A stretch of 64,000 nt of DNA, taken from assembly GCA_964016885.1 (NCBI GenBank), contig OZ024745.1, positions 8,432,001 through 8,496,000 on the forward strand. The letters run 5' to 3'. The translations under genes were made by a program, and so were the position numbers. This document shows, one piece after another, positions 1-64,000 of this stretch. The notes beneath the pieces are model-generated. The model made no database searches. It saw only the letters and a list, made by a program, of their open reading frames with translations, and had not been told where the DNA came from. Origin of the DNA: Eledone cirrhosa. Lineage: Eukaryota. Each line of letters opens with the position of its first letter. Positions within the stretch are counted from its first letter, which is position 1.

Positions 1-73
1 CCACTCTACTACCCTAAGTATTGAGTACTTTGGTGCGTTATGGTCCACCTGGTTCCTTACCACATTTCCTTCG

Positions 74-147
<74 letters not shown>

Positions 148-151
<4 letters not shown>

Positions 152-450
152 GACGTAAAATAAGAAAATTATTAAAATTAACTTACTTACTAAACTTTCA
201 CTCCAACTAATTAGTTTCTGAAAGGGAATAAACATGGTTTCCAAATGGAAAACATAGAGAAGCCGTTTCGTCATCAGGAAGTCTGTTCTCAGCTAAGTTA
301 CCAGGCGATGCGTGAACACAGGGAACTTATACAAAAATAATTCAGTGGATGGAAAAAAGCAAGTATGGACTAAATTCCAAGATATTGAAACCTATATATT
401 TGCTAGCATAGGTATGCATCTGTATATATATGTTGGTAAATATACTAATT

Positions 451-452
<2 letters not shown>
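148..452. mobile_element. (TA)n-bounded interspersed module, probably a Penelope-like terminal (pLTR) derivative
   Basis: Homologous to pieces at ~53650-53820 (+), ~54017-54220 (inverted) and ~54246-54340 (+); flanked by (TA)n on both sides. Confidence 0.55.
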
Positions 453-529
<77 letters not shown>

Positions 530-853
530 TATTACACATATACATACATATATATATTAATATTACACATACACATACGCATACTCACACTCACACGCGA
601 GTGTGAGTGTGTGAGTGTGACAGTATGGAAGTGTTTTATGGATGTAAGATGGTGGATCCATTTAACACGGGAAACAAACATTAAGAGCTGTAAAGTTTTT
701 CTTGTCCCTTCTTCCACTCCAGGGGGAATCAGTTTGCTGATTCCATCACAAAGACGACCACAAGATTACATCAACAACATTTATATTAACATTAACAATA
801 ACACTAGCATAATATATATATATATATATATACATATATATACTGTATATATG

Positions 854-1272
<419 letters not shown>

Positions 1273-1398
1273 GTTTACTCCAGTCCTACAAACTGTAGAG
1301 TGCTTCTTATCCGATATCTGCATTGCTTTATTGTACTACAATAAAACTTACCTCCTACATTATATACGATTTCTTTCTTATATCAAAGTTTAATGGGC

Positions 1399-1523
1399 TT
1401 CCACTGATGATTTATAAGCTCCCACCTAAATATATTCTTATATGAATATATATTAGGCTTCTACATAAACTGGAAATATTCTCCCAACTTGTAGAAAACT
1501 TATAATGAAACAATTATTTGGAA
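1399..1523 (+). ncRNA. Type I hammerhead-like motif with long branched helix II
   Basis: TTCCA-CTGATGA-t-TTATAAG...CTTATAA-t-GAAA-CAATTA-TT-TGGAA; two internal hairpins inside helix II; helix III one change from palindromic ACAATTGT. Confidence 0.6.
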
Positions 1524-1705
1524 AGAGAGATGTATTTTAACTTTAATTATATCTCATAAAATAATACAACTGGTTTTTCCACGTTATACATATTGTTAGC
1601 ACCCCAAACACTTAAATTGGGTTTATATTTAAATATAACCTAATGTTTGTTGAGTGAGATGGATACCAGTCAGAGTTTAGTTTTAAACTATCTCTGTTAT
1701 TGTAT

Positions 1706-1746
<41 letters not shown>

Positions 1747-1748
1747 AC

Positions 1749-1902
<154 letters not shown>

Positions 1903-1982
1903 ATATATATATATATGTATATATATAAATACACACACATATATATGTGTGTGTGTGCATATATCTATATGCATACGTATAC

Positions 1983-2014
<32 letters not shown>

Positions 2015-2860
2015 AACAGCAATAACGCCAATAACGTCATCCATAACATAACCGACCTGAATAACATTAACATCAAGAACTACCACTAAACACCACCACC
2101 ATTACCATCACCACTACCACCACCACCACTACCACCACTACCACCACCACTACCACCACCACTACCACCACCACCACTACCACCACTACCACCACTACCA
2201 CCACCACTACCACCACCACTACCACCACCACCACTACCACTACCACTAAACACCACCACCACCACCACCACCACCACTACCACCACCACCACCACTACCA
2301 CCAACACTACCACCACCACCACCACTACCACCACCACCACTACCACCAACACTACCACCACCACCACCACTACCACTAAACACCACCACCACCACCACCA
2401 CTACCACCACCACTACCAACACCACCACCACTACCACCACCACTACCACTAAACACCACCACAATCACCACCACTACCACTACCACCACCACTAACACCA
2501 CCACTACCACCACCTCCACCACCAAACACCACCAGCACTACCACCAAACACCACCACCACCACCAACACCACCACCACCACTACCACCAAACACCACCAC
2601 CACTACCACCACCACCACCACCATATACATATATATATATATATATACATATATTTCGTTTCTGAATTTGTTTAGCAAGATTCTTTATCTGAAAACGTGT
2701 GTTGAAACCGATATTGTTATACTTTGGGAGGGTCATGTTGCCAATAAGAAACACACGCACCAGCAACTTTCACTTCAATTTATTATAATAAATTTATAAA
2801 TTTAGGAATTTATAAATTTCCGGTTGGTTGGTTCCACAACCAGATGGTTGTTTATATATT

Positions 2861-2901
2861 GTCAAAGTTCTTTCATCACATTCTGTGACCTCTTCAGTGA
2901 C
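2861..2901 (-). ncRNA. Minimal type I hammerhead ribozyme motif
   Basis: Minus strand: GTCA-CTGAAGA-g-GTCACA-gaa-TGTGAT-GAAA-GAAC-TT-TGAC; canonical core, 4-bp helix I, 6-bp helix II. Confidence 0.72.
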
Positions 2902-2962
2902 TGGGGTTCTTTTCTTTGTTTTTTGTGCCTCTCCTTTGTTCTCTCCTACGCCATCTTGTTTT

Positions 2963-3135
<173 letters not shown>

Positions 3136-3166
3136 CAATAATCAAAGTTCAGTTTAAATCATTTAT

Positions 3167-3215
3167 TTGCTTACAATTGTTTCCTCCAAACCGAGGTTTG
3201 GATTCTTCGGAGCAA
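3167..3215 (-). ncRNA. Minimal type I hammerhead-like motif (U4C core variant)
   Basis: Minus strand: TTGCT-CCGAAGA-a-TCCAAACC-tc-GGTTTGGA-g-GAAA-CAATTG-TA-AGCAA, then AATAAA; palindromic helix III. Confidence 0.7.
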
Positions 3216-3353
3216 CTATTTAGTGATCTATAACATACTTGACCTCCTTTTCAACACAAGAGACATATAAAACATATGCACATATTGATCCACAGTGGGA
3301 TGACATCCATCAAAATGATATAGCATGCCAATTTACATATAAAGGTTACAGGA

Positions 3354-3399
3354 TAAAAATAAAAATAAAAATAAAAATAAAAATAAAAATAAAAATAAA

Positions 3400-3430
<31 letters not shown>

Positions 3431-3505
3431 TAAAAATAAAAATAAAAATAAAAATAAAAATAAAAATAAAAATAAAAATAAAAATAAAAATAAAAATGAA
3501 AATAA
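3354..3505. repeat. (TAAAAA)n hexanucleotide repeat
   Basis: Directly visible. Confidence 0.97.
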
Positions 3506-4062
3506 AAATGAAGCGTTGGCAGTCTATGAAGATAAAGCAAGAGGAAAGTTTAGAGTAGTCAGTGTATGAAACAATCTCACGTGTAGCATGCACGCGTGTC
3601 TTATTTATACAGGATTAGAGTGCGTCAGAATGTTATTTGCAGGGTCAGGCAGTTGAAGCAGGCAATTGATATTATTATGTGGGCTGAATTATTAAGTCAT
3701 TTATTCGCATACACCTGTATGATATACAGTCCCGAATGTAGAGAAACACCAAAATATCAAAAATTTCAATCATATTATAAACCATATTGTATCGTAGGCA
3801 AAACAGTACCACTGTCTTCGCTCACACCACCACTCACATAATCCATGAGACGCAATATATAGAACACGGGTCTATCATATAATTCACGATGGTTCAGCAT
3901 ATAACCAAGTTATAAACCGTAGCTTGTCGATTCTTAATTAATAGATCATGTTGTTTAGTTTTGTGTGATGATATTATATTCCGGAAGTGTCTGTATGACC
4001 AAGGGGAATTAATGCGTAAGGGGGGGTAACTAGCTGGTTTTCTTAGTTAAATTTATTATCCT

Positions 4063-4121
<59 letters not shown>

Positions 4122-4275
4122 GTGAGGTTTTTTTTACAAAATGAAAAATAACCGAGGTGTCCTACTCGAGTGAAAGTACAAAGAAAAAGAGATGAAATCG
4201 AAAATGCAACTGGAGTCTTATTTTTTTTATTTTTTTTTATTTTTTTTTTTTTTAAATATATATATTTATTTGGTT

Positions 4276-4313
4276 CCTTTACCGGTTTCGCAGTTCTCCT
4301 GCTTTTCAAAAGG
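4276..4313 (-). ncRNA. Minimal hammerhead motif, U3-A8 variant (left arm)
   Basis: Minus strand: CCTT-TTGAAAA-GCAG-gagaa-CTGC-GAAA-CCGG-TA-AAGG. Confidence 0.72.
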
Positions 4314-4367
4314 TGAGTTGAGATGGAGGGTCTGTGGTTTAAACCACAGACCCTCCATCTCAACTCA

Positions 4368-4405
4368 CCTTTTGAAAAGCAGAAGAACTGCGAAACCGGT
4401 AAAGG
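4368..4405 (+). ncRNA. Minimal hammerhead motif, U3-A8 variant (right arm)
   Basis: CCTT-TTGAAAA-GCAG-aagaa-CTGC-GAAA-CCGG-TA-AAGG, followed by AATAAA. Confidence 0.72.
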
Positions 4406-5013
4406 AACCAAATAAATATATATATTTAAAAAAAAAAAATTAAAAAAAAATAAGACTCCAGTTGCATTTTCGATTTCATCTCTTTTTCTTTATGTATATA
4501 TATATATATAAATTAAAAGTTAAAATCTATATATATATATATATATATAGATTTTAACTTTTAATTTCTAATTTTCAACCTTAATTTCCACTGTGAAACC
4601 ATAATATCTAGAATTATGTTTAAGTTTATATTCTGTTGGCGGGAATGGTCAACCCTATTGTCCAAGCATAAATTAGGGGCAGTATTGAGGCCTATTGAAA
4701 CTCATACTCTACCACCACCACTAGGTTTCGGTCAACTGCCACTGGCAGGGAGAATAGCAGTAAACTTTAACCGTGTCACATTACCGGCCTGGATGGCGGT
4801 GATTGTTTGGTTGCAGGGTGGGACTTGCCTAGGATAGTTTCGTTGAGTTTGTGGTAGTGGATGGTTCCTTCACTTTTTGCGCCTGCGCAAACCGGTGGAG
4901 GTGAATTGTGGCTCACATGGGAACGGACGAGGAATACAAGAACACACGCCTTGTCCGTTCCCTTGTCGTTTCTGTTTCGATTGCCTCGGGAACGTAACCT
5001 TATTATATAAGAA

Positions 5014-5088
5014 GCTGTCTTATGATGTCACGACACTGGGTACACGGAATCGTGTGGCCACTGTCGTCATTGAAATATGTATCACAGC
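5014..5088 (+). ncRNA. Degenerate type I hammerhead motif with long helix II
   Basis: GCTGT-CTTATGA-..ACGACA..ACACG-gaat-CGTGT..TGTCGT..-GAAA-TATGTA-TC-ACAGC; G5 mutated; AATAAA at 5095, (TA)n at 5131. Confidence 0.6.
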
Positions 5089-5126
5089 ATTATCAATAAA
5101 GGACTTTGACATCTGAAACTACTTCG

Positions 5127-5164
<38 letters not shown>

Positions 5165-5165
5165 A

Positions 5166-5642
5166 CAGGGTGTCTCTAAAATAAACAGGAAATGCTGCTA
5201 TTTATAACTACACATTTTGCCCGACAGATTAAATATGAGCTTGTCGAAAGAAGAAAAGATTGAACTGGTATTTCTCAGTGGATATGAAGGATGGTCATAT
5301 CGATAGATGTTTTTAATTGATGGTATCCTAGGACGACTCCATTTGATCTTTCCACAGTGGGGAAGGTGGTTAGAAAGTTTAAAGAAACAGTGTCGTGGAT
5401 AAACCCTGTTTTGGACGAACGAAACTGTCATAGTTTTATGTTAGCCCCTAAAAACCCACTTCACAAGACTTGCTCAATTTGACGCGAATGTGGAGTCAAT
5501 GAATCCTATTCATGTAAATCTCGCAAAACGAGATTGGAAATAACATTGAAGATGTTATTTATTTATATTTCAATTAAACAAAATGTTGAGTTTTTTTATT
5601 GAAAATTAAAATCCTTTTTCCTGAGACTTTACGGACACTATA
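5166..5642 (+). mobile_element. Degenerate, internally deleted Tc1/mariner-like element
   Basis: Starts CAGGGTGTC, ends GGACACTATA (imperfect TIR); short frame MSLSKEEKIELVFLSG near 5235 resembles mariner-type HTH N-termini. Confidence 0.4.
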
Positions 5643-6382
5643 TCTCTGTTCTGCCATCCATCATGCTGAGCACATTGTCATCTTTGTCGAATTTGTATAG
5701 CATATATTTCGTTTATCATATATCTACTATTTCATGGCTTCCGCCAGTCGAAGGAATTTGGATTCTTTAATATGAAATCCTTTTTTCTTTTTTATTCAAA
5801 TTTTCTTTGATGTCATCCCCTGTTCACTCCCTTCGCCAATTATTTTGTTCGTTTGTAGTCATCCATAACTATCGCTCAACTGTTTGTTAAACCGTCTTCT
5901 ATGTTATAGTCAACAACTTGTAGGTTGTAACTAGTTATACTTAGTGGTAATACTTCGTTGCAGAAGAGGTCTATTGTCATTAGGTGTTGCAGATAAGGTA
6001 GATTGTCAGCTAAATAACCTGACAGGTAACAGATGCTAACTACTTTGGTGGTATATCTACCTCTCTACAAATAATGTGTGAGGTATACACCAAACATAAC
6101 AAACATCATTCAGTTATCGGCGCCAGGAACCCTTATCAACTTCTTACTCATATATAATGCAACCTTACGAGCGGGATATATGCTGCCCATTGTAGACTGT
6201 AACTGTTGACTTATAATATGAAGACTTACGGTTTCAGTGAGGACTGGCACCAGCTGTCAAATGTCAGGTTGACCTTTCTCTGAGAAAACGCAGGAGGATG
6301 TTTCGGGATTTTAAAGAAAACTGAGTCTTATGAACTGGGAAAGGCGTTATATCTATCTATCTATCTATCTATCTATCTAGTT

Positions 6383-6504
<122 letters not shown>

Positions 6505-6520
6505 TATATATAAAATAATA

Positions 6521-6918
6521 ATTGTTTCTACTTTAGGCACAAGGCCAGCAATTAACCAGTGCATTACTGGTACTTTATTTTATCGACCCCGTAAGAATGA
6601 AAGGCAAAGTCAACCTCGGCTGGATTTGAACTCAGATCGTAAAGGGACGTAACTATGCTGGAAAGCATGGCGTCCGACGCTCTACCGATACTGCCAATCC
6701 AACAATAAAATAATAATAATAATGATAATAATAATAATTGTTTCTACTTTTGGCACAAGGCCAGCAATTATCCCAGTGTATTACTGGTACTTTATTGTAT
6801 CGACCACGTAAGAATGAAAGGTAAAGTTAACCTCGGCGGGATTTGAACTCAGATCATAAAGGACGTAACTCTTGCTGTAAAGCATGGCGTCCGACCCTCT
6901 ACCGATACTGCCAATACA
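6521..6918 (-). mobile_element. Two tandem tRNA-derived SINE copies (6521-6701, 6737-6918) separated by (AAT)n
   Basis: Minus strand A-box TGGCAGTATCGG, B-box GAGTTCAAATCC, body GCCTTTCATTCTTACGGGGTCGATAAA, (ATT)n tail. Confidence 0.9.
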
Positions 6919-7179
6919 CCAATAATAATGCTTTCTTTATTAACCACAAGGGTTTACATAAAGTAGACATTAAGGACAGTACAGGACAATACAGGACGGT
7001 ACAAATGGGCATTTCTGCGTGTAAAAAACAAGAAACAGAGGATGTAATAATAGAACAATGAAAAAATTCCCCAATAGGGGGGAGACTTCCGAGGGACATT
7101 CGTGGAGAAAGCCCATTAAAAAGCGACAGTAACCCTGACCACCAGGGCAAGTGCCCTCTCCCAGTTTTCCACCTTTAAT

Positions 7180-9890
7180 TTACAGACACATACTCAGAGT
7201 AGGACCATTCACTCGGGCCATTCTTGCCTCTCTCACCCATCTTTCAACAAAATGCTGGGAAGAGAGCACTTCCCTTTCTACTCTGATTTTCCTTTTCAAA
7301 TGAAATTTGAAAAAGTTAATCAGGGCATCACCGAAGAGGTAAGTGCTCGTCTTCAGCCCTTTCAAACGTGTCCACCATACTATCTCTTTCGCCATGGCCA
7401 CCAGACAGATAAAAACTGCCTGCCCTTCCCGGCTAAAGGAAGAGGGCGGGGAAATCCTCACGATGGACTCAGCTGATAGCTGGATCCGTCCCACACGCGA
7501 CAGCAGGTGTTCGACATAAACCCACAAGTCAGCAATGCTCGGACACTGGACGAGTGCGTGCAGGACGGTTTCGTCGCCCTGCGCGCATCTTGGACATGCC
7601 CGGCCGACGGCACCTCCATGCCTGTAGAGTTTATCCCGAACTGGCAAAGCTCCTCGGTAGCACTGCCAGGCCAGGGATTTCTGGAAGTTGTCCATAGGCC
7701 CCGGCCCGAAAGTTCTTCTGAAGAGATTGGCTAGTTGATTTTCGTCGACGCCTAGAGTTTCCCCAAGTACGTCGTCGCTCTTCTCCTCCACTAATCCTCT
7801 ATAGAACGCCAAGGTGGAGTTTCCACCGATCACATTGCCCGATTGGTCGAGGGCTGTGAGCGCCTGAAGACATTCCAGTCTCCAAGCGCTCCCTCTCAGT
7901 CTTCGCTTGACTCAGGACTGCAGCTCCGTCAAGGAGACGAGCTGTGGAAAGACGCGTCTAGCAAACGGTGACCACACCTGGTCACCGTCGAGGAAGAGGT
8001 AAAGATGTCGTAGCCTGACCGCGTGTCTGCGCATCATCAGCCACGGCATTCCCTCCACGTAGCGGGTTTTGACAGCAGATGGACTGCCTGACCATCGGAG
8101 CGCATCCCTTCGACAAAAAGCGAAAGAGCAAACGCTCCAGCGCGGTCGGGCGGGGCTTAGGACAAGGTACGACGGTCAGGCGGTAGTGTATGACGGACGC
8201 GATATACGCGTTAGCCACCTCCGCTCGACCTTTCAGGGATAGCTTCCTCTCGGCCCATTTCTGGGTGAGAGAAGCCACCCTGCTCGTCACCTCGTCCCAG
8301 TTTTTGTCTGTCTGGAGATCCGGACCGAACCAGACCCCGAGCAATTTAACCGGTCCGTCCGTCCAGCGCCCGACGACGCTATTGGACGGCATGGACCTGC
8401 CTCTCCAGGTGCCGAGCTGCAGGCCCACTGTCTTTTCCTGGTTGATCATTGCTCCTGTTACCGCTTCGTATTCTCTTAGTGTAGTGCCGATCGCCTCGAT
8501 GTGTTTGGCGTTCGACACCACTACGGTGACATCGTCCGCATATGCTGACATCGTCCGCATATGCTGACACAGATCTTCTGTATCCTAGTTCGCGCGGGAC
8601 GCCCCTCAAGGTCTCCAGTTTGTGCAGTAATGGCTCGAGAGTCAATACGTACAAGAGGGACGATAGGGGACATCCTTGGCGGACCGAGCGCATGATGTTG
8701 AACGGTTCCGAAAGGTAACCGTTCACTCTCACCACAGAGCAGATGTCGCTGTGCATGACAACGATCCAGCCTCTGAAGACGGGCCCAAAGCCAGCCGCCC
8801 TCAGGACTGCCGCTAGGTAACGATGGTCGACCCTATCGAATGCTTTCGACTAATCTAAATTGATCAAGGACCCACCCGTGCCAGGTTCCCTAGTTACCCT
8901 CTCTACGATGTATCGCATGAGATGGAGGTTGTCGTGGATGGATCTGTCGGGAATGGCGCGTGTCTTCTCCCTCTGCTCTATTTTTCTCTATTGCTAAAGC
9001 CTTACTAAACCTAATGGACTCTATTCTAATTGCTCTTTTCAGAGTAAACCACCACTTGTTGTTGACGATGGCCCCCGTCAACGCCCGCTTAACTAGTTCG
9101 CTAATCCGGTCTCTGTAGGCCTTGCGCGCTGGTAAGGACGCGTTTAGCTTCCAGTAGCCGGGTCCTCGTCTATGAAGCCTATCTAAGTCAAGTACACAGA
9201 TCACGAATTTGTGGTCCGTGTAGCTGACTATCTTGAATTGTGGACAGCCTATGCTAGACCTATCTATTTCTCTACAAAATACTCTATCTAGATATGATTT
9301 GGATGACCCTATGCGATTTGTCCAAGTCCACATTGGCACACTCGGGAAATCCAATCGGTACCTGTCAGACAGTTCAAAACGCCTGAGCAGGTTGGTGAGG
9401 CTCTTGCACCCTCCTCCCCTATCCGCTAATCCCACAAGTCCCAGCGTGCATCTAAGATCACGTTCCAGTCGCCCACTAACACTAAAGAGCGGCACGTTCC
9501 AAGAAAGGTCTCCAGACACCGGAAGAAATCAGGCCGCCCTGCTCCTGTCGGTGCATAGACGGCCACTAGCCTGAAAGCTTGCTCGTCTCCGCTGGTCACG
9601 TCTAGCACCACCAACTTACCTTCTGTGTCCAGGAAGATGGCCCGTAAGGCGAGATCCAAACCTCTCCGAAAAAGCACAGCAACTCCTCCCCCCGATCCCG
9701 GACGGCAGGGAGATGCGTACACATCGTAGCCGCCGAAGTTCGGTGCGAAAGCCCGTGCTTCGGAGATTCTGGTCTCGCTGATGGCCACTACATCTATGTT
9801 TAGTGACCTGAGGTCGTTGAGCAGGTGGCCCTTCTTCCATGACGACCCCAAGCCACGCGCATTTATGCTGCCTATTCTGAGTGAGGTCAT
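7180..9890 (-). pseudogene. Copy A ORF2 (APE endonuclease, RT, C-terminal zinc finger), frameshifted, ~720-bp internal deletion
   Basis: SINARGL, AISET, GDWN, YLDR, TDH (APE); RQGCPLS, YADD (RT); CPRC..ETVLHALVQC. Confidence 0.92.
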
Positions 9891-9924
9891 GTTGAAATGG
9901 AGTGGAAAAGATGGGAAAGACCAC

Positions 9925-11880
9925 TTACCTTACTTCTCGTAGAGGAAGGATGGTTTGTCCATCCTTTTCACTTCATGTGGCCTCCTCCGGAAGGATGTCC
10001 TTATAAATCCTCCTGGAGAGTGTTTGTCGGAAGTCTCCGATGTCTTTGGGGAATTTTTGTTTTAGTGTCGTGTACGTTTTCTGTGTGATGCGAGTGATTC
10101 GTATGTGTGGAGGTGGTGTGAACTTTTGGGTTGTTGTGTAGTCTTTTTCTGTGATGCTGGTGTTGTGTTGCATGTAGTGTAATAATTGGTTGTTGTTCAA
10201 ATTTAATGCTGTGTAGTGTGTATCGTTTTGGTTGTTTTGTTTTGTTTGCGTTTGTTGTGGGTTTGTTTCTGTTACGCTTTTTGGTGACTTTTGTGGTGTT
10301 AGTGATGGTGGTGTTGGGGTTAATGATGGTGATGGAGTTGGTGTTTGTGGTGATGGGGTTGGTGATGCTGGTGTCGATGGTGGCATATCTGTCCTAACTT
10401 CTTTGTTTGATAATTTATTTGTTTCCCTCTGTATTTTGTTTTTGGAGGGGGAAGGAAGAGAATTTTTTATTTTTTGTTGTTTTTTTTTATTTTTTCCTGA
10501 TACCGTTTCCCACTCCTCGTCGTCACAATCTGTCTCCAGTTGCGATAAGCCGGGGAGTGGAAAATCCTCCACAGGCGTTGGTTTTGGTTGTGGCGTGGTG
10601 GATGGTGTAGGCGCTGGTGCCAGTTCTGGCGCGTTGGGTGGCGGTGGTGTTGGTTTTGCTACTGTTGCTGGGTTTGTTGCTGTTACAGTTGCTTCTGTTG
10701 TTGCTGCTACAGTTGTTGCTGCCATTTCTGCTGCTGGTGGTGTTGATGGTTGAGTCACTGGGGTGGGTAAGAGAGGTGGCCTGAACCTTTTAGCCAGAGG
10801 GCTGAAAGCCCTTAGGTGGGTTCCTTCACCACAAACGACACACCTAGGCCTTCTGCCCTCGACGATTACGGTGAGGTGGCTGCTGTCAGTGAGGTCTATT
10901 ACCTCTGGGATCTCCTCAATGCTTTTATGGTCCGCTTGGATCAGGAGCTCCATCCCAGATCTGGACCAGTTCTCCTGCTTTTCTTTCGCTATTTCGATTA
11001 TATTGGTGTTGGCCTCGATGCCGGCGAGGACGGCAGCCATTAGCCAGGAAATTTCGATGGCCGGTGGAACGTGGGTCACCCTGATCATCACAAGTCTCTG
11101 GCCACAATAGCTTGGGACGAGTGTGTGTCGTCACTTCTTAATGGGGCCATGGAGTGTTCTCTGGCCTCCTGTGGTGTTTCAAAGAACACGTCCACGGTTC
11201 CATATTTCTGCCCACGTCTAATGTGTTTTTTTTTTTGCCCACACATGTCCCAAAGCTTTTTGTATTTGGGACTCGGATGCCCGTTCCACTCGGCGCGATT
11301 TTATGGTAATTGTCCGATAAGACACGGTGTATAGGCGACGATGCTCCATTTTATTAGGTGTGGGGGGCTGACCCAGTACCCTTCTTTCTTTACCATTCTT
11401 TTGGCTTCTTCTAATTCCTCCTGAGTTACCTGGATCGCTTCGCACGTTTTTGCTACTCTCGCAAAAATCAGGGTAATTTTCTTAATTTCATTGTTGCTGT
11501 TATTGTTATCGTTATTTTTGTTATTGTTAATTTTAGTTTCAGTTGTGGTAGTGGTGGTGGCGTCAGTGGTGTTCGGTGTGGAAGAGTTCATTTTGGTTGA
11601 ATTCATTTCGATATCACGCGTTAATTAATTTTTTTCTTTTGTTTCTGTTGTCGCTGTGGTGGTGATGGTGGGGGTTGTCGCTGTGGTGGTGGTGGGGGGG
11701 GGGGGGGGCTTTAACACCTGCAGTCATTGGTAATGGCGGGAAATGAATGTCTGGCTGAGACAAATTTAAAATATTGCTACTGTTTATATTTTTAGTGTTG
11801 GCAAATGTAGTAATATTTACAATGGTGGTGTTGGTGTGAGGTATTAGTTTGTGAGGAAGGAGTGACTTTGAGTACTCCAT
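9925..11880 (-). pseudogene. Copy A ORF1 (zinc-knuckle gag-like), frameshifted
   Basis: Decayed CX2CX4HX4C (CVVCGEGTHLRAFS), Pro/Thr-rich tail; near-identical to 22009-23973. Confidence 0.85.
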
Positions 11881-12134
11881 GATTTTTCAAAGAAATTTGT
11901 TTTGTTTGATAATTATAAAAAGTTAAAATTTTGGGCTCAAGGCCCCAATATTTTTGAGTGTTCTTTTCAGAAATCAATGTATGTGCACTTATATACAGTT
12001 AACAATAAAAAATTTCCATAAATGGCAATTTTAAACAACTGAAAATAACAAACCTTTGCGGAGTTCACGATGATACGATTTACTACGTAGGTCGCCAATA
12101 ATAATAATAATAATAATAATTATAATAATAATAA

Positions 12135-12475
12135 TTGTTACTACTTTTGGCACAAGGCCAGCAATTATTCCAGTGTATTACTGGTACTTTATTGTATCGA
12201 CCCCGTAAGGATGAAAGGCAAAGTTAACCTCGGCGGGATTTGAACTCAGATCATAAAGGGCGTAACTCTTGCTGTAATGCATGGCGTCCCACCCTCTACC
12301 GATACTGCCTCTCCACCAATAATAATAATAATAATTGTTTCTACTTTTGGCACAAGGCCATCAATTACCCACTACATTACTGGTACTTTATTGTATCGAC
12401 CCCGTAAGGATGAAAGGCAAAGTTAACCTCGGCGGGATTTGAACTCAGACCGTAAAGGGACGTAACTATGATGGA
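12135..12475 (-). mobile_element. Two tandem SINE copies (12135-12316; 12335-12475, 5'-truncated) in (AAT)n
   Basis: Same B box, body and tail as 6521-6918. Confidence 0.9.
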
Positions 12476-12578
12476 AATAATAATAATAATGATTTTAATA
12501 ATAATAATAATAAACGAAAGATATATATATATAGTTTATATCATTTCTATTTCATTATATCATACGTATATTATATCG

Positions 12579-12756
12579 TGGATTGGCAGTATCGGTAGAG
12601 GGTCGGACGCTTAGACGCATAGAGTTACGGCCCTTGCCATTCTGAGTTCAAATCCCGCCGAGGTTAACTTTGCCTTTCATCCTTACGGGGTCGATAAAAT
12701 AAAGTACCAGTAATACACTGAGTAATTGCTGGCCTTGTGTCAAAAATAGAAACAAT
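12579..12756 (+). mobile_element. tRNA-derived SINE
   Basis: TGGCAGTATCGG, GAGTTCAAATCC, ends GGCCTTGTGTCAAAAATAGAAACAATT. Confidence 0.9.
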
Positions 12757-13104
12757 TATATCATTATAGTACAGATATGTGTGTGTGTATGTGTGTGTGT
12801 ATGTGAGGGTGTGGTAGTGTGTGTGTGTATATGTGTGGATGTGGTAGTGTGTGTGTGTGAGTGTGTGTATATGTGGTAGTGTGAATGTGTATGTGAAGGT
12901 GTGGTGGTGTGTGTGTGTGTATGTGAGGGTGTGGTGGTGTGTGTGTGTATGTGTGTATGTGTGTGGTAGTATGGGTGTGCAGGTTATGGTAATGGGGAAA
13001 GATCGGAGAAGTGTTACCAGAGTATGGTGGCAGGAAGGTGTAGTAATATAAATATAGAGAAAATGCCTCTTGACTTTTGAATCAGAACCAAATATATAAT
13101 ATAT

Positions 13105-13161
<57 letters not shown>

Positions 13162-14601
13162 TATAGCAACAATGAACAAGCTTAAAACAAAACAAAAGAT
13201 TAAATTTTAAAAAGTGAAAGAACAACAAAGACAAAAAACAAAAAAAGTCCGGAAAAAACAAAAAAAAGTAAGAAAAGTGTTAAAATAAATGTAAGTCTGC
13301 AGACAGGAGAATGACGTGTAAAGTGGAAATATAGTGGAATTTCAAAGAGGCCGCTGACGACTGAACAATAATAGGATTTATAGACATACAAATATACACA
13401 CATATATACATATATATATAGTTATACATATACAATATATATATATATATGTATGGGTACACACAGTTAGAGAGAGAGGGGGGAGAGAGAAAGAAACAAG
13501 TGTATAGAAATAAAAATAAAAGAGCGAAGATAAAATTTCTTCCTATGTCGCTTTAGTTTCCAAATATGAGAAGAGAGAAAGAGGGTGAGAGACAGTAGGG
13601 AGAGAGAAAGAGAGAGGTGGAGTGAAACATAGGGGGATAGTGAGAGTGAGAGAGTGAGAGGAGGGGGGGAGTGAGAGATAGAGAAGGAGTGAGAGAGAGG
13701 GAGAAGAGGAGAGAGAGGAGACGAGAGGTGGAGGGAGAGGGAGAGAGATCGAAAGAGGGGGAGTGAGAGAGAGTGAGAGATAGAGAAGGAGTGAGAGAGA
13801 GAGGGAGAGTGAGGGAGGGGGAATGGGAGAGGGAGAAGAGTTGTGTGATGTTTGATATAAAAGCTAAGTAAAGATAAATAAAAGACAAACTACAAAACAA
13901 ACATCAAAACCAACAACAAAACGAAAACAAAGGAAAAAGAGGAAATTTATATTATATGACAACAACAACAACAACAATATTGAAAAAAAATCGACGAAGA
14001 AGAAAAGAAAGAAAGGGAAAATAAGAAAAAAGCTTTTTTGTAAATTTATTAAATGGTAATAGTTGTTGTTTTAAAGAAAACTAGAGTTTAATTGGGGAGT
14101 TAGGGAGATATATAGAGAGGGGGAGAGTGGTAGTGAGATATATAGAGAGGGGGAGAGAGGTATGTAGAGAGGGGAAAGAGTGGTGGTAGTGAGATATATA
14201 GAAAGGGGGAGAGAGCGGAAGTCAGATATATAGAGAGGGAGAGAAAGGGGGAGTGGTAGTGAAAAATGTAGAGGGGAGAAGGAGGAGGAGAAAGAATGAG
14301 TGGTTGGGTGTGACGGAGAGTGAGAGTTGGAGGGGGAGACAAGGATGAAACAGAATTTGAAAGAGAAAGAAAAAAAAAAGAATGTTTTGTGTTTTTTTCT
14401 TGTTTCTTTTTTTCTTTTTTCCTCTTTGGTAATTTTGTTTTTAATGTAAATATCAAATGAAATATCAAATCATGTTTCTCTCTCTCTCTCACTCACTCAC
14501 TATATATATATATATATACATATATATATGAGGGTGTATATATGCATATATTTATTTATATATTTATTTATACATATACACTGAAGCACGTGCGCACTTA
14601 C

Positions 14602-14655
<54 letters not shown>

Positions 14656-14668
14656 TTGGTTTACAAAT

Positions 14669-14716
14669 ACGCTACATATGTTTCAAAGTTGTGGATACCA
14701 GCCTTTCGCCAGGCTT
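14669..14716 (-). ncRNA. Degenerate hammerhead-like motif upstream of (TA)n
   Basis: Minus strand: AAGC-CTGGCGA-AAGGCTG..CAACTTT-GAAA-CATATG-TA-GCGT; palindromic helix III, A6G change, imperfect helices. Confidence 0.5.
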
Positions 14717-15204
14717 GTACATATATGTGTGTGGTCGGTGATGTTAAAAGGGTGGCAATGAACTAAAATAGGCCTCTATCTACAACTGTTTTGTTGGATA
14801 TGTTAAGGCCCCAATCTCCCATCATTTATCGACCCCTTGAATTATACGTTCGATTCCCGACACAGTAACCTCTCACTCCTACCTAGATTCCTTCTCACCC
14901 CTCCTACTGGCCTCCGTTACTCTCCTCCGCCTTGGTCATCTCTCCACTATGTCTTCCAGATTTAGTTATCAAACATGGCCCACCATTGTAACATTACCAC
15001 ACTTTCTTCCAACCTGTCACACCCGTGTCTTATTTACTGTACTACTGTCATAACCCCCACCCCAATAGCTTACCCCCTCCCCCTCCTTTCCTCCGTCCTA
15101 AAATCCTATCTGCGTTCATCCATTCCGACCAACTATTCTGTAATTCCCCTCACACCCTTCAAGGGCACCCACAACCTTTCTCACCTATTTCTACAAGGTC
15201 TTCT

Positions 15205-15910
15205 ATCACACCCTATTCTATCACACCCACCACATTCTATCACACCCCATTCTATCACACCCACCACATTCTATCACACCCCATTCTATCACACCCACCC
15301 CATTCTATCACACCCTATTCTATCACACCCACCCCATTCTATCACACCCCATTCTATCACACCCCATTCTATCACACCCACCCCATTCTATCACACCCAT
15401 CCCATTCTATCACACCCCATTCTATCACACCCACCCCATTCTATCACACCCCATTCTATCACACCCACCCCATTCTATCACATCCCATTCTATCACACTT
15501 CCTTCCTATTCTTGCTACCCACTCTGATATTATACATGTCTGTTTACCACCATTACCACCACCATCACCGCCATCACCATCACCACCACCATCACTATCA
15601 TCATCATCACCACCACCATCACCACCACCATCACCACTGCCATCACCACCATCACCATCACCATCAGCACCACCATCACTACTACCATCACCACCATCAC
15701 CATTACCAACACCATCACCATCACCATCACCACCACCATCACCATCACCATCACCAACACCACCACCTCCATCACCATCACCATCAACATCATCACCATC
15801 ATCACCATCACCATCATCACGACCATCACCACCACCATCACCATCACCACCACCACTTTACTAGCCACATTACCACCATCACCATCACTATCATCACCAC
15901 CATCACCACT
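15205..15910. repeat. 15/19-bp minisatellite (ACCCCATTCTATCAC, ~15205-15497) followed by (CAC/CAT)n
   Basis: Directly visible; explains the His/Pro-rich ORFs. Confidence 0.93.
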
Positions 15911-16088
15911 TTACTAACCACACCATCCACACCTCAGACACTCTTCAGTAGTTGTACCTTCTCTAAGCCGTTCTACCTGTCTAAGGTAATTGTTGTGACG
16001 TCATTTACACCTGTCACATCACTGATTAGTTGATCTTTTATCTGAACATCTCCGTGACATTTGTCTCGGAAACCCCTTGTCTTTTGTC

Positions 16089-18857
16089 ACATGTCCGGAC
16101 ATTCCATTAATAAGTTGGACATGTCTGGAGTTCCATTAATAAGTTGGACATCTCTGGAGTTCCATTAATAAGTTGGACATGTCTGGAGTTCCATTAATAA
16201 GTTGGACATCTCTGGAGTTCCATTAATAAGTTGGACATCTCTGGAGTTCCATTAATAAGTTGGACGTGTCTGGAGTTCCATTAATAAGTTGGACATGTCT
16301 GGAGTTCCATTAATAAGTTGGACATCTCTGGAGTTCCATTAATAAGTTGGACGTGTTTGGAGTTCCATTAATAAGTTGGACATGTCTGGAGTTCCATTAA
16401 TAAGTTGGACGTGTCTGGAGTTCCATTAATAAGTTGGACATCTCTGGAGTTCCATTAATAAGTTGGACATGTCTGGAGTTCCATTAATAAGTTGGACATC
16501 TCTGGAGTTCCATTAATAAGTTGGACATGTCTGGAGTTCCATTAATAAGTTGGACATCTCTGGAGTTCCATTAATAAGTTGGACGTGTCTGGAGTTCCAT
16601 TAATAAGTTGGACATGTCTGGAGTTCCATTAATAAGTTGGACATCTCTGGAGTTCCATTAATAAGTTGGACGTGTTTGGAGTTCCATTAATAAGTTGGAC
16701 ATGTCTGGAGTTCCATTAATAAGTTGGACATGTCTGGAGTTCCATTAATAAGTTGGACATGTCTGGAGTTCCATTAATAAGTTGGACGTGTTTGGAGTTC
16801 CATTAATAAGTTGGACGTGTCTGGAGTTCCATTAATAAGTTGGACATCTCTGGAGTTCCATTAATAAGTTGGACATGTCTGGAGTTCCATTAATAAGTTG
16901 GACATCTCTGGACTTCCATTAATAAGTTGGACGTGTTTGGAGTTCCATTAATAAGTTAGACATGTCTGGAGTTCCATTAATAAGTTAGACATGTCTGGAG
17001 TTCCATTAATAAGTTGGACATGTCTGGAGTTCCATTAATAAGTTGGACATGTCTGGAGTTCCATTAATAAGTTGGACATGTCTGGAGTTCCATTAATAAG
17101 TTGGACGTGTCTGGAGTTCCATTAATAAGTTGGACATGTCTGGAGTTCCATTAATAAGTTGGACATGTCTGGAGTTCCATTAATAAGTTGGACATGTCTG
17201 GAGTTCCATTAATAAGTTGGACATGTCTGGAGTTCCATTAATAAGTTGGACATGTCTGGAGTTCCATTAATAAGTTGGACATGTCTGGAGTTCCATTAAT
17301 AAGTTAGACATGTCTGGAGTTCCATTAATAAGTTGGACATGTCTGGAGTTCCATTAATAAGTTGGACATGTCTGGAGTTCCATTAATAAGTTAGACATGT
17401 CTGGAGTTCCATTAATAAGTTGGACATGTCTGGAGTTCCATTAATAAGTTGGACATGTCTGGAGTTCCATTAATAAGTTAGACATGTCTGGAGTTCCATT
17501 AATAAGTTGGACATGTCTGGAGTTCCATTAATAAGTTGGACATGTCTGGAGTTCCATTAATAAGTTGGACATGTCTGGAGTTCCATTAATAAGTTGGACA
17601 TGTCTGGAGTTCCATTAATAAGTTGGACATGTCTGGAGTTCCATTAATAAGTTGGACATGTCTGGAGTTCCATTAATAAGTTGGACATGTCTGGAGTTCC
17701 ATTAATAAGTTAGACATGTCTGGAGTTCCATTAATAAGTTGGACATGTCTGGAGTTCCATTAATAAGTTGGACATGTCTGGAGTTCCATTAATAAGTTGG
17801 ACGTGTCTGGAGTTCCATTAATAAGTTGGACATCTCTGGAGTTCCATTAATAAGTTGGACATGTCTGGAGTTCCATTAATAAGTTGGACATCTCTGGAGT
17901 TCCATTAATAAGTTGGACATGTCTGGAGTTCCATTAATAAGTTGGACATCTCTGGAGTTCCATTAATAAGTTGGACGTGTCTGGAGTTCCATTAATAAGT
18001 TGGACATGTCTGGAGTTCCATTAATAAGTTGGACATCTCTGGAGTTCCATTAATAAGTTGGACGTGTTTGGAGTTCCATTAATAAGTTGGACATGTCTGG
18101 AGTTCCATTAATAAGTTGGACATGTCTGGAGTTCCATTAATAAGTTGGACATGTCTGGAGTTCCATTAATAAGTTGGACGTGTTTGGAGTTCCATTAATA
18201 AGTTGGACGTGTCTGGAGTTCCATTAATAAGTTGGACATCTCTGGAGTTCCATTAATAAGTTGGACATGTCTGGAGTTCCATTAATAAGTTGGACATCTC
18301 TGGAGTTCCATTAATAAGTTGGACGTGTTTGGAGTTCCATTAATAAGTTGGACATGTCTGGAGTTCCATTAATAAGTTGGACATGTCTGGAGTTCCATTA
18401 ATAAGTTGGACGTGTCTGGAGTTCCATTAATAAGTTGGACATGTCTGGAGTTCCATTAATAAGTTGGACATGTCTGGAGTTCCATTAATAAGTTGGACGT
18501 GTCTGGAGTTCCATTAATAAGTTTGACGTGTCTGGAGTTCCATTAATAAGTTTGACGTGTCTGGAGTTCCATTAATAAGTTGGACATGTCTGGAGTTCCA
18601 TTAATAAGTTGGACGTGTCTGGAGTTCCATTAATAAGTTGGACGTGTCTGGAGTTCCATTAATAAGTTGGACATGTCTGGAGTTCCATTAATAAGTTGGA
18701 TATGTCTGGAGTTCCATTAATAAGTTGGACGTGTCTGGAGTTCCATTAATAAGTTGGACATGTCTGGAGTTCCATTAATAAGTTTGACGTGTCTGGAGTT
18801 CCATTAATAAGTTGGACATGTCTGGAGTTCCATTAATAAGTTGGACGTGTCTGGAGT
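16089..18857. repeat. 29-bp tandem satellite GTTGGACATGTCTGGAGTTCCATTAATAA, ~95 copies
   Basis: Unit starts at 16114, 16143, 16172 and so on; no spacers; few variant positions. Confidence 0.98.
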
Positions 18858-18858
18858 C

Positions 18859-19035
18859 CGCAGGTGTGAGACTCGCGAGTTGGAATGGCTCTTCCAGCGC
18901 ATCTCCCTTACCATCCTCCGGGGAAACGCCTTCGCCGTCCTGTCAGCCGGGGCTGTGGGGAGGCCAGCACGTGGGACTCCATTTGCTCACCATACGAATT
19001 AATAGGCAAAGTTATAAACTATTGTAAATAAATAA
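18859..19035 (+). mobile_element. 3' end of a CRE-like RLE non-LTR retrotransposon
   Basis: 18859-19002 translates RRCETRELEWLFQRISLTILRGNAFAVL...*, like the QRISxxxxRGNA C-terminus of CRE-type elements; AATAAA follows. Confidence 0.6.
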
Positions 19036-19408
19036 TTATAGTGAAACCAGTCCAGAGTAAACCAGAAACAATTTAGTTTTAGTTTACAAACAAGAAACAA
19101 GTATCTGATATCAAAAATACAATTTTGACAATGTTCCATTTTATCAAAATGTTTCCAATCGTCCATTACACTTGATATCGTTGATCCACTCTAACATTAT
19201 CATATAAAACACATCCTGTTAGATGTGTGTGTGGGGGGGGGGGGGGGGATAAACATCTGTCTATGAGCAGGCGTGCGTCAAAATGAGTATGACTCCTGTG
19301 TCGAAAAATATGTGTATACAAATTAATATTATTTATGTATACAAATTAATATTATTTATGTATATTATTATATTAATGTTTTGATGTATATATATATATA
19401 TATATATA

Positions 19409-19448
<40 letters not shown>

Positions 19449-19450
<2 letters not shown>

Positions 19451-21741
19451 AGTTGCATTTATCTTGCTTTATGTTCATACGATTTATCACCAAGTCACAA
19501 CCAGTGACCTCAAGAGACAACAAGGTCCGCCATGTTCAAGAAAGAACATACTTATTCACACATGCATCTTTAGTGTTTAGACTTGTGATGTACTTATATT
19601 GACAGAATATTCCTTAGTATATGGGCAGTTCCCATTAGTACTATCTTTTGTATTTCTCCTATACGCGGGTTTCCTGGGATTTGCGATAAGTAATCATTAG
19701 ACCCCTTAGGTATCATTCCCAGAGCGCCTACAATCACTGGTATTGTTTTAGTTCTCAATTTCCACATTTTTTCCAATTTCTATCTCCAGGTCCTTATACT
19801 TGATCAATTTTTCAAATGTTTTTATAGATACATTCTTGTCTTTTGGAACAGACATATCAATTAGCAGGCATACCCTCTTTTGAAAGTCTTTCAATATTAT
19901 ATCAGGTCTGTTTGCATTCTATTTTTCGGTCTGTATGGATGCTAAAGTTCCACAAGATTGAGATGTGATCTTTTTCAAGTATGGGAGGTGGTTGATGCTC
20001 CCACCAATTCTTTTGATGGGGCAGGTCAAAATGCTTACACATTATCCAATGTATGTATTGTGCAGCTCTGTCATGCCTGTTTAGGTATTCGGTTGGAGCT
20101 ATAGGACTGCACATTGAAATTATATGGTCAATGGTCTCTGGTTGTTTTTTGCATACACGGCATAATGGGCTGCACCCATTTTTTATTATGTTGGCTTGGT
20201 AATTTTTTGTTGGCAGACACTGATCTTGTGCCGATATAATCAGTCCTTCAGTCTCCGATTTCAGTCCAGAGGATGCCAACCACTGATGGATTAAAGTTTT
20301 GTCAACATCAGGACTGTTAGCTCGCTCTGGGTATTTTCCATACAGAGGCTTTTCTTGCCATTTCTTAGCCAGTTTCTGTAGCAGTTCTTTCTTTGCAGTT
20401 ACTTTTACCTGCTTTGCTTTTTCTGTGTTTTCCATTTCAGCAGTAAATGGGACTTCTGAAATTTGTAGTCCATTACTGCATCTTTGTGCATCTTTTGTAA
20501 TGGAATATGATCTTTTGATGCTTTCGTGTTTCAAAACGAGTTTGATCATCCAATCATGTGATTCCCTTAGATATGTAGATAATCCAATTGTTGCAATTTT
20601 CAACGCAATGTCTAACTGGATTAACCCACGTCCTCCTTCTTTCCTAGGGAGATATATTCTATCTATATCTGCCTTAGGGTGATGCATTCTGTGCATGGTT
20701 AAGAGTTTTCGAATTTTTGTATCGAGCCTACGGATCTCTGTGCTTGACCAGTTGATGACATTGTAACTGTAGGTTACTACTGGTATGGCAAGCGTGTTTA
20801 TGGCATCGATCCTATTCCTTGCATTCAATTCCGTTCTTAAGATTGCTCTTACTCTGCGGTAAAATTCCTTCCTTATCCTTTCCCTCATTGTCGAGTGCTT
20901 GATTCCGTCTCCTTCACAAACACCTAGATATTTGTAAGTTTTTTCTTGATCAAGTTCTCTTATCACGTTCCCCCGATCAAGATTAATGTCTGAACTCTTC
21001 AGCAGCTTTCCTCTGGTGAACGTTGCTTTGGCGCATTTGTCTAGTCCAAACTCCATTTTAATGTCATCACTGAACTGCTCCACAGTGGATAATAGCCCTT
21101 GCAATTGTTCATCATTTTTTGCAAATAGTTTCAGGTCATCCATGTAGAACAAGTGATTAATGGTTTTGTCATAGACTTTATATCCATGTTTTGTTTCATT
21201 GAGCATTTTACTTAATGGTATAAGTGCGATGCAGAATAAAAGCGGTGATAAAGAGTCACCCTGAAAAATTCCACAATTAATATTAACTTCTCCAGCTTCC
21301 AGTGATTTTGTTTCACTATTCAAAAGGAGTGTCGTTTTCCATGTCTTCATACTGAATGACAAAAACCTCCTGACAACGGGGGATATTTTGAAAATCTCTA
21401 AACATTTTTCAATCCAACTGTGTGGCAAACTATCGAATGCTTTTTTATAATCTATCCAAGCAATCGATAGATTTTTGTGTCTATTATGACAATCTTCCAG
21501 TATCATTTTGTTAACCAGAAGCTGATCCTTACAGCCATATGAGCCTCGTTTACACCCTTTCTGCTCAATGGGAAATAGGTCATTTGTTATCAGGTGGTCA
21601 TATGTGTATTCAGTTAGGACTGATGTTAAAATGTTATACATTGTGGTCAAGCAAGTTATCGGTCTGTAATTTTTGGGATTGTTTGTCTCATCATTCTTCG
21701 GAAGCAGGAATGTAATGCCGTTAACTAGCCATGAAGGTATC
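19449..21741 (-). mobile_element. R4/Dong-type RLE LINE, 5'-truncated, in (TAA)n
   Basis: RT, CCHC finger and restriction-like endonuclease; (TTA)n at 19409-19448 and 21742-21800. Confidence 0.88.
19594..21741 (-). pseudogene. RT-CCHC-RLE ORF, 5'-truncated, frameshifts near the C-terminus
   Basis: IDYKKAFDS, GIFQGDSLSPLLF, YMDD, YKYLG, CRVC..ETIDHIISMC, RHD, RPD..IDMSVP, PVIVGALG. Confidence 0.9.
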
Positions 21742-21800
<59 letters not shown>

Positions 21801-24540
21801 GGCGACCTACGTAGTAAATCGTATCATCGTGAGCTCCGCAAAGGTTTGTTATTTCCGTTTGTTAAAAATTGTCATTTATGGAAAATTTTATTGTTAACTG
21901 TTTATAAGCGCACATACATTGTTTTCCGAAAAGGACACCCAAAAAGATTGGGGCCTTGTGCCCAAAATTTAAACTTTTATTATTATCAAAAAATTTCTTT
22001 GAAAAAAAATGGCTAATTCACCTCTGCACCAAGCAGCTGAAAGCCTTCCTCACAAATTAACACCTCACACCGACACCACCATTGTAAATGTTACTACGTT
22101 TGCCAACACAAAAAAAAATATAAGCAGTAGCAATATTTTAAATTGTCTCAGGCAGACATTCATTTCCCGCCATTAACAATGACTGCAGGTGTTAAAGCCT
22201 CCACCACCACCACCACCGCGACAACCCCCACCCCCACCACCACCGCGACAACAGAAACAAAAGAAGAAAAAAATAAATAAACTCGTGATGTCGAAATGAA
22301 ATCAAGCAAAATGGACTCTTCCCCACCAAAGACGACTGACGTCACCACCACCACAACTGAAACTAAAATTAATATTAACACAAATAACGATAGCAACAAT
22401 AACAACAATGACATTATAAAACCGACCCTCAGTTTCGCCAGAGTAGCAAAACAGTTCGAAGCATTTACGGTAACTCAGGAGGATTTAGAAAATGCCAAAA
22501 AAATGGTAAAGAAAGATGGGTACAGGGTCAGCCTCACCCCCCCCCCCCACCTAATAAAATGGAGCATCGGCGCCTATGCACAGTGTCGTATAGAACAATA
22601 AATGTAAAATCGCGCCGAGTGGAACGGGCATCCGAGTCCCAAATCCAAAAAGCTTTGGGACATGTGTGGGCAAGAAAAACCCACATCAGACGTGGGCAAA
22701 AGTATGGAACCGTGGACGTGTTCTTTGAAACACCACAGGAGGCTAGAGAACACTCCATGGCCCCATTAAGAAGTGACGACTTCACACTCGTCCCAAGCTA
22801 TTGTGGCCAGAGACTCGTAAAGATCAGGGTGACCCACGTTCCACCGGCCATCGAAATTCCCTGGCTAATAGCGGCCGTCCTCGCCGGCATCGAAGCCAAC
22901 ACAAAAATAATAGCAATAGCAAAAGAAAAGCAGGAGAACTGGTCCGGATCTGGGATGGAGCTCCTGATCCAAGCGGACCAAAAAAGCATTGAGGAGATCC
23001 CAGAGGTAATAGACCTCACTGACGGCAGCCACCTCACGGTAATTGTCGAGGGCAGAAGACCTAGGTGTGTCGTTTGTGATGAAGGAACCCACCTAAGTGC
23101 TTTCTGCCCTCAGGCTAAAAGGTTGAGGCCACCTCTCCTACCCACCCCAGTGACACAACCATCAACACCACCAGTAGCAGAGATGGCAGCAACAACTGTA
23201 GCAGCAACAACAGAAGCAACTATAACAGCAACAACCCCAGCAACAGTAGCAAAACCACCACCACCACCACCCAACGCTTCAGAACTAGCACCAGCGCCTA
23301 CACCATCCACTACGCCACAACCAAAACTAACGCCTGTGGAGGATTTTCCACTCCCCGGCCTATCACAACTGGAGACAGATTGTGACGACGAGGAGTGGGA
23401 AACGATATCCGGAAAAAAAAAAAAAACCAAAAAAGAAAAAATTCTCTTCCTTCCCCCTCCAAAAACAAAATACAGAGGGAAACAAATAAACTAAGAAACA
23501 AAAAAGTTAGGACAGATATGCCACCATCCACACCAGCATCACCAACCCCATCAACCCAAACACCAACACCATCATTAACTCCAACACCACCATCACCTAC
23601 ACCACAAAAGTCACCAAAATGCGAAACAGAAACAAACCCACAACAAACGCAAACAAAACAAAACAACCAAAACGATACACACTACACAGCATTAAATTTG
23701 AACAACAACCAATTATTACACTACATCCAACACAACACCAGCATCACAGAAAAAGACTACACAACAACCCCAAAATTCACACCACCTCCACACATACAAA
23801 TCACTCGCATCACACAGAAAACGTACATGACACTAAAACAAAAATTCCCCAAAGAACTCGGAGACTTCCGACAAGCACTCTCCAGGAGGATTTATAAGGA
23901 CATCCTTCCTGAGGAGGCCACAAGCAGTGAAAAGGATGGAAAAACCGTCCTTCCCCTACGAGAAGTAAGGTAAGTGGTCTTTCCCATCTTTTCCACTCCA
24001 TTTCAACATGACCTCACTCAGAATAGGCAGCATAAATGCGCGTGGCTTGGGGTCGTCATGGAAGCAGGGCCACCTGCTCAACGACCTCAGGTCACTAAAC
24101 ATAGATGTAGTGGCCATCAGCGAGACCAGAATCTCCGAAGCACGAGCCTTCGCACCGATCTTCGGCGGCTACGATGTGTACGCATCTCCCAGCCGTCCGG
24201 GATCGGGGGGAGGAGTTGCTGTGCTTTTTCGGAGAGGTTTGGATCTTGCCATACGGGCCATCTTCCTGGACCCAGAAGGTAAGTTGGTGGTGCTGGACGT
24301 GACCAGCGGAGACGGGCAAGCTTTCAGGTTAGTGGCCGTCTATGCCCCGACAGGAGCAGGGCGGCCTGAATTCTTCCGGCGTCTGGAGACCTTTCTTGGA
24401 ACGTCCCGCTCTTTAGTGTTAGTGGGCGACTGGAACGGGATCTTAGATGCACGCTGGGACTGTGTGGGATTAGCGGATAGGGGAGGAGGGTGCAAGAGCC
24501 TCACCAACCTGCTCAGGCGTTTTGAACTGTCTGACAGGTA
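21801..24540 (+). mobile_element. Tx1-like LINE copy B, 5' end intact, truncated inside the endonuclease
   Basis: Starts right after (TTA)n; frameshifted ORF1 22009-23973 with CVVCDEGTHLSAFC; ORF2 from 24008 breaks at ~24540. Confidence 0.92.
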
Positions 24541-24541
24541 A

Positions 24542-24892
24542 CGCAATAGTGATTGCCTAAACACGAGAAGTGAATTTTTCACACGTTGTCCACACGTCAC
24601 CAAACATCTATTGCATAACTACAAGGCTCCGGACTGATTCCTTGTAATTTGATTTTTAAATTTTTTTTATTTTATTTTCAACCTGAAAACTTTCCGGACT
24701 TTCGCAGTTATCTCCCTTACACCTCCCGCACGCAGTCTAGTATTGCCTGTGTGAAGTGACCGAGTTTCTGCGCATGCGCGTCCGTACGGTTGTCCTTCCT
24801 GTTCCTATAACCATACACATCCCGAGCTGAAGATCCGCGAAGGTGAAACAATTGTTCTCGGTATGGTGAACTAACTGTTGTGTAACCACGTC
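24542..24892 (+). mobile_element. 5'-truncated Penelope-like (Naiad-type) 3' end: ORF C-terminus, UTR, hammerhead, (TA)n
   Basis: 24542-24637 translates RNSDCLNTRSEFFTRCPHVTKHLLHNYKAPD*, sharing the (L/I)NxRx(E/D)xxxxCxH end of the GIY-YIG ORF at 47722-48387. Confidence 0.75.
24810..24867 (+). ncRNA. Type I hammerhead ribozyme, canonical core, extended bulged helix I
   Basis: ACCATA-cacatc-CCGAG-CTGAAGA-tCC-gcgaa-GGt-GAAA-CAATTG-TT-CTCGG-TATGGT; predicted cleavage after GUU at 24856. Confidence 0.78.
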
Positions 24893-24904
24893 TATATATA
24901 TATA

Positions 24905-25100
24905 TTAGAAAGTGAGGTTTTTTTTACAAAATGAAAAATAACCGTGGTATCCTACACGAGTGAAAGTATAAGGAAAAAAGATAAAATCGAAAATGCAACT
25001 GGAGTCTTTTTTTTTAAATATATATTTATTTGGTTCCTTTACCCGTTTCGCAGTTCTTCTGCTTTTCAAAAGTAGAATTGAGATGGAGGGTTTGTGGTTT
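24905..25100 (-). mobile_element. Unfolded copy of the 4115 module with U3-A8 hammerhead motif (25036-25072)
   Basis: High similarity to 4115-4340; minus strand TTGAAAA-GCAG-aagaa-CTGC-GAAA-CGGG-TA-AAGG. Confidence 0.8.
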
Positions 25101-25338
25101 TTCTCACATCTGGTTGGTCTTTGAATGTTACTTCTGTTTTATATAGAAAAAAAGTGGCTCGAAATGCCAGGTTTTTAGAGAAGTATTTTGGTTGGTTGGT
25201 GAATACTTATTCATGACTTTGAAACAGGCGAAAATTAATAGGTTTTTCGTCTGTGTAAATGAGGTGATTAATCTCATTTGCATATAAAGTTGGCTCAACT
25301 TATAATAGAATGTGCAGAACACATTCAAACTCTCTCTC

Positions 25339-25405
<67 letters not shown>

Positions 25406-25446
25406 ACACACACACATGAATGTGTGTGTATCTGTGTGTGTATGGA

Positions 25447-25514
<68 letters not shown>

Positions 25515-25521
25515 TGTGGGT

Positions 25522-25556
<35 letters not shown>

Positions 25557-26393
25557 TGCGTGTGTGTTTGTGCGTAGCTGTATGTGTATGTGTGTGTCCT
25601 AGTAATGTAAAATCTGACAATCCTGTAACGTCCCCAGGCAGCTGTCACAGTTGTTACTGTGTCACTAGTGTAAAACACAGTAGAAAGCAATGTACGGACA
25701 TTTTTCTTTCTCTTCTTTACTTTCTTATTTTTCCGACCTATATCAATATTATATGTGTTGATTTCTCTCCATAGTTTTAGAAGTAGAATTTTTGACAAGT
25801 ATATAACAAAGAATGTGATTTTCAAAGATGTTCTATTCTAAGAACAGACAAATTACAATTTCAAAAACAATTATGTTTTATGTTTCTCTATAAACTTCCA
25901 GTCATCTTAAAGATTTCAAGACAAACATGGAATTTCCATAGGTATTGCTAGTTATTATTAAATGTTCTAAGATCCATATGAAGTGTTTAACCATTATATA
26001 GTGGTTAAACCTCTGTAGAGTGTTTAAAACTATAGTTTGTTTAAAATGTTACTGAATGTTTAAACTACTCTAAAATATTACAAAGATTAAAAACATTTAC
26101 AATTCTTCCTATATCTTCCTTGATTACAGGAACGAATTAAGAAATGTTGGAGAAATAACATTTAAAAAAAAACATTCTCATGAAATGTTTAAAAAATCTT
26201 CCCCTTCCCTTCGGCAATAAATGTGTTTCTCTTTTAATCTAACTCTACTAGCTACCGTAAGTTGTAAACTTTATTGGTTTCTTTCAAGTTTTTAGAAAAT
26301 GACAGATTTTATATGAAGATGAGAATTATAATAAGGTGGAGTGACGAGGAGTGATATTAATACATTTCCAAAGGACATTATTGTGAACTTTGT

Positions 26394-26578
26394 AGATTGG
26401 CAGTATCGGTAGAGGGTCGGACACCATGCTTTGATGCATAGAGTTACAGCCCTTGCCATTCTGATTTCAAATCCAACCGAGGTTAACTTTGCCTTTCATC
26501 CTTACGGGGTCGATAAAATAAAGTACCAGTAATGTATTGGGTAATTGCTGTCCTTGTGCCAAAAGTAGAAACAATAAT
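26394..26578 (+). mobile_element. tRNA-derived SINE
   Basis: Same family as 12579-12756. Confidence 0.88.
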
Positions 26579-26899
26579 TGTGAACTGGGTCGAAACTGGG
26601 TCGCGACCTTCACTAGCTATCGAGTTACCACCATGTTGGGTGCAAGCTTTATTGCTATCACAGCATTTTATTTCTTTTCCTATTTATATATTTACTTATT
26701 TGTTTATTTGTTTTTAGAAACAAAGTGAATTTGTGCGATATTTCTGGGCATGTGCAGAAAATTAACCATAGCGATGTTTTTTTGTTTAATGTTTATATTT
26801 CTGTGTTTCCCTATCAACTTTATATATCTTATATCTTATTCTGTCTACAGTTGTTTCACTGTTACTATTTACATTGTTATTATCTTTAGAGTTCTGGAT

Positions 26900-26973
26900 T
26901 TGACAAATTATTATTACTATTAATGTTGTCCTCTACATGTCGGCTCTTGTGGCCAATAAATGAAATTATTATT
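26900..26973 (+). mobile_element. Isolated Tx1-type 3' terminus (upstream extent unclear)
   Basis: GGCTCTTGTGGCCAATAAATGAAATTATTATT matches the 3' ends at 35133-35160 and 41221-41250. Confidence 0.6.
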
Positions 26974-27880
26974 GTTCTTTGAGTCTCAGTCATTGATGTT
27001 AGTTAACTGGAAAGTTTGTTGAAATGAATGTCAAGCCACTACCTGCAGCCTCAGATATTCAGGACGTATCGGAGGGTTCTTGCTGTTCCCAGCAAGCATG
27101 CCTTTTGAAGTGTTCCAAAAAGCGGGGCGGGGCCAATTTTCTTTAACCATCCCTGGAAACTTTTTGAGATAGTCCCTAGTGCGCCTATGACAATCGGGAC
27201 CACTTTGACTTCATGGCAGTTCCAAATCCTTTTTACCTCCCACTTTAAGTCCTGGTATCGGTTAATTTTCTCCCTCTCCTTCTCTTGCATTCTCGTGTCG
27301 AATGGGCAGGCCACATCCACAATCAGGCACGATCTTTTTTTCTTGTCCAAAACCACCAGGTCAGGTCTATTGTGTTCCAGTTTCTTGTCCGTCTGTATCC
27401 TAAAATCCCACAGCACCTTCACCTCATCGTTTTCTATCACCGAATCTGGCTTATGCTCATACCACTTCTCAGAATGTGGTAAATTGTTTACTTTGCATAG
27501 GTGCCAGTGGATCACCCTGCCCATCACATCATGTCTCCAGCCTTTATAGTGAGTCTGGGTTAGGTGTTTACACTCGGATACAATGTGAGCCACAGTCTCC
27601 TCTCTCTCTCTCCACAGATCCTGCACAGTGGGCTAGCCTCCTCCTTGTAAATATGGTGTTTCAGCCACTTCGTTTTGAGGGCCTGCTCTTGCGCAGTCAT
27701 TAGCATTCCTGCTGTAGCCTTTTTAAGGTCTCCTCTTTTCAACCAGTTCCATGTCTGTGGATGTCTGAATTCGGTTTTCTCAAAGAAGGTACTATGAAGG
27801 GATTTTTCATGAAGGCTGCTCTTTCTTGTCGTTGTTATTTCCTCCTTGGACATCCCCTGGTCTATTGTCCTCTCCTTCAA
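26974..27880 (-). mobile_element. Second R4/Dong-type RLE LINE (different family), 5'-truncated
   Basis: CRIC..ETVAHIVSEC, RHD, LWDF, RPDLVV..IVDVACP, EKINRY, PIVIGALG; (TTA)n on both sides. Confidence 0.86.
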
Positions 27881-27906
27881 TTATTATTATTATTATTTTT
27901 ATTATT

Positions 27907-30900
27907 GATCTAAGCGGACGTATTTTGCTCGCTCACAGTAAGTCGCTTTATTTGCCTGTTAAAATTATTTGTTATTAAATATTTCTTGTTGTGTAAGGGA
28001 TATAAGCCCTTAGACTTTGCCCCGTGAAGGGGAAAGTATAATATTTGGGCCTTTTGGCCCAAATATTTGAACTTTTTTTACATGTTAAAAAATTTACGAA
28101 GAAAAAAAAACATGGCTGAGCCACGCCCCCCAGCGATATGTCTGCTGTCGTGCGACAACGACGTGGAAGTTGAGAGGAGCGCTACAGCGAAATTAACACA
28201 AATTGATAACACAAACACCACCACAAACAATGTAAACAAAGACACCAATGATACCAATAAGAACTCTAATTTTGAAAAAAATGACAGTAACAGCGACAAC
28301 GAAAATACAGATAACAAAAAAAAAATAATAAATACAACAACAATATCAACACCACTAACATGAAAACAAATAGCGACAACACCAACAGCAACAATACCAA
28401 CTGCACCGAGAACAACGGTGGCAACAAAGACAACAATGATAACAGCGACAGTGCTAACAACAACACCAACAAGAACAACGTCAACGACCACAACACCCCC
28501 AACGAAAACAAGAAGAACACTTTCGCTGCGGCAGCAGCAAAAAAGAGGCCATGCTTCAACATGGACCTCTCAAACAAAGATGAAAAGTTAGCCCAGGCAT
28601 GGAAGCTCATCAAGCAAGAGCAAACCTGGGCCAACTTAACTGTCCCGGTAGAAGCTATTGAGGCAGTGGAGCGCAGAACGGTGCATTATAGATGCATCTC
28701 AGCACAAACCAAAAGGGCAGCTTTAATCCCACAAGAAGATGTCGAAGTCGCGCTGAGGTGCATCAGAGAAGACACCGAATACATAGAGAGGGGCAGACAG
28801 TACGGCACAATTTCGGTGTTGTTCAAGTCAGAAGCCCTCGCTATGAAACACGCTATGACTCCTTGCAAAACCAGCAAGGTCATAATGTACCCCTCCCACA
28901 TGGGAGAAAGAACGGCCCGTCTCCACTTTCCTAGAATCCCACCAGGACTTGACATGTAGTGGCTTCTGGGATGTGTGATTGTGGAGGGGACGGATACCGT
29001 CCCTATAGAAGTGACCAGAACGGCCATAGAGGACTGGTCCGGGGTTGACCTGGAGATCCTTCTCCAAATCAGACCCGAGAATGTGAAGACAATCCCGGAC
29101 CACATCCGCCTTCAGAATGGGACGGTCATTCACATTATGACCGAAGGCAAGAGGCCGCAGTGTTTTTTTTTGTGGGGAAAAAACCCATTTGCGAGCCTTC
29201 TGCGCTCAACTGCTGAAAGAGGCAAGTAGTCGAAAGGCTCCACTGCTGCCGACGCCGGGGCGAGGACCACAACCAACACCAGCACCGGCAAAACCACCAA
29301 CAACAACACCAATAGAAAGACCACCACCAAAATTGACCACCCAGGGGAGAAACGAGGAAAGCTGTTAAATTACCCCTCCCCCCCAAAATACACACACCAA
29401 TAAAACCATAAACATACATACAGACACACTTACAGACACAGACCCCTCATCTACCAGTAGTGAAGATGAGGGAAAACCAAAATCCCCCAAAATACAAAAA
29501 AGGAAACACAAAAAGAAAAAAAAACTCAATAAAGCACAAAAGCACCCACAATAAAAAACGCAGACACCACCCACGCAAACATCTCTCCAATAACACCAAC
29601 ATCAACACCACCATCACCATCACCAGAATCCCCCAAACGCAAACAACCGAAACAGACGCAAGAACAAATATACACACAAACATCTGAAACCACAGACACC
29701 GCACTCACAACAAACACAGATACAACCGAAACAACACCACCAAAACCATTACCACCACAACCACGCAAACAAATAAAATCACACCAACAAAACATACAAA
29801 ACTTCGTGCTCGTCAGGAGGGCCAACAAGGAACTGATGGCCCTCGTAGCACGAAGTGAAAATATACAAAAGGAGGGGGAAATTTTTAAATCGAGCACATT
29901 TCGCGTGCCGGAAGATTTGGTTCTGGTGCGAATGGCGCTCGATATATTCAAAGAAATACGAGACAGCTTTCCTCGGGACGTGGGAACCCCGAACGTAAAA
30001 CCCACTTCAAGACTTTTAAAGGGGTTCCCAAAAGAAACCCCACCAACTATGGAGGTCGAACAACCCGACCTTCACAAGAGCCCGGAAGGTAAGTAAACCT
30101 TCCTCTCTCTCTTTTTAACCTGCCAACATGGCCGTATTAAGAGTAGGATGTTTAAATGTTCGAGGCCTGGGATCGTCCTGGAAGCAGGGTCACCTGCTCA
30201 ATGACCTCAGATCTATAGAAATGGATGTAATTGCCGTCAGCGAGACCAGGATTTCCGACACGCGCGCACTAGCCCCCATTTTCGACGACTATCAGATCTT
30301 TGCATCTGTTAGCCGGCCGGGAATATGAGTGGGGTGGCAGTGCTGTTTAGAAAGGCCTGGATCTCGAGGTAAGGTCGATCTTCCGGGACCCGGACGGGAA
30401 GTTGGTGGTCCTGGACGTGAACAATAACGAAGGTGGTGCCTTTAGACTGGTGGCCGTCTATGCTCCTACTGGGGCAGGACGGCCGGACTTCTTTAGACGC
30501 CTGGAAGTCTTTCTGGGTACGTCTCGCCCTTTAATGTTAGCGGGGGACTGGAACGGCATCTTAGACGCTGGGACTGTGTGGAAATATCCGATAGGAGCGA
30601 AGGGTGCAAAAGCCTCAAGAACCTGATCAGCCAGTTCCAACTGTCTGACAGGTACCGACTAGATTTCCCTAATGCGCCAGTGTGGACCTGGGCTAACCGC
30701 ATAGGGTCATCTAGATCGTATATAGACAGGATATTCATTAGGAAAATAGACAGAAATAGTGTAAGCTGTCCACGTTTTGAAACGGTCGCCTATTCAGATC
30801 ACAAGTTTGTGATCTGTATGGTCGACCTAGATAAGACGCGTAGGTTAGGACCTGGTTACTGGAAGCTAAACATGTCATTTCCGGTACGTAAGGCTTACAG

Positions 30901-33407
30901 GGACCAGGTCAACAATTTAGTTAAGAAAAAGTTGACAGGGGGAGTCGGCAACAATGGATGGTGGGGGGCTCTCTAATGTCGATAGAGTTTAGCAAAGAAA
31001 TAGCGTTAGAGAAAAATAGAAAGGAGGGGGAGTTGGTAGATAAGTTAGACGAGGCTATTGGTAGTGGCATTGTAACTGACGTGCTAGCGGCGAGAATGGC
31101 ATGAGACCATTTCTTCAATGCGAAACACGAAGGTTGCATTGTCAGAGCTAAGGCGCGTGCTCTGAGAAACGAGGGAACCAAAGCTGTTCGATGGGCCCGC
31201 GTGGCAGAGGCGCAGCGTGGTAATAAAACCACGATTCGGTCTTTGACGGATCGAGACGGGCACGAGCTGAGAGATTCCGAGAGGATGTGTGAGGCCTTTC
31301 GCCAACATTTTGCTCGGTTGTTCGGGGGAAGTGGCGGGTCAGAGATGGTGGCGGACTTCAGTCCCTACCTCGATGGCTTGTCGCAACTCTCGACGGCTGA
31401 CGCTGGGCGCTGCGAAAGGCCAATTACTTCAGCCGAGATTCAGGATGCCCTTGTCGGCTGCATGAGGCGCAAGTCACCCGGTTTGGATGGTCTGCCCTAC
31501 GAGCTTTACGTAAATATGCCAGACTTGTTCTCCAATCTCCTCGAAGCCCTCTACTGCGACTGGCAGCAAAACGGGAGTATTCACAGTTCTGTAAGCCGGG
31601 GTGTAGTGACGCTGATAAGGAAAGACGAGAGCAAGAGAGACACATTAGACAATTTCAGGCCCATAACTCTGCTCAACACAGAGTTTAAGATTTTGGCCAG
31701 GGTGTTAGCGAAGAAGTAGTGCGCTTGTCGTCGGGGATTTGGTTGGGGAGGCGCAAACTTGCGCAATCCCAACCAGGTCCATACACGACAACCTCCACCT
31801 AATGCGATACATCATAGAGAGGGTAGTGTGTAAACCTGGCTTCGGTGGGGCTCCAATTTAGATCAATCGAAAGCATTCGATAGGGTCGACCATCGGTACC
31901 TGGAGGCTGTCCTCAAGGCGGCTGGCTTCGGCCCCGTCTTCAGAAGCTGGATCGCTGCAATGCACAGCCGCACCTGCTCGATGGTCAAAATTAATGGCCA
32001 CCTCTCGGAACCGTTTCAGGTCTCCCTTCTGTACGTATTGACTCTCGAGCCTTTACTGCGGAAGCTGGAGCTGTTGCAGGGCATCCCGCTCGAACCGGGA
32101 CGCGGAAAGGCTGTGTCGGCTTATGCGGACGACATCACTGTGATGGTGTCGGACACCTCAGAAATCGAGGTGGTCGGCAACTTATTGGAGGAATATGAAA
32201 GGTTGACGGGAGCAAAACTTAACCCGGAAAAGTCGGTGGGCTTGCAACTCGGCACCTGGGGAGGCAAGTCCATGCCGTCCAACAGCGTTGTTAGGCGCTG
32301 GACCGGTAAAGTTGCTAGGGGTTTGGTTCGGGCCAGACCTCCAGGTGGATAAGAATTGGGACGAGGTGACGGGCAGGGTAGCCAGTCTCACCCAGAAATG
32401 GGCTGGGATGAAGCTATCACTGAATGGTCGGGCGGAGGTGGCGAACGCGTACATCGCGTCCGTCATCTACTACCGTCTGACTGTCGTCCCTTACCCCCGT
32501 TCGCGCCTCGCCATCTTGGAGCGGCTCCTCTTCAAATTCTTGTGGAGGGGTCAGGTTCCGCTGGTGAGGCGGTCCATCTGCTGCCATCACCCTCTACGTG
32601 GAGGGCTGGGCATGCCGTGGCTAATGATGCGCAGGCACGCCCTGAGGCTGCGGCATCTTCAGATATTCTGCCTAAACGGTGAACAGGTGTGGTCGCCGTT
32701 TGTCAGACGGGCCTTTCCGCAGCTCGTGTCTTTGACTGAGCTGCAGTCCTGGGTCAAGAAGAGACCGAGACTGGGTGACTGGCATCTGGAATGTTGCCAG
32801 GCACTCACTGCCCTCTACCAGGCGAGCAATGCGGTCAGTGGAACTTCCACTCTCGAGTTCTATAGAGGATTAGTGGTGGGCAAGTGCGACGACGCACTCA
32901 GAGAGGATCTGGGAGTCAACGAAGTCGAACTAACCAGTCTGTACCGGAGGACTTTCGAGCCGGGACGATGGATAATTTCCAAAAATCCCTCGCTTGGCAG
33001 TGCTATCGGCGGGCACTGCCGGTTCGAGATAAACTCTACAGGCACGGAAGTGCTGTCAGACGGACCTGCCCGAGATGCGCGCAGAACGACGAAACCGTTC
33101 TGTACGCACTCGTCCAGTGTCCGTGCATTACTGACTTGTGGAGTTATGTTGGATAACTGTTGTCGCGTGTAGAACGGATCCTGCTATCGGCCGAGTCCAT
33201 AGTGAAGATCGACCCGCCGCCTTCTTTTGGCCAGGAAGGGCAGGCAATTTTCCTCTGTCTGGTGGCAGTAGCGAAAGAGGTTGTATGGTGGACGAGGTTG
33301 AAAGGACTGAAGACAGACATTTTTCTCTTCGGCCAATCCCTCATCAACTTTTTCAAGTTTCACTTGGAAAGGAAGGTGAGGGTGGAGAGAGAAGTGCTTC
33401 CCCCCCC
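27907..33407 (+). mobile_element. Tx1-like LINE copy C (distinct family), degenerate, 3' end replaced
   Basis: Starts after (TTA)n; ORF1 remnants 28112-30096; ORF2 remnants from 30128 (CLNVRGL, GDWN, SDH, FRPITLLN, YADD, CPRC). Confidence 0.9.
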
Positions 33408-35154
33408 CCATTACTGCACAAACTGGGGGCGATGAGGGGTGTCCCACGCGAACTAGGATGAGGGAAATCCGAGTCGGCTTACGCTGACGACGTCACCGTG
33501 GTGGTGTCGAGCACCAGACACGTCCAGATGCTCGGTACCGCTCTCAAGGAATACAAAGCGGTGACAGGAGCAAAGATAAACCAGGAAAAGTCGGTGGGCT
33601 TGCAGCTCGGCACCTGGAGAGGCAAGTCCATGCCGTCCGACAACGTCGTGGGGCGTTGGACGGACGGACCGGTTAAATTGCTCGGGGTCTGGTTCGGACC
33701 GGACCTCCAGATGGAGAAAAACTGGAACGAGGTGACGAGCAGGATGGCCTCCTTCACCCAGAAATGGGCCGAGAGGAAGCTGTCCCTGAAAGGCCGGGCG
33801 GAGGTGGCGAATGCGTACATCGCATCCGTCATCTGCTACCGCCTCACCGTCGTCCCTTGCTCCAGCTCAACTCTCACCAAAATGGAGCGCCTCCTCTTCC
33901 GCTTTTTGTGGAAGGCACGCGCCCCATGGTCAGACGATCCATCTGCTGTCAACACCCGTTGCGTGGAGGACTGGGCATGCCATGGCTGATGATGCGCAAA
34001 CATGCGCTGAGGCTGCGACACCTCTGGTGCTTCCTTGATGGTGAACAGGTGTGGTCGCCGTTCGCCAGGCACGTTTTCCCACAGCTCGTCTCCTTGACGG
34101 AGCTGAAGTCCTGGGTCAGAAAATGACCGAGGGATAACGCTTGGAAACTAGAATGTAACCAGGCGCTCACTGCCCTCTGCCAGCTGGACACCAGTATCGG
34201 TGGAACATCCACCTCGGCGTTCTATAGAGGACTAGGGAAAAGGAAGAGCGACGACATTCTCGGAGAGAACCTGGGCGTCGAAGAAGATCAGCTGTTTGCT
34301 CTCTTCCGGAGAACTTTCAGCCCAGGGCCTATGGATAACTTCCAAAACTCCCTGACCTGGCAGTGCTACCGGGGAGCGTTGCCGGTTCGAGATAAGCTCT
34401 ACAGGCACGGAAGTGCTGTCAGCCGAGCCTGTCCCAGATGCACGCAAAGCGACGAAACCGTCGTGCACGCACTCGTTCAGTGCCCGAGCATTGCTGACTT
34501 GTGGAGCTATGTCGAACAGTTGCTGTCGCGTGTGGGACTGATCCGGTTGTCGACTGAGTCCATTGTGCAGGTAGTCTCGCCGTCTTCCTTCGAGGAGGAA
34601 GGGCAGGCGGTTTTCATCTGCCTGGTGGCCATGGCGAAAGCGATTGTGTGGTGGATAAGGTTAAAAGGGTTAAAGACAGACACTTTCCTCTTCGGCGAAT
34701 CCCTAATTAACTTTTTCAAGTTTCACTTGAAGAAGAAAATCAGGGTGGAGAGGCAAGTGCTGCCTTCTAGCAAGTTTGTTGAAAGGTGGGTGAATGTAGC
34801 GAGAATGGTCCGAGTGAACGGGACCGCTCTGAATATACGTCTGTAGTTTGAGAAATGGAAAAATTGAGAGAGGTCGCTTGCCCTGGTAGTCAGGGTGGCC
34901 GTGGTCTTTTGTGTGGTTTTCGCCACGAGTAACCCTCGGAGGTTTCCCCCCCCCCCCCATTGGGGAACTTTTCATTGTTTCAATTTTCATTTTTATTGTT
35001 TATATATATATATATGTTTCTATGTCCTTTTTTTCTTTTCTTATATAAATAATAAAAATATTTACACGCACAAAACCCACATCGTACCGTCCTGTACCGT
35101 CCTGTGCCGTCTGTAATATTTTTCTTGATGTCAGCCCTTGTGGCCAATAAAGAA

Positions 35155-35155
<1 letters not shown>
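33408..35155 (+). mobile_element. 5'-truncated Tx1-like LINE (copy C2) joined to copy C
   Basis: Restarts at PLLHKL..YADD, stop at 34846, 3' UTR, AATAAA, (TTA)n 35156-35193. Confidence 0.88.
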
Positions 35156-35193
<38 letters not shown>

Positions 35194-35410
35194 GAATGCT
35201 ATGGTTGACGGAGGCTCGGCTCTGTAAGGTATTGTAAATTTTGAACGCTATAACAATTGTAAATTGTTTAAAACTTTTACCAACTTGTAGACAAAAACAC
35301 CCTCTTCCTCGTGAGAGGGGTCTTTCTGCCCGTTATTTGGCCCTTCGGGGTTAAATAACTGCTTATTGGGGTGTTGTGCCCAATATTTATTTTAAACAAA
35401 AAAAAAAAAC

Positions 35411-37540
35411 ATGGCTACGAAAAAGAATTTTCATAGGTCACTCCCACTCATTCCGTCTTCTTCTTCCTCAATCGTCACTACAGCAGAGAGAAGATTGTCT
35501 CTCTCCCTCCCTTCTTTAAATGTGTCTCTCCCCCTCCCTTCTCTTTGGCAAGCGACGACAGAAAAGAAAAGTCTCGTGCAAAGCGTGCAAGATTTCTCCA
35601 CGACGACAACGACGACGAAATAGGTGTGCGGGAAATACGAAAACCCATTTCATTCGTCTGACGTCAGGAATAATAGCAGTAGCAGCCGTAATAACAACAG
35701 CAACAGTGACAATGAAAACAACAGTAGCAGCCGCAACAGCATCAGCAGCAGCATAAACAACAACAGCATTAGCAACAGCAACAACAACAACAACCACAGC
35801 AACAGCGGCGGCAGCAGTAGTCGTAGTACCTGCAGCAACAACAAAAGTAACAGCAGCTCTGACGACAACAACAACAACAACAACAGCAAAGAAAAACCAA
35901 TCTCGTTTGCAGGTATCGCGAAGAACCTGGAAACAATCCTCATAACAAATGAGGAATTAGAGGAAGCGAAGAAGATGGTGACAAAAACTGGACACCGAGC
36001 AATCTGCAAGGCAGCGGAAATATTTTTCGAAACCCAACAGCACTGTACGGTCACGTACCGTACAGTAAGTACAAAATCCCGTAGGGTGGAAAGAGCCACA
36101 GAGGCTCAAATACAAAAAGCCTTGGGGTCTGTGTGGCAGCAGAAAACACACATCACCCGAGGCAAGAAATATGCCACCGTAGACGTACTTTTTGCCACAC
36201 CCCAGGAGGCAAAGGCTCAGTCCGTAGTGATCCTAAGGAGCGAGGAAATGGTGTTGGTGCCCTCCTACTGCGGGCAAAAAATTGTGAGGGTCAAACTGAC
36301 CCACGTCCCCCCCCCTCCCGGGATGGCCCATTCTTGGCTGGCCGCGTCTGTCCTCGTCGGAATCGACGACAAAACAACTGTACTGCAAGTACAGAAAAAA
36401 GTAAGAGAAGATTGGGTCGGCACCTCCATTGAGATGTTAATCCAAACCAACCAGGAGTGCATCGAAGCTATCCCGGATGTGATAGACTTCGATAACTGCA
36501 CTCAACTGCCCATAAGTGTTGAGAGCAAACGCCCGAAATGCTTTCGCTGTGGATCGAAGACTCACCTCAGGGCCTTCTGCAACGAGAAGACCCTGAGAAA
36601 GGAGAAAACCCCCCTCCTTCCGAAACCGGCTCCACGGCTACCAGCAACAGGACAAGCGGCAACCAGGAACGATAGGTTCGTGGCACCCATACCCACGCCA
36701 CGGAAATCAAAAACAGCAGCAGCAGTGGAAGTATTAACAACAAAAACAACAGCAATACCAAATGCAGCTGCAACAGAGACTCCAGTGCAAACATCACCAA
36801 CAACAACAAGTGAAAGAGTGGAGCTGGTACCCCTCCCCGACCTCACAGAATCAGACATGGAGTGTGAGGTGGGAGAGGGATGGAAAAAGGTCGTAAGAAG
36901 GCACAAACGCAGAAGCAGCGCATTGTCGCCTTTGAAAAGGGAGGAAAGAAATGAAAAAAGGGTAAAGTCTACTGCAAAGAGACTCACAGCAGCAACACCA
37001 CCAACACCATCACCACCCACACTAGCACCACCATCACCACCGCCAACAACCCCACCGCCAACAACAACAACACCTTCAACAACAACACCTTCAACACCAC
37101 CACCACAAGCACCAACATCGCAAACACAACAACAAAACACACACACCCAGCAAAAACGACAAGAAAATAGCAGAACCACACCCCACCCCCAGAAAAACAA
37201 ATGCACAGCAATAAATACACACAAGAAACTAATGACTTACATAATTGAACACACAGACATTTCACAACACGACTACATAATACCAGCACCAATCAAAACG
37301 CCAACTAACATAAGACTGCTAAAAATAGCACAGAAACAATACACAAACATTAAAACGAAATTCCCCAACGCAGTTGGTGATTTCAGAGACCTAGGAGGAA
37401 CTATCAACCGAAGAGTATATTCGGACATACTCATAGAAGAGCCGATGACCAGCCGAAGGGGCGATTCAACGGTCCCTTCACCAGACGATCAAGTGAAAAG
37501 GGATGTAAAAACCATCCCTCCTCTACGAAAAGTACGGTAA
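35411..37540 (+). pseudogene. Copy D ORF1 (~709 codons), one in-frame TAG at 35621-35623
   Basis: ORFs 35411-35623 and 35624-37540 share a frame; CFRCGSKTHLRAFC knuckle; N/S-rich and P/T-rich linkers. Confidence 0.85.
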
Positions 37541-37575
37541 GTGGTCTTTCCCATCTTTTCCACTCTATTTTAAAC

Positions 37576-40500
37576 ATGACCTCACTCAGAATAGGCAGCA
37601 TAAATGCGCGTGGCTTGGGGTCGTCATGGAAGCAGGGTCACCTGCTCAACGACCTCAGGTCACTAAACATAGATGTAGTGGCCATCAGCGAGACCAGAAT
37701 CTCCGAAGCACGGGCCTTCGCACCGATCTTCGGCGGCTATGATGTGTACGCATCTCCCAGCCGTCCTGGATCAGGGGGGAGGACTGCTGTGCTTTTTCGG
37801 AGAGGTTTGGATCTCGCCATACGGGCCATCTTCCTGGACCCAGAGGGTAAGTTGGTGGTGCTGGACGTGACCAGCGGAGACGGGCAAGCTTTCAGGCTAG
37901 TGGCCGTCTATGCCCCGACAGGAGCAGGGCGGCCTGATTTCTTCCGGCGTCTGGAGACCTTTCTTGGAACGTCCCGCTCTTTAGTGTTAGTGGGCGACTG
38001 GAACGGGATCTTAGAAGCACGCTGGGACTGTGTGGGATTAGCGGATAGGGGAGGATGGTGCAAGAGCCTCACCAACCTGCTCAGGCGTTTTGAACTGTCT
38101 GACAGGTACCGATTGGATTTCCCGAATGTGCCAATGTGGACTTGGACAAATCGAATAGGGTCATCCAGATCATATCTAGATAGAGTATTTTGTAGGGAAA
38201 TAGATAGGTCTAGCATAGGCTGTCCACAATTCAAAATAGTCAGCTACACGAACCACAAATTCGTGATCTGTGTGCTTGACTTAGATAGGCTTCATAGACG
38301 AGGACCCGGCTACTGGAAGCTAAACGCGTCCTTACCAGCGCGCAAGGCCTACAGAGACCAGATTAGCGAACTAGTTAAGCGGGCGTTGACGGGGGCCATC
38401 GTCAACAACAAGTGGTGGTTTGCTCTGAAAAGAGCGATTAGAATAGAGTCCATTAGGTTTAGTAAGGCTATAGCAATAGAGAAAAATAGAGCAGAGGGAG
38501 AATTAGTTAGAAAATTAGACGAGGCGCTTAGCAAAGGCATTGCGACCGACGTGCTTGCGGCGAAATTGGCCCTTGACCAATTCTTCAATGCAAAGCACGA
38601 AGGCTGCGTTGTCAGAGCAAGGGTGCGTGCTCTCAGACACGAGGGGACGAAAGCCGTTCAATGGGCCCGAGTGGCGGAGGCGCGTCGTGGCAACAAAGCC
38701 ACGATCCGGTCTTTGGTGGACCACGACGGGCGCATGCTACTCGATCCCGGGCAAATGTGTGAAGCTTTTCAGCGACACTTCGCTCAGCTGTTCGGGGGCA
38801 GCGGTGGGCCGGGTCGAGGGATGGACTTTGGTGTTTACCTCGACGGACTGCCGCGGCTCTCGGCCACTGAGGCGAAGTGTTGCGAAAAGCCGATAACAGC
38901 CGCTGAAGTAAGGGAGGCAATGACTGGCTGCACAAGGGGTAAATCGCCTGGTTTGGATGGTCTGCCCTATGAACTTTACGTACAGATGCCAGACTTGTTC
39001 GGAGGCCTCTTGGCGGACGTCTACTGCAACTGGCAACATAACGGGAGAATTCCCAGTTCTGTGAGCAGAGGAGCGGTGGCGCTGCTGAGAAAGGATCCGA
39101 ACAAGAGGGATAACATAGATAATTTCCGGCCCATAACTCTGCTAAACACAGAGTTCAAGATTTTGGCCAAGGTGCTAGCAAAGAGGTTGGCGCTTGTCGT
39201 TGGTGGTCTGGTGGGAGAGGCGCAGACATGCGCCATTCCCGACAGATCCATCCACGACAACCTCCAGCTCATGCGATACATCGTAGAGAGGGTAGCTAGG
39301 GAACCTGGCACGGGTGGGTCCTTGATCAATTTAGATCAGTCGAAAGCTTTCGATAGGGTCGAACATCGTTACCTAGCGGCAGTCCTGAGGGCGGCTGGCT
39401 TTGGGCCCGTCTTCAGAGGCTGGATCGCTGCCATGCACAGCGACATCTGCTCTGTGGTGAGAGTGAACGGTCACCTGTCGGAACCGTTCAACATCATGCG
39501 CTAGGTCCGCCAAGGATGTCCCCTCTCGTCCCTCTTGTACGTATTGACTCTCGAGCCATTACTGCACAAACTGGAGACGTTGAGGGGCGTCCCGCGCGAA
39601 ATAGGATGCGGAAGATCCGTGTCAGCATATGCGGACGATGTCACCGTAGTGGTGTCGAACGCCAAACACATCGAGGCGATCGGCACTACACTAAGAGAAT
39701 ACGAAGCGGTGACAGGAGCAATGATCAACCAGGAAAAGTCAGTGGGCCTGCAGCTCGGCACCTGGAGAGGCAGGTCCATGCCGTCCAACAGCGTCGTCGG
39801 ACGCTGGACGGACGGAGCGGTTAAATTGCTAGGGGTCTGGTTCGGTCCGGACCTCCAGGCGGACAAAAACTGGGACGAGGTGACGAGCAGGGTGGCTTCT
39901 CTCACCCAGAAATGGGCCGAGAGGAAGCTATCCCTGAAAGGTCGAGCGGAGGTGGCTAACACGTACATCGCGTCCGTCATCTGCTACCGCCTGACCGTCG
40001 TACCTTGTCCTAAGCCTCGCCTGACTGCGCTGGAGCGTTTGCTCTTTCGCTTTTTGTGGAAGGGACGCGCTCCGATGGTCAGGCGGTTCATCTGTTGTCA
40101 ACACCCGCTACGTGGAGGGCTGGGCATGCCGTGGCTGATGATGCGCAGGCACGCGCTCAGGCTACGACATCTCCACCTCTTCCTCGACGGTGATCAGGTG
40201 TGGTCGCCGTTTGCTAGACACGTATTTCCCCAGCTCGTTTCCTTGACGGAGCTGCAGTCCTGGGTCAAGCGAAGACCGAGAGGGAGCGCCTGGAGACTGG
40301 AATGTCTTCAGGCGCTCACAGCCCTCGACCAATCGGGCAATGTGATCGGTGGAAACTCCACCTCAGCGTTCTATAGAGCATTAGTGGAGGGGAATAGCGA
40401 CGACGTACTTGGGGAAACTCTAGGCGTCGACGAAAATCAACTAGCCAATCTCTTCGGAAGAACTTTCGGGCCGGGGCCTATGGACAACTTCCAGAAATCT

Positions 40501-40995
40501 CTGGCCTGGCAGTGCTACCGAGGAGCCTTGCCAGTTCGGGATAAACTCTACAGGCATGGAGGTGCCGTCAGCCGGGCATGTCCGAGATGCGCGCAGGGCG
40601 ACGAAACCGTCCTGCACGCACTCGTCCACTGTCCGAAAATTGCTGACTTCTGGGTTTATGTCGAACACCTGCTGTCGCGTTTAGGACGGATCCGGCTATC
40701 ATCTGAGTCCATCGTGAGGATTGCCCCGCCCTCCTCCTTTAGCCGGGAAGGGCAGGCAGTTTTTATCTGTCTGGTGGCCATGGCGAAAGAGATAGTATGG
40801 TGGACACGTTTGAAAGGGCTGAAGACGAGCACTTACCTCTTCGGTGTTGCTCTGATTGACTTTTTCAAATTTCATTTGAAAAGGAAAATCAGAGTAGAGA
40901 GGGAAGTGCTCTCTTCCCAGCATTTTGTTGAAAGATGGGTGAGAGAAGCAAGAATGGCCCGAGTGAATGGGCCTACTCTGAGTATATATCTGTAA
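37576..40995 (+). pseudogene. Copy D ORF2 (~1139 codons; APE-RT-zinc finger), one nonsense codon at 39502-39504
   Basis: ORFs 37576-39504 and 39535-40995 share a frame; TAG replaces the TCG (SVRQGCPLS) seen in copy A. Confidence 0.95.
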
Positions 40996-41243
40996 ATTAA
41001 AGGTGGAAAACTGGGAGAGGGCACTTGCCTTGGTGGTCAGGGTCATTGTGGCCTTTTACTGGGCTTTCTCCACAAATGTCCCTCCGAAGTCTCCCCCCTA
41101 TTGGGCAATTTTTCATTGTTATTTTTTGTTACATCCTCTGTTTTTGTTTTTTACACGCAGAAATGCCCATTTGTACCGTCCTGTATTGTCCTGCACTGTC
41201 CTTAATGTCTACTTTATGTAAACCCTTGTGGTTAATAAAGAAA

Positions 41244-41274
<31 letters not shown>

Positions 41275-41332
41275 CATCATCATTCGGGGTTGAAATATTT
41301 TTTTCAAGCTGATTTTATGAAAAATACAAGGT

Positions 41333-41388
<56 letters not shown>

Positions 41389-41924
41389 GCAATTATAAAC
41401 GTGATTGGCTGTTTGTTGTGAAATGGCGTCAAATGAAACGACTCGGGAAGCAAATAAAATATTTACTATGTTCTAATGAAAATGGGTTTTGTTGATTACA
41501 TTAATGTCGTTTGATGTTGGCAAGAAAATATCTAATTTCTTCCGGGCAAGGGTGCCCCCATGGCAGCTACTGGTGGTGGTGGTGTAGTGGTGGTGGTGGT
41601 GGTGGTGGTGGTGGTGGTGGTGATAACTATAATAACAACAACAACAGTTACAACAACAACAACAATAATAACAACAGTAACTACAACAGTAACAATAATA
41701 GTCACAACAATATTAACAACAAAACAGTAATAACAACAATAGCAACGATAATCACAACATTAACAACAACAATAAAAGTGAGGATAACAACGGTAGTCAT
41801 AGCAACAATAGGTGTCAGTGCTCTGTGCCATTCTCTGGGACTGAACCACCCCTAAAACTGACTGGGATAGGGCCTGTTCCGCTCTCCCTCTTTCCTTCGT
41901 TTGAGTTGTACCTGCATTGAAGAG

Positions 41925-42050
41925 GCCAGTCTTATCATACTGAATCTCCCTGAGATCTACATTAAGGATTTACGTGTCTGTGGAATGCTCAGCCACTTTC
42001 CCATTAAGTTTATGAGCAGTTAGTTCTGTTGATTGAATCAACGACTAGAA
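41925..42050. repeat. Interspersed repeat fragment, inverted homologue at ~56160-56250
   Basis: GAATGCTCAGCCACTTTCCC here versus GGGAAAGTGGCTGAGCATTC near 56180. Confidence 0.6.
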
Positions 42051-42419
42051 CACGTAATAAAGTAATACACTGGTCTAATACTGCAACATTTTCACAACGA
42101 TCTTGTCCTAAAAATTTTATAAATATTTAAATTAATAAAACCATTTTCAGATATTTTCTGCTAAATCTTTACAGGATCTTAAAGAGTTGATAAAGAATTG
42201 TTAGCCTGCAATAGAACTTTCTACCTTGTTGTTTAACCTGCTCGAAATGTACTGTGTATGTAAGGTCTCGTCACTCCTGCTGGTGTCGTATTGACATCCG
42301 GCGTTTCTAGGGCATTTTAAAGCCTGGTGGAGCCCATCTCTCTCCAGGTCTGAATACTGTAGATTTCTTCCAGAGAAGGATAGAAAGTGAGAGAGAGAGG
42401 AAATGAGAAAGAGATATAG

Positions 42420-42560
42420 ATGAAGAATCGACTCCAGTACTAGATTGGTACATTTTATCGACCTCGAAAAGATGAAAGGCAAAGTTGACATCGGCGGAAT
42501 TTGAACTCAGAGAGCAGAGAGCCGGAACGAATACCGCAAAGTACTCTATCCAACGTACTA
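42420..42560 (-). mobile_element. Diverged SINE copy
   Basis: TTTTATCGAC..GATGAAAGGCAAAGTTGAC..GGCGGAATTTGAACTCAGA. Confidence 0.75.
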
Positions 42561-43619
42561 AAAACATTATTCACCTATGCCTGAAATAACAGTATGATAA
42601 CCCTAAATAAAATCATATTATTATTAAAAAAAGAATGACGTAGTGTCTGGCGTTATCAGAGACACGCTTTGGAAATAAAAGGAAGATCATGGTTAGAACA
42701 CTTTTGATCATATGTATAATCTTTGGAGATGATCTGGGGAGATTGTTCACTCTGGAGGCGAATTATCAGCCATTGAATACATTTTTTACCAATGAACTTC
42801 ATTCTTTACAAATGTATTTCATTCTGAGATGACTACTAATCAATTACTTTGGTTAGTGTCCTCATAGCTCAACACAGTAAAAGTCATTTTAATACATGTT
42901 CTAAGTTCGTTTAAAGAATCGCCTGAAACAATGGTCAGTCTAGACCACAGGTTCTCAACCCATTTAGGCCAAACGCCCCCTTTTGTCCCTCGAAATCACG
43001 AAACGCCCCCCTACCCTATTTTTCCATTTTTCAATATACTACTGATTTTGATATCTGTAGATTACTAAAAAAATTAATTAACAATATTCCAAAGATACCA
43101 TTGCAGGCAGCTGAGAGTATAAATACATTCCTTGAAAGGAAATATATAAATTTCAAAAAAAGGAACATAAATGTTCTTTTTTATGAATAAGGACCAGTTG
43201 AATTTGTTATATTCCCACTAGGCGATACCAGCTATTTTGAACCTTTATACAAGAGCAACTCTATCCAAAGAGTGCTCTTATCTGGAAGAAAGTGGCAATT
43301 ATATCATTTCAAAGCTTTCTAATTTCCCTTTAATGAAATGGACAAAATAAATGTTGATATCTAATTTGATGTCCCCTCTGCTTTGTGAGCTTAGAGACCA
43401 CGGAAGAGGGTTTTCATGACCACGCGGGAGGGTATATTTATTAGTAAATGGTAAAATATATACAACAAATGAGTAAGTGAATTGTAGCAGATGGTTTCCA
43501 GTCCAGTCAGACTGCAACTACAAATAAAAAAAATTGTTAGTTTTCTTTGTAACAATAGCATATCTAAGTTTTCAGATAAATCAACTTACTTTAACTTTGA
43601 CCTCATTTCAATGGGACCC

Positions 43620-44670
43620 TTGAACTTCATGGAGTCTAGCTAACTCTTTGACGTCAGGCTGGATTTTCGTAAGATGCAGCCGGAGATCTCCACATGTAAT
43701 TACATTGTAGCGGTTGCGAGCCTTACTGTGCAGTCTGGAAACAGCACCAAACCTCCTCTTGACTAAGTATGAGCTTGGAAAAGGCAGAGCAAATCTCTTA
43801 GCCTCTGCATGTAGGTGTAGAAATCGACGCTGAATTTCTTCTTGTATCCAAAAAAAAGGGGTTCACCTATTTTGGGAAATCTAATTTTGATCATGTCATC
43901 TGCTTGAAGTTCAATGAATTCTTCCTGAAATATAACGTCCAAATCATCGACGTTAGCTATGAAGGGATATGCTACGCACATTGGGATGTCCATCGGCAAA
44001 AGGTTGACAAACCGTTCTCTCATGTTGTCTTGTGGCGCACGGAGGTGAGCGGTATACATTTGGAGTTGGTCATCACTTACAATGTTTTGAACATTGGCGA
44101 CACTAGGAAAATTATAGAATTCCCGTCAACAAAGATTCCTTTCGATGACATTCAATTTGGCCAGGAATGTTTTCACAGCATTCCTTGTTTAAGCAAGGTG
44201 ATCTTCTTCCCCTGCAAAGCCAAAATGACGCTATTGCATTTGTCAACGATGTTGGTGAGGTAGGCGCAGTTTTGCCTCATATCGAGGGTTTTCTTGTACA
44301 GTTCTGTGTTGCGTCCTCGCAGAAACTCAATGATAGAGTCGAACAGTTCAAAGAAGTGAGTAAGACACTTGCCCTTTGAAAGCCACCTCACTTCATTATG
44401 AAGGAGCAACTTGACGAATTCTTCGTCATTATCTTGGCACAGTTGCCGGAAAATTCGTTCATTGAGGGAATACCGTTTGATAAAATTGATGACATTAGGG
44501 GCCACCTGCAAAGACTTGCTCAGTGGCTTGCTGAGTTTCTTCACAGCCAAGTGTTGTCGATGAATGACAATGAACAACAAATACAGATAGATTTTCTCTT
44601 CAGAAGATTGACGAAACCCTTATGTTGGCCGACCATTGCTCTTGCGTCGTCCGTAGCACATGATACAATG
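43620..44670 (-). pseudogene. hAT transposase remnant
   Basis: VIHRQHLAVK, LLLHNEVRWLSKG and FPSSYLV-like motifs, multiple frameshifts. Confidence 0.85.
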
Positions 44671-45105
44671 TGTGTTGTATTTGGTCCTAGATGTATGTAT
44701 TACCTGCCTGTGTGTTGTAGGTAGTCCTAGATGTATGTATTACCTGCTATGTATTGCATGTGGTCCTAGATTTATGTATTACCTGATTATGTGTTGTATG
44801 TGGTCCTAGATGTTTGTATTACCTGATTATGTGTTGTATGTGGTCCTAGATGTTTGTATTACCTGCTTATGTGTTGTATGTGGTCCTAAATGTATGTATT
44901 ACTTGCCTGTGTGTTGTATGTGGTCTTAGATGTGTGTGCTACCTCCTTATGTGTTGCATGTGGTCCTAGATGTGTGTATTACCTGCTTGTGTGTTGTATG
45001 TGGTCCTATGTGTGTGTATTACCTGCTTATGTGTTGTATGTGGTCCTAGATGTGTGTATTATCTGATTATGTGTTGTATGTGGTCCTAGATGTGTGTGCT
45101 ACCCG
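44670..45105. repeat. 40-bp minisatellite (TGGTCCTAGATGTGTGTATTACCTGCTTATGTGTTGTATG), ~11 copies, inside the hAT
   Basis: Units at 44761, 44801, 44841 and so on. Confidence 0.93.
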
Positions 45106-45605
45106 CTTCTGGGATTTTTTTTATTTTTTTTATTTGTAATATTATTTATACAATAGGAAATAAAATAGATCTACATAGTGTTAACTCGTTACGGTTGAGT
45201 CAATAATTTCAGACATGAAATACATTGTTATCGGTGAAGGAAAGACAAGATTCTAACTGGCTGCGCTTGAAGTGTCCTTGACCCAGTTGACTGTGGGTTT
45301 TTCCATTGTTAGGATCTCAATTGCCAAGTAATGTCTAAACATGCCTGCACACCTGCTCACAGCTGCGGCCAGACTATAGTTATGCTGTCTGCATGCTCAT
45401 TCAAATGCATTCACACTGGCTGTCTCAAAGACATACAAATATGGCTTATAAAACTTACCAAAGTAAAGAGCCTTCCAGTGCACTCCAAAGCTCCAAACTC
45501 CCCCCTAATGCCCCCTTGCTCCCAAACGCCCCCCCCCCCCCCCCGGAGTTCCAAAACGCCCCCTGGGGGTGCATATGCCCCCCGTGGACAACCTTTGGTC
45601 TAGAC

Positions 45606-45725
45606 CAAATGTTATCAACCAATTTCGGCCAAACTTACTTTTGCCCCTCGAAATCACGAAACGCCCCCTACCCTATTTTTTCCATTTTTCAATATACTAC
45701 TGATTTTGATATCAGTAGATTACTG
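45606..45725. mobile_element. Left end of a second hAT copy
   Basis: Matches 42946-43066; begins directly after the shared GTCTAGAC. Confidence 0.85.
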
Positions 45726-46331
45726 GGCCAAATAAAGTTATGTTAGATTCTTTAAAAAATACTCGTACGAATTAAATACAAAAAGTTTCAGTCCAAAACA
45801 AAAGCAAACTATTTCAAATTATATATTTTTGAAAAATAGACGTGAATGTTCTCAAAGATTTGACCTCAGTCGAAAAAGCTTTTTTTTTAAATTCTATATT
45901 TCACTGTTAGCTGTTCTAATATTTTGAGTGGATAGACAATTATACAATTCAAACTGTAAAGTCAAAATACAAAAGATGCAAAATATGAAGAATTTCTTAC
46001 CTTTCTCTGGAATCACAAATTCAGGGGGGAAATAGTACCTTGCAGAATAAAATACCTCGTAGCAAAATAAAATACTTAGTAGCAACGAATGAATTGAGAA
46101 GCCTGGTGACAGTGAGAAAGAAATATCTGTATTCCTTATATATATACATAGATAGATATACACACACACACACATAAACGCGCACGCACACACAGACATA
46201 TATATACACACACATATATATATACATACATAGACACAAACTTCTGTGTGTGTGTGCCTTGGTTTTGGTACAGAAAGAATTTTGTCTCCAGTTTTTATTG
46301 CCAGGTCAAAGGCCACTGCTCTTTCAACAAC

Positions 46332-46396
<65 letters not shown>

Positions 46397-46402
<6 letters not shown>

Positions 46403-48569
46403 AGAAATTAAAAGATGGTTAAAAAAAGTTCCAAGGGGTTGTTATTAAATCCATCTTGGATAGAATTATCCCACAGGTTAGGTTTAAATCTCAACTAAAT
46501 TTATGGTTGGGTTCTTCTGATGCAATAGACTGGTTCAATGATCTAAATAATAAAAACAAACTGAAATGTATTCAATTAGTCATTGCTAACTATTACTCTT
46601 CTATTTCTCCTTCACTCCTAAACAAGGCTCTCTCATATGCGTTAAAATACACAGACATTACAAGTGAAGAAATAAACATCATTTTCACCGCAAGGAAAAC
46701 CATCTTGGAATTTAACAATGAATATTGGACAAGTGCGGATACTTCCAACAATTTCGACGTCACCATGGGTTCGTCGGATTCAGCTCAACTGACCGACTTG
46801 GTTGGAATTTTCATCTTGAACTCTTTAAACCGGAAAATTCCTCAACTTCGCGGTGGAATTTATCGTGATGATGCTCTTTTTACTGTCTCTAATTGTAACA
46901 AAGTAAACTTTAATATTATTAAGAAAAATATACTTGATCTATTCAAGCATCTTAACTTAAAAATTGAATTCGAGAATAATGATAAATTAGCAAATTTCCT
47001 CGATATATCCCTTAATCTAGATACCGGCCTATATTACCCATATCATAAGGATAATGAGAACTTAAATTACGTTAACTTTAAATCTAACCACCCTAACAAT
47101 GTTAAAACTGCGATAGTCAGAAGTGTAGAAAAAATAATTTCTAATTTATCCTCTAATAAAGATATCTTGAAGCTAATGCCAACTATTATAATAATGCGCT
47201 ATCTAGGGCTGGATATCCAGACAAAATTAGGTATACTAAGGAAACTAATCTTGGCAGAGCTTATAGTAACTCTAGTAATGTAGCTAGTAATAATCATACC
47301 ACTAACAAAAGGAGGAGACCTAGATATAAAAATATCCTTTGGTACAACGCTCCCTTCTCTCTTTCCGTTATTAATAATATCCCTAAATTATTTTTTAGGG
47401 CTTTATATAACAGCTTCCCTCCTTCACATATATATATAGCAAGATTTTCAATAAGCATACTATTAAATTCTCATATTCCACTACTTCGAACATTTTTAAA
47501 ATTATCTCAAGACATAATTCTAAAATTATCGACCCCGTAAGGATGAAAGGCAAAGTTGACCTCGGCGGGATTTGAACTCAGACCTTGCCATTCTGAGTTC
47601 AAATCCCGCCGAGGTCAACTTTGCCTTTCATCCTTACGGGTCGATAAAATAAAGTATCAGTAATGCACTGGGTAATTGCTGGCCTTGTGTCAAAAGTAGA
47701 AACAATTAAATAATAACTCATATGCATCCAACCATGAGTCATAATAAAAACACTATAAGGCCCGACGTCAATGTAAACTCTAGGCAAAATAACACAAATA
47801 TAAATACGACGTCAAACATAACTTTGAGGAATGCATCAAATAGTAATATAAATCTGGAAACTAGAGTACCTCCTTTAGTTAATTCCACCACTCCTAATCC
47901 TAATATAATTAATCCTGGGCCACTTGCCAATAACACTGTAAATAATCTTAATCGTAAATGCAACTGCCCTATTAGAACTAATTGTCCTCTTAGTAATTTC
48001 TGTCTCGATAAAAACCTAGTATACGAATGTAAAGTGGTAACTAGTACCAATACCTATACCTACATTGGCTCTACTTCTACCTCTTTTAAAGCAAGATTCT
48101 ATAATCATTCTTCTACATTTAAATATCCACTTAAAAGGACCAATACGACACGCTCAGAACTTATTTGGTCCTTAAAAGACAAAAACATTAATTACGAAAT
48201 TTCTTGGCGTAAAATCTACAACGCTTCTCCATACTCCAATGCTTCCATATCTAGTGTTTGTAATTTATGTCTAGTTGAAAAATTTACCATTATCTCGAAT
48301 TTCAACTCAATAATAAATAGAAGAACAGATTTATTTGGTCTTTGCAATCATAAATCCTTCAAGACCTTTCATAAAGTATATAGCTGATGTCCTATAACAT
48401 ATTCCACGAATAACAGTTAATTTTTTACACATATTTCATTATATTCTACAATGTATTAATTTAGTTTTCTCAGCATATATTAAGCCTTTGACCTTTTTTC
48501 TATAGCCTTAAATTTTCTTCAAACCTTCGTAGATTTTGTAAACAAATTATGACGTCATCTATATTAAAA

Positions 48570-48571
<2 letters not shown>
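46397..48571 (+). mobile_element. Penelope-like element (Naiad-type), 5'-truncated, frameshifted, between (TA)n tracts
   Basis: RT 46456-47283 (DVTMGS, GIYRDDAL, FLDISL, SNHP); GIY-YIG 47722-48387 (CNC..CPL..CL, LVY..YIG..FKARFYNH, CNLC..EK, INRR..CNH). Confidence 0.9.
47528..47708 (+). mobile_element. 5'-truncated SINE with an inverted duplication at its 5' end, inside the PLE ORF
   Basis: 47528-47582 is the reverse complement of 47592-47646. Confidence 0.88.
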
Positions 48572-48653
<82 letters not shown>

Positions 48654-48745
48654 TTTACATATATATATGCATACACATACATATGCGTTTTGCAACCGGT
48701 CACTTTGTGGCTCAATGAAAGATTAATAAATTAAACAATCAGAGC

Positions 48746-49226
48746 TATATATCATAAAACATGTCTATAGAATCACAAGATAAAATATATACTATTTCCT
48801 CTCCCAATTAGCATAATTAACTATATAAAAAATCGAATAGACCAGGCTATACGAATGAGGCTTCTATGAAGGAATCTCCGACAAATAACCAAAACTAGCG
48901 CTTCGCGTCGGTCGTAGCGGAGTATTTATCGAATATTTCGACAGCGTAATCGCCTAGATAGTCAACTAAGCAGAATTAGGTTTAAAATAAACTAGGAGAA
49001 AATAGAATACATTTAAATATCTCTACCATGGTTTCGTCCGTGTTTTGAGTTTTCCAATAATTATGTAATAATTATATAAACTCGAGCGCCGGATTCTTCA
49101 GGAAGCTCGCTCATATCTAGACATTTTCTCATAGTTTATTTTAAACCTATTTTTATATAGTTAATTATGCTAATTGGGAGAGGAAATAGTATATATTTTA
49201 TCTTGTGATTCTATAGACATGTTTTA

Positions 49227-49235
<9 letters not shown>
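48746..49235. mobile_element. Fold-back module with nested inverted repeats enclosing a hammerhead motif
   Basis: Outer arms 48746-48832 / 49150-49235; inner arms ~48977-49002 / 49123-49149; (TA)n on the right. Confidence 0.75.
49021..49104 (-). ncRNA. Type I hammerhead-like motif with long helix II
   Basis: Minus strand: TTC-CTGAAGA-a-TCCG..GAGTTT..AAACTC..CGGA-c-GAAA-CCATGG-TA-GAG; palindromic helix III, weak helix I. Confidence 0.62.
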
Positions 49236-49261
<26 letters not shown>

Positions 49262-49379
49262 GAGAGAAAGAGGGAGGGACAGAGAGAGTAAGAAATGTGT
49301 GTGTTTGGTACACGTCTATCTATCTATCTATCCATCTCCTCAAATAAAGAAACATATCTATCTATCCATCTCCTCTCAC

Positions 49380-52300
49380 CAACTCATTGAAAGACATCGA
49401 AAATGTCGTCAGTTTTGAAAACACGATGTCGGATGTTGATTGTAACATCAACACTAACACCAACACCAATGACATGAAAAATATAAACAACACCAACCAG
49501 AACAACAACAACAATAACAACACCAACAACAACAACAACAATAATGACAACAAAAACAACAAGAATAACAGCAACAATGATAACAACAACACCACCAACA
49601 ACAACAGCAACACGAACAACTCCACAAACAAGGAAAAGATTTCCTTTGCCCAAACTGCGAAAAAAAAACCTTGAATACCTGCCAGTAGACATAAGCAACG
49701 TTAAGGAGCTACTGGCAGAAGCCAAAAAATACATAGTATACGGGGAAAATGGATCATTTTCGACCCCCCCCCCCCCCCGGAACTAAAATGTCAGAGACTC
49801 CTAAACACTGATGTTTAGGACAGTGTTAAATAAAACGAAAAGACCAGCTCAACCATCACAGAGTGAGATAGAGCTGGTCTTAAAAGATGTAATGAAAGGC
49901 ATTCTGTTCATACAAAAGGATAGACTCTATGGGAGTCTATCCATTCTCATGAAGGACCAGGACACGGCAAAAAAACTTTCGGTAAAACCTATTACATCCA
50001 CCCCATACACCTTCTACCCTACGTACATGGGTAGAAGGTCACAGAAAATAAAAATACACACCATTCTTCTAATTATGGACATATGGTGGGTGTTATGTTA
50101 ACAGGTTTTCTTGACCTGAACGATGACATATTGATATCCATGGGAAAGGCATTGGGTGACGCGTTAAGTGGAACGGGCCTCGAACTTTTAGTTCAAATGA
50201 GGCCCGAAAGGATCGCCCAGATCCCTGAACGCTTCATACTGGATGACCAAACTTTTATAAACATTACCGTTGAGGGTAGGCGGCCCTCGTGTTACCTCTG
50301 TGGAACCAGAGGTCACCTGAGGGCTGTCTGTCCTCAACTTAAAAAGAAAACTCCAATTCTGCCCATACCACCAACAGCTACACAACCAACACAATCACCA
50401 CTACCACCACCACTACAAAAAAGAACACACAACAACAGCAAACAAAAAACACCACACAAAAACAAAAATATGCATACACATACATAAACACAAGAAACAA
50501 AAAACTGTTGAACATTATTTATAATAACAATTTGGTAAAATCCGAAGGGCTTAACTTCACCCAGGCAGGGGATTTCCTCCACCTCAAAATGATAAAAGTC
50601 CCAGAGCACATATACAAAACTTTAAAGGACAATTTTAAAGAGGACGTGGGGCCCCCCGGCGTCGGACCCATTAACCGCGTCCTCCTAAAAAATTTCCCCA
50701 CCCCTTCCCCAGACACCCACACAATTCCAAACACCCCAACCCCACCACACACTGATGCCCCCACACTACCACAAACCTCCACCCCACCCAACAACCCCTC
50801 ACACACCCCCATGGAAATTGTGCGGCCTAGTCCCCGGGACGCAGAGAGGTAGTGCCTCCTTTTTATCTTTACCACCAACATGGCTGTATTGAGAGTGGCT
50901 TGTCTAAATGCGCGTGGCCTGGGCTGATATTGGAAGCAAGCAAAACTTCTAAATGACCTCAGGTGACGCTGTATAAATGTGATGGTCATTTGCGAGGCCC
51001 GGATCAGCAGCGTGCACCAGCTAGCCCCCACCATTGACGACTTTAAGATGCACGCATCTCTCTGTCAGCCCGGAAGTGGGGTGGGTGGGGTTGTCGTTCT
51101 GCTGCAAAAACATCTGGGTCTCGCCGCACAGACGGTACACTTGGACCCGGAGGGTCGACTGGTGGTTTTAGACGTTGGCAGTGGTGAAAGCGGAGCCTTT
51201 AGGCTGGTCGCCGCCTACGCCCCTTTTGGGTCAGCGCGGCCGGATTTTTTCCAACGTCTTGAGACTTTTCTGGGGACGTCCCGCTCCTTGCTTTTAGTGG
51301 GGGACTGCAATGGTATCCTAGATGCACGTTGGGACTATGTAGGGGCATGTCCCGATAGAGGGCGGTGTAACAGTCTCAAGGAGTTAATCGGCCGATTTGA
51401 CCTGGCAGATAGATATCGACTAGATTTTCCGACTGCGCCAACCTGGACTTGGGCAAACCGCAGCGGATCATCTAGGTCATACCTAGATAGGGTCCTAGTT
51501 AGAAATAAAGATAGGGACCATTTAAGCTGTCCAGAGATGCTCATGGTTGGCTATTCGGATCACAAATTAGTTACCTGCATAGTCAACCTTGATAGAACCC
51601 ATAGACAGGGACCCGGTTACTGGAAACTGAACTTGTCCCTACCGGCAAGTAAAGTGTACAGGGACCGGATTAGTACTTTAGTTAATGAGTGGTTGACGGG
51701 AGCGATCGTCAACAGCAGGTGGTGGGGATCTCTCAAAAGAGAGATTAGGGTAGTTTCAATAGGATTTAGTAAGGATTTAGTCTCAGATAGAAATAGGAAG
51801 GAAAGGGAGTTGGTAGATAGTGTAGAAGAGGCAATTAGAAGTGGCGACGTGGCCGGAGTACTAGCGTCGAGAACGACCTTGGGCCAGTTCTTTGACGCGA
51901 AGCACGAAGGCTGCGTTGTCCGAAGCAAAATACGTGCTCTAGGAAACGAGGGGACCAAAGCTGTTAGCTGGGCCCGCGTGACAGAAGCCAAAAGAGGGAT
52001 TAGATCCACTATCCGGTCTTTGCGAGACCAGGATGAACGGGTGATCCTTGAACCTAAGCAGATGTGTGAGGCCTTTCAAAGGCACTTTACCTGATTGTTC
52101 GGGAGGGGCGGGGGCCGGATGGGGATGTGGACTTCGGTCCATACCTCGACGGCTTGCCACGTCTTTCGGACGAGGAGGCGAAGTCCTGCGAGGGGCCGAT
52201 TTCAGCTGCTGAGATAGAGGACGTGCTGAGCCGATGCGGCAAACGCAAATCCTCGGGTCTCGATGGTCTTCCATACGAACTATATCTAGCAATGTCGGAC

Positions 52301-53227
52301 TTGTTCCCCGATCTCCTCGAGACGGTCTACTGCAACTGGCAACAGAACGGGAGAATTCCCTGTTCTGTGCCCAAGGGCGTAGTCTCGCTAGTGAGGAAGG
52401 ACGAGAACAAGGGGTACGAAATAAGTAATTTCAGGCCCATAACTCTGCTAAATTCAGAGTTAAAGATTTTGGCCAAAGTGTTAGCAAAGAGGTTGGCGCT
52501 TGTCGTGGGAAACCTGGTGAGAGATGCGCAGACATGTGCTATCCCGTCCAGGTCCATCCACGACAACCTCCACCTTATGCGATACATTATAGCGAGGGTT
52601 GGGAACGAACCCGGCTTTGGTGGGGCCCTGATCAACTTGGATCAATCTAAGGCGTTCGATAGGGTCGACCATGGTTACCTGGATGTGGTGCTAGCGGGGG
52701 CAGATTTCGGACCCGTTTTCAGGGGCTGGATCACTGCCATGCACAGAAGCCGCATCTGTTCTAGAGTCAAGGTGAACGGCTACCTCTCGGAGCCGTTCGA
52801 AATCACGCGGTCCATCCGACAAGGGTGCCCTCTCTCCTCTCTTCTGTATGTATTGGCCCTCGAGCCACTGCTGCGGAAGTTGGAGTTGTTGCAGGGCATC
52901 CCTTTGGAACCGGGATTGCGGAAAGCGGTGTTGGCCTACGCCGATGACGTGACAGTAATGGTGTCGACCGCCTCGGAAATCGGGGCGATCGGCACCTTAC
53001 TGGAGGAGTACGAAAGGTTTACAGGGGCTAAGCTAAACCGGGACAAGTCGATCGAGTTGCAACTCGGCACGTGGAGGGGCAAATCGATGCCCTCCGATTG
53101 CGTCGTCGGACGCTGGACAGAGGGCCCGGTGAAGTTACTCGGGGTCTGGTTCGGACCAGACCTCCAGGTGGAGAAGAACTGGGGTGAGGTAACGAACAGG
53201 GTGTTTGCACTCACCCAGAAGTGGGCC
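49380..53227 (+). mobile_element. Tx1-like LINE copy E (another family), both termini missing
   Basis: ORF1 remnants to 50852 with CYLCGTRGHLRAVC; ORF2 remnants from 50880 (YLDR, SDH, RQGCPLS, YADD). Confidence 0.9.
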
Positions 53228-53649
53228 AGTGTGCATTGCGGCGATCCAGCCTCTGAAGAGGGTTCGAAGCCAGCTGCCTTGAGGACAGCCTCCAGGTATC
53301 GATGAATCTAAATTGATTAGAACCCCACCGAAGCCAGGTTTTACAGTTTTACACGTGCTTCTTTCCTTCTTTTCTCTTCGTGTTTTTCCTCCCTTCTATC
53401 TGTCTCTCCCCCTCACTTAGTATAGCCTTTAATTATGATATTCATATTTATTTTTATTTGTCACTTTATATATTTTTATTTTCTTGTCATTTTCCTTCTG
53501 TTTACCAGTCTGAAGATAGACATCCATTTGAGTCTTGCTAAAATTAATTATGGAATTGTCAGTGTCTAAACATTTATATGAGGCAATAGCAGGGTTGTTA
53601 CTGAAACGGCCGTAACGCAATAAACGAAGGTTACCCTGAATGATTTATA

Positions 53650-54437
<788 letters not shown>

Positions 54438-55679
54438 CTACATCCATACATATATATATACATACAAATATAAATTAGCGAGAATCGTATTTCGGCTTAG
54501 GGAATTAACGAAAAACAATTTCCGAGATGTGTGGCAAGCGCTCAATGATTCAGATGAACCAGAGCTACAACATACGTTAAAGGCCAAACACACTGAGACG
54601 ATGGTTAAACAATCATCCGCACAACCATAAAAATGACCAAGTAATTCGGGCCAAACAAATAAAAATATATGTGATTGAAAATCGAAAATTTATGTGATTA
54701 TACATTTACGTATGTATATAGCTATGCATTTATACATGCATTTATATTTAAGTGTGTCAGAATGTTGACATGATTTATGTTGTTTTTTGTGGGGCAAGGA
54801 GATAATTTTTGTCTCCAGATTTCATTACCTAGGGAGATTAAATGCCGCAGCTCTGGCTGAAAGCTGACCAGGTTCTCAACCTCATCTCATGGTCGGGTCG
54901 TTGGCGACTAAACTGGCAACCCCACCAAGGTTTCTTGGTGAAGAGGGTGACTTTGGACATCCTGCAGGACTAAAAACAAAACCTGTCAAAGGGCAACGGA
55001 GCTCTTAAGAGTCAATGGCCATCCAAAATCACCGGGAGAGATGACCCCTTAGCCTTTGTCAAGGCAGAATTCTAGAAGGAAAACTCTGATATAACACCTG
55101 CAACCCTGATGGTATCCAATGATATTGACTTGTTCTTCTTTTTGGTAAATATCATCTTGGTTAAGAGAGTGGGACTGGCTTTGTGCAGTGCCTTTGCTCA
55201 CTATAAAAGCTTCACGGTACAGGCATTGCTTTATATCTGGAGATCTCTCTGCACTTGTTGTCACATGGTACCATGGGCACAGCACTATGTGTCAATAATT
55301 GTCACAAGTGTAGTGTTTGTACCAGAGTTTTCAAGTCGCTGGCTGGACTAAAAAGTCACACTTGTTCAGCATCGGTAGGGGGTTCTCTTACATGGATATA
55401 AAGTAGTGGCCGTACTCGAAAACGAGTTAGCAGCCATCACCATTTGTATGTACGTATGTACGTATGCATGTGTGCGTATGTTCGTATGTATGTATATGTA
55501 TACACCCACACCTTTCACCACCATTGCTTATTTTTGTTGTCATTTCTGTTGAAGTTCTTGTAACTGTTGTAAAAGTTGACGTTGTCCTTATTTTAATTTT
55601 CTTTGATTTCTTATTGTTTTTCTTTTATCTCCCTAAGGAATTCGTTGACAAGCTTCTTTTATTTATTTTCTTCGTTTTC

Positions 55680-55850
55680 TTCATTCAAAAGCATTCACAT
55701 TGGCTGTCTAAGAGACTTATAAAACTTACCAAACTAAAGCTCTTCCAGCGCCCCCCAAATTTCCAAACGCCCCCCCCCTAACGCCTCCTTTCTCCAAAAC
55801 GCCCCCTTGCCTCCTGGAGCTTCAAATATGCCTCCAGTTGAGAACCTTTG
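55680..55850. mobile_element. hAT right end
   Basis: Similar to 45397-45597; ends GTTGAGAACCTTTG, followed by GTCTAGAC (55851-55858). Confidence 0.82.
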
Positions 55851-56468
55851 GTCTAGACCAATTCGCAGATTCTATCCACCACATGGGGCGTATATATAGT
55901 TGGCACACATCTCTCCCCAAATAGTACCATGGAGAGTATTTGAACTCAGCGTCCTGTAGCTGGCAAATCTTCATTTGGTATAGCTGTCTAGACCCTATGT
56001 CTGGTCTAAGGTGTTACTGTCTAACTAAGGTGTTACTGTCTTGTCTAACTGAGCAGACATGTGGTCCTGACTCGCCAATAATGACCATCTCGTCTTTTAC
56101 AGTATGTGGTTGGATCTTCGTCGGTTTCGACGACATATGTTCCAGTTGTTCGAACAGACCAACCTGATTCTGAAATTAACGGGAAAGTGGCTGAGCATTC
56201 TACAGTCACGTGTACTCTTAATGCAATTCTCAGGAGATTCAGCATGACATATTGTATTGCATGGCTGCTCCTTTGAATTACAGGTAAAACTTAATTACCC
56301 CAGTGAATTACAGATACAACTTAATTACCCCAGCTGAGAGAAGTGGGGCAACTTCAAATATGGCGTCCTAGAATGTCGATAGTGAGGGAGAAGAGAGACA
56401 AGAAAAGAGACGAAGAATGTCAGTGAGAGAAGAAAAGACCAGAGAAACGGGAGGAGTAGGAAGGAGTA

Positions 56469-56590
<122 letters not shown>

Positions 56591-56637
56591 ATCGATGTAC
56601 AGGAGAAAGCAAAGGTAGGAAAAAGAACCAATGAGAG

Positions 56638-57800
56638 GAGAGACTATAGAAAGAAGAGAGACTTTAGAAAGAAGAGAGACTTTAGAAAGAAGAGAGACTT
56701 TAGAAAGAAGAGGGACTTTAGAAAGAACAGACTTTAGAAAGAAGAGAGACTTTAGAAAGAAGAGAGACTTTAGAAAGAAGAGAGACTATAGAAAGAAGAG
56801 AGACTTTAGAAAGAAGAGAGACTATAGAAAGAAGAGAGACTTTAGAAAGAAGAGAGACTTTAGAAAGAAGAGAGACTATAGAAAGAAGAGAGACTATAGA
56901 AAGAAGAGAGACTATAGAAAGAAGAGAGACTTTAGAAAGAAGAGAGACTCTAGAAAGAAGAGAGACTTTAGAAAGAAGAGAGACTCTAGAAAGAAGAGAG
57001 ACTTTAGAAAGAAGAGAGACTCTAAAAGAAGAGAGACTTTAGAAAGAAGAGAGACTTTAGAAAGAAGAGGGATTATAGAAAGAAGAGAGACTATAGAAAG
57101 AAGAGAGACTTTAGAAAGAAGAGAGACTATAGAAAGAAGAGAGACTTTAGAAAGAAGAGAGACTCTAGAAAGAAGAGAGACTTTAGAAAGAAGAGAGACT
57201 ATAGAAAGAAAAGAGACTTTAGAAAGAAGAGAGACTCTAGAAAGAAGAGAGACTTTAGAAAGAAGAGAGACTCTAGAAAGAAGAGGGATTATAGAAAAAA
57301 GAGAGACTATAGAAAGTAGAGAGACTAGAGAAAGAAGAGAGACTTTAGAAAGAAGAGAGACTCTAGAAAGAAGAGAGACTATGGAAAGAAGAGAGACTAT
57401 AGAAAGAAGAGAGACTTTAGAAAGAAGAGAGACTCTAGAAAGAAGAGAGACTTTAGAAAGAAGAGACTCTAGAAAGAAGAGGGATTATAGAAAGAAGAGA
57501 GACTTTAGAAAGAAGAGAGACTTTAGAAAGAAGAGGGATTATAGAAAGAAGAGAGACTTTAGAAAGAAGAGAGACATTAGAAAGAAGAGAGACTATAGAA
57601 AGAAGAGAGACTATAGAAAGAAGAGAGACTATAGAAAGAAGAGGGACTTTAGAAAGAAGAGAGACTTTAGAAAGAAGAGAGACTATAGAAAGAAGAGAGA
57701 TTTTAGAAAGAAGTGAGACTATAGAAAGAAGAGAGACTTTAGAAAGAAGAGAGACTATAGAAAGAAGAGAGACTATGGAAAGAAGAGAGACTTTAGAAAG
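56638..57800. repeat. 18-bp purine-rich minisatellite AGAAAGAAGAGAGACT(T/A/C)T, ~65 copies
   Basis: Directly visible, next to (GA)n at 56472-56582. Confidence 0.96.
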
Positions 57801-58419
57801 AGAAATAAGGAAAAGAAGTGGAGGAAAACGAAGGGTCAACCTGATAAAAAAAAAATATGGAAACAAAGTGAGAAAGAAGTGTGTCTAGGGAGGGGGGGGG
57901 TGTAATGGATAAAGAACGAAAGAAAAAATGAAGGAAAATTGCAGACTAGGAAAAAGTAAAGAAATATGAGACTAAAAGAACGGGGAAAAGATGAAAGGAT
58001 ATTTAACAAAAACAGAGAAGAGGAAGTTTTTTTTAAAGTGTTAGGAAATGGGAGGAAGGAAGGAGAGGGATGGGAAAAAGGAAGGAATGAAACGGAAATT
58101 AAGATATAGGAAAGAATGAATGAGCATGAAAGAAAAAGAAAGACAGACGTCTAGAAATGAAGGAGGCCCAAATTAGATGGAAGATATTAAGGAAGAAAGA
58201 ATAATAGACAGATAATTAGAAAGATTAAAAGATGGACGTAAGAAAATTTGGAAGGAGAGAACTAGAGAATGAATAAGAGAGACATGAGAAGAGAAGATAG
58301 AGAGAGAGAGAAAGAGAGAGAGATAGAGAGAGAGAGTTAAAGTAAAAGGGGGAAAGAAAGAGGTGCATTAAATGATGAAGTTCGGGAGAGACGACGGCGT
58401 CATTCCAAGATAAAACAAT

Positions 58420-58700
<281 letters not shown>

Positions 58701-59024
58701 TATAATTCAGAAAACCAAAGCAGAAAAAAAAGAAACGTACCGCTCCATTTACTTTCAGACGACAATGACGTATCGTCTGCTATTTGATTCTTTAATCGTA
58801 CCATCACAAGATCGTTATCTCCTAAGTCAGACCGCTAACAGCACAACCCCGTTCCGACAGTTAACAGCACCACCCCCTATCATCTCTACTACTAACAACA
58901 CCAACACCACTATCATCACCATCCTCACTATATTTTTCTAACACATTTTCCCTTTCATCTTTGCGTATATAGACAACAACAGCTACTTGATTTTTTTTTT
59001 ATTGGTTTATGATAATAATAATGA

Positions 59025-59400
59025 TTTCTGATTTAGGTTCAAGGCCAGCAATTTGGGGAGAGAGGGAAGTCGATTAAATCGACTCAGTACGTTACTGGTA
59101 TTAAAGCTAACTTCGGCGGGATTTGAAATCAGAACATAAAGTGATGTGACTCTATGCCGCGAAGCATGGTGTCGATGCTTTACCGATTACTGCTAAATGG
59201 TTTCTAATTTAGGCACAAGGCCAGCAATTTGTGGTGCCATGTGGCTGAGAAAGGAAAATCGATTAAATCTACCCAGTATTTGACAGGTATTTTATTTTAT
59301 CGACTTCGAAAGGATAAAAGGCAACGTTGACCTCGGCGAGATTTGAACTTAGAACGTAGCGAGTCGGAACAAGTACAGTAAAACAGTATAACCAATGCTG
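59025..59400 (-). mobile_element. Two older diverged SINE copies in tandem
   Basis: AAGGCCAGCAATT, CGGCGGGATTTGAA and GACCTCGGCGAGATTTGAAC remnants. Confidence 0.75.
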
Positions 59401-60024
59401 CATCGATAACAGCCAAATTTCCACTTACAACCTACCAACACTCCCCACACATACACACTTCCAGGATAAAAGACAAAGTATATTCTGGTGAGACTTGAAC
59501 GCAGAACACAAACGGATGTTACGAGACCATCGGCTTTTACCTCCTCCACCACACTTTCATTTATCTGCCTACATCACCTCTAATGAAGTGCAACAGTCCT
59601 CGAAACATTAGATTCTTCACTCTTCTCAGCACTTTAGATCGTTAGAACGTCAGACAGAATTATTTCCGACTCTCTGCTCTCTCTCTCTCTTCAAATCTCA
59701 CTCACGTCAACTTTGCCGCCTTCTTCTTCTTCTTCTTCTTCTTGAAGAAATTATGTCTTTTCAGACAGACCTGGAAATGTGATGGGCTCCGCCAGGTTCA
59801 AAATGCTCAAGATGTTTCTTTGAACTGAACGCAACCTCCTAACCATTCTTGAAGACTATATTGGGTTCTTTTTCTTTTTTTCAAGACTATGCATCGCTTG
59901 ATAAGTAGTTGATTGCAGCGGACAGGTTTCTATCTTATATGACCTCCTCAACGAACCATATTCTTCTTAGTTGGCAAGACTAAGAGCAATCAACACACAC
60001 ATACACAATATATATATATATATG

Positions 60025-60102
<78 letters not shown>

Positions 60103-60224
60103 AGGGAGAAAGAAAGAAATGAGCGCTTTATAGTGAGGTTGTTTCTGATTATAAACAATATGGTTGAGAGAAACACCAAGTATTGACTTTTAATTCAGAC
60201 ACAAGAGGGCAGTAAAGTATTTAG

Positions 60225-61015
60225 GGAGAAGGGTACGTCGAATCATTTAAATGCAGTACTTCACTGGTACTTTATTTTGTTGACCACGGAAGGATGAAAA
60301 GCAAATGTAATATACCAGAACAAATTCCCCAGTTACATTGTATCCAACGCTCTACCAAATCTGCAAATCTTCTACCAATCCTGTAAATCATCTGCCAATC
60401 CTGTAAATCATCTGCCAATTCTGTAAATCCTCTACCAATTCTGTAAATCTTCTACCAATCCTGTAAATCTACCAATTCTGTAAATCTAACAATTCTGTAA
60501 ATCTACCAATTCTGTAAATCCTCTACCAATTCTGTAAACCCTCTACCAATTCTGTAATTCCTCTACCAATTCTGTAAACCCTCTACCAATTCTGTAAATA
60601 CTCTACCAATTCTGTAAATCCTTTACTTATGCTGTAAACCCTCTACCAATGCTGTAAATCCTCTACCAATTCTGTAAACCCTCTACAAATTCTGTAAACC
60701 CTCTACCAATTCTGTAAACCCTCTACCAATTCTGTAAATCCTTTACCAATGGTGAAACCCTCTACCAATGCTGTAAATCCTCTGCCAATTCTGTAAATAC
60801 TTCACCATGGAAAAGCTAAACATCGATTTCTAATTTGGGCTCAGGTCAGCAAATTTGGGAACATCCAAGTTAATTTAATCAACTCTAGAAGTTGGTAACT
60901 TTTATTGAGTCCGGAACGAGGAAAAGGTGATTTCAGCAGGATTTGAACTCAGAATGTAAAGAATCTAAAGAAATAACACAATGACATTGTATCTGATGCT
61001 CTACCAATTCTGACA
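60225..61015 (-). mobile_element. Diverged SINE copies (60225-60370, 60826-61015) flanking a 20-bp minisatellite (60350-60800)
   Basis: CTGGTACTTTATTTT..GGATGAAA and GGATTTGAACTCAGA; unit CTCTACCAATTCTGTAAA(T/C)C. Confidence 0.78.
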
Positions 61016-61234
61016 ATCTACTAAATATTAAATACAAATAAGTAGGGTTCCCCATATGTGTGTCGTATAGAGAGTTGAATATTTGTGAGTTGTCAAGAGG
61101 CTCCAGTCGATTGCTAATTTGTGGTTGTTAAACGCCTAATGGGTATATATACACATGTATATACACATGTATATATATATGTACATATATGTGTGTGTGT
61201 GTTTGTGTGTGTACATACTCACACACACACACAC

Positions 61235-61272
<38 letters not shown>

Positions 61273-61416
61273 AGTTTCCTTAATACACAAGTTATGAGTG
61301 TTTCTATAGAACGTCTATTGTAAATCTAGTTTCCTTTGATCTTTACTAGAAATATCCGTATTTCAATGATTGGATTAATTTTGTTTGCATTCATTTTCTT
61401 TGTACTTTGAAGGATA

Positions 61417-61861
61417 TGTGTGTGTGGGTGTGTGTGTGTGTGGGTGTGTGTGTGTGTGTCTGTGTCTGTGTCTGTGTGTGTGTGTGTGTGTCTGTGTGTA
61501 TGTATATATGTGTGTGTGTCTGTGTCTGTGTGTATGTGTATATATGTGTGTGTGTGTCTGTGTGTGTCTATGCCTGTGTGTGTGTGTGTATGTGTGTGTG
61601 TATGTGTGTGTGTGTGTATGTGTGTGCGTGTCTGTGTATGTGTGTGTGTGTCTGTGTCTGTGTGTGCGTATCTGTGTGTCTGTGTGTGTCTGTGTATCTG
61701 TGTGTGTGTCTGTGTGTCTGTGTGTGTCTGTGTATCTGTGTGTGTGTCTGTGTGTGTGTGTGCCTCTGTGTGTGTGTCTGTATGTGTGTGTCTGTGTGTG
61801 TGTCTGTGTGTGTTTGTGTGTGTGTGTGTGTGCGTATGTGCGTGCGCGCGTATGTGTGTAT

Positions 61862-61901
<40 letters not shown>

Positions 61902-61920
61902 CTCTATGTGTGTATGTGTA
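61417..61920. repeat. Compound (GT)n microsatellite
   Basis: Directly visible. Confidence 0.96.
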
Positions 61921-64000
61921 AGTATGTATGTATGTATGTTCTTTTTCTGTTATTCTTTTACTGGTTTTAGTCTCTGGACTGCGACCATGCTTGTTCGGAT
62001 ATTGTGTCTGTTGTTTTGAAAAATCACCTTCATGATGATGTCATCGCAGCCCTCTTCCCCAGAACCCTTCTACATCTCTTGTCAGTTCTCCATCGGTTTC
62101 TATTTTATTTTTACCTACTTCTTCATAAAAATCGTTCGGTGTTGGAGCCGGACTGTTTGTTTTATTCAAAGAATTGTCGTTTTTAATAATGGCGGCGTAC
62201 TCTGTACGATTTAGCAGGAATCTTTTGTTTTAGACGTACTTCGATTTTTGGTACTGTTTTGTTACATTATATTTCTGATGTATTGATATCCCTCACCCTT
62301 CATTGGGGTCTTTTTATTTCATCAACGGCTGAGATATCACTCCTTTTATTTTCTCTTTATTATCCATGTTGTTTGTGTCAGTTTTTATATTTCTGCGGCG
62401 GTGGGGGGGGGGGGGGGGTCATTTCCTTTGCTAACTGCTGACACTATTGCATATAAAACCTAGTATCATAGCTAGGAAGAGATGAGGGGGTGGATTAAGT
62501 CCTTTTGAAGTCCTAATCAGATTATGGTGTTGCTACCCCACATATATTGTAGACTACATCCATAAAAAGGTTACTTGTCTGATTAGCACAAAGGCACAGC
62601 CAAACCCGCTCCAGCCTCTTCCCTACATTTCTATTGTTGATATGTCATCTGCTTCTCAGACTTGGCTAAATTCATGTCACCTTTCCTCAGACACACGTTG
62701 GCAGCACATTGGCGTCTGTTGTGTAAGCCTGTAATATGCTGTATTGAAATAAAAGGGGTTTTAATGTCGGAATACTACTCGCTGTTGAAGGACCTCGATT
62801 AATTAAACTATGATATGTCTCTAAAGGTGACGGGGCTTCCTTGGGTGGCACACACTCTAGTGAAGCTACAGGTTTAACCTGTTGATATGGATATTCGAAG
62901 CTGTTTTCATTAAACTTGCGATGACCATATTTGCGGGTTTATTTTTGCTATTTCAACGTTAAACTTTATATTTGGGAAGTACTTCTATTGGTTCATAGGA
63001 AAATCTATTAATTTTTATTCTTTAAGTATATCAAATTATTGTCATATTCGTATTTTCCATATTTAGAATTTTTTATCCTTAAATATTTCTATTTTCTTTT
63101 ATTAATATATTGTCTAGGTTCCAGGGGTCTCTGGAGCTGCTGTCCAAACATGGACTGAAACTCCGAGGAGAGAGGAGACCGCATGGCCGACTGCAGGTTC
63201 CACAAAACAACCTTTCTAGGAACTTTCTAGGTGTAAATCCCATGGTCATTGGGGACCAAAGGAAGTCATTAAAGGTGTACTGCGGTGATGTAGAATAAAG
63301 TGTTCTGATCAGAAACACAACAAAACTACACCACTGAATAGTTCGATATCACCTCAGATATTTAAACTGTTTAGTTGCAGTTAAACCTCATGGAAATGTA
63401 CGCAATACAAGTGAAAACTATCAATAGTTTCATCAAATTTTGTTTTTCAGAAGAAAAGTCTTTCTGTTTAAAAGTATACCCACCCCAGATTATCACGAAT
63501 CCTTAGTTTAATCACCTCCACTCCAGTACCAAGAACCCACCTCCCAGTTTTCCTTCCATTACCTCCTTGCCCCTACACCCTACTCCCACCTCTCTTTGTT
63601 CCGACTGCTGCCCCTTCAAATATTTAAAAACAACTTGTCAGATATAGGAAACCCTGTCAATTGAGGACTGAGAACTTTCGGTTGGATCAATAATCCGATT
63701 GATTGTTGTGAGATGGTTGTGGTGGTGGTGGGGTGGTGGGGTGTAGTGGTGGTGGTGGTGGGGTGGTGAGGTGTAGTGGTGGTGGTGGTGGTGGTTGTGT
63801 GTAGTGGTGGTGGTGGTGTAGTGGTGGTGGTGGCGGTGCTGGTGATTGTGATGGTGGTGGTGTGTAGTGGGACAACAAATCGAGCAAAACAGGTAGAGGG
63901 TGTCACAGCAGTAAATACAAGTAAAGAGGCAGGCTGCGTGGTTACTGTAAATCAAGTGTCAGATTGTAATAGGGACGTAAACAACAGTCCTCTCTTACAT

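What the first reader, a model, noticed from the sequence alone, without database searches (positions are those of the whole stretch)
6521..41250. A CUUGU pentaloop hairpin shared by Tx1 3' ends and SINE 3' ends, with stem covariation
Seen: just before the AGAAA-type end and (ATT)n tail, Tx1 A/D have AACC-CTTGT-GGTT (41221-41233; 6942-6954 minus), C2 has GCC-CTTGT-GGC (35134-35144), the 26.9-kb end has GGCT-CTTGT-GGCC (26942-26954), and SINEs have TGGC-CTTGT-GCCA or -GTCA (e.g. 12148-12160 minus, 12730-12742). The loop is invariant while stems change compensatorily. Known: stringent LINEs such as L2 recognise a 3' stem-loop that partner SINEs share, whereas mammalian L1 relies on poly(A). Inference: this SINE is mobilised by the Tx1 ORF2 through a structural signal, which explains the shared (ATT)n tails and SINE stacks flanking copy A.
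Basis: partly seen in the sequence, partly recalled or inferred. Interest (0 to 1): 0.75.

Follow-up and report, generated by a model that had tools for sequence, protein, structure and literature searches.

The report
Octopus-type SINE shares Tx1 hairpin tail
In this genome, likely an octopus relative's, a very abundant short repeat ends in nearly the same 25 letters, with a small predicted RNA hairpin, as a whole lineage of L1/Tx1-type jumping genes and likely borrows their copying enzyme, although the hairpin is tiny, its loop varies and its role as the signal is untested.

Summary
All six motifs are present. The LINEs are L1/Tx1-group. Eleven families end in a 3-4 bp hairpin, then an A-rich spacer, then the tail. 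The SINE's last 25 nt match eight of those families at 14-18 of 25 (p 0.004 or less), against 6-11 for CR1, RTE-type and Dong-like ends. SINE target duplications have L1-type length (median 14.5 bp) and start with ATTA; CR1 and RTE-type ends rarely have one. The partnership is likely (about 0.75).

(2) Covariation rests on about four events, and pair 4 is unpaired in 6 of 13 types. (3) In full-length SINE RNA the hairpin is predicted mostly unfolded. (4) (ATT)n is mainly target, not tail: 1 of 58 unbiased SINEs has four or more units, a CR1 family also ends in (ATT)n, and sister LINEs keep the hairpin with (TATC)n. The hairpin as the signal is about even odds.

My searches found no tail-sharing animal Tx1/SINE pair in print. 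The scan has reported this pairing several times before, in this and other genomes.

The parts
35194..41245 (+). LINE copy D, full length (family F0): CCHC knuckle at 36539, ORF2 (APE, RT, zf-RVT) with an in-frame stop at 39502-39504; starts right after the (ATT)13 run that follows C2
41221..41233 (+). Terminal hairpin of D, AACC-CTTGT-GGTT, followed by AATAAAGAAATC and (ATT)9
41093..41106 (+). Upstream 3'UTR hairpin (CCCC-CTATT-GGGG type; one mismatch in this copy), found in all 8 main LINE families, not seen in the SINE
35365..35383 (+). 5'UTR hairpin of D just before ORF1 (TTGGG...CCCAA stem)
6930..12096 (-). LINE copy A (family F0 3' end), internally deleted and frameshifted; 5' end abuts the (ATT)n of a SINE
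6942..6954 (-). Terminal hairpin of A, AACC-CTTGT-GGTT
11931..11948 (-). 5'UTR hairpin of A (loop CTTGA)
33408..35154 (+). LINE copy C2, 5'-truncated (family F3)
35133..35145 (+). Terminal hairpin of C2: three pairs GCC/GGC, fourth position A.C
27907..33407 (+). LINE copy C1, 5' part and ORFs, 3' end missing; 5'UTR hairpin at 28044-28063
26925..26966 (+). About 40-nt, severely 5'-truncated LINE end (3'UTR like family F2) in ATT-rich DNA; hairpin 26942-26954
21801..24543 (+). LINE copy B, 5' half only, starting after (TTA)19; CCHC knuckle at 23066
21947..21965 (+). 5'UTR hairpin of B; contains the 11-mer GGCCTTGTGCC identical to the SINE 3' hairpin
6733..6925 (-). SINE directly 3' of copy A; Pol III A and B box motifs; hairpin TGGC-CTTGT-GCCA at 6751-6763
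6518..6706 (-). SINE stacked behind the previous one; hairpin TGGC-CTTGT-GCCT at 6535-6547 (three pairs)
12130..12317 (-). SINE 5' of copy A; hairpin 12148-12160
12330..12467 (-). 5'-truncated SINE; hairpin 12348-12360
12575..12753 (+). SINE; hairpin 12730-12742 (GTCA variant)
26390..26573 (+). SINE with a 10-bp target duplication; stem broken in this copy (TGTC/GCCA)
47579..47704 (+). 5'-truncated SINE; hairpin 47680-47692
59199..59390 (-). Older, longer SINE type; hairpin 59211-59223
19409..21741 (-). Dong/R4-like LINE (clade label recalled from its C-terminal motif) with (TAA)n tail: same microsatellite, opposite strand; no shared hairpin
26972..27878 (-). 3' fragment of a second Dong/R4-like LINE (label recalled), tail to tail with the 26.9-kb LINE end

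Best explanation
The SINE ends in a 25-nt segment that matches the 3' end of this L1/Tx1-group LINE lineage, and it is likely copied by that lineage's ORF2 enzyme, which is predicted to pick its RNA by this short end (a 3-4 bp stem, a YYNRU loop and a fixed A-rich spacer) rather than by poly(A). Shown: the shared end and its fixed spacing (16 nt from loop to tail in the SINE and most LINE families, 17 in two); no poly(A) on any copy examined; LINE tails matching their landing repeats (ATT clade in (ATT)n, sister clade in (TATC)n); SINE duplications of about 14 bp starting with ATTA. Inferred: ORF2p binds the 3' element; the endonuclease nicks at an ATAAT-type site; the RNA's terminal AUU pairs with the freed DNA end and primes reverse transcription; a second nick about 14 bp away makes the duplication. 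Each insertion leaves ATT-type sequence, so LINEs and SINEs stack. The stacks come from target choice, not from the hairpin.
For: Tail-anchored identity over 25 nt: short SINE 14-18 and long SINE 14-18 against eight LINE families (shuffle p from 0.004 to the floor of 5e-5), against 6-11 for five other ends; 1 of 57,177 random 25-mers reached 18. Hairpin kept in 11 LINE types whose ORF2 C-terminal parts are as little as about 60% identical to F0; 46 of 52 cells paired, score 0.340 against 0.139 +/- 0.049, all slid controls lower. Pairing probability 0.75-0.98 in 6 of 7 LINE families with 100 nt of context. SINE duplications of 9 bp or more in 24 of 34 unbiased full-length copies, median 14.5; PMC6007223 (passages) gives modes of 13-15 bp for L1-clade and 10-12 bp for RTE. 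CR1: 3 of 28 with a duplication. RTE-type: 3 of 51. Four SINE-body/LINE-end chimeras are joined exactly within CCTTGTG. Stem-loop recognition is established for L2-clade LINEs (PMC4176376, passages).
Against: The stem is 3-4 bp and worth only -0.6 to -3.1 kcal/mol alone; fold z-scores of the eight ends were -2.0 to +0.1. In full-length SINE RNA the hairpin has probability 0.03-0.11, because the segment pairs with the SINE body instead. No LINE family has the SINE's G-C at pair 2 (3 hits, all with SINE-type upstream sequence), and none of the first 100 of 541 SINE ends with C on the 5' side has the compensating G. Unanchored, the SINE tail aligns better to the LINE 5'UTR hairpin (scores 28-29) than to the F0 3' end (14-20), which scores no better than the best chance match in the body (21-23). 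Only 2 of 34 unbiased SINEs sit in (ATT)3 or longer, against 12 of 15 full-length ATT-clade LINEs. LINE duplications in unique DNA were recoverable in only 4 of 25, so the footprints could not be compared directly. SINEs look older (median 7% and 12% from majority) than the sampled LINE families (0.7-3.4%), but those were selected young and the SINE subfamilies were pooled. The SINE lacks the upstream 3'UTR hairpin that the LINE families keep.
Confidence: 0.58

Rival explanations
1. Same partner, but no hairpin reading. ORF2p would take any RNA whose 3' end pairs with the nicked ATT site, or read a linear CCUUGUG/AGAAA motif. The small stem is conserved in the LINE for another reason, for example 3'-end processing beside AAUAAA, and is a relic in the SINE.
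For: Hairpin mostly unfolded in full-length SINE RNA; pair 4 unpaired in 6 of 13 types; a similar hairpin sits in the LINE 5'UTR, where it cannot be a 3' signal; 3' repeats alone correlate with duplication starts in RTE systems (PMC6007223, passages).
Against: The SINE has no AAUAAA yet keeps loop, three pairs and spacing; its fixed differences at pair 2 are two transversions (or a one-pair deletion) that keep pairing; loop letters vary while the stem holds.
Confidence: 0.22
2. The SINE took its tail from an older, less target-specific member of this L1/Tx1 lineage that is now extinct or was not sampled. The young microsatellite-bound copies in the window (A, C2, D) are relatives, not the main driver.
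For: Best matches are to the TGCC-stem families of the (TATC)n clade (17-18 of 25), not to F0 of copies A and D (14-16); SINEs are dispersed (2 of 34 in (ATT)3 or longer) and look older.
Against: SINE duplications start with ATTA like the ATT clade's target; some SINEs are under 2% diverged; a search with a distant homologue returned only families 71-78% identical to F0 in the 20 loci examined of 62 matches. This rival is compatible with the best explanation at lineage level.
Confidence: 0.12
3. The SINE is moved by another clade (CR1, RTE or Dong/R4) and the resemblance is chance or convergence.
For: A CR1-type family with at least 4,851 ends also finishes in (ATT)n and has its own hairpin; RTE-type ends are common (22 in 340 kb of random DNA); my list of other LINE ends comes from about 1 Mb and is incomplete.
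Against: Their ends match the SINE at only 6-11 of 25; CR1 and RTE-type copies rarely have duplications; Dong tails have the opposite polarity; 134 of 138 SINE-type ends had SINE body upstream and none of the other 4 was a new LINE end.
Confidence: 0.08

Closest known systems
Stringent L2-clade pairs: eel UnaL2/UnaSINE, zebrafish ZfL2-1 and ZfL2-2 (PMC4176376, passages)
   Same: 3' stem-loop next to a short terminal repeat, no poly(A); stem partly exchangeable, loop more conserved.
   Different: Here the LINE is L1/Tx1-group, the stem is only 3-4 bp, three of five loop positions vary between families, and nothing has been tested experimentally.
Stringent L1-clade pairs: maize/sorghum ZmSINE2 and ZmSINE3 with LINE1-1_ZM; Chlamydomonas SINEX-3_CR with L1-1_CR (PMC3472496, passages; PMC3747384, passages and Table 1)
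   Same: L1-group LINE sharing a 3' end with a SINE; the maize pair has a hairpin with compensatory changes.
   Different: Those are plant and algal, share about 50-80 nt and, for the algal pair, end in poly(A). This is an animal lineage sharing about 25 nt, with microsatellite ends and targets. Table 1 (58 pairs) lists no animal L1 or Tx1 pair.
SINEU with Tx1-Mar in crocodilians (PMC4494074, abstract and sections 3, 15, 16)
   Same: A SINE inferred to be mobilised by Tx1, with a shared but, for some SINE families, weaker target preference.
   Different: That inference rests on target, age and snRNA-derived heads; the sections read give no shared 3' tail or hairpin.
Microsatellite-targeting Tx1 families Kibi (TC)n, Koshi (TTC)n and crocodilian (TTCC)n/(TTTC)n families; Dong on TAA (PMC4494074; PMC3812793, passages)
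   Same: LINEs that insert into simple repeats.
   Different: Targets here are (ATT)n and (TATC)n in sister clades that keep one 3' hairpin; relationship to Kibi or Koshi was not tested.

Membership tests
L1/Tx1-group non-LTR retrotransposon | ORF2 with APE endonuclease, RT and C-terminal zinc motif, closest to L1 among solved enzymes | tested here: met
   Pfam Exo_endo_phos, RVT_1, zf-RVT; best PDB match human L1 ORF2p E 2e-52 against R2 1e-20
Tx1 clade | Type I ORF1 with CCHC knuckle rather than Transposase_22 | tested here: met
   C-X2-C-X4-H-X4-C at 36539 and 50290, and C-X2-C-X4-H-X4-C at 23066 in copy B; no Transposase_22 hit; criterion from PMC5203782, passages
Tx1 clade | Target-sequence preference | tested here: met
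   12 of 15 full-length ATT-clade copies follow (ATT)3 or longer; 9 of 15 sister-clade copies follow (TATC)n and 0 follow (ATT)n
Tx1 clade | RT phylogeny grouping with named Tx1 elements | not testable with these tools
   No homologue labelled Tx1 was returned
Stringent SINE/LINE pair | SINE 3' end homologous to the LINE 3' end | tested here: met
   14-18 of 25 anchored identity, p 0.004 or less; short, and not significant without anchoring
Stringent SINE/LINE pair | Conserved stem-loop with significant covariation | tested here: inconclusive
   3 of 4 pairs change on both sides, 0 of 500 shuffles reach the score, but related sequences, about four events, structure drawn from these sequences; low pairing probability in the SINE
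Stringent SINE/LINE pair | Same insertion footprint | tested here: inconclusive
   SINE duplications median 14.5 bp, ATTA start; LINE duplications recoverable in 4 of 25 and 3 of 15; SINE much less microsatellite-bound
Stringent SINE/LINE pair | Overlapping activity periods | tested here: inconclusive
   SINE median 7-12%, minimum 1.6%; LINE families 0.7-3.4%, selected young
Stringent SINE/LINE pair | 3' element required for mobilisation | not testable with these tools
   Needs a cell assay
tRNA-head SINE | [quoted passage not shown] | tested here: inconclusive
   A and B box motifs present in the copy checked; ARAGORN and Rfam found no tRNA match
Deu/Nin-domain SINE | Deu/Nin central domain | not tested
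   Resemblance recalled only; tRNA-Deu and tRNA-Core are reported as the main octopus SINEs (PMC8967140, passages)

The most novel reading that the evidence does not exclude
An animal Tx1 lineage is a stringent retrotransposon that selects RNA through one of the smallest such signals, a three-pair hairpin with a YYNRU loop 16 nt from the end. It kept that signal while switching its DNA target between (ATT)n, (TATC)n and a satellite, carries a similar fold in its 5'UTR, and drives a SINE of roughly a quarter-million copies. That would give an animal counterpart to human L1 in which template choice and target choice can be separated.
Probability: 0.4. Interest if true: 0.7.

Novelty: new variant of a known kind. 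Interest (0 to 1): 0.5.

Why it matters
Whether L1-group enzymes were ancestrally stringent and later relaxed to poly(A) is an open question argued from plant and algal cases (PMC3472496, PMC3747384). A tail-sharing animal Tx1/SINE pair with a minimal signal, and natural uninterrupted ORF2 copies (1139 aa in L078), would make it testable beside the solved human L1 ORF2p structures. It would also name the likely driver of a very abundant SINE in this genome (30 ends in 340 kb of random DNA). The kind of partnership is known, so this extends a rule to a new clade rather than adding a new mechanism.

Tried and rejected
Rfam on the SINE stack and on the 5' end of copy B: nothing meaningful. Metagenome relatives (80 loci, 23-41% identical): no such hairpin before AATAAA, one chance hit; many loci lack the 3' end, so the motif looks lineage-limited but this is weak. 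Search for a LINE family with the SINE's stem plus AATAAA: 3 hits, none a family. Search for a SINE subfamily with the LINE's stem: none in the first 100 of 541. Search for a tail variant with a non-C closing base: 40 hits, mostly mutated 5'UTRs and a tandem array. Sequencing runs: no RNA holder listed; contigs from four runs showed no difference at 8% or more inside either hairpin, and the two runs from other organisms had little or no cover there, so they add nothing. Protein atlas gave no result. An extended lower stem (U-rich tract with AUAAAG) is predicted for F0 and F3 but the F2/F4 upstream sequence does not offer it, so I did not adopt it. Automatic boundaries for truncated LINEs were often wrong or ran into neighbouring LINEs (38 ATT-clade and 10 TATC-clade copies excluded); two tips of the tree (both L034) are such artefacts and were ignored. 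A family-37 row with A.C at pair 3, seen only in single diverged copies, was (84.1% paired, 2 of 500) and left out. I rejected the reading that the 11-mer identity between the SINE tail and the B-type 5'UTR shows a captured SINE: homologous 5'UTR hairpins with other loops exist in the two other 5'UTR types.
Full report
Observation. The window is G000:C5:8432001-8496000 of a 3.0-Gb genome. A named homologue of the LINE comes from the octopod Argonauta and is 69% identical, so the host is likely an octopus relative (inference). A three-pair stem around CTTGT is not rare: 21 of 127 sites in the window have one, 9 of them outside element ends and 5'UTRs. The claim therefore depends on position and on families, so I sampled the genome.

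The LINE. Copies A-D encode APE, RT and zf-RVT. An uninterrupted 1139-aa ORF2 from another locus matches human L1 ORF2p best among solved structures. ORF1 has a CCHC knuckle, the type associated with Tx1 in non-mammalian animals (PMC5203782, passages). No reference-based tree was possible, so 'Tx1' rests on these features and on target preference. L1-Tx1, CR1, RTE and Dong-R4 are the main recently active LINE groups reported in Octopus vulgaris (PMC13282606, passages).

Family-level ends. From 132 LINE ends in about 1.0 Mb of fetched DNA, eight clusters emerged, holding 93 ends; 39 were singletons. Majority forms: AACC-CTTGT-GGTT (F0, copies A and D), AGCC-CTTGT-GGCC (F3, copy C2), GGCC-CTTGT-GGCT or -GGCC (F2, F4), TGCC-CCTGT-GGCT, TGCC-CTTGT-GGCT, CGCC-CTTGT-GGCA and CGCC-CCTGT-GGCA. 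Later searches added TGCC-CTAGT-GGCA, TGCC-CTGGT-GGCA (two loci and one locus) and TGCC-TTTAT-GGTA (six loci). The loop is YYNRT, not invariant. A tree splits an (ATT)n clade from a (TATC)n clade and places the AACC/GGTT state on one branch. The SINE has TGGC-CTTGT-GCCA in 29 and -GCCT in 21 of 81 ends found without using the hairpin.

Covariation. On 13 representatives that I chose (11 LINE, 2 SINE), 46 of 52 cells pair, three of four pairs change on both sides, and the score is 0.340 against 0.139 +/- 0.049, with 0 of 500 shuffles and no slid control reaching it. The tool warns that relatedness inflates this, and the structure came from these sequences. Counted as events it is about four: pair 2 once (SINE against LINE), pair 3 once, pair 4 about twice, with pair 4 unpaired in 6 of 13. 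An earlier set with a row unpaired at pair 3 gave 84.1%. This is suggestive, not significant in the R-scape sense. Folding agrees for the LINE (probability 0.75-0.98 in 6 of 7 families with 100 nt of context; F2 0.02-0.04) but not for full-length SINE RNA (0.03-0.11; 0.6-0.9 with 15 nt of context), where the segment pairs with the body.

Homology of the ends. Anchored at the tail, the last 25 nt of both SINE types match eight LINE families at 14-18 positions (shuffle p 0.004 to 5e-5), and CR1, RTE-type, two Dong-like and one unknown end at 6-11 (p 0.07 or more). One of 57,177 random 25-mers reached 18 against the best family. Spacing from loop to tail is 16 nt in the SINE and most families. 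Without anchoring, the match to F0 is no better than chance matches in the LINE body, and the best match is the 5'UTR hairpin. The labels CR1, RTE-type and Dong-like are recalled from motifs, not tested by phylogeny. No LINE family with the SINE's exact stem was found.

Tails and targets. Full-length ATT-clade LINEs follow (ATT)3 or longer in 12 of 15 cases; truncated ones in 3 of 25 by an error-prone automatic boundary, with 38 more excluded because they abut other LINE sequence. Sister-clade copies follow (TATC)n in 9 of 15 and (ATT)n in none. In an unbiased SINE set (first 30 genome hits plus 34 random 10-kb regions), 1 of 58 has four or more ATT units, 2 of 34 full-length copies lie in (ATT)3 or longer, 24 of 34 have duplications of 9 bp or more (median 14.5) and 19 of those 24 start with ATTAT or ATTAA. 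Background for (ATT)3 in 30 nt is 0.2-0.8%. In loci chosen around LINE ends the figure rises to 18 of 69, which is what the window shows. The duplication length fits the L1-clade mode of 13-15 bp better than the RTE mode of 10-12 bp (PMC6007223, passages). CR1 copies also end in (ATT)n but show duplications in 3 of 28, and RTE-type copies in 3 of 51. So the (ATT)n runs do not single out the partner, and the stacks reflect target choice. The looser SINE targeting has a precedent in SINEU (PMC4494074, sections 3 and 16) but may also mean an older, less specific driver. Age estimates are too biased to decide. Outputs were cut; the counts used come.

Mechanism. Most likely the SINE, a probable Pol III transcript (A and B box motifs), presents a 3' end that ORF2p of this lineage accepts. 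The endonuclease nicks at an ATAAT-type site, terminal AUU pairs with the primer, and a second nick about 14 bp on makes the duplication. The shared end, tails, targets and duplications are shown; binding, folding and nicking are inferred from L1 and L2 work (PMC4176376, passages; general TPRT model recalled). I put the lineage-level partnership at about 0.75 and the hairpin as the recognised feature at about 0.5.

Novelty. Nine literature searches returned no animal SINE sharing a 3' tail with a Tx1 or L1 element. The 58-pair table lists L1-type tails only for maize, sorghum and Chlamydomonas (PMC3747384, section 21 part 1; PMC3472496, passages). Bivalve surveys name CR1, CR1-Zenon, L2 and Nimb partners (PMC11481361, PMC4824008, PMC4758252; passages). 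PMC5786205 was read in passages and added nothing specific. No supplements were read, most subscription papers are not held, and Repbase could not be searched, so a prior annotation is possible. Earlier notes of this scan report the same pairing in this and other genomes; they are unchecked and not independent. Verdict: a real, partly overstated observation, and a likely new variant of a known kind.

Noticed in passing
window 21947-21965, 11931-11948 (-), 28044-28063, 35365-35383: All three 5'UTR types of the LINE carry a TTGGG...CCCAA hairpin shortly before ORF1, with variable loops; the B type contains an 11-mer identical to the SINE 3' hairpin and is followed by similar A/T-rich sequence.
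   Followed up: partly
window 41093-41106, 7069-7082 (-), 34952-34965: A second 3'UTR hairpin, CCCC-CTATT-GGGG, lies 80-160 nt upstream in all eight main families; some sister families have CCTC/GAGG arms, a compensatory change. Not seen in the SINE.
   Followed up: partly
L261-L264, about position 1500: Four chimeras with a SINE body and a LINE end (three different LINE end types), joined within the shared CCTTGTG; template switch or deletion between stacked neighbours.
   Followed up: partly
window 19409-21800 and 26966-27906: Dong/R4-like LINEs use the same microsatellite on the opposite strand and meet the Tx1-like elements head to head or tail to tail.
   Followed up: no
L332 and L336, after the LINE 3' end: A family with the CTAGT loop is followed by a tandem repeat of about 65 nt; several such hits lie about 6 kb apart, suggesting a satellite target.
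   Followed up: no
L265-L294: An abundant CR1-type family, many with 945-aa open frames, ends in its own hairpin (GTGC-ACCTGA-GCAC) and (ATT)n.
   Followed up: partly
window 35194-41245 and 21801-24543: Family F0 carries two unrelated-looking 5' ends and ORF1 types on nearly the same ORF2, suggesting 5' module exchange.
   Followed up: no
window 53230-53304: A 75-nt inverted piece of RT sequence ends the LINE copy at 50.9-53.3 kb.
   Followed up: no
window 16089-18857: 29-bp satellite, 95 copies, 96% matches.
   Followed up: no
L017, minus strand 1300-1850: Four SINE pieces in tandem share the same duplication sequence, a repeatedly used site or a local duplication.
   Followed up: no
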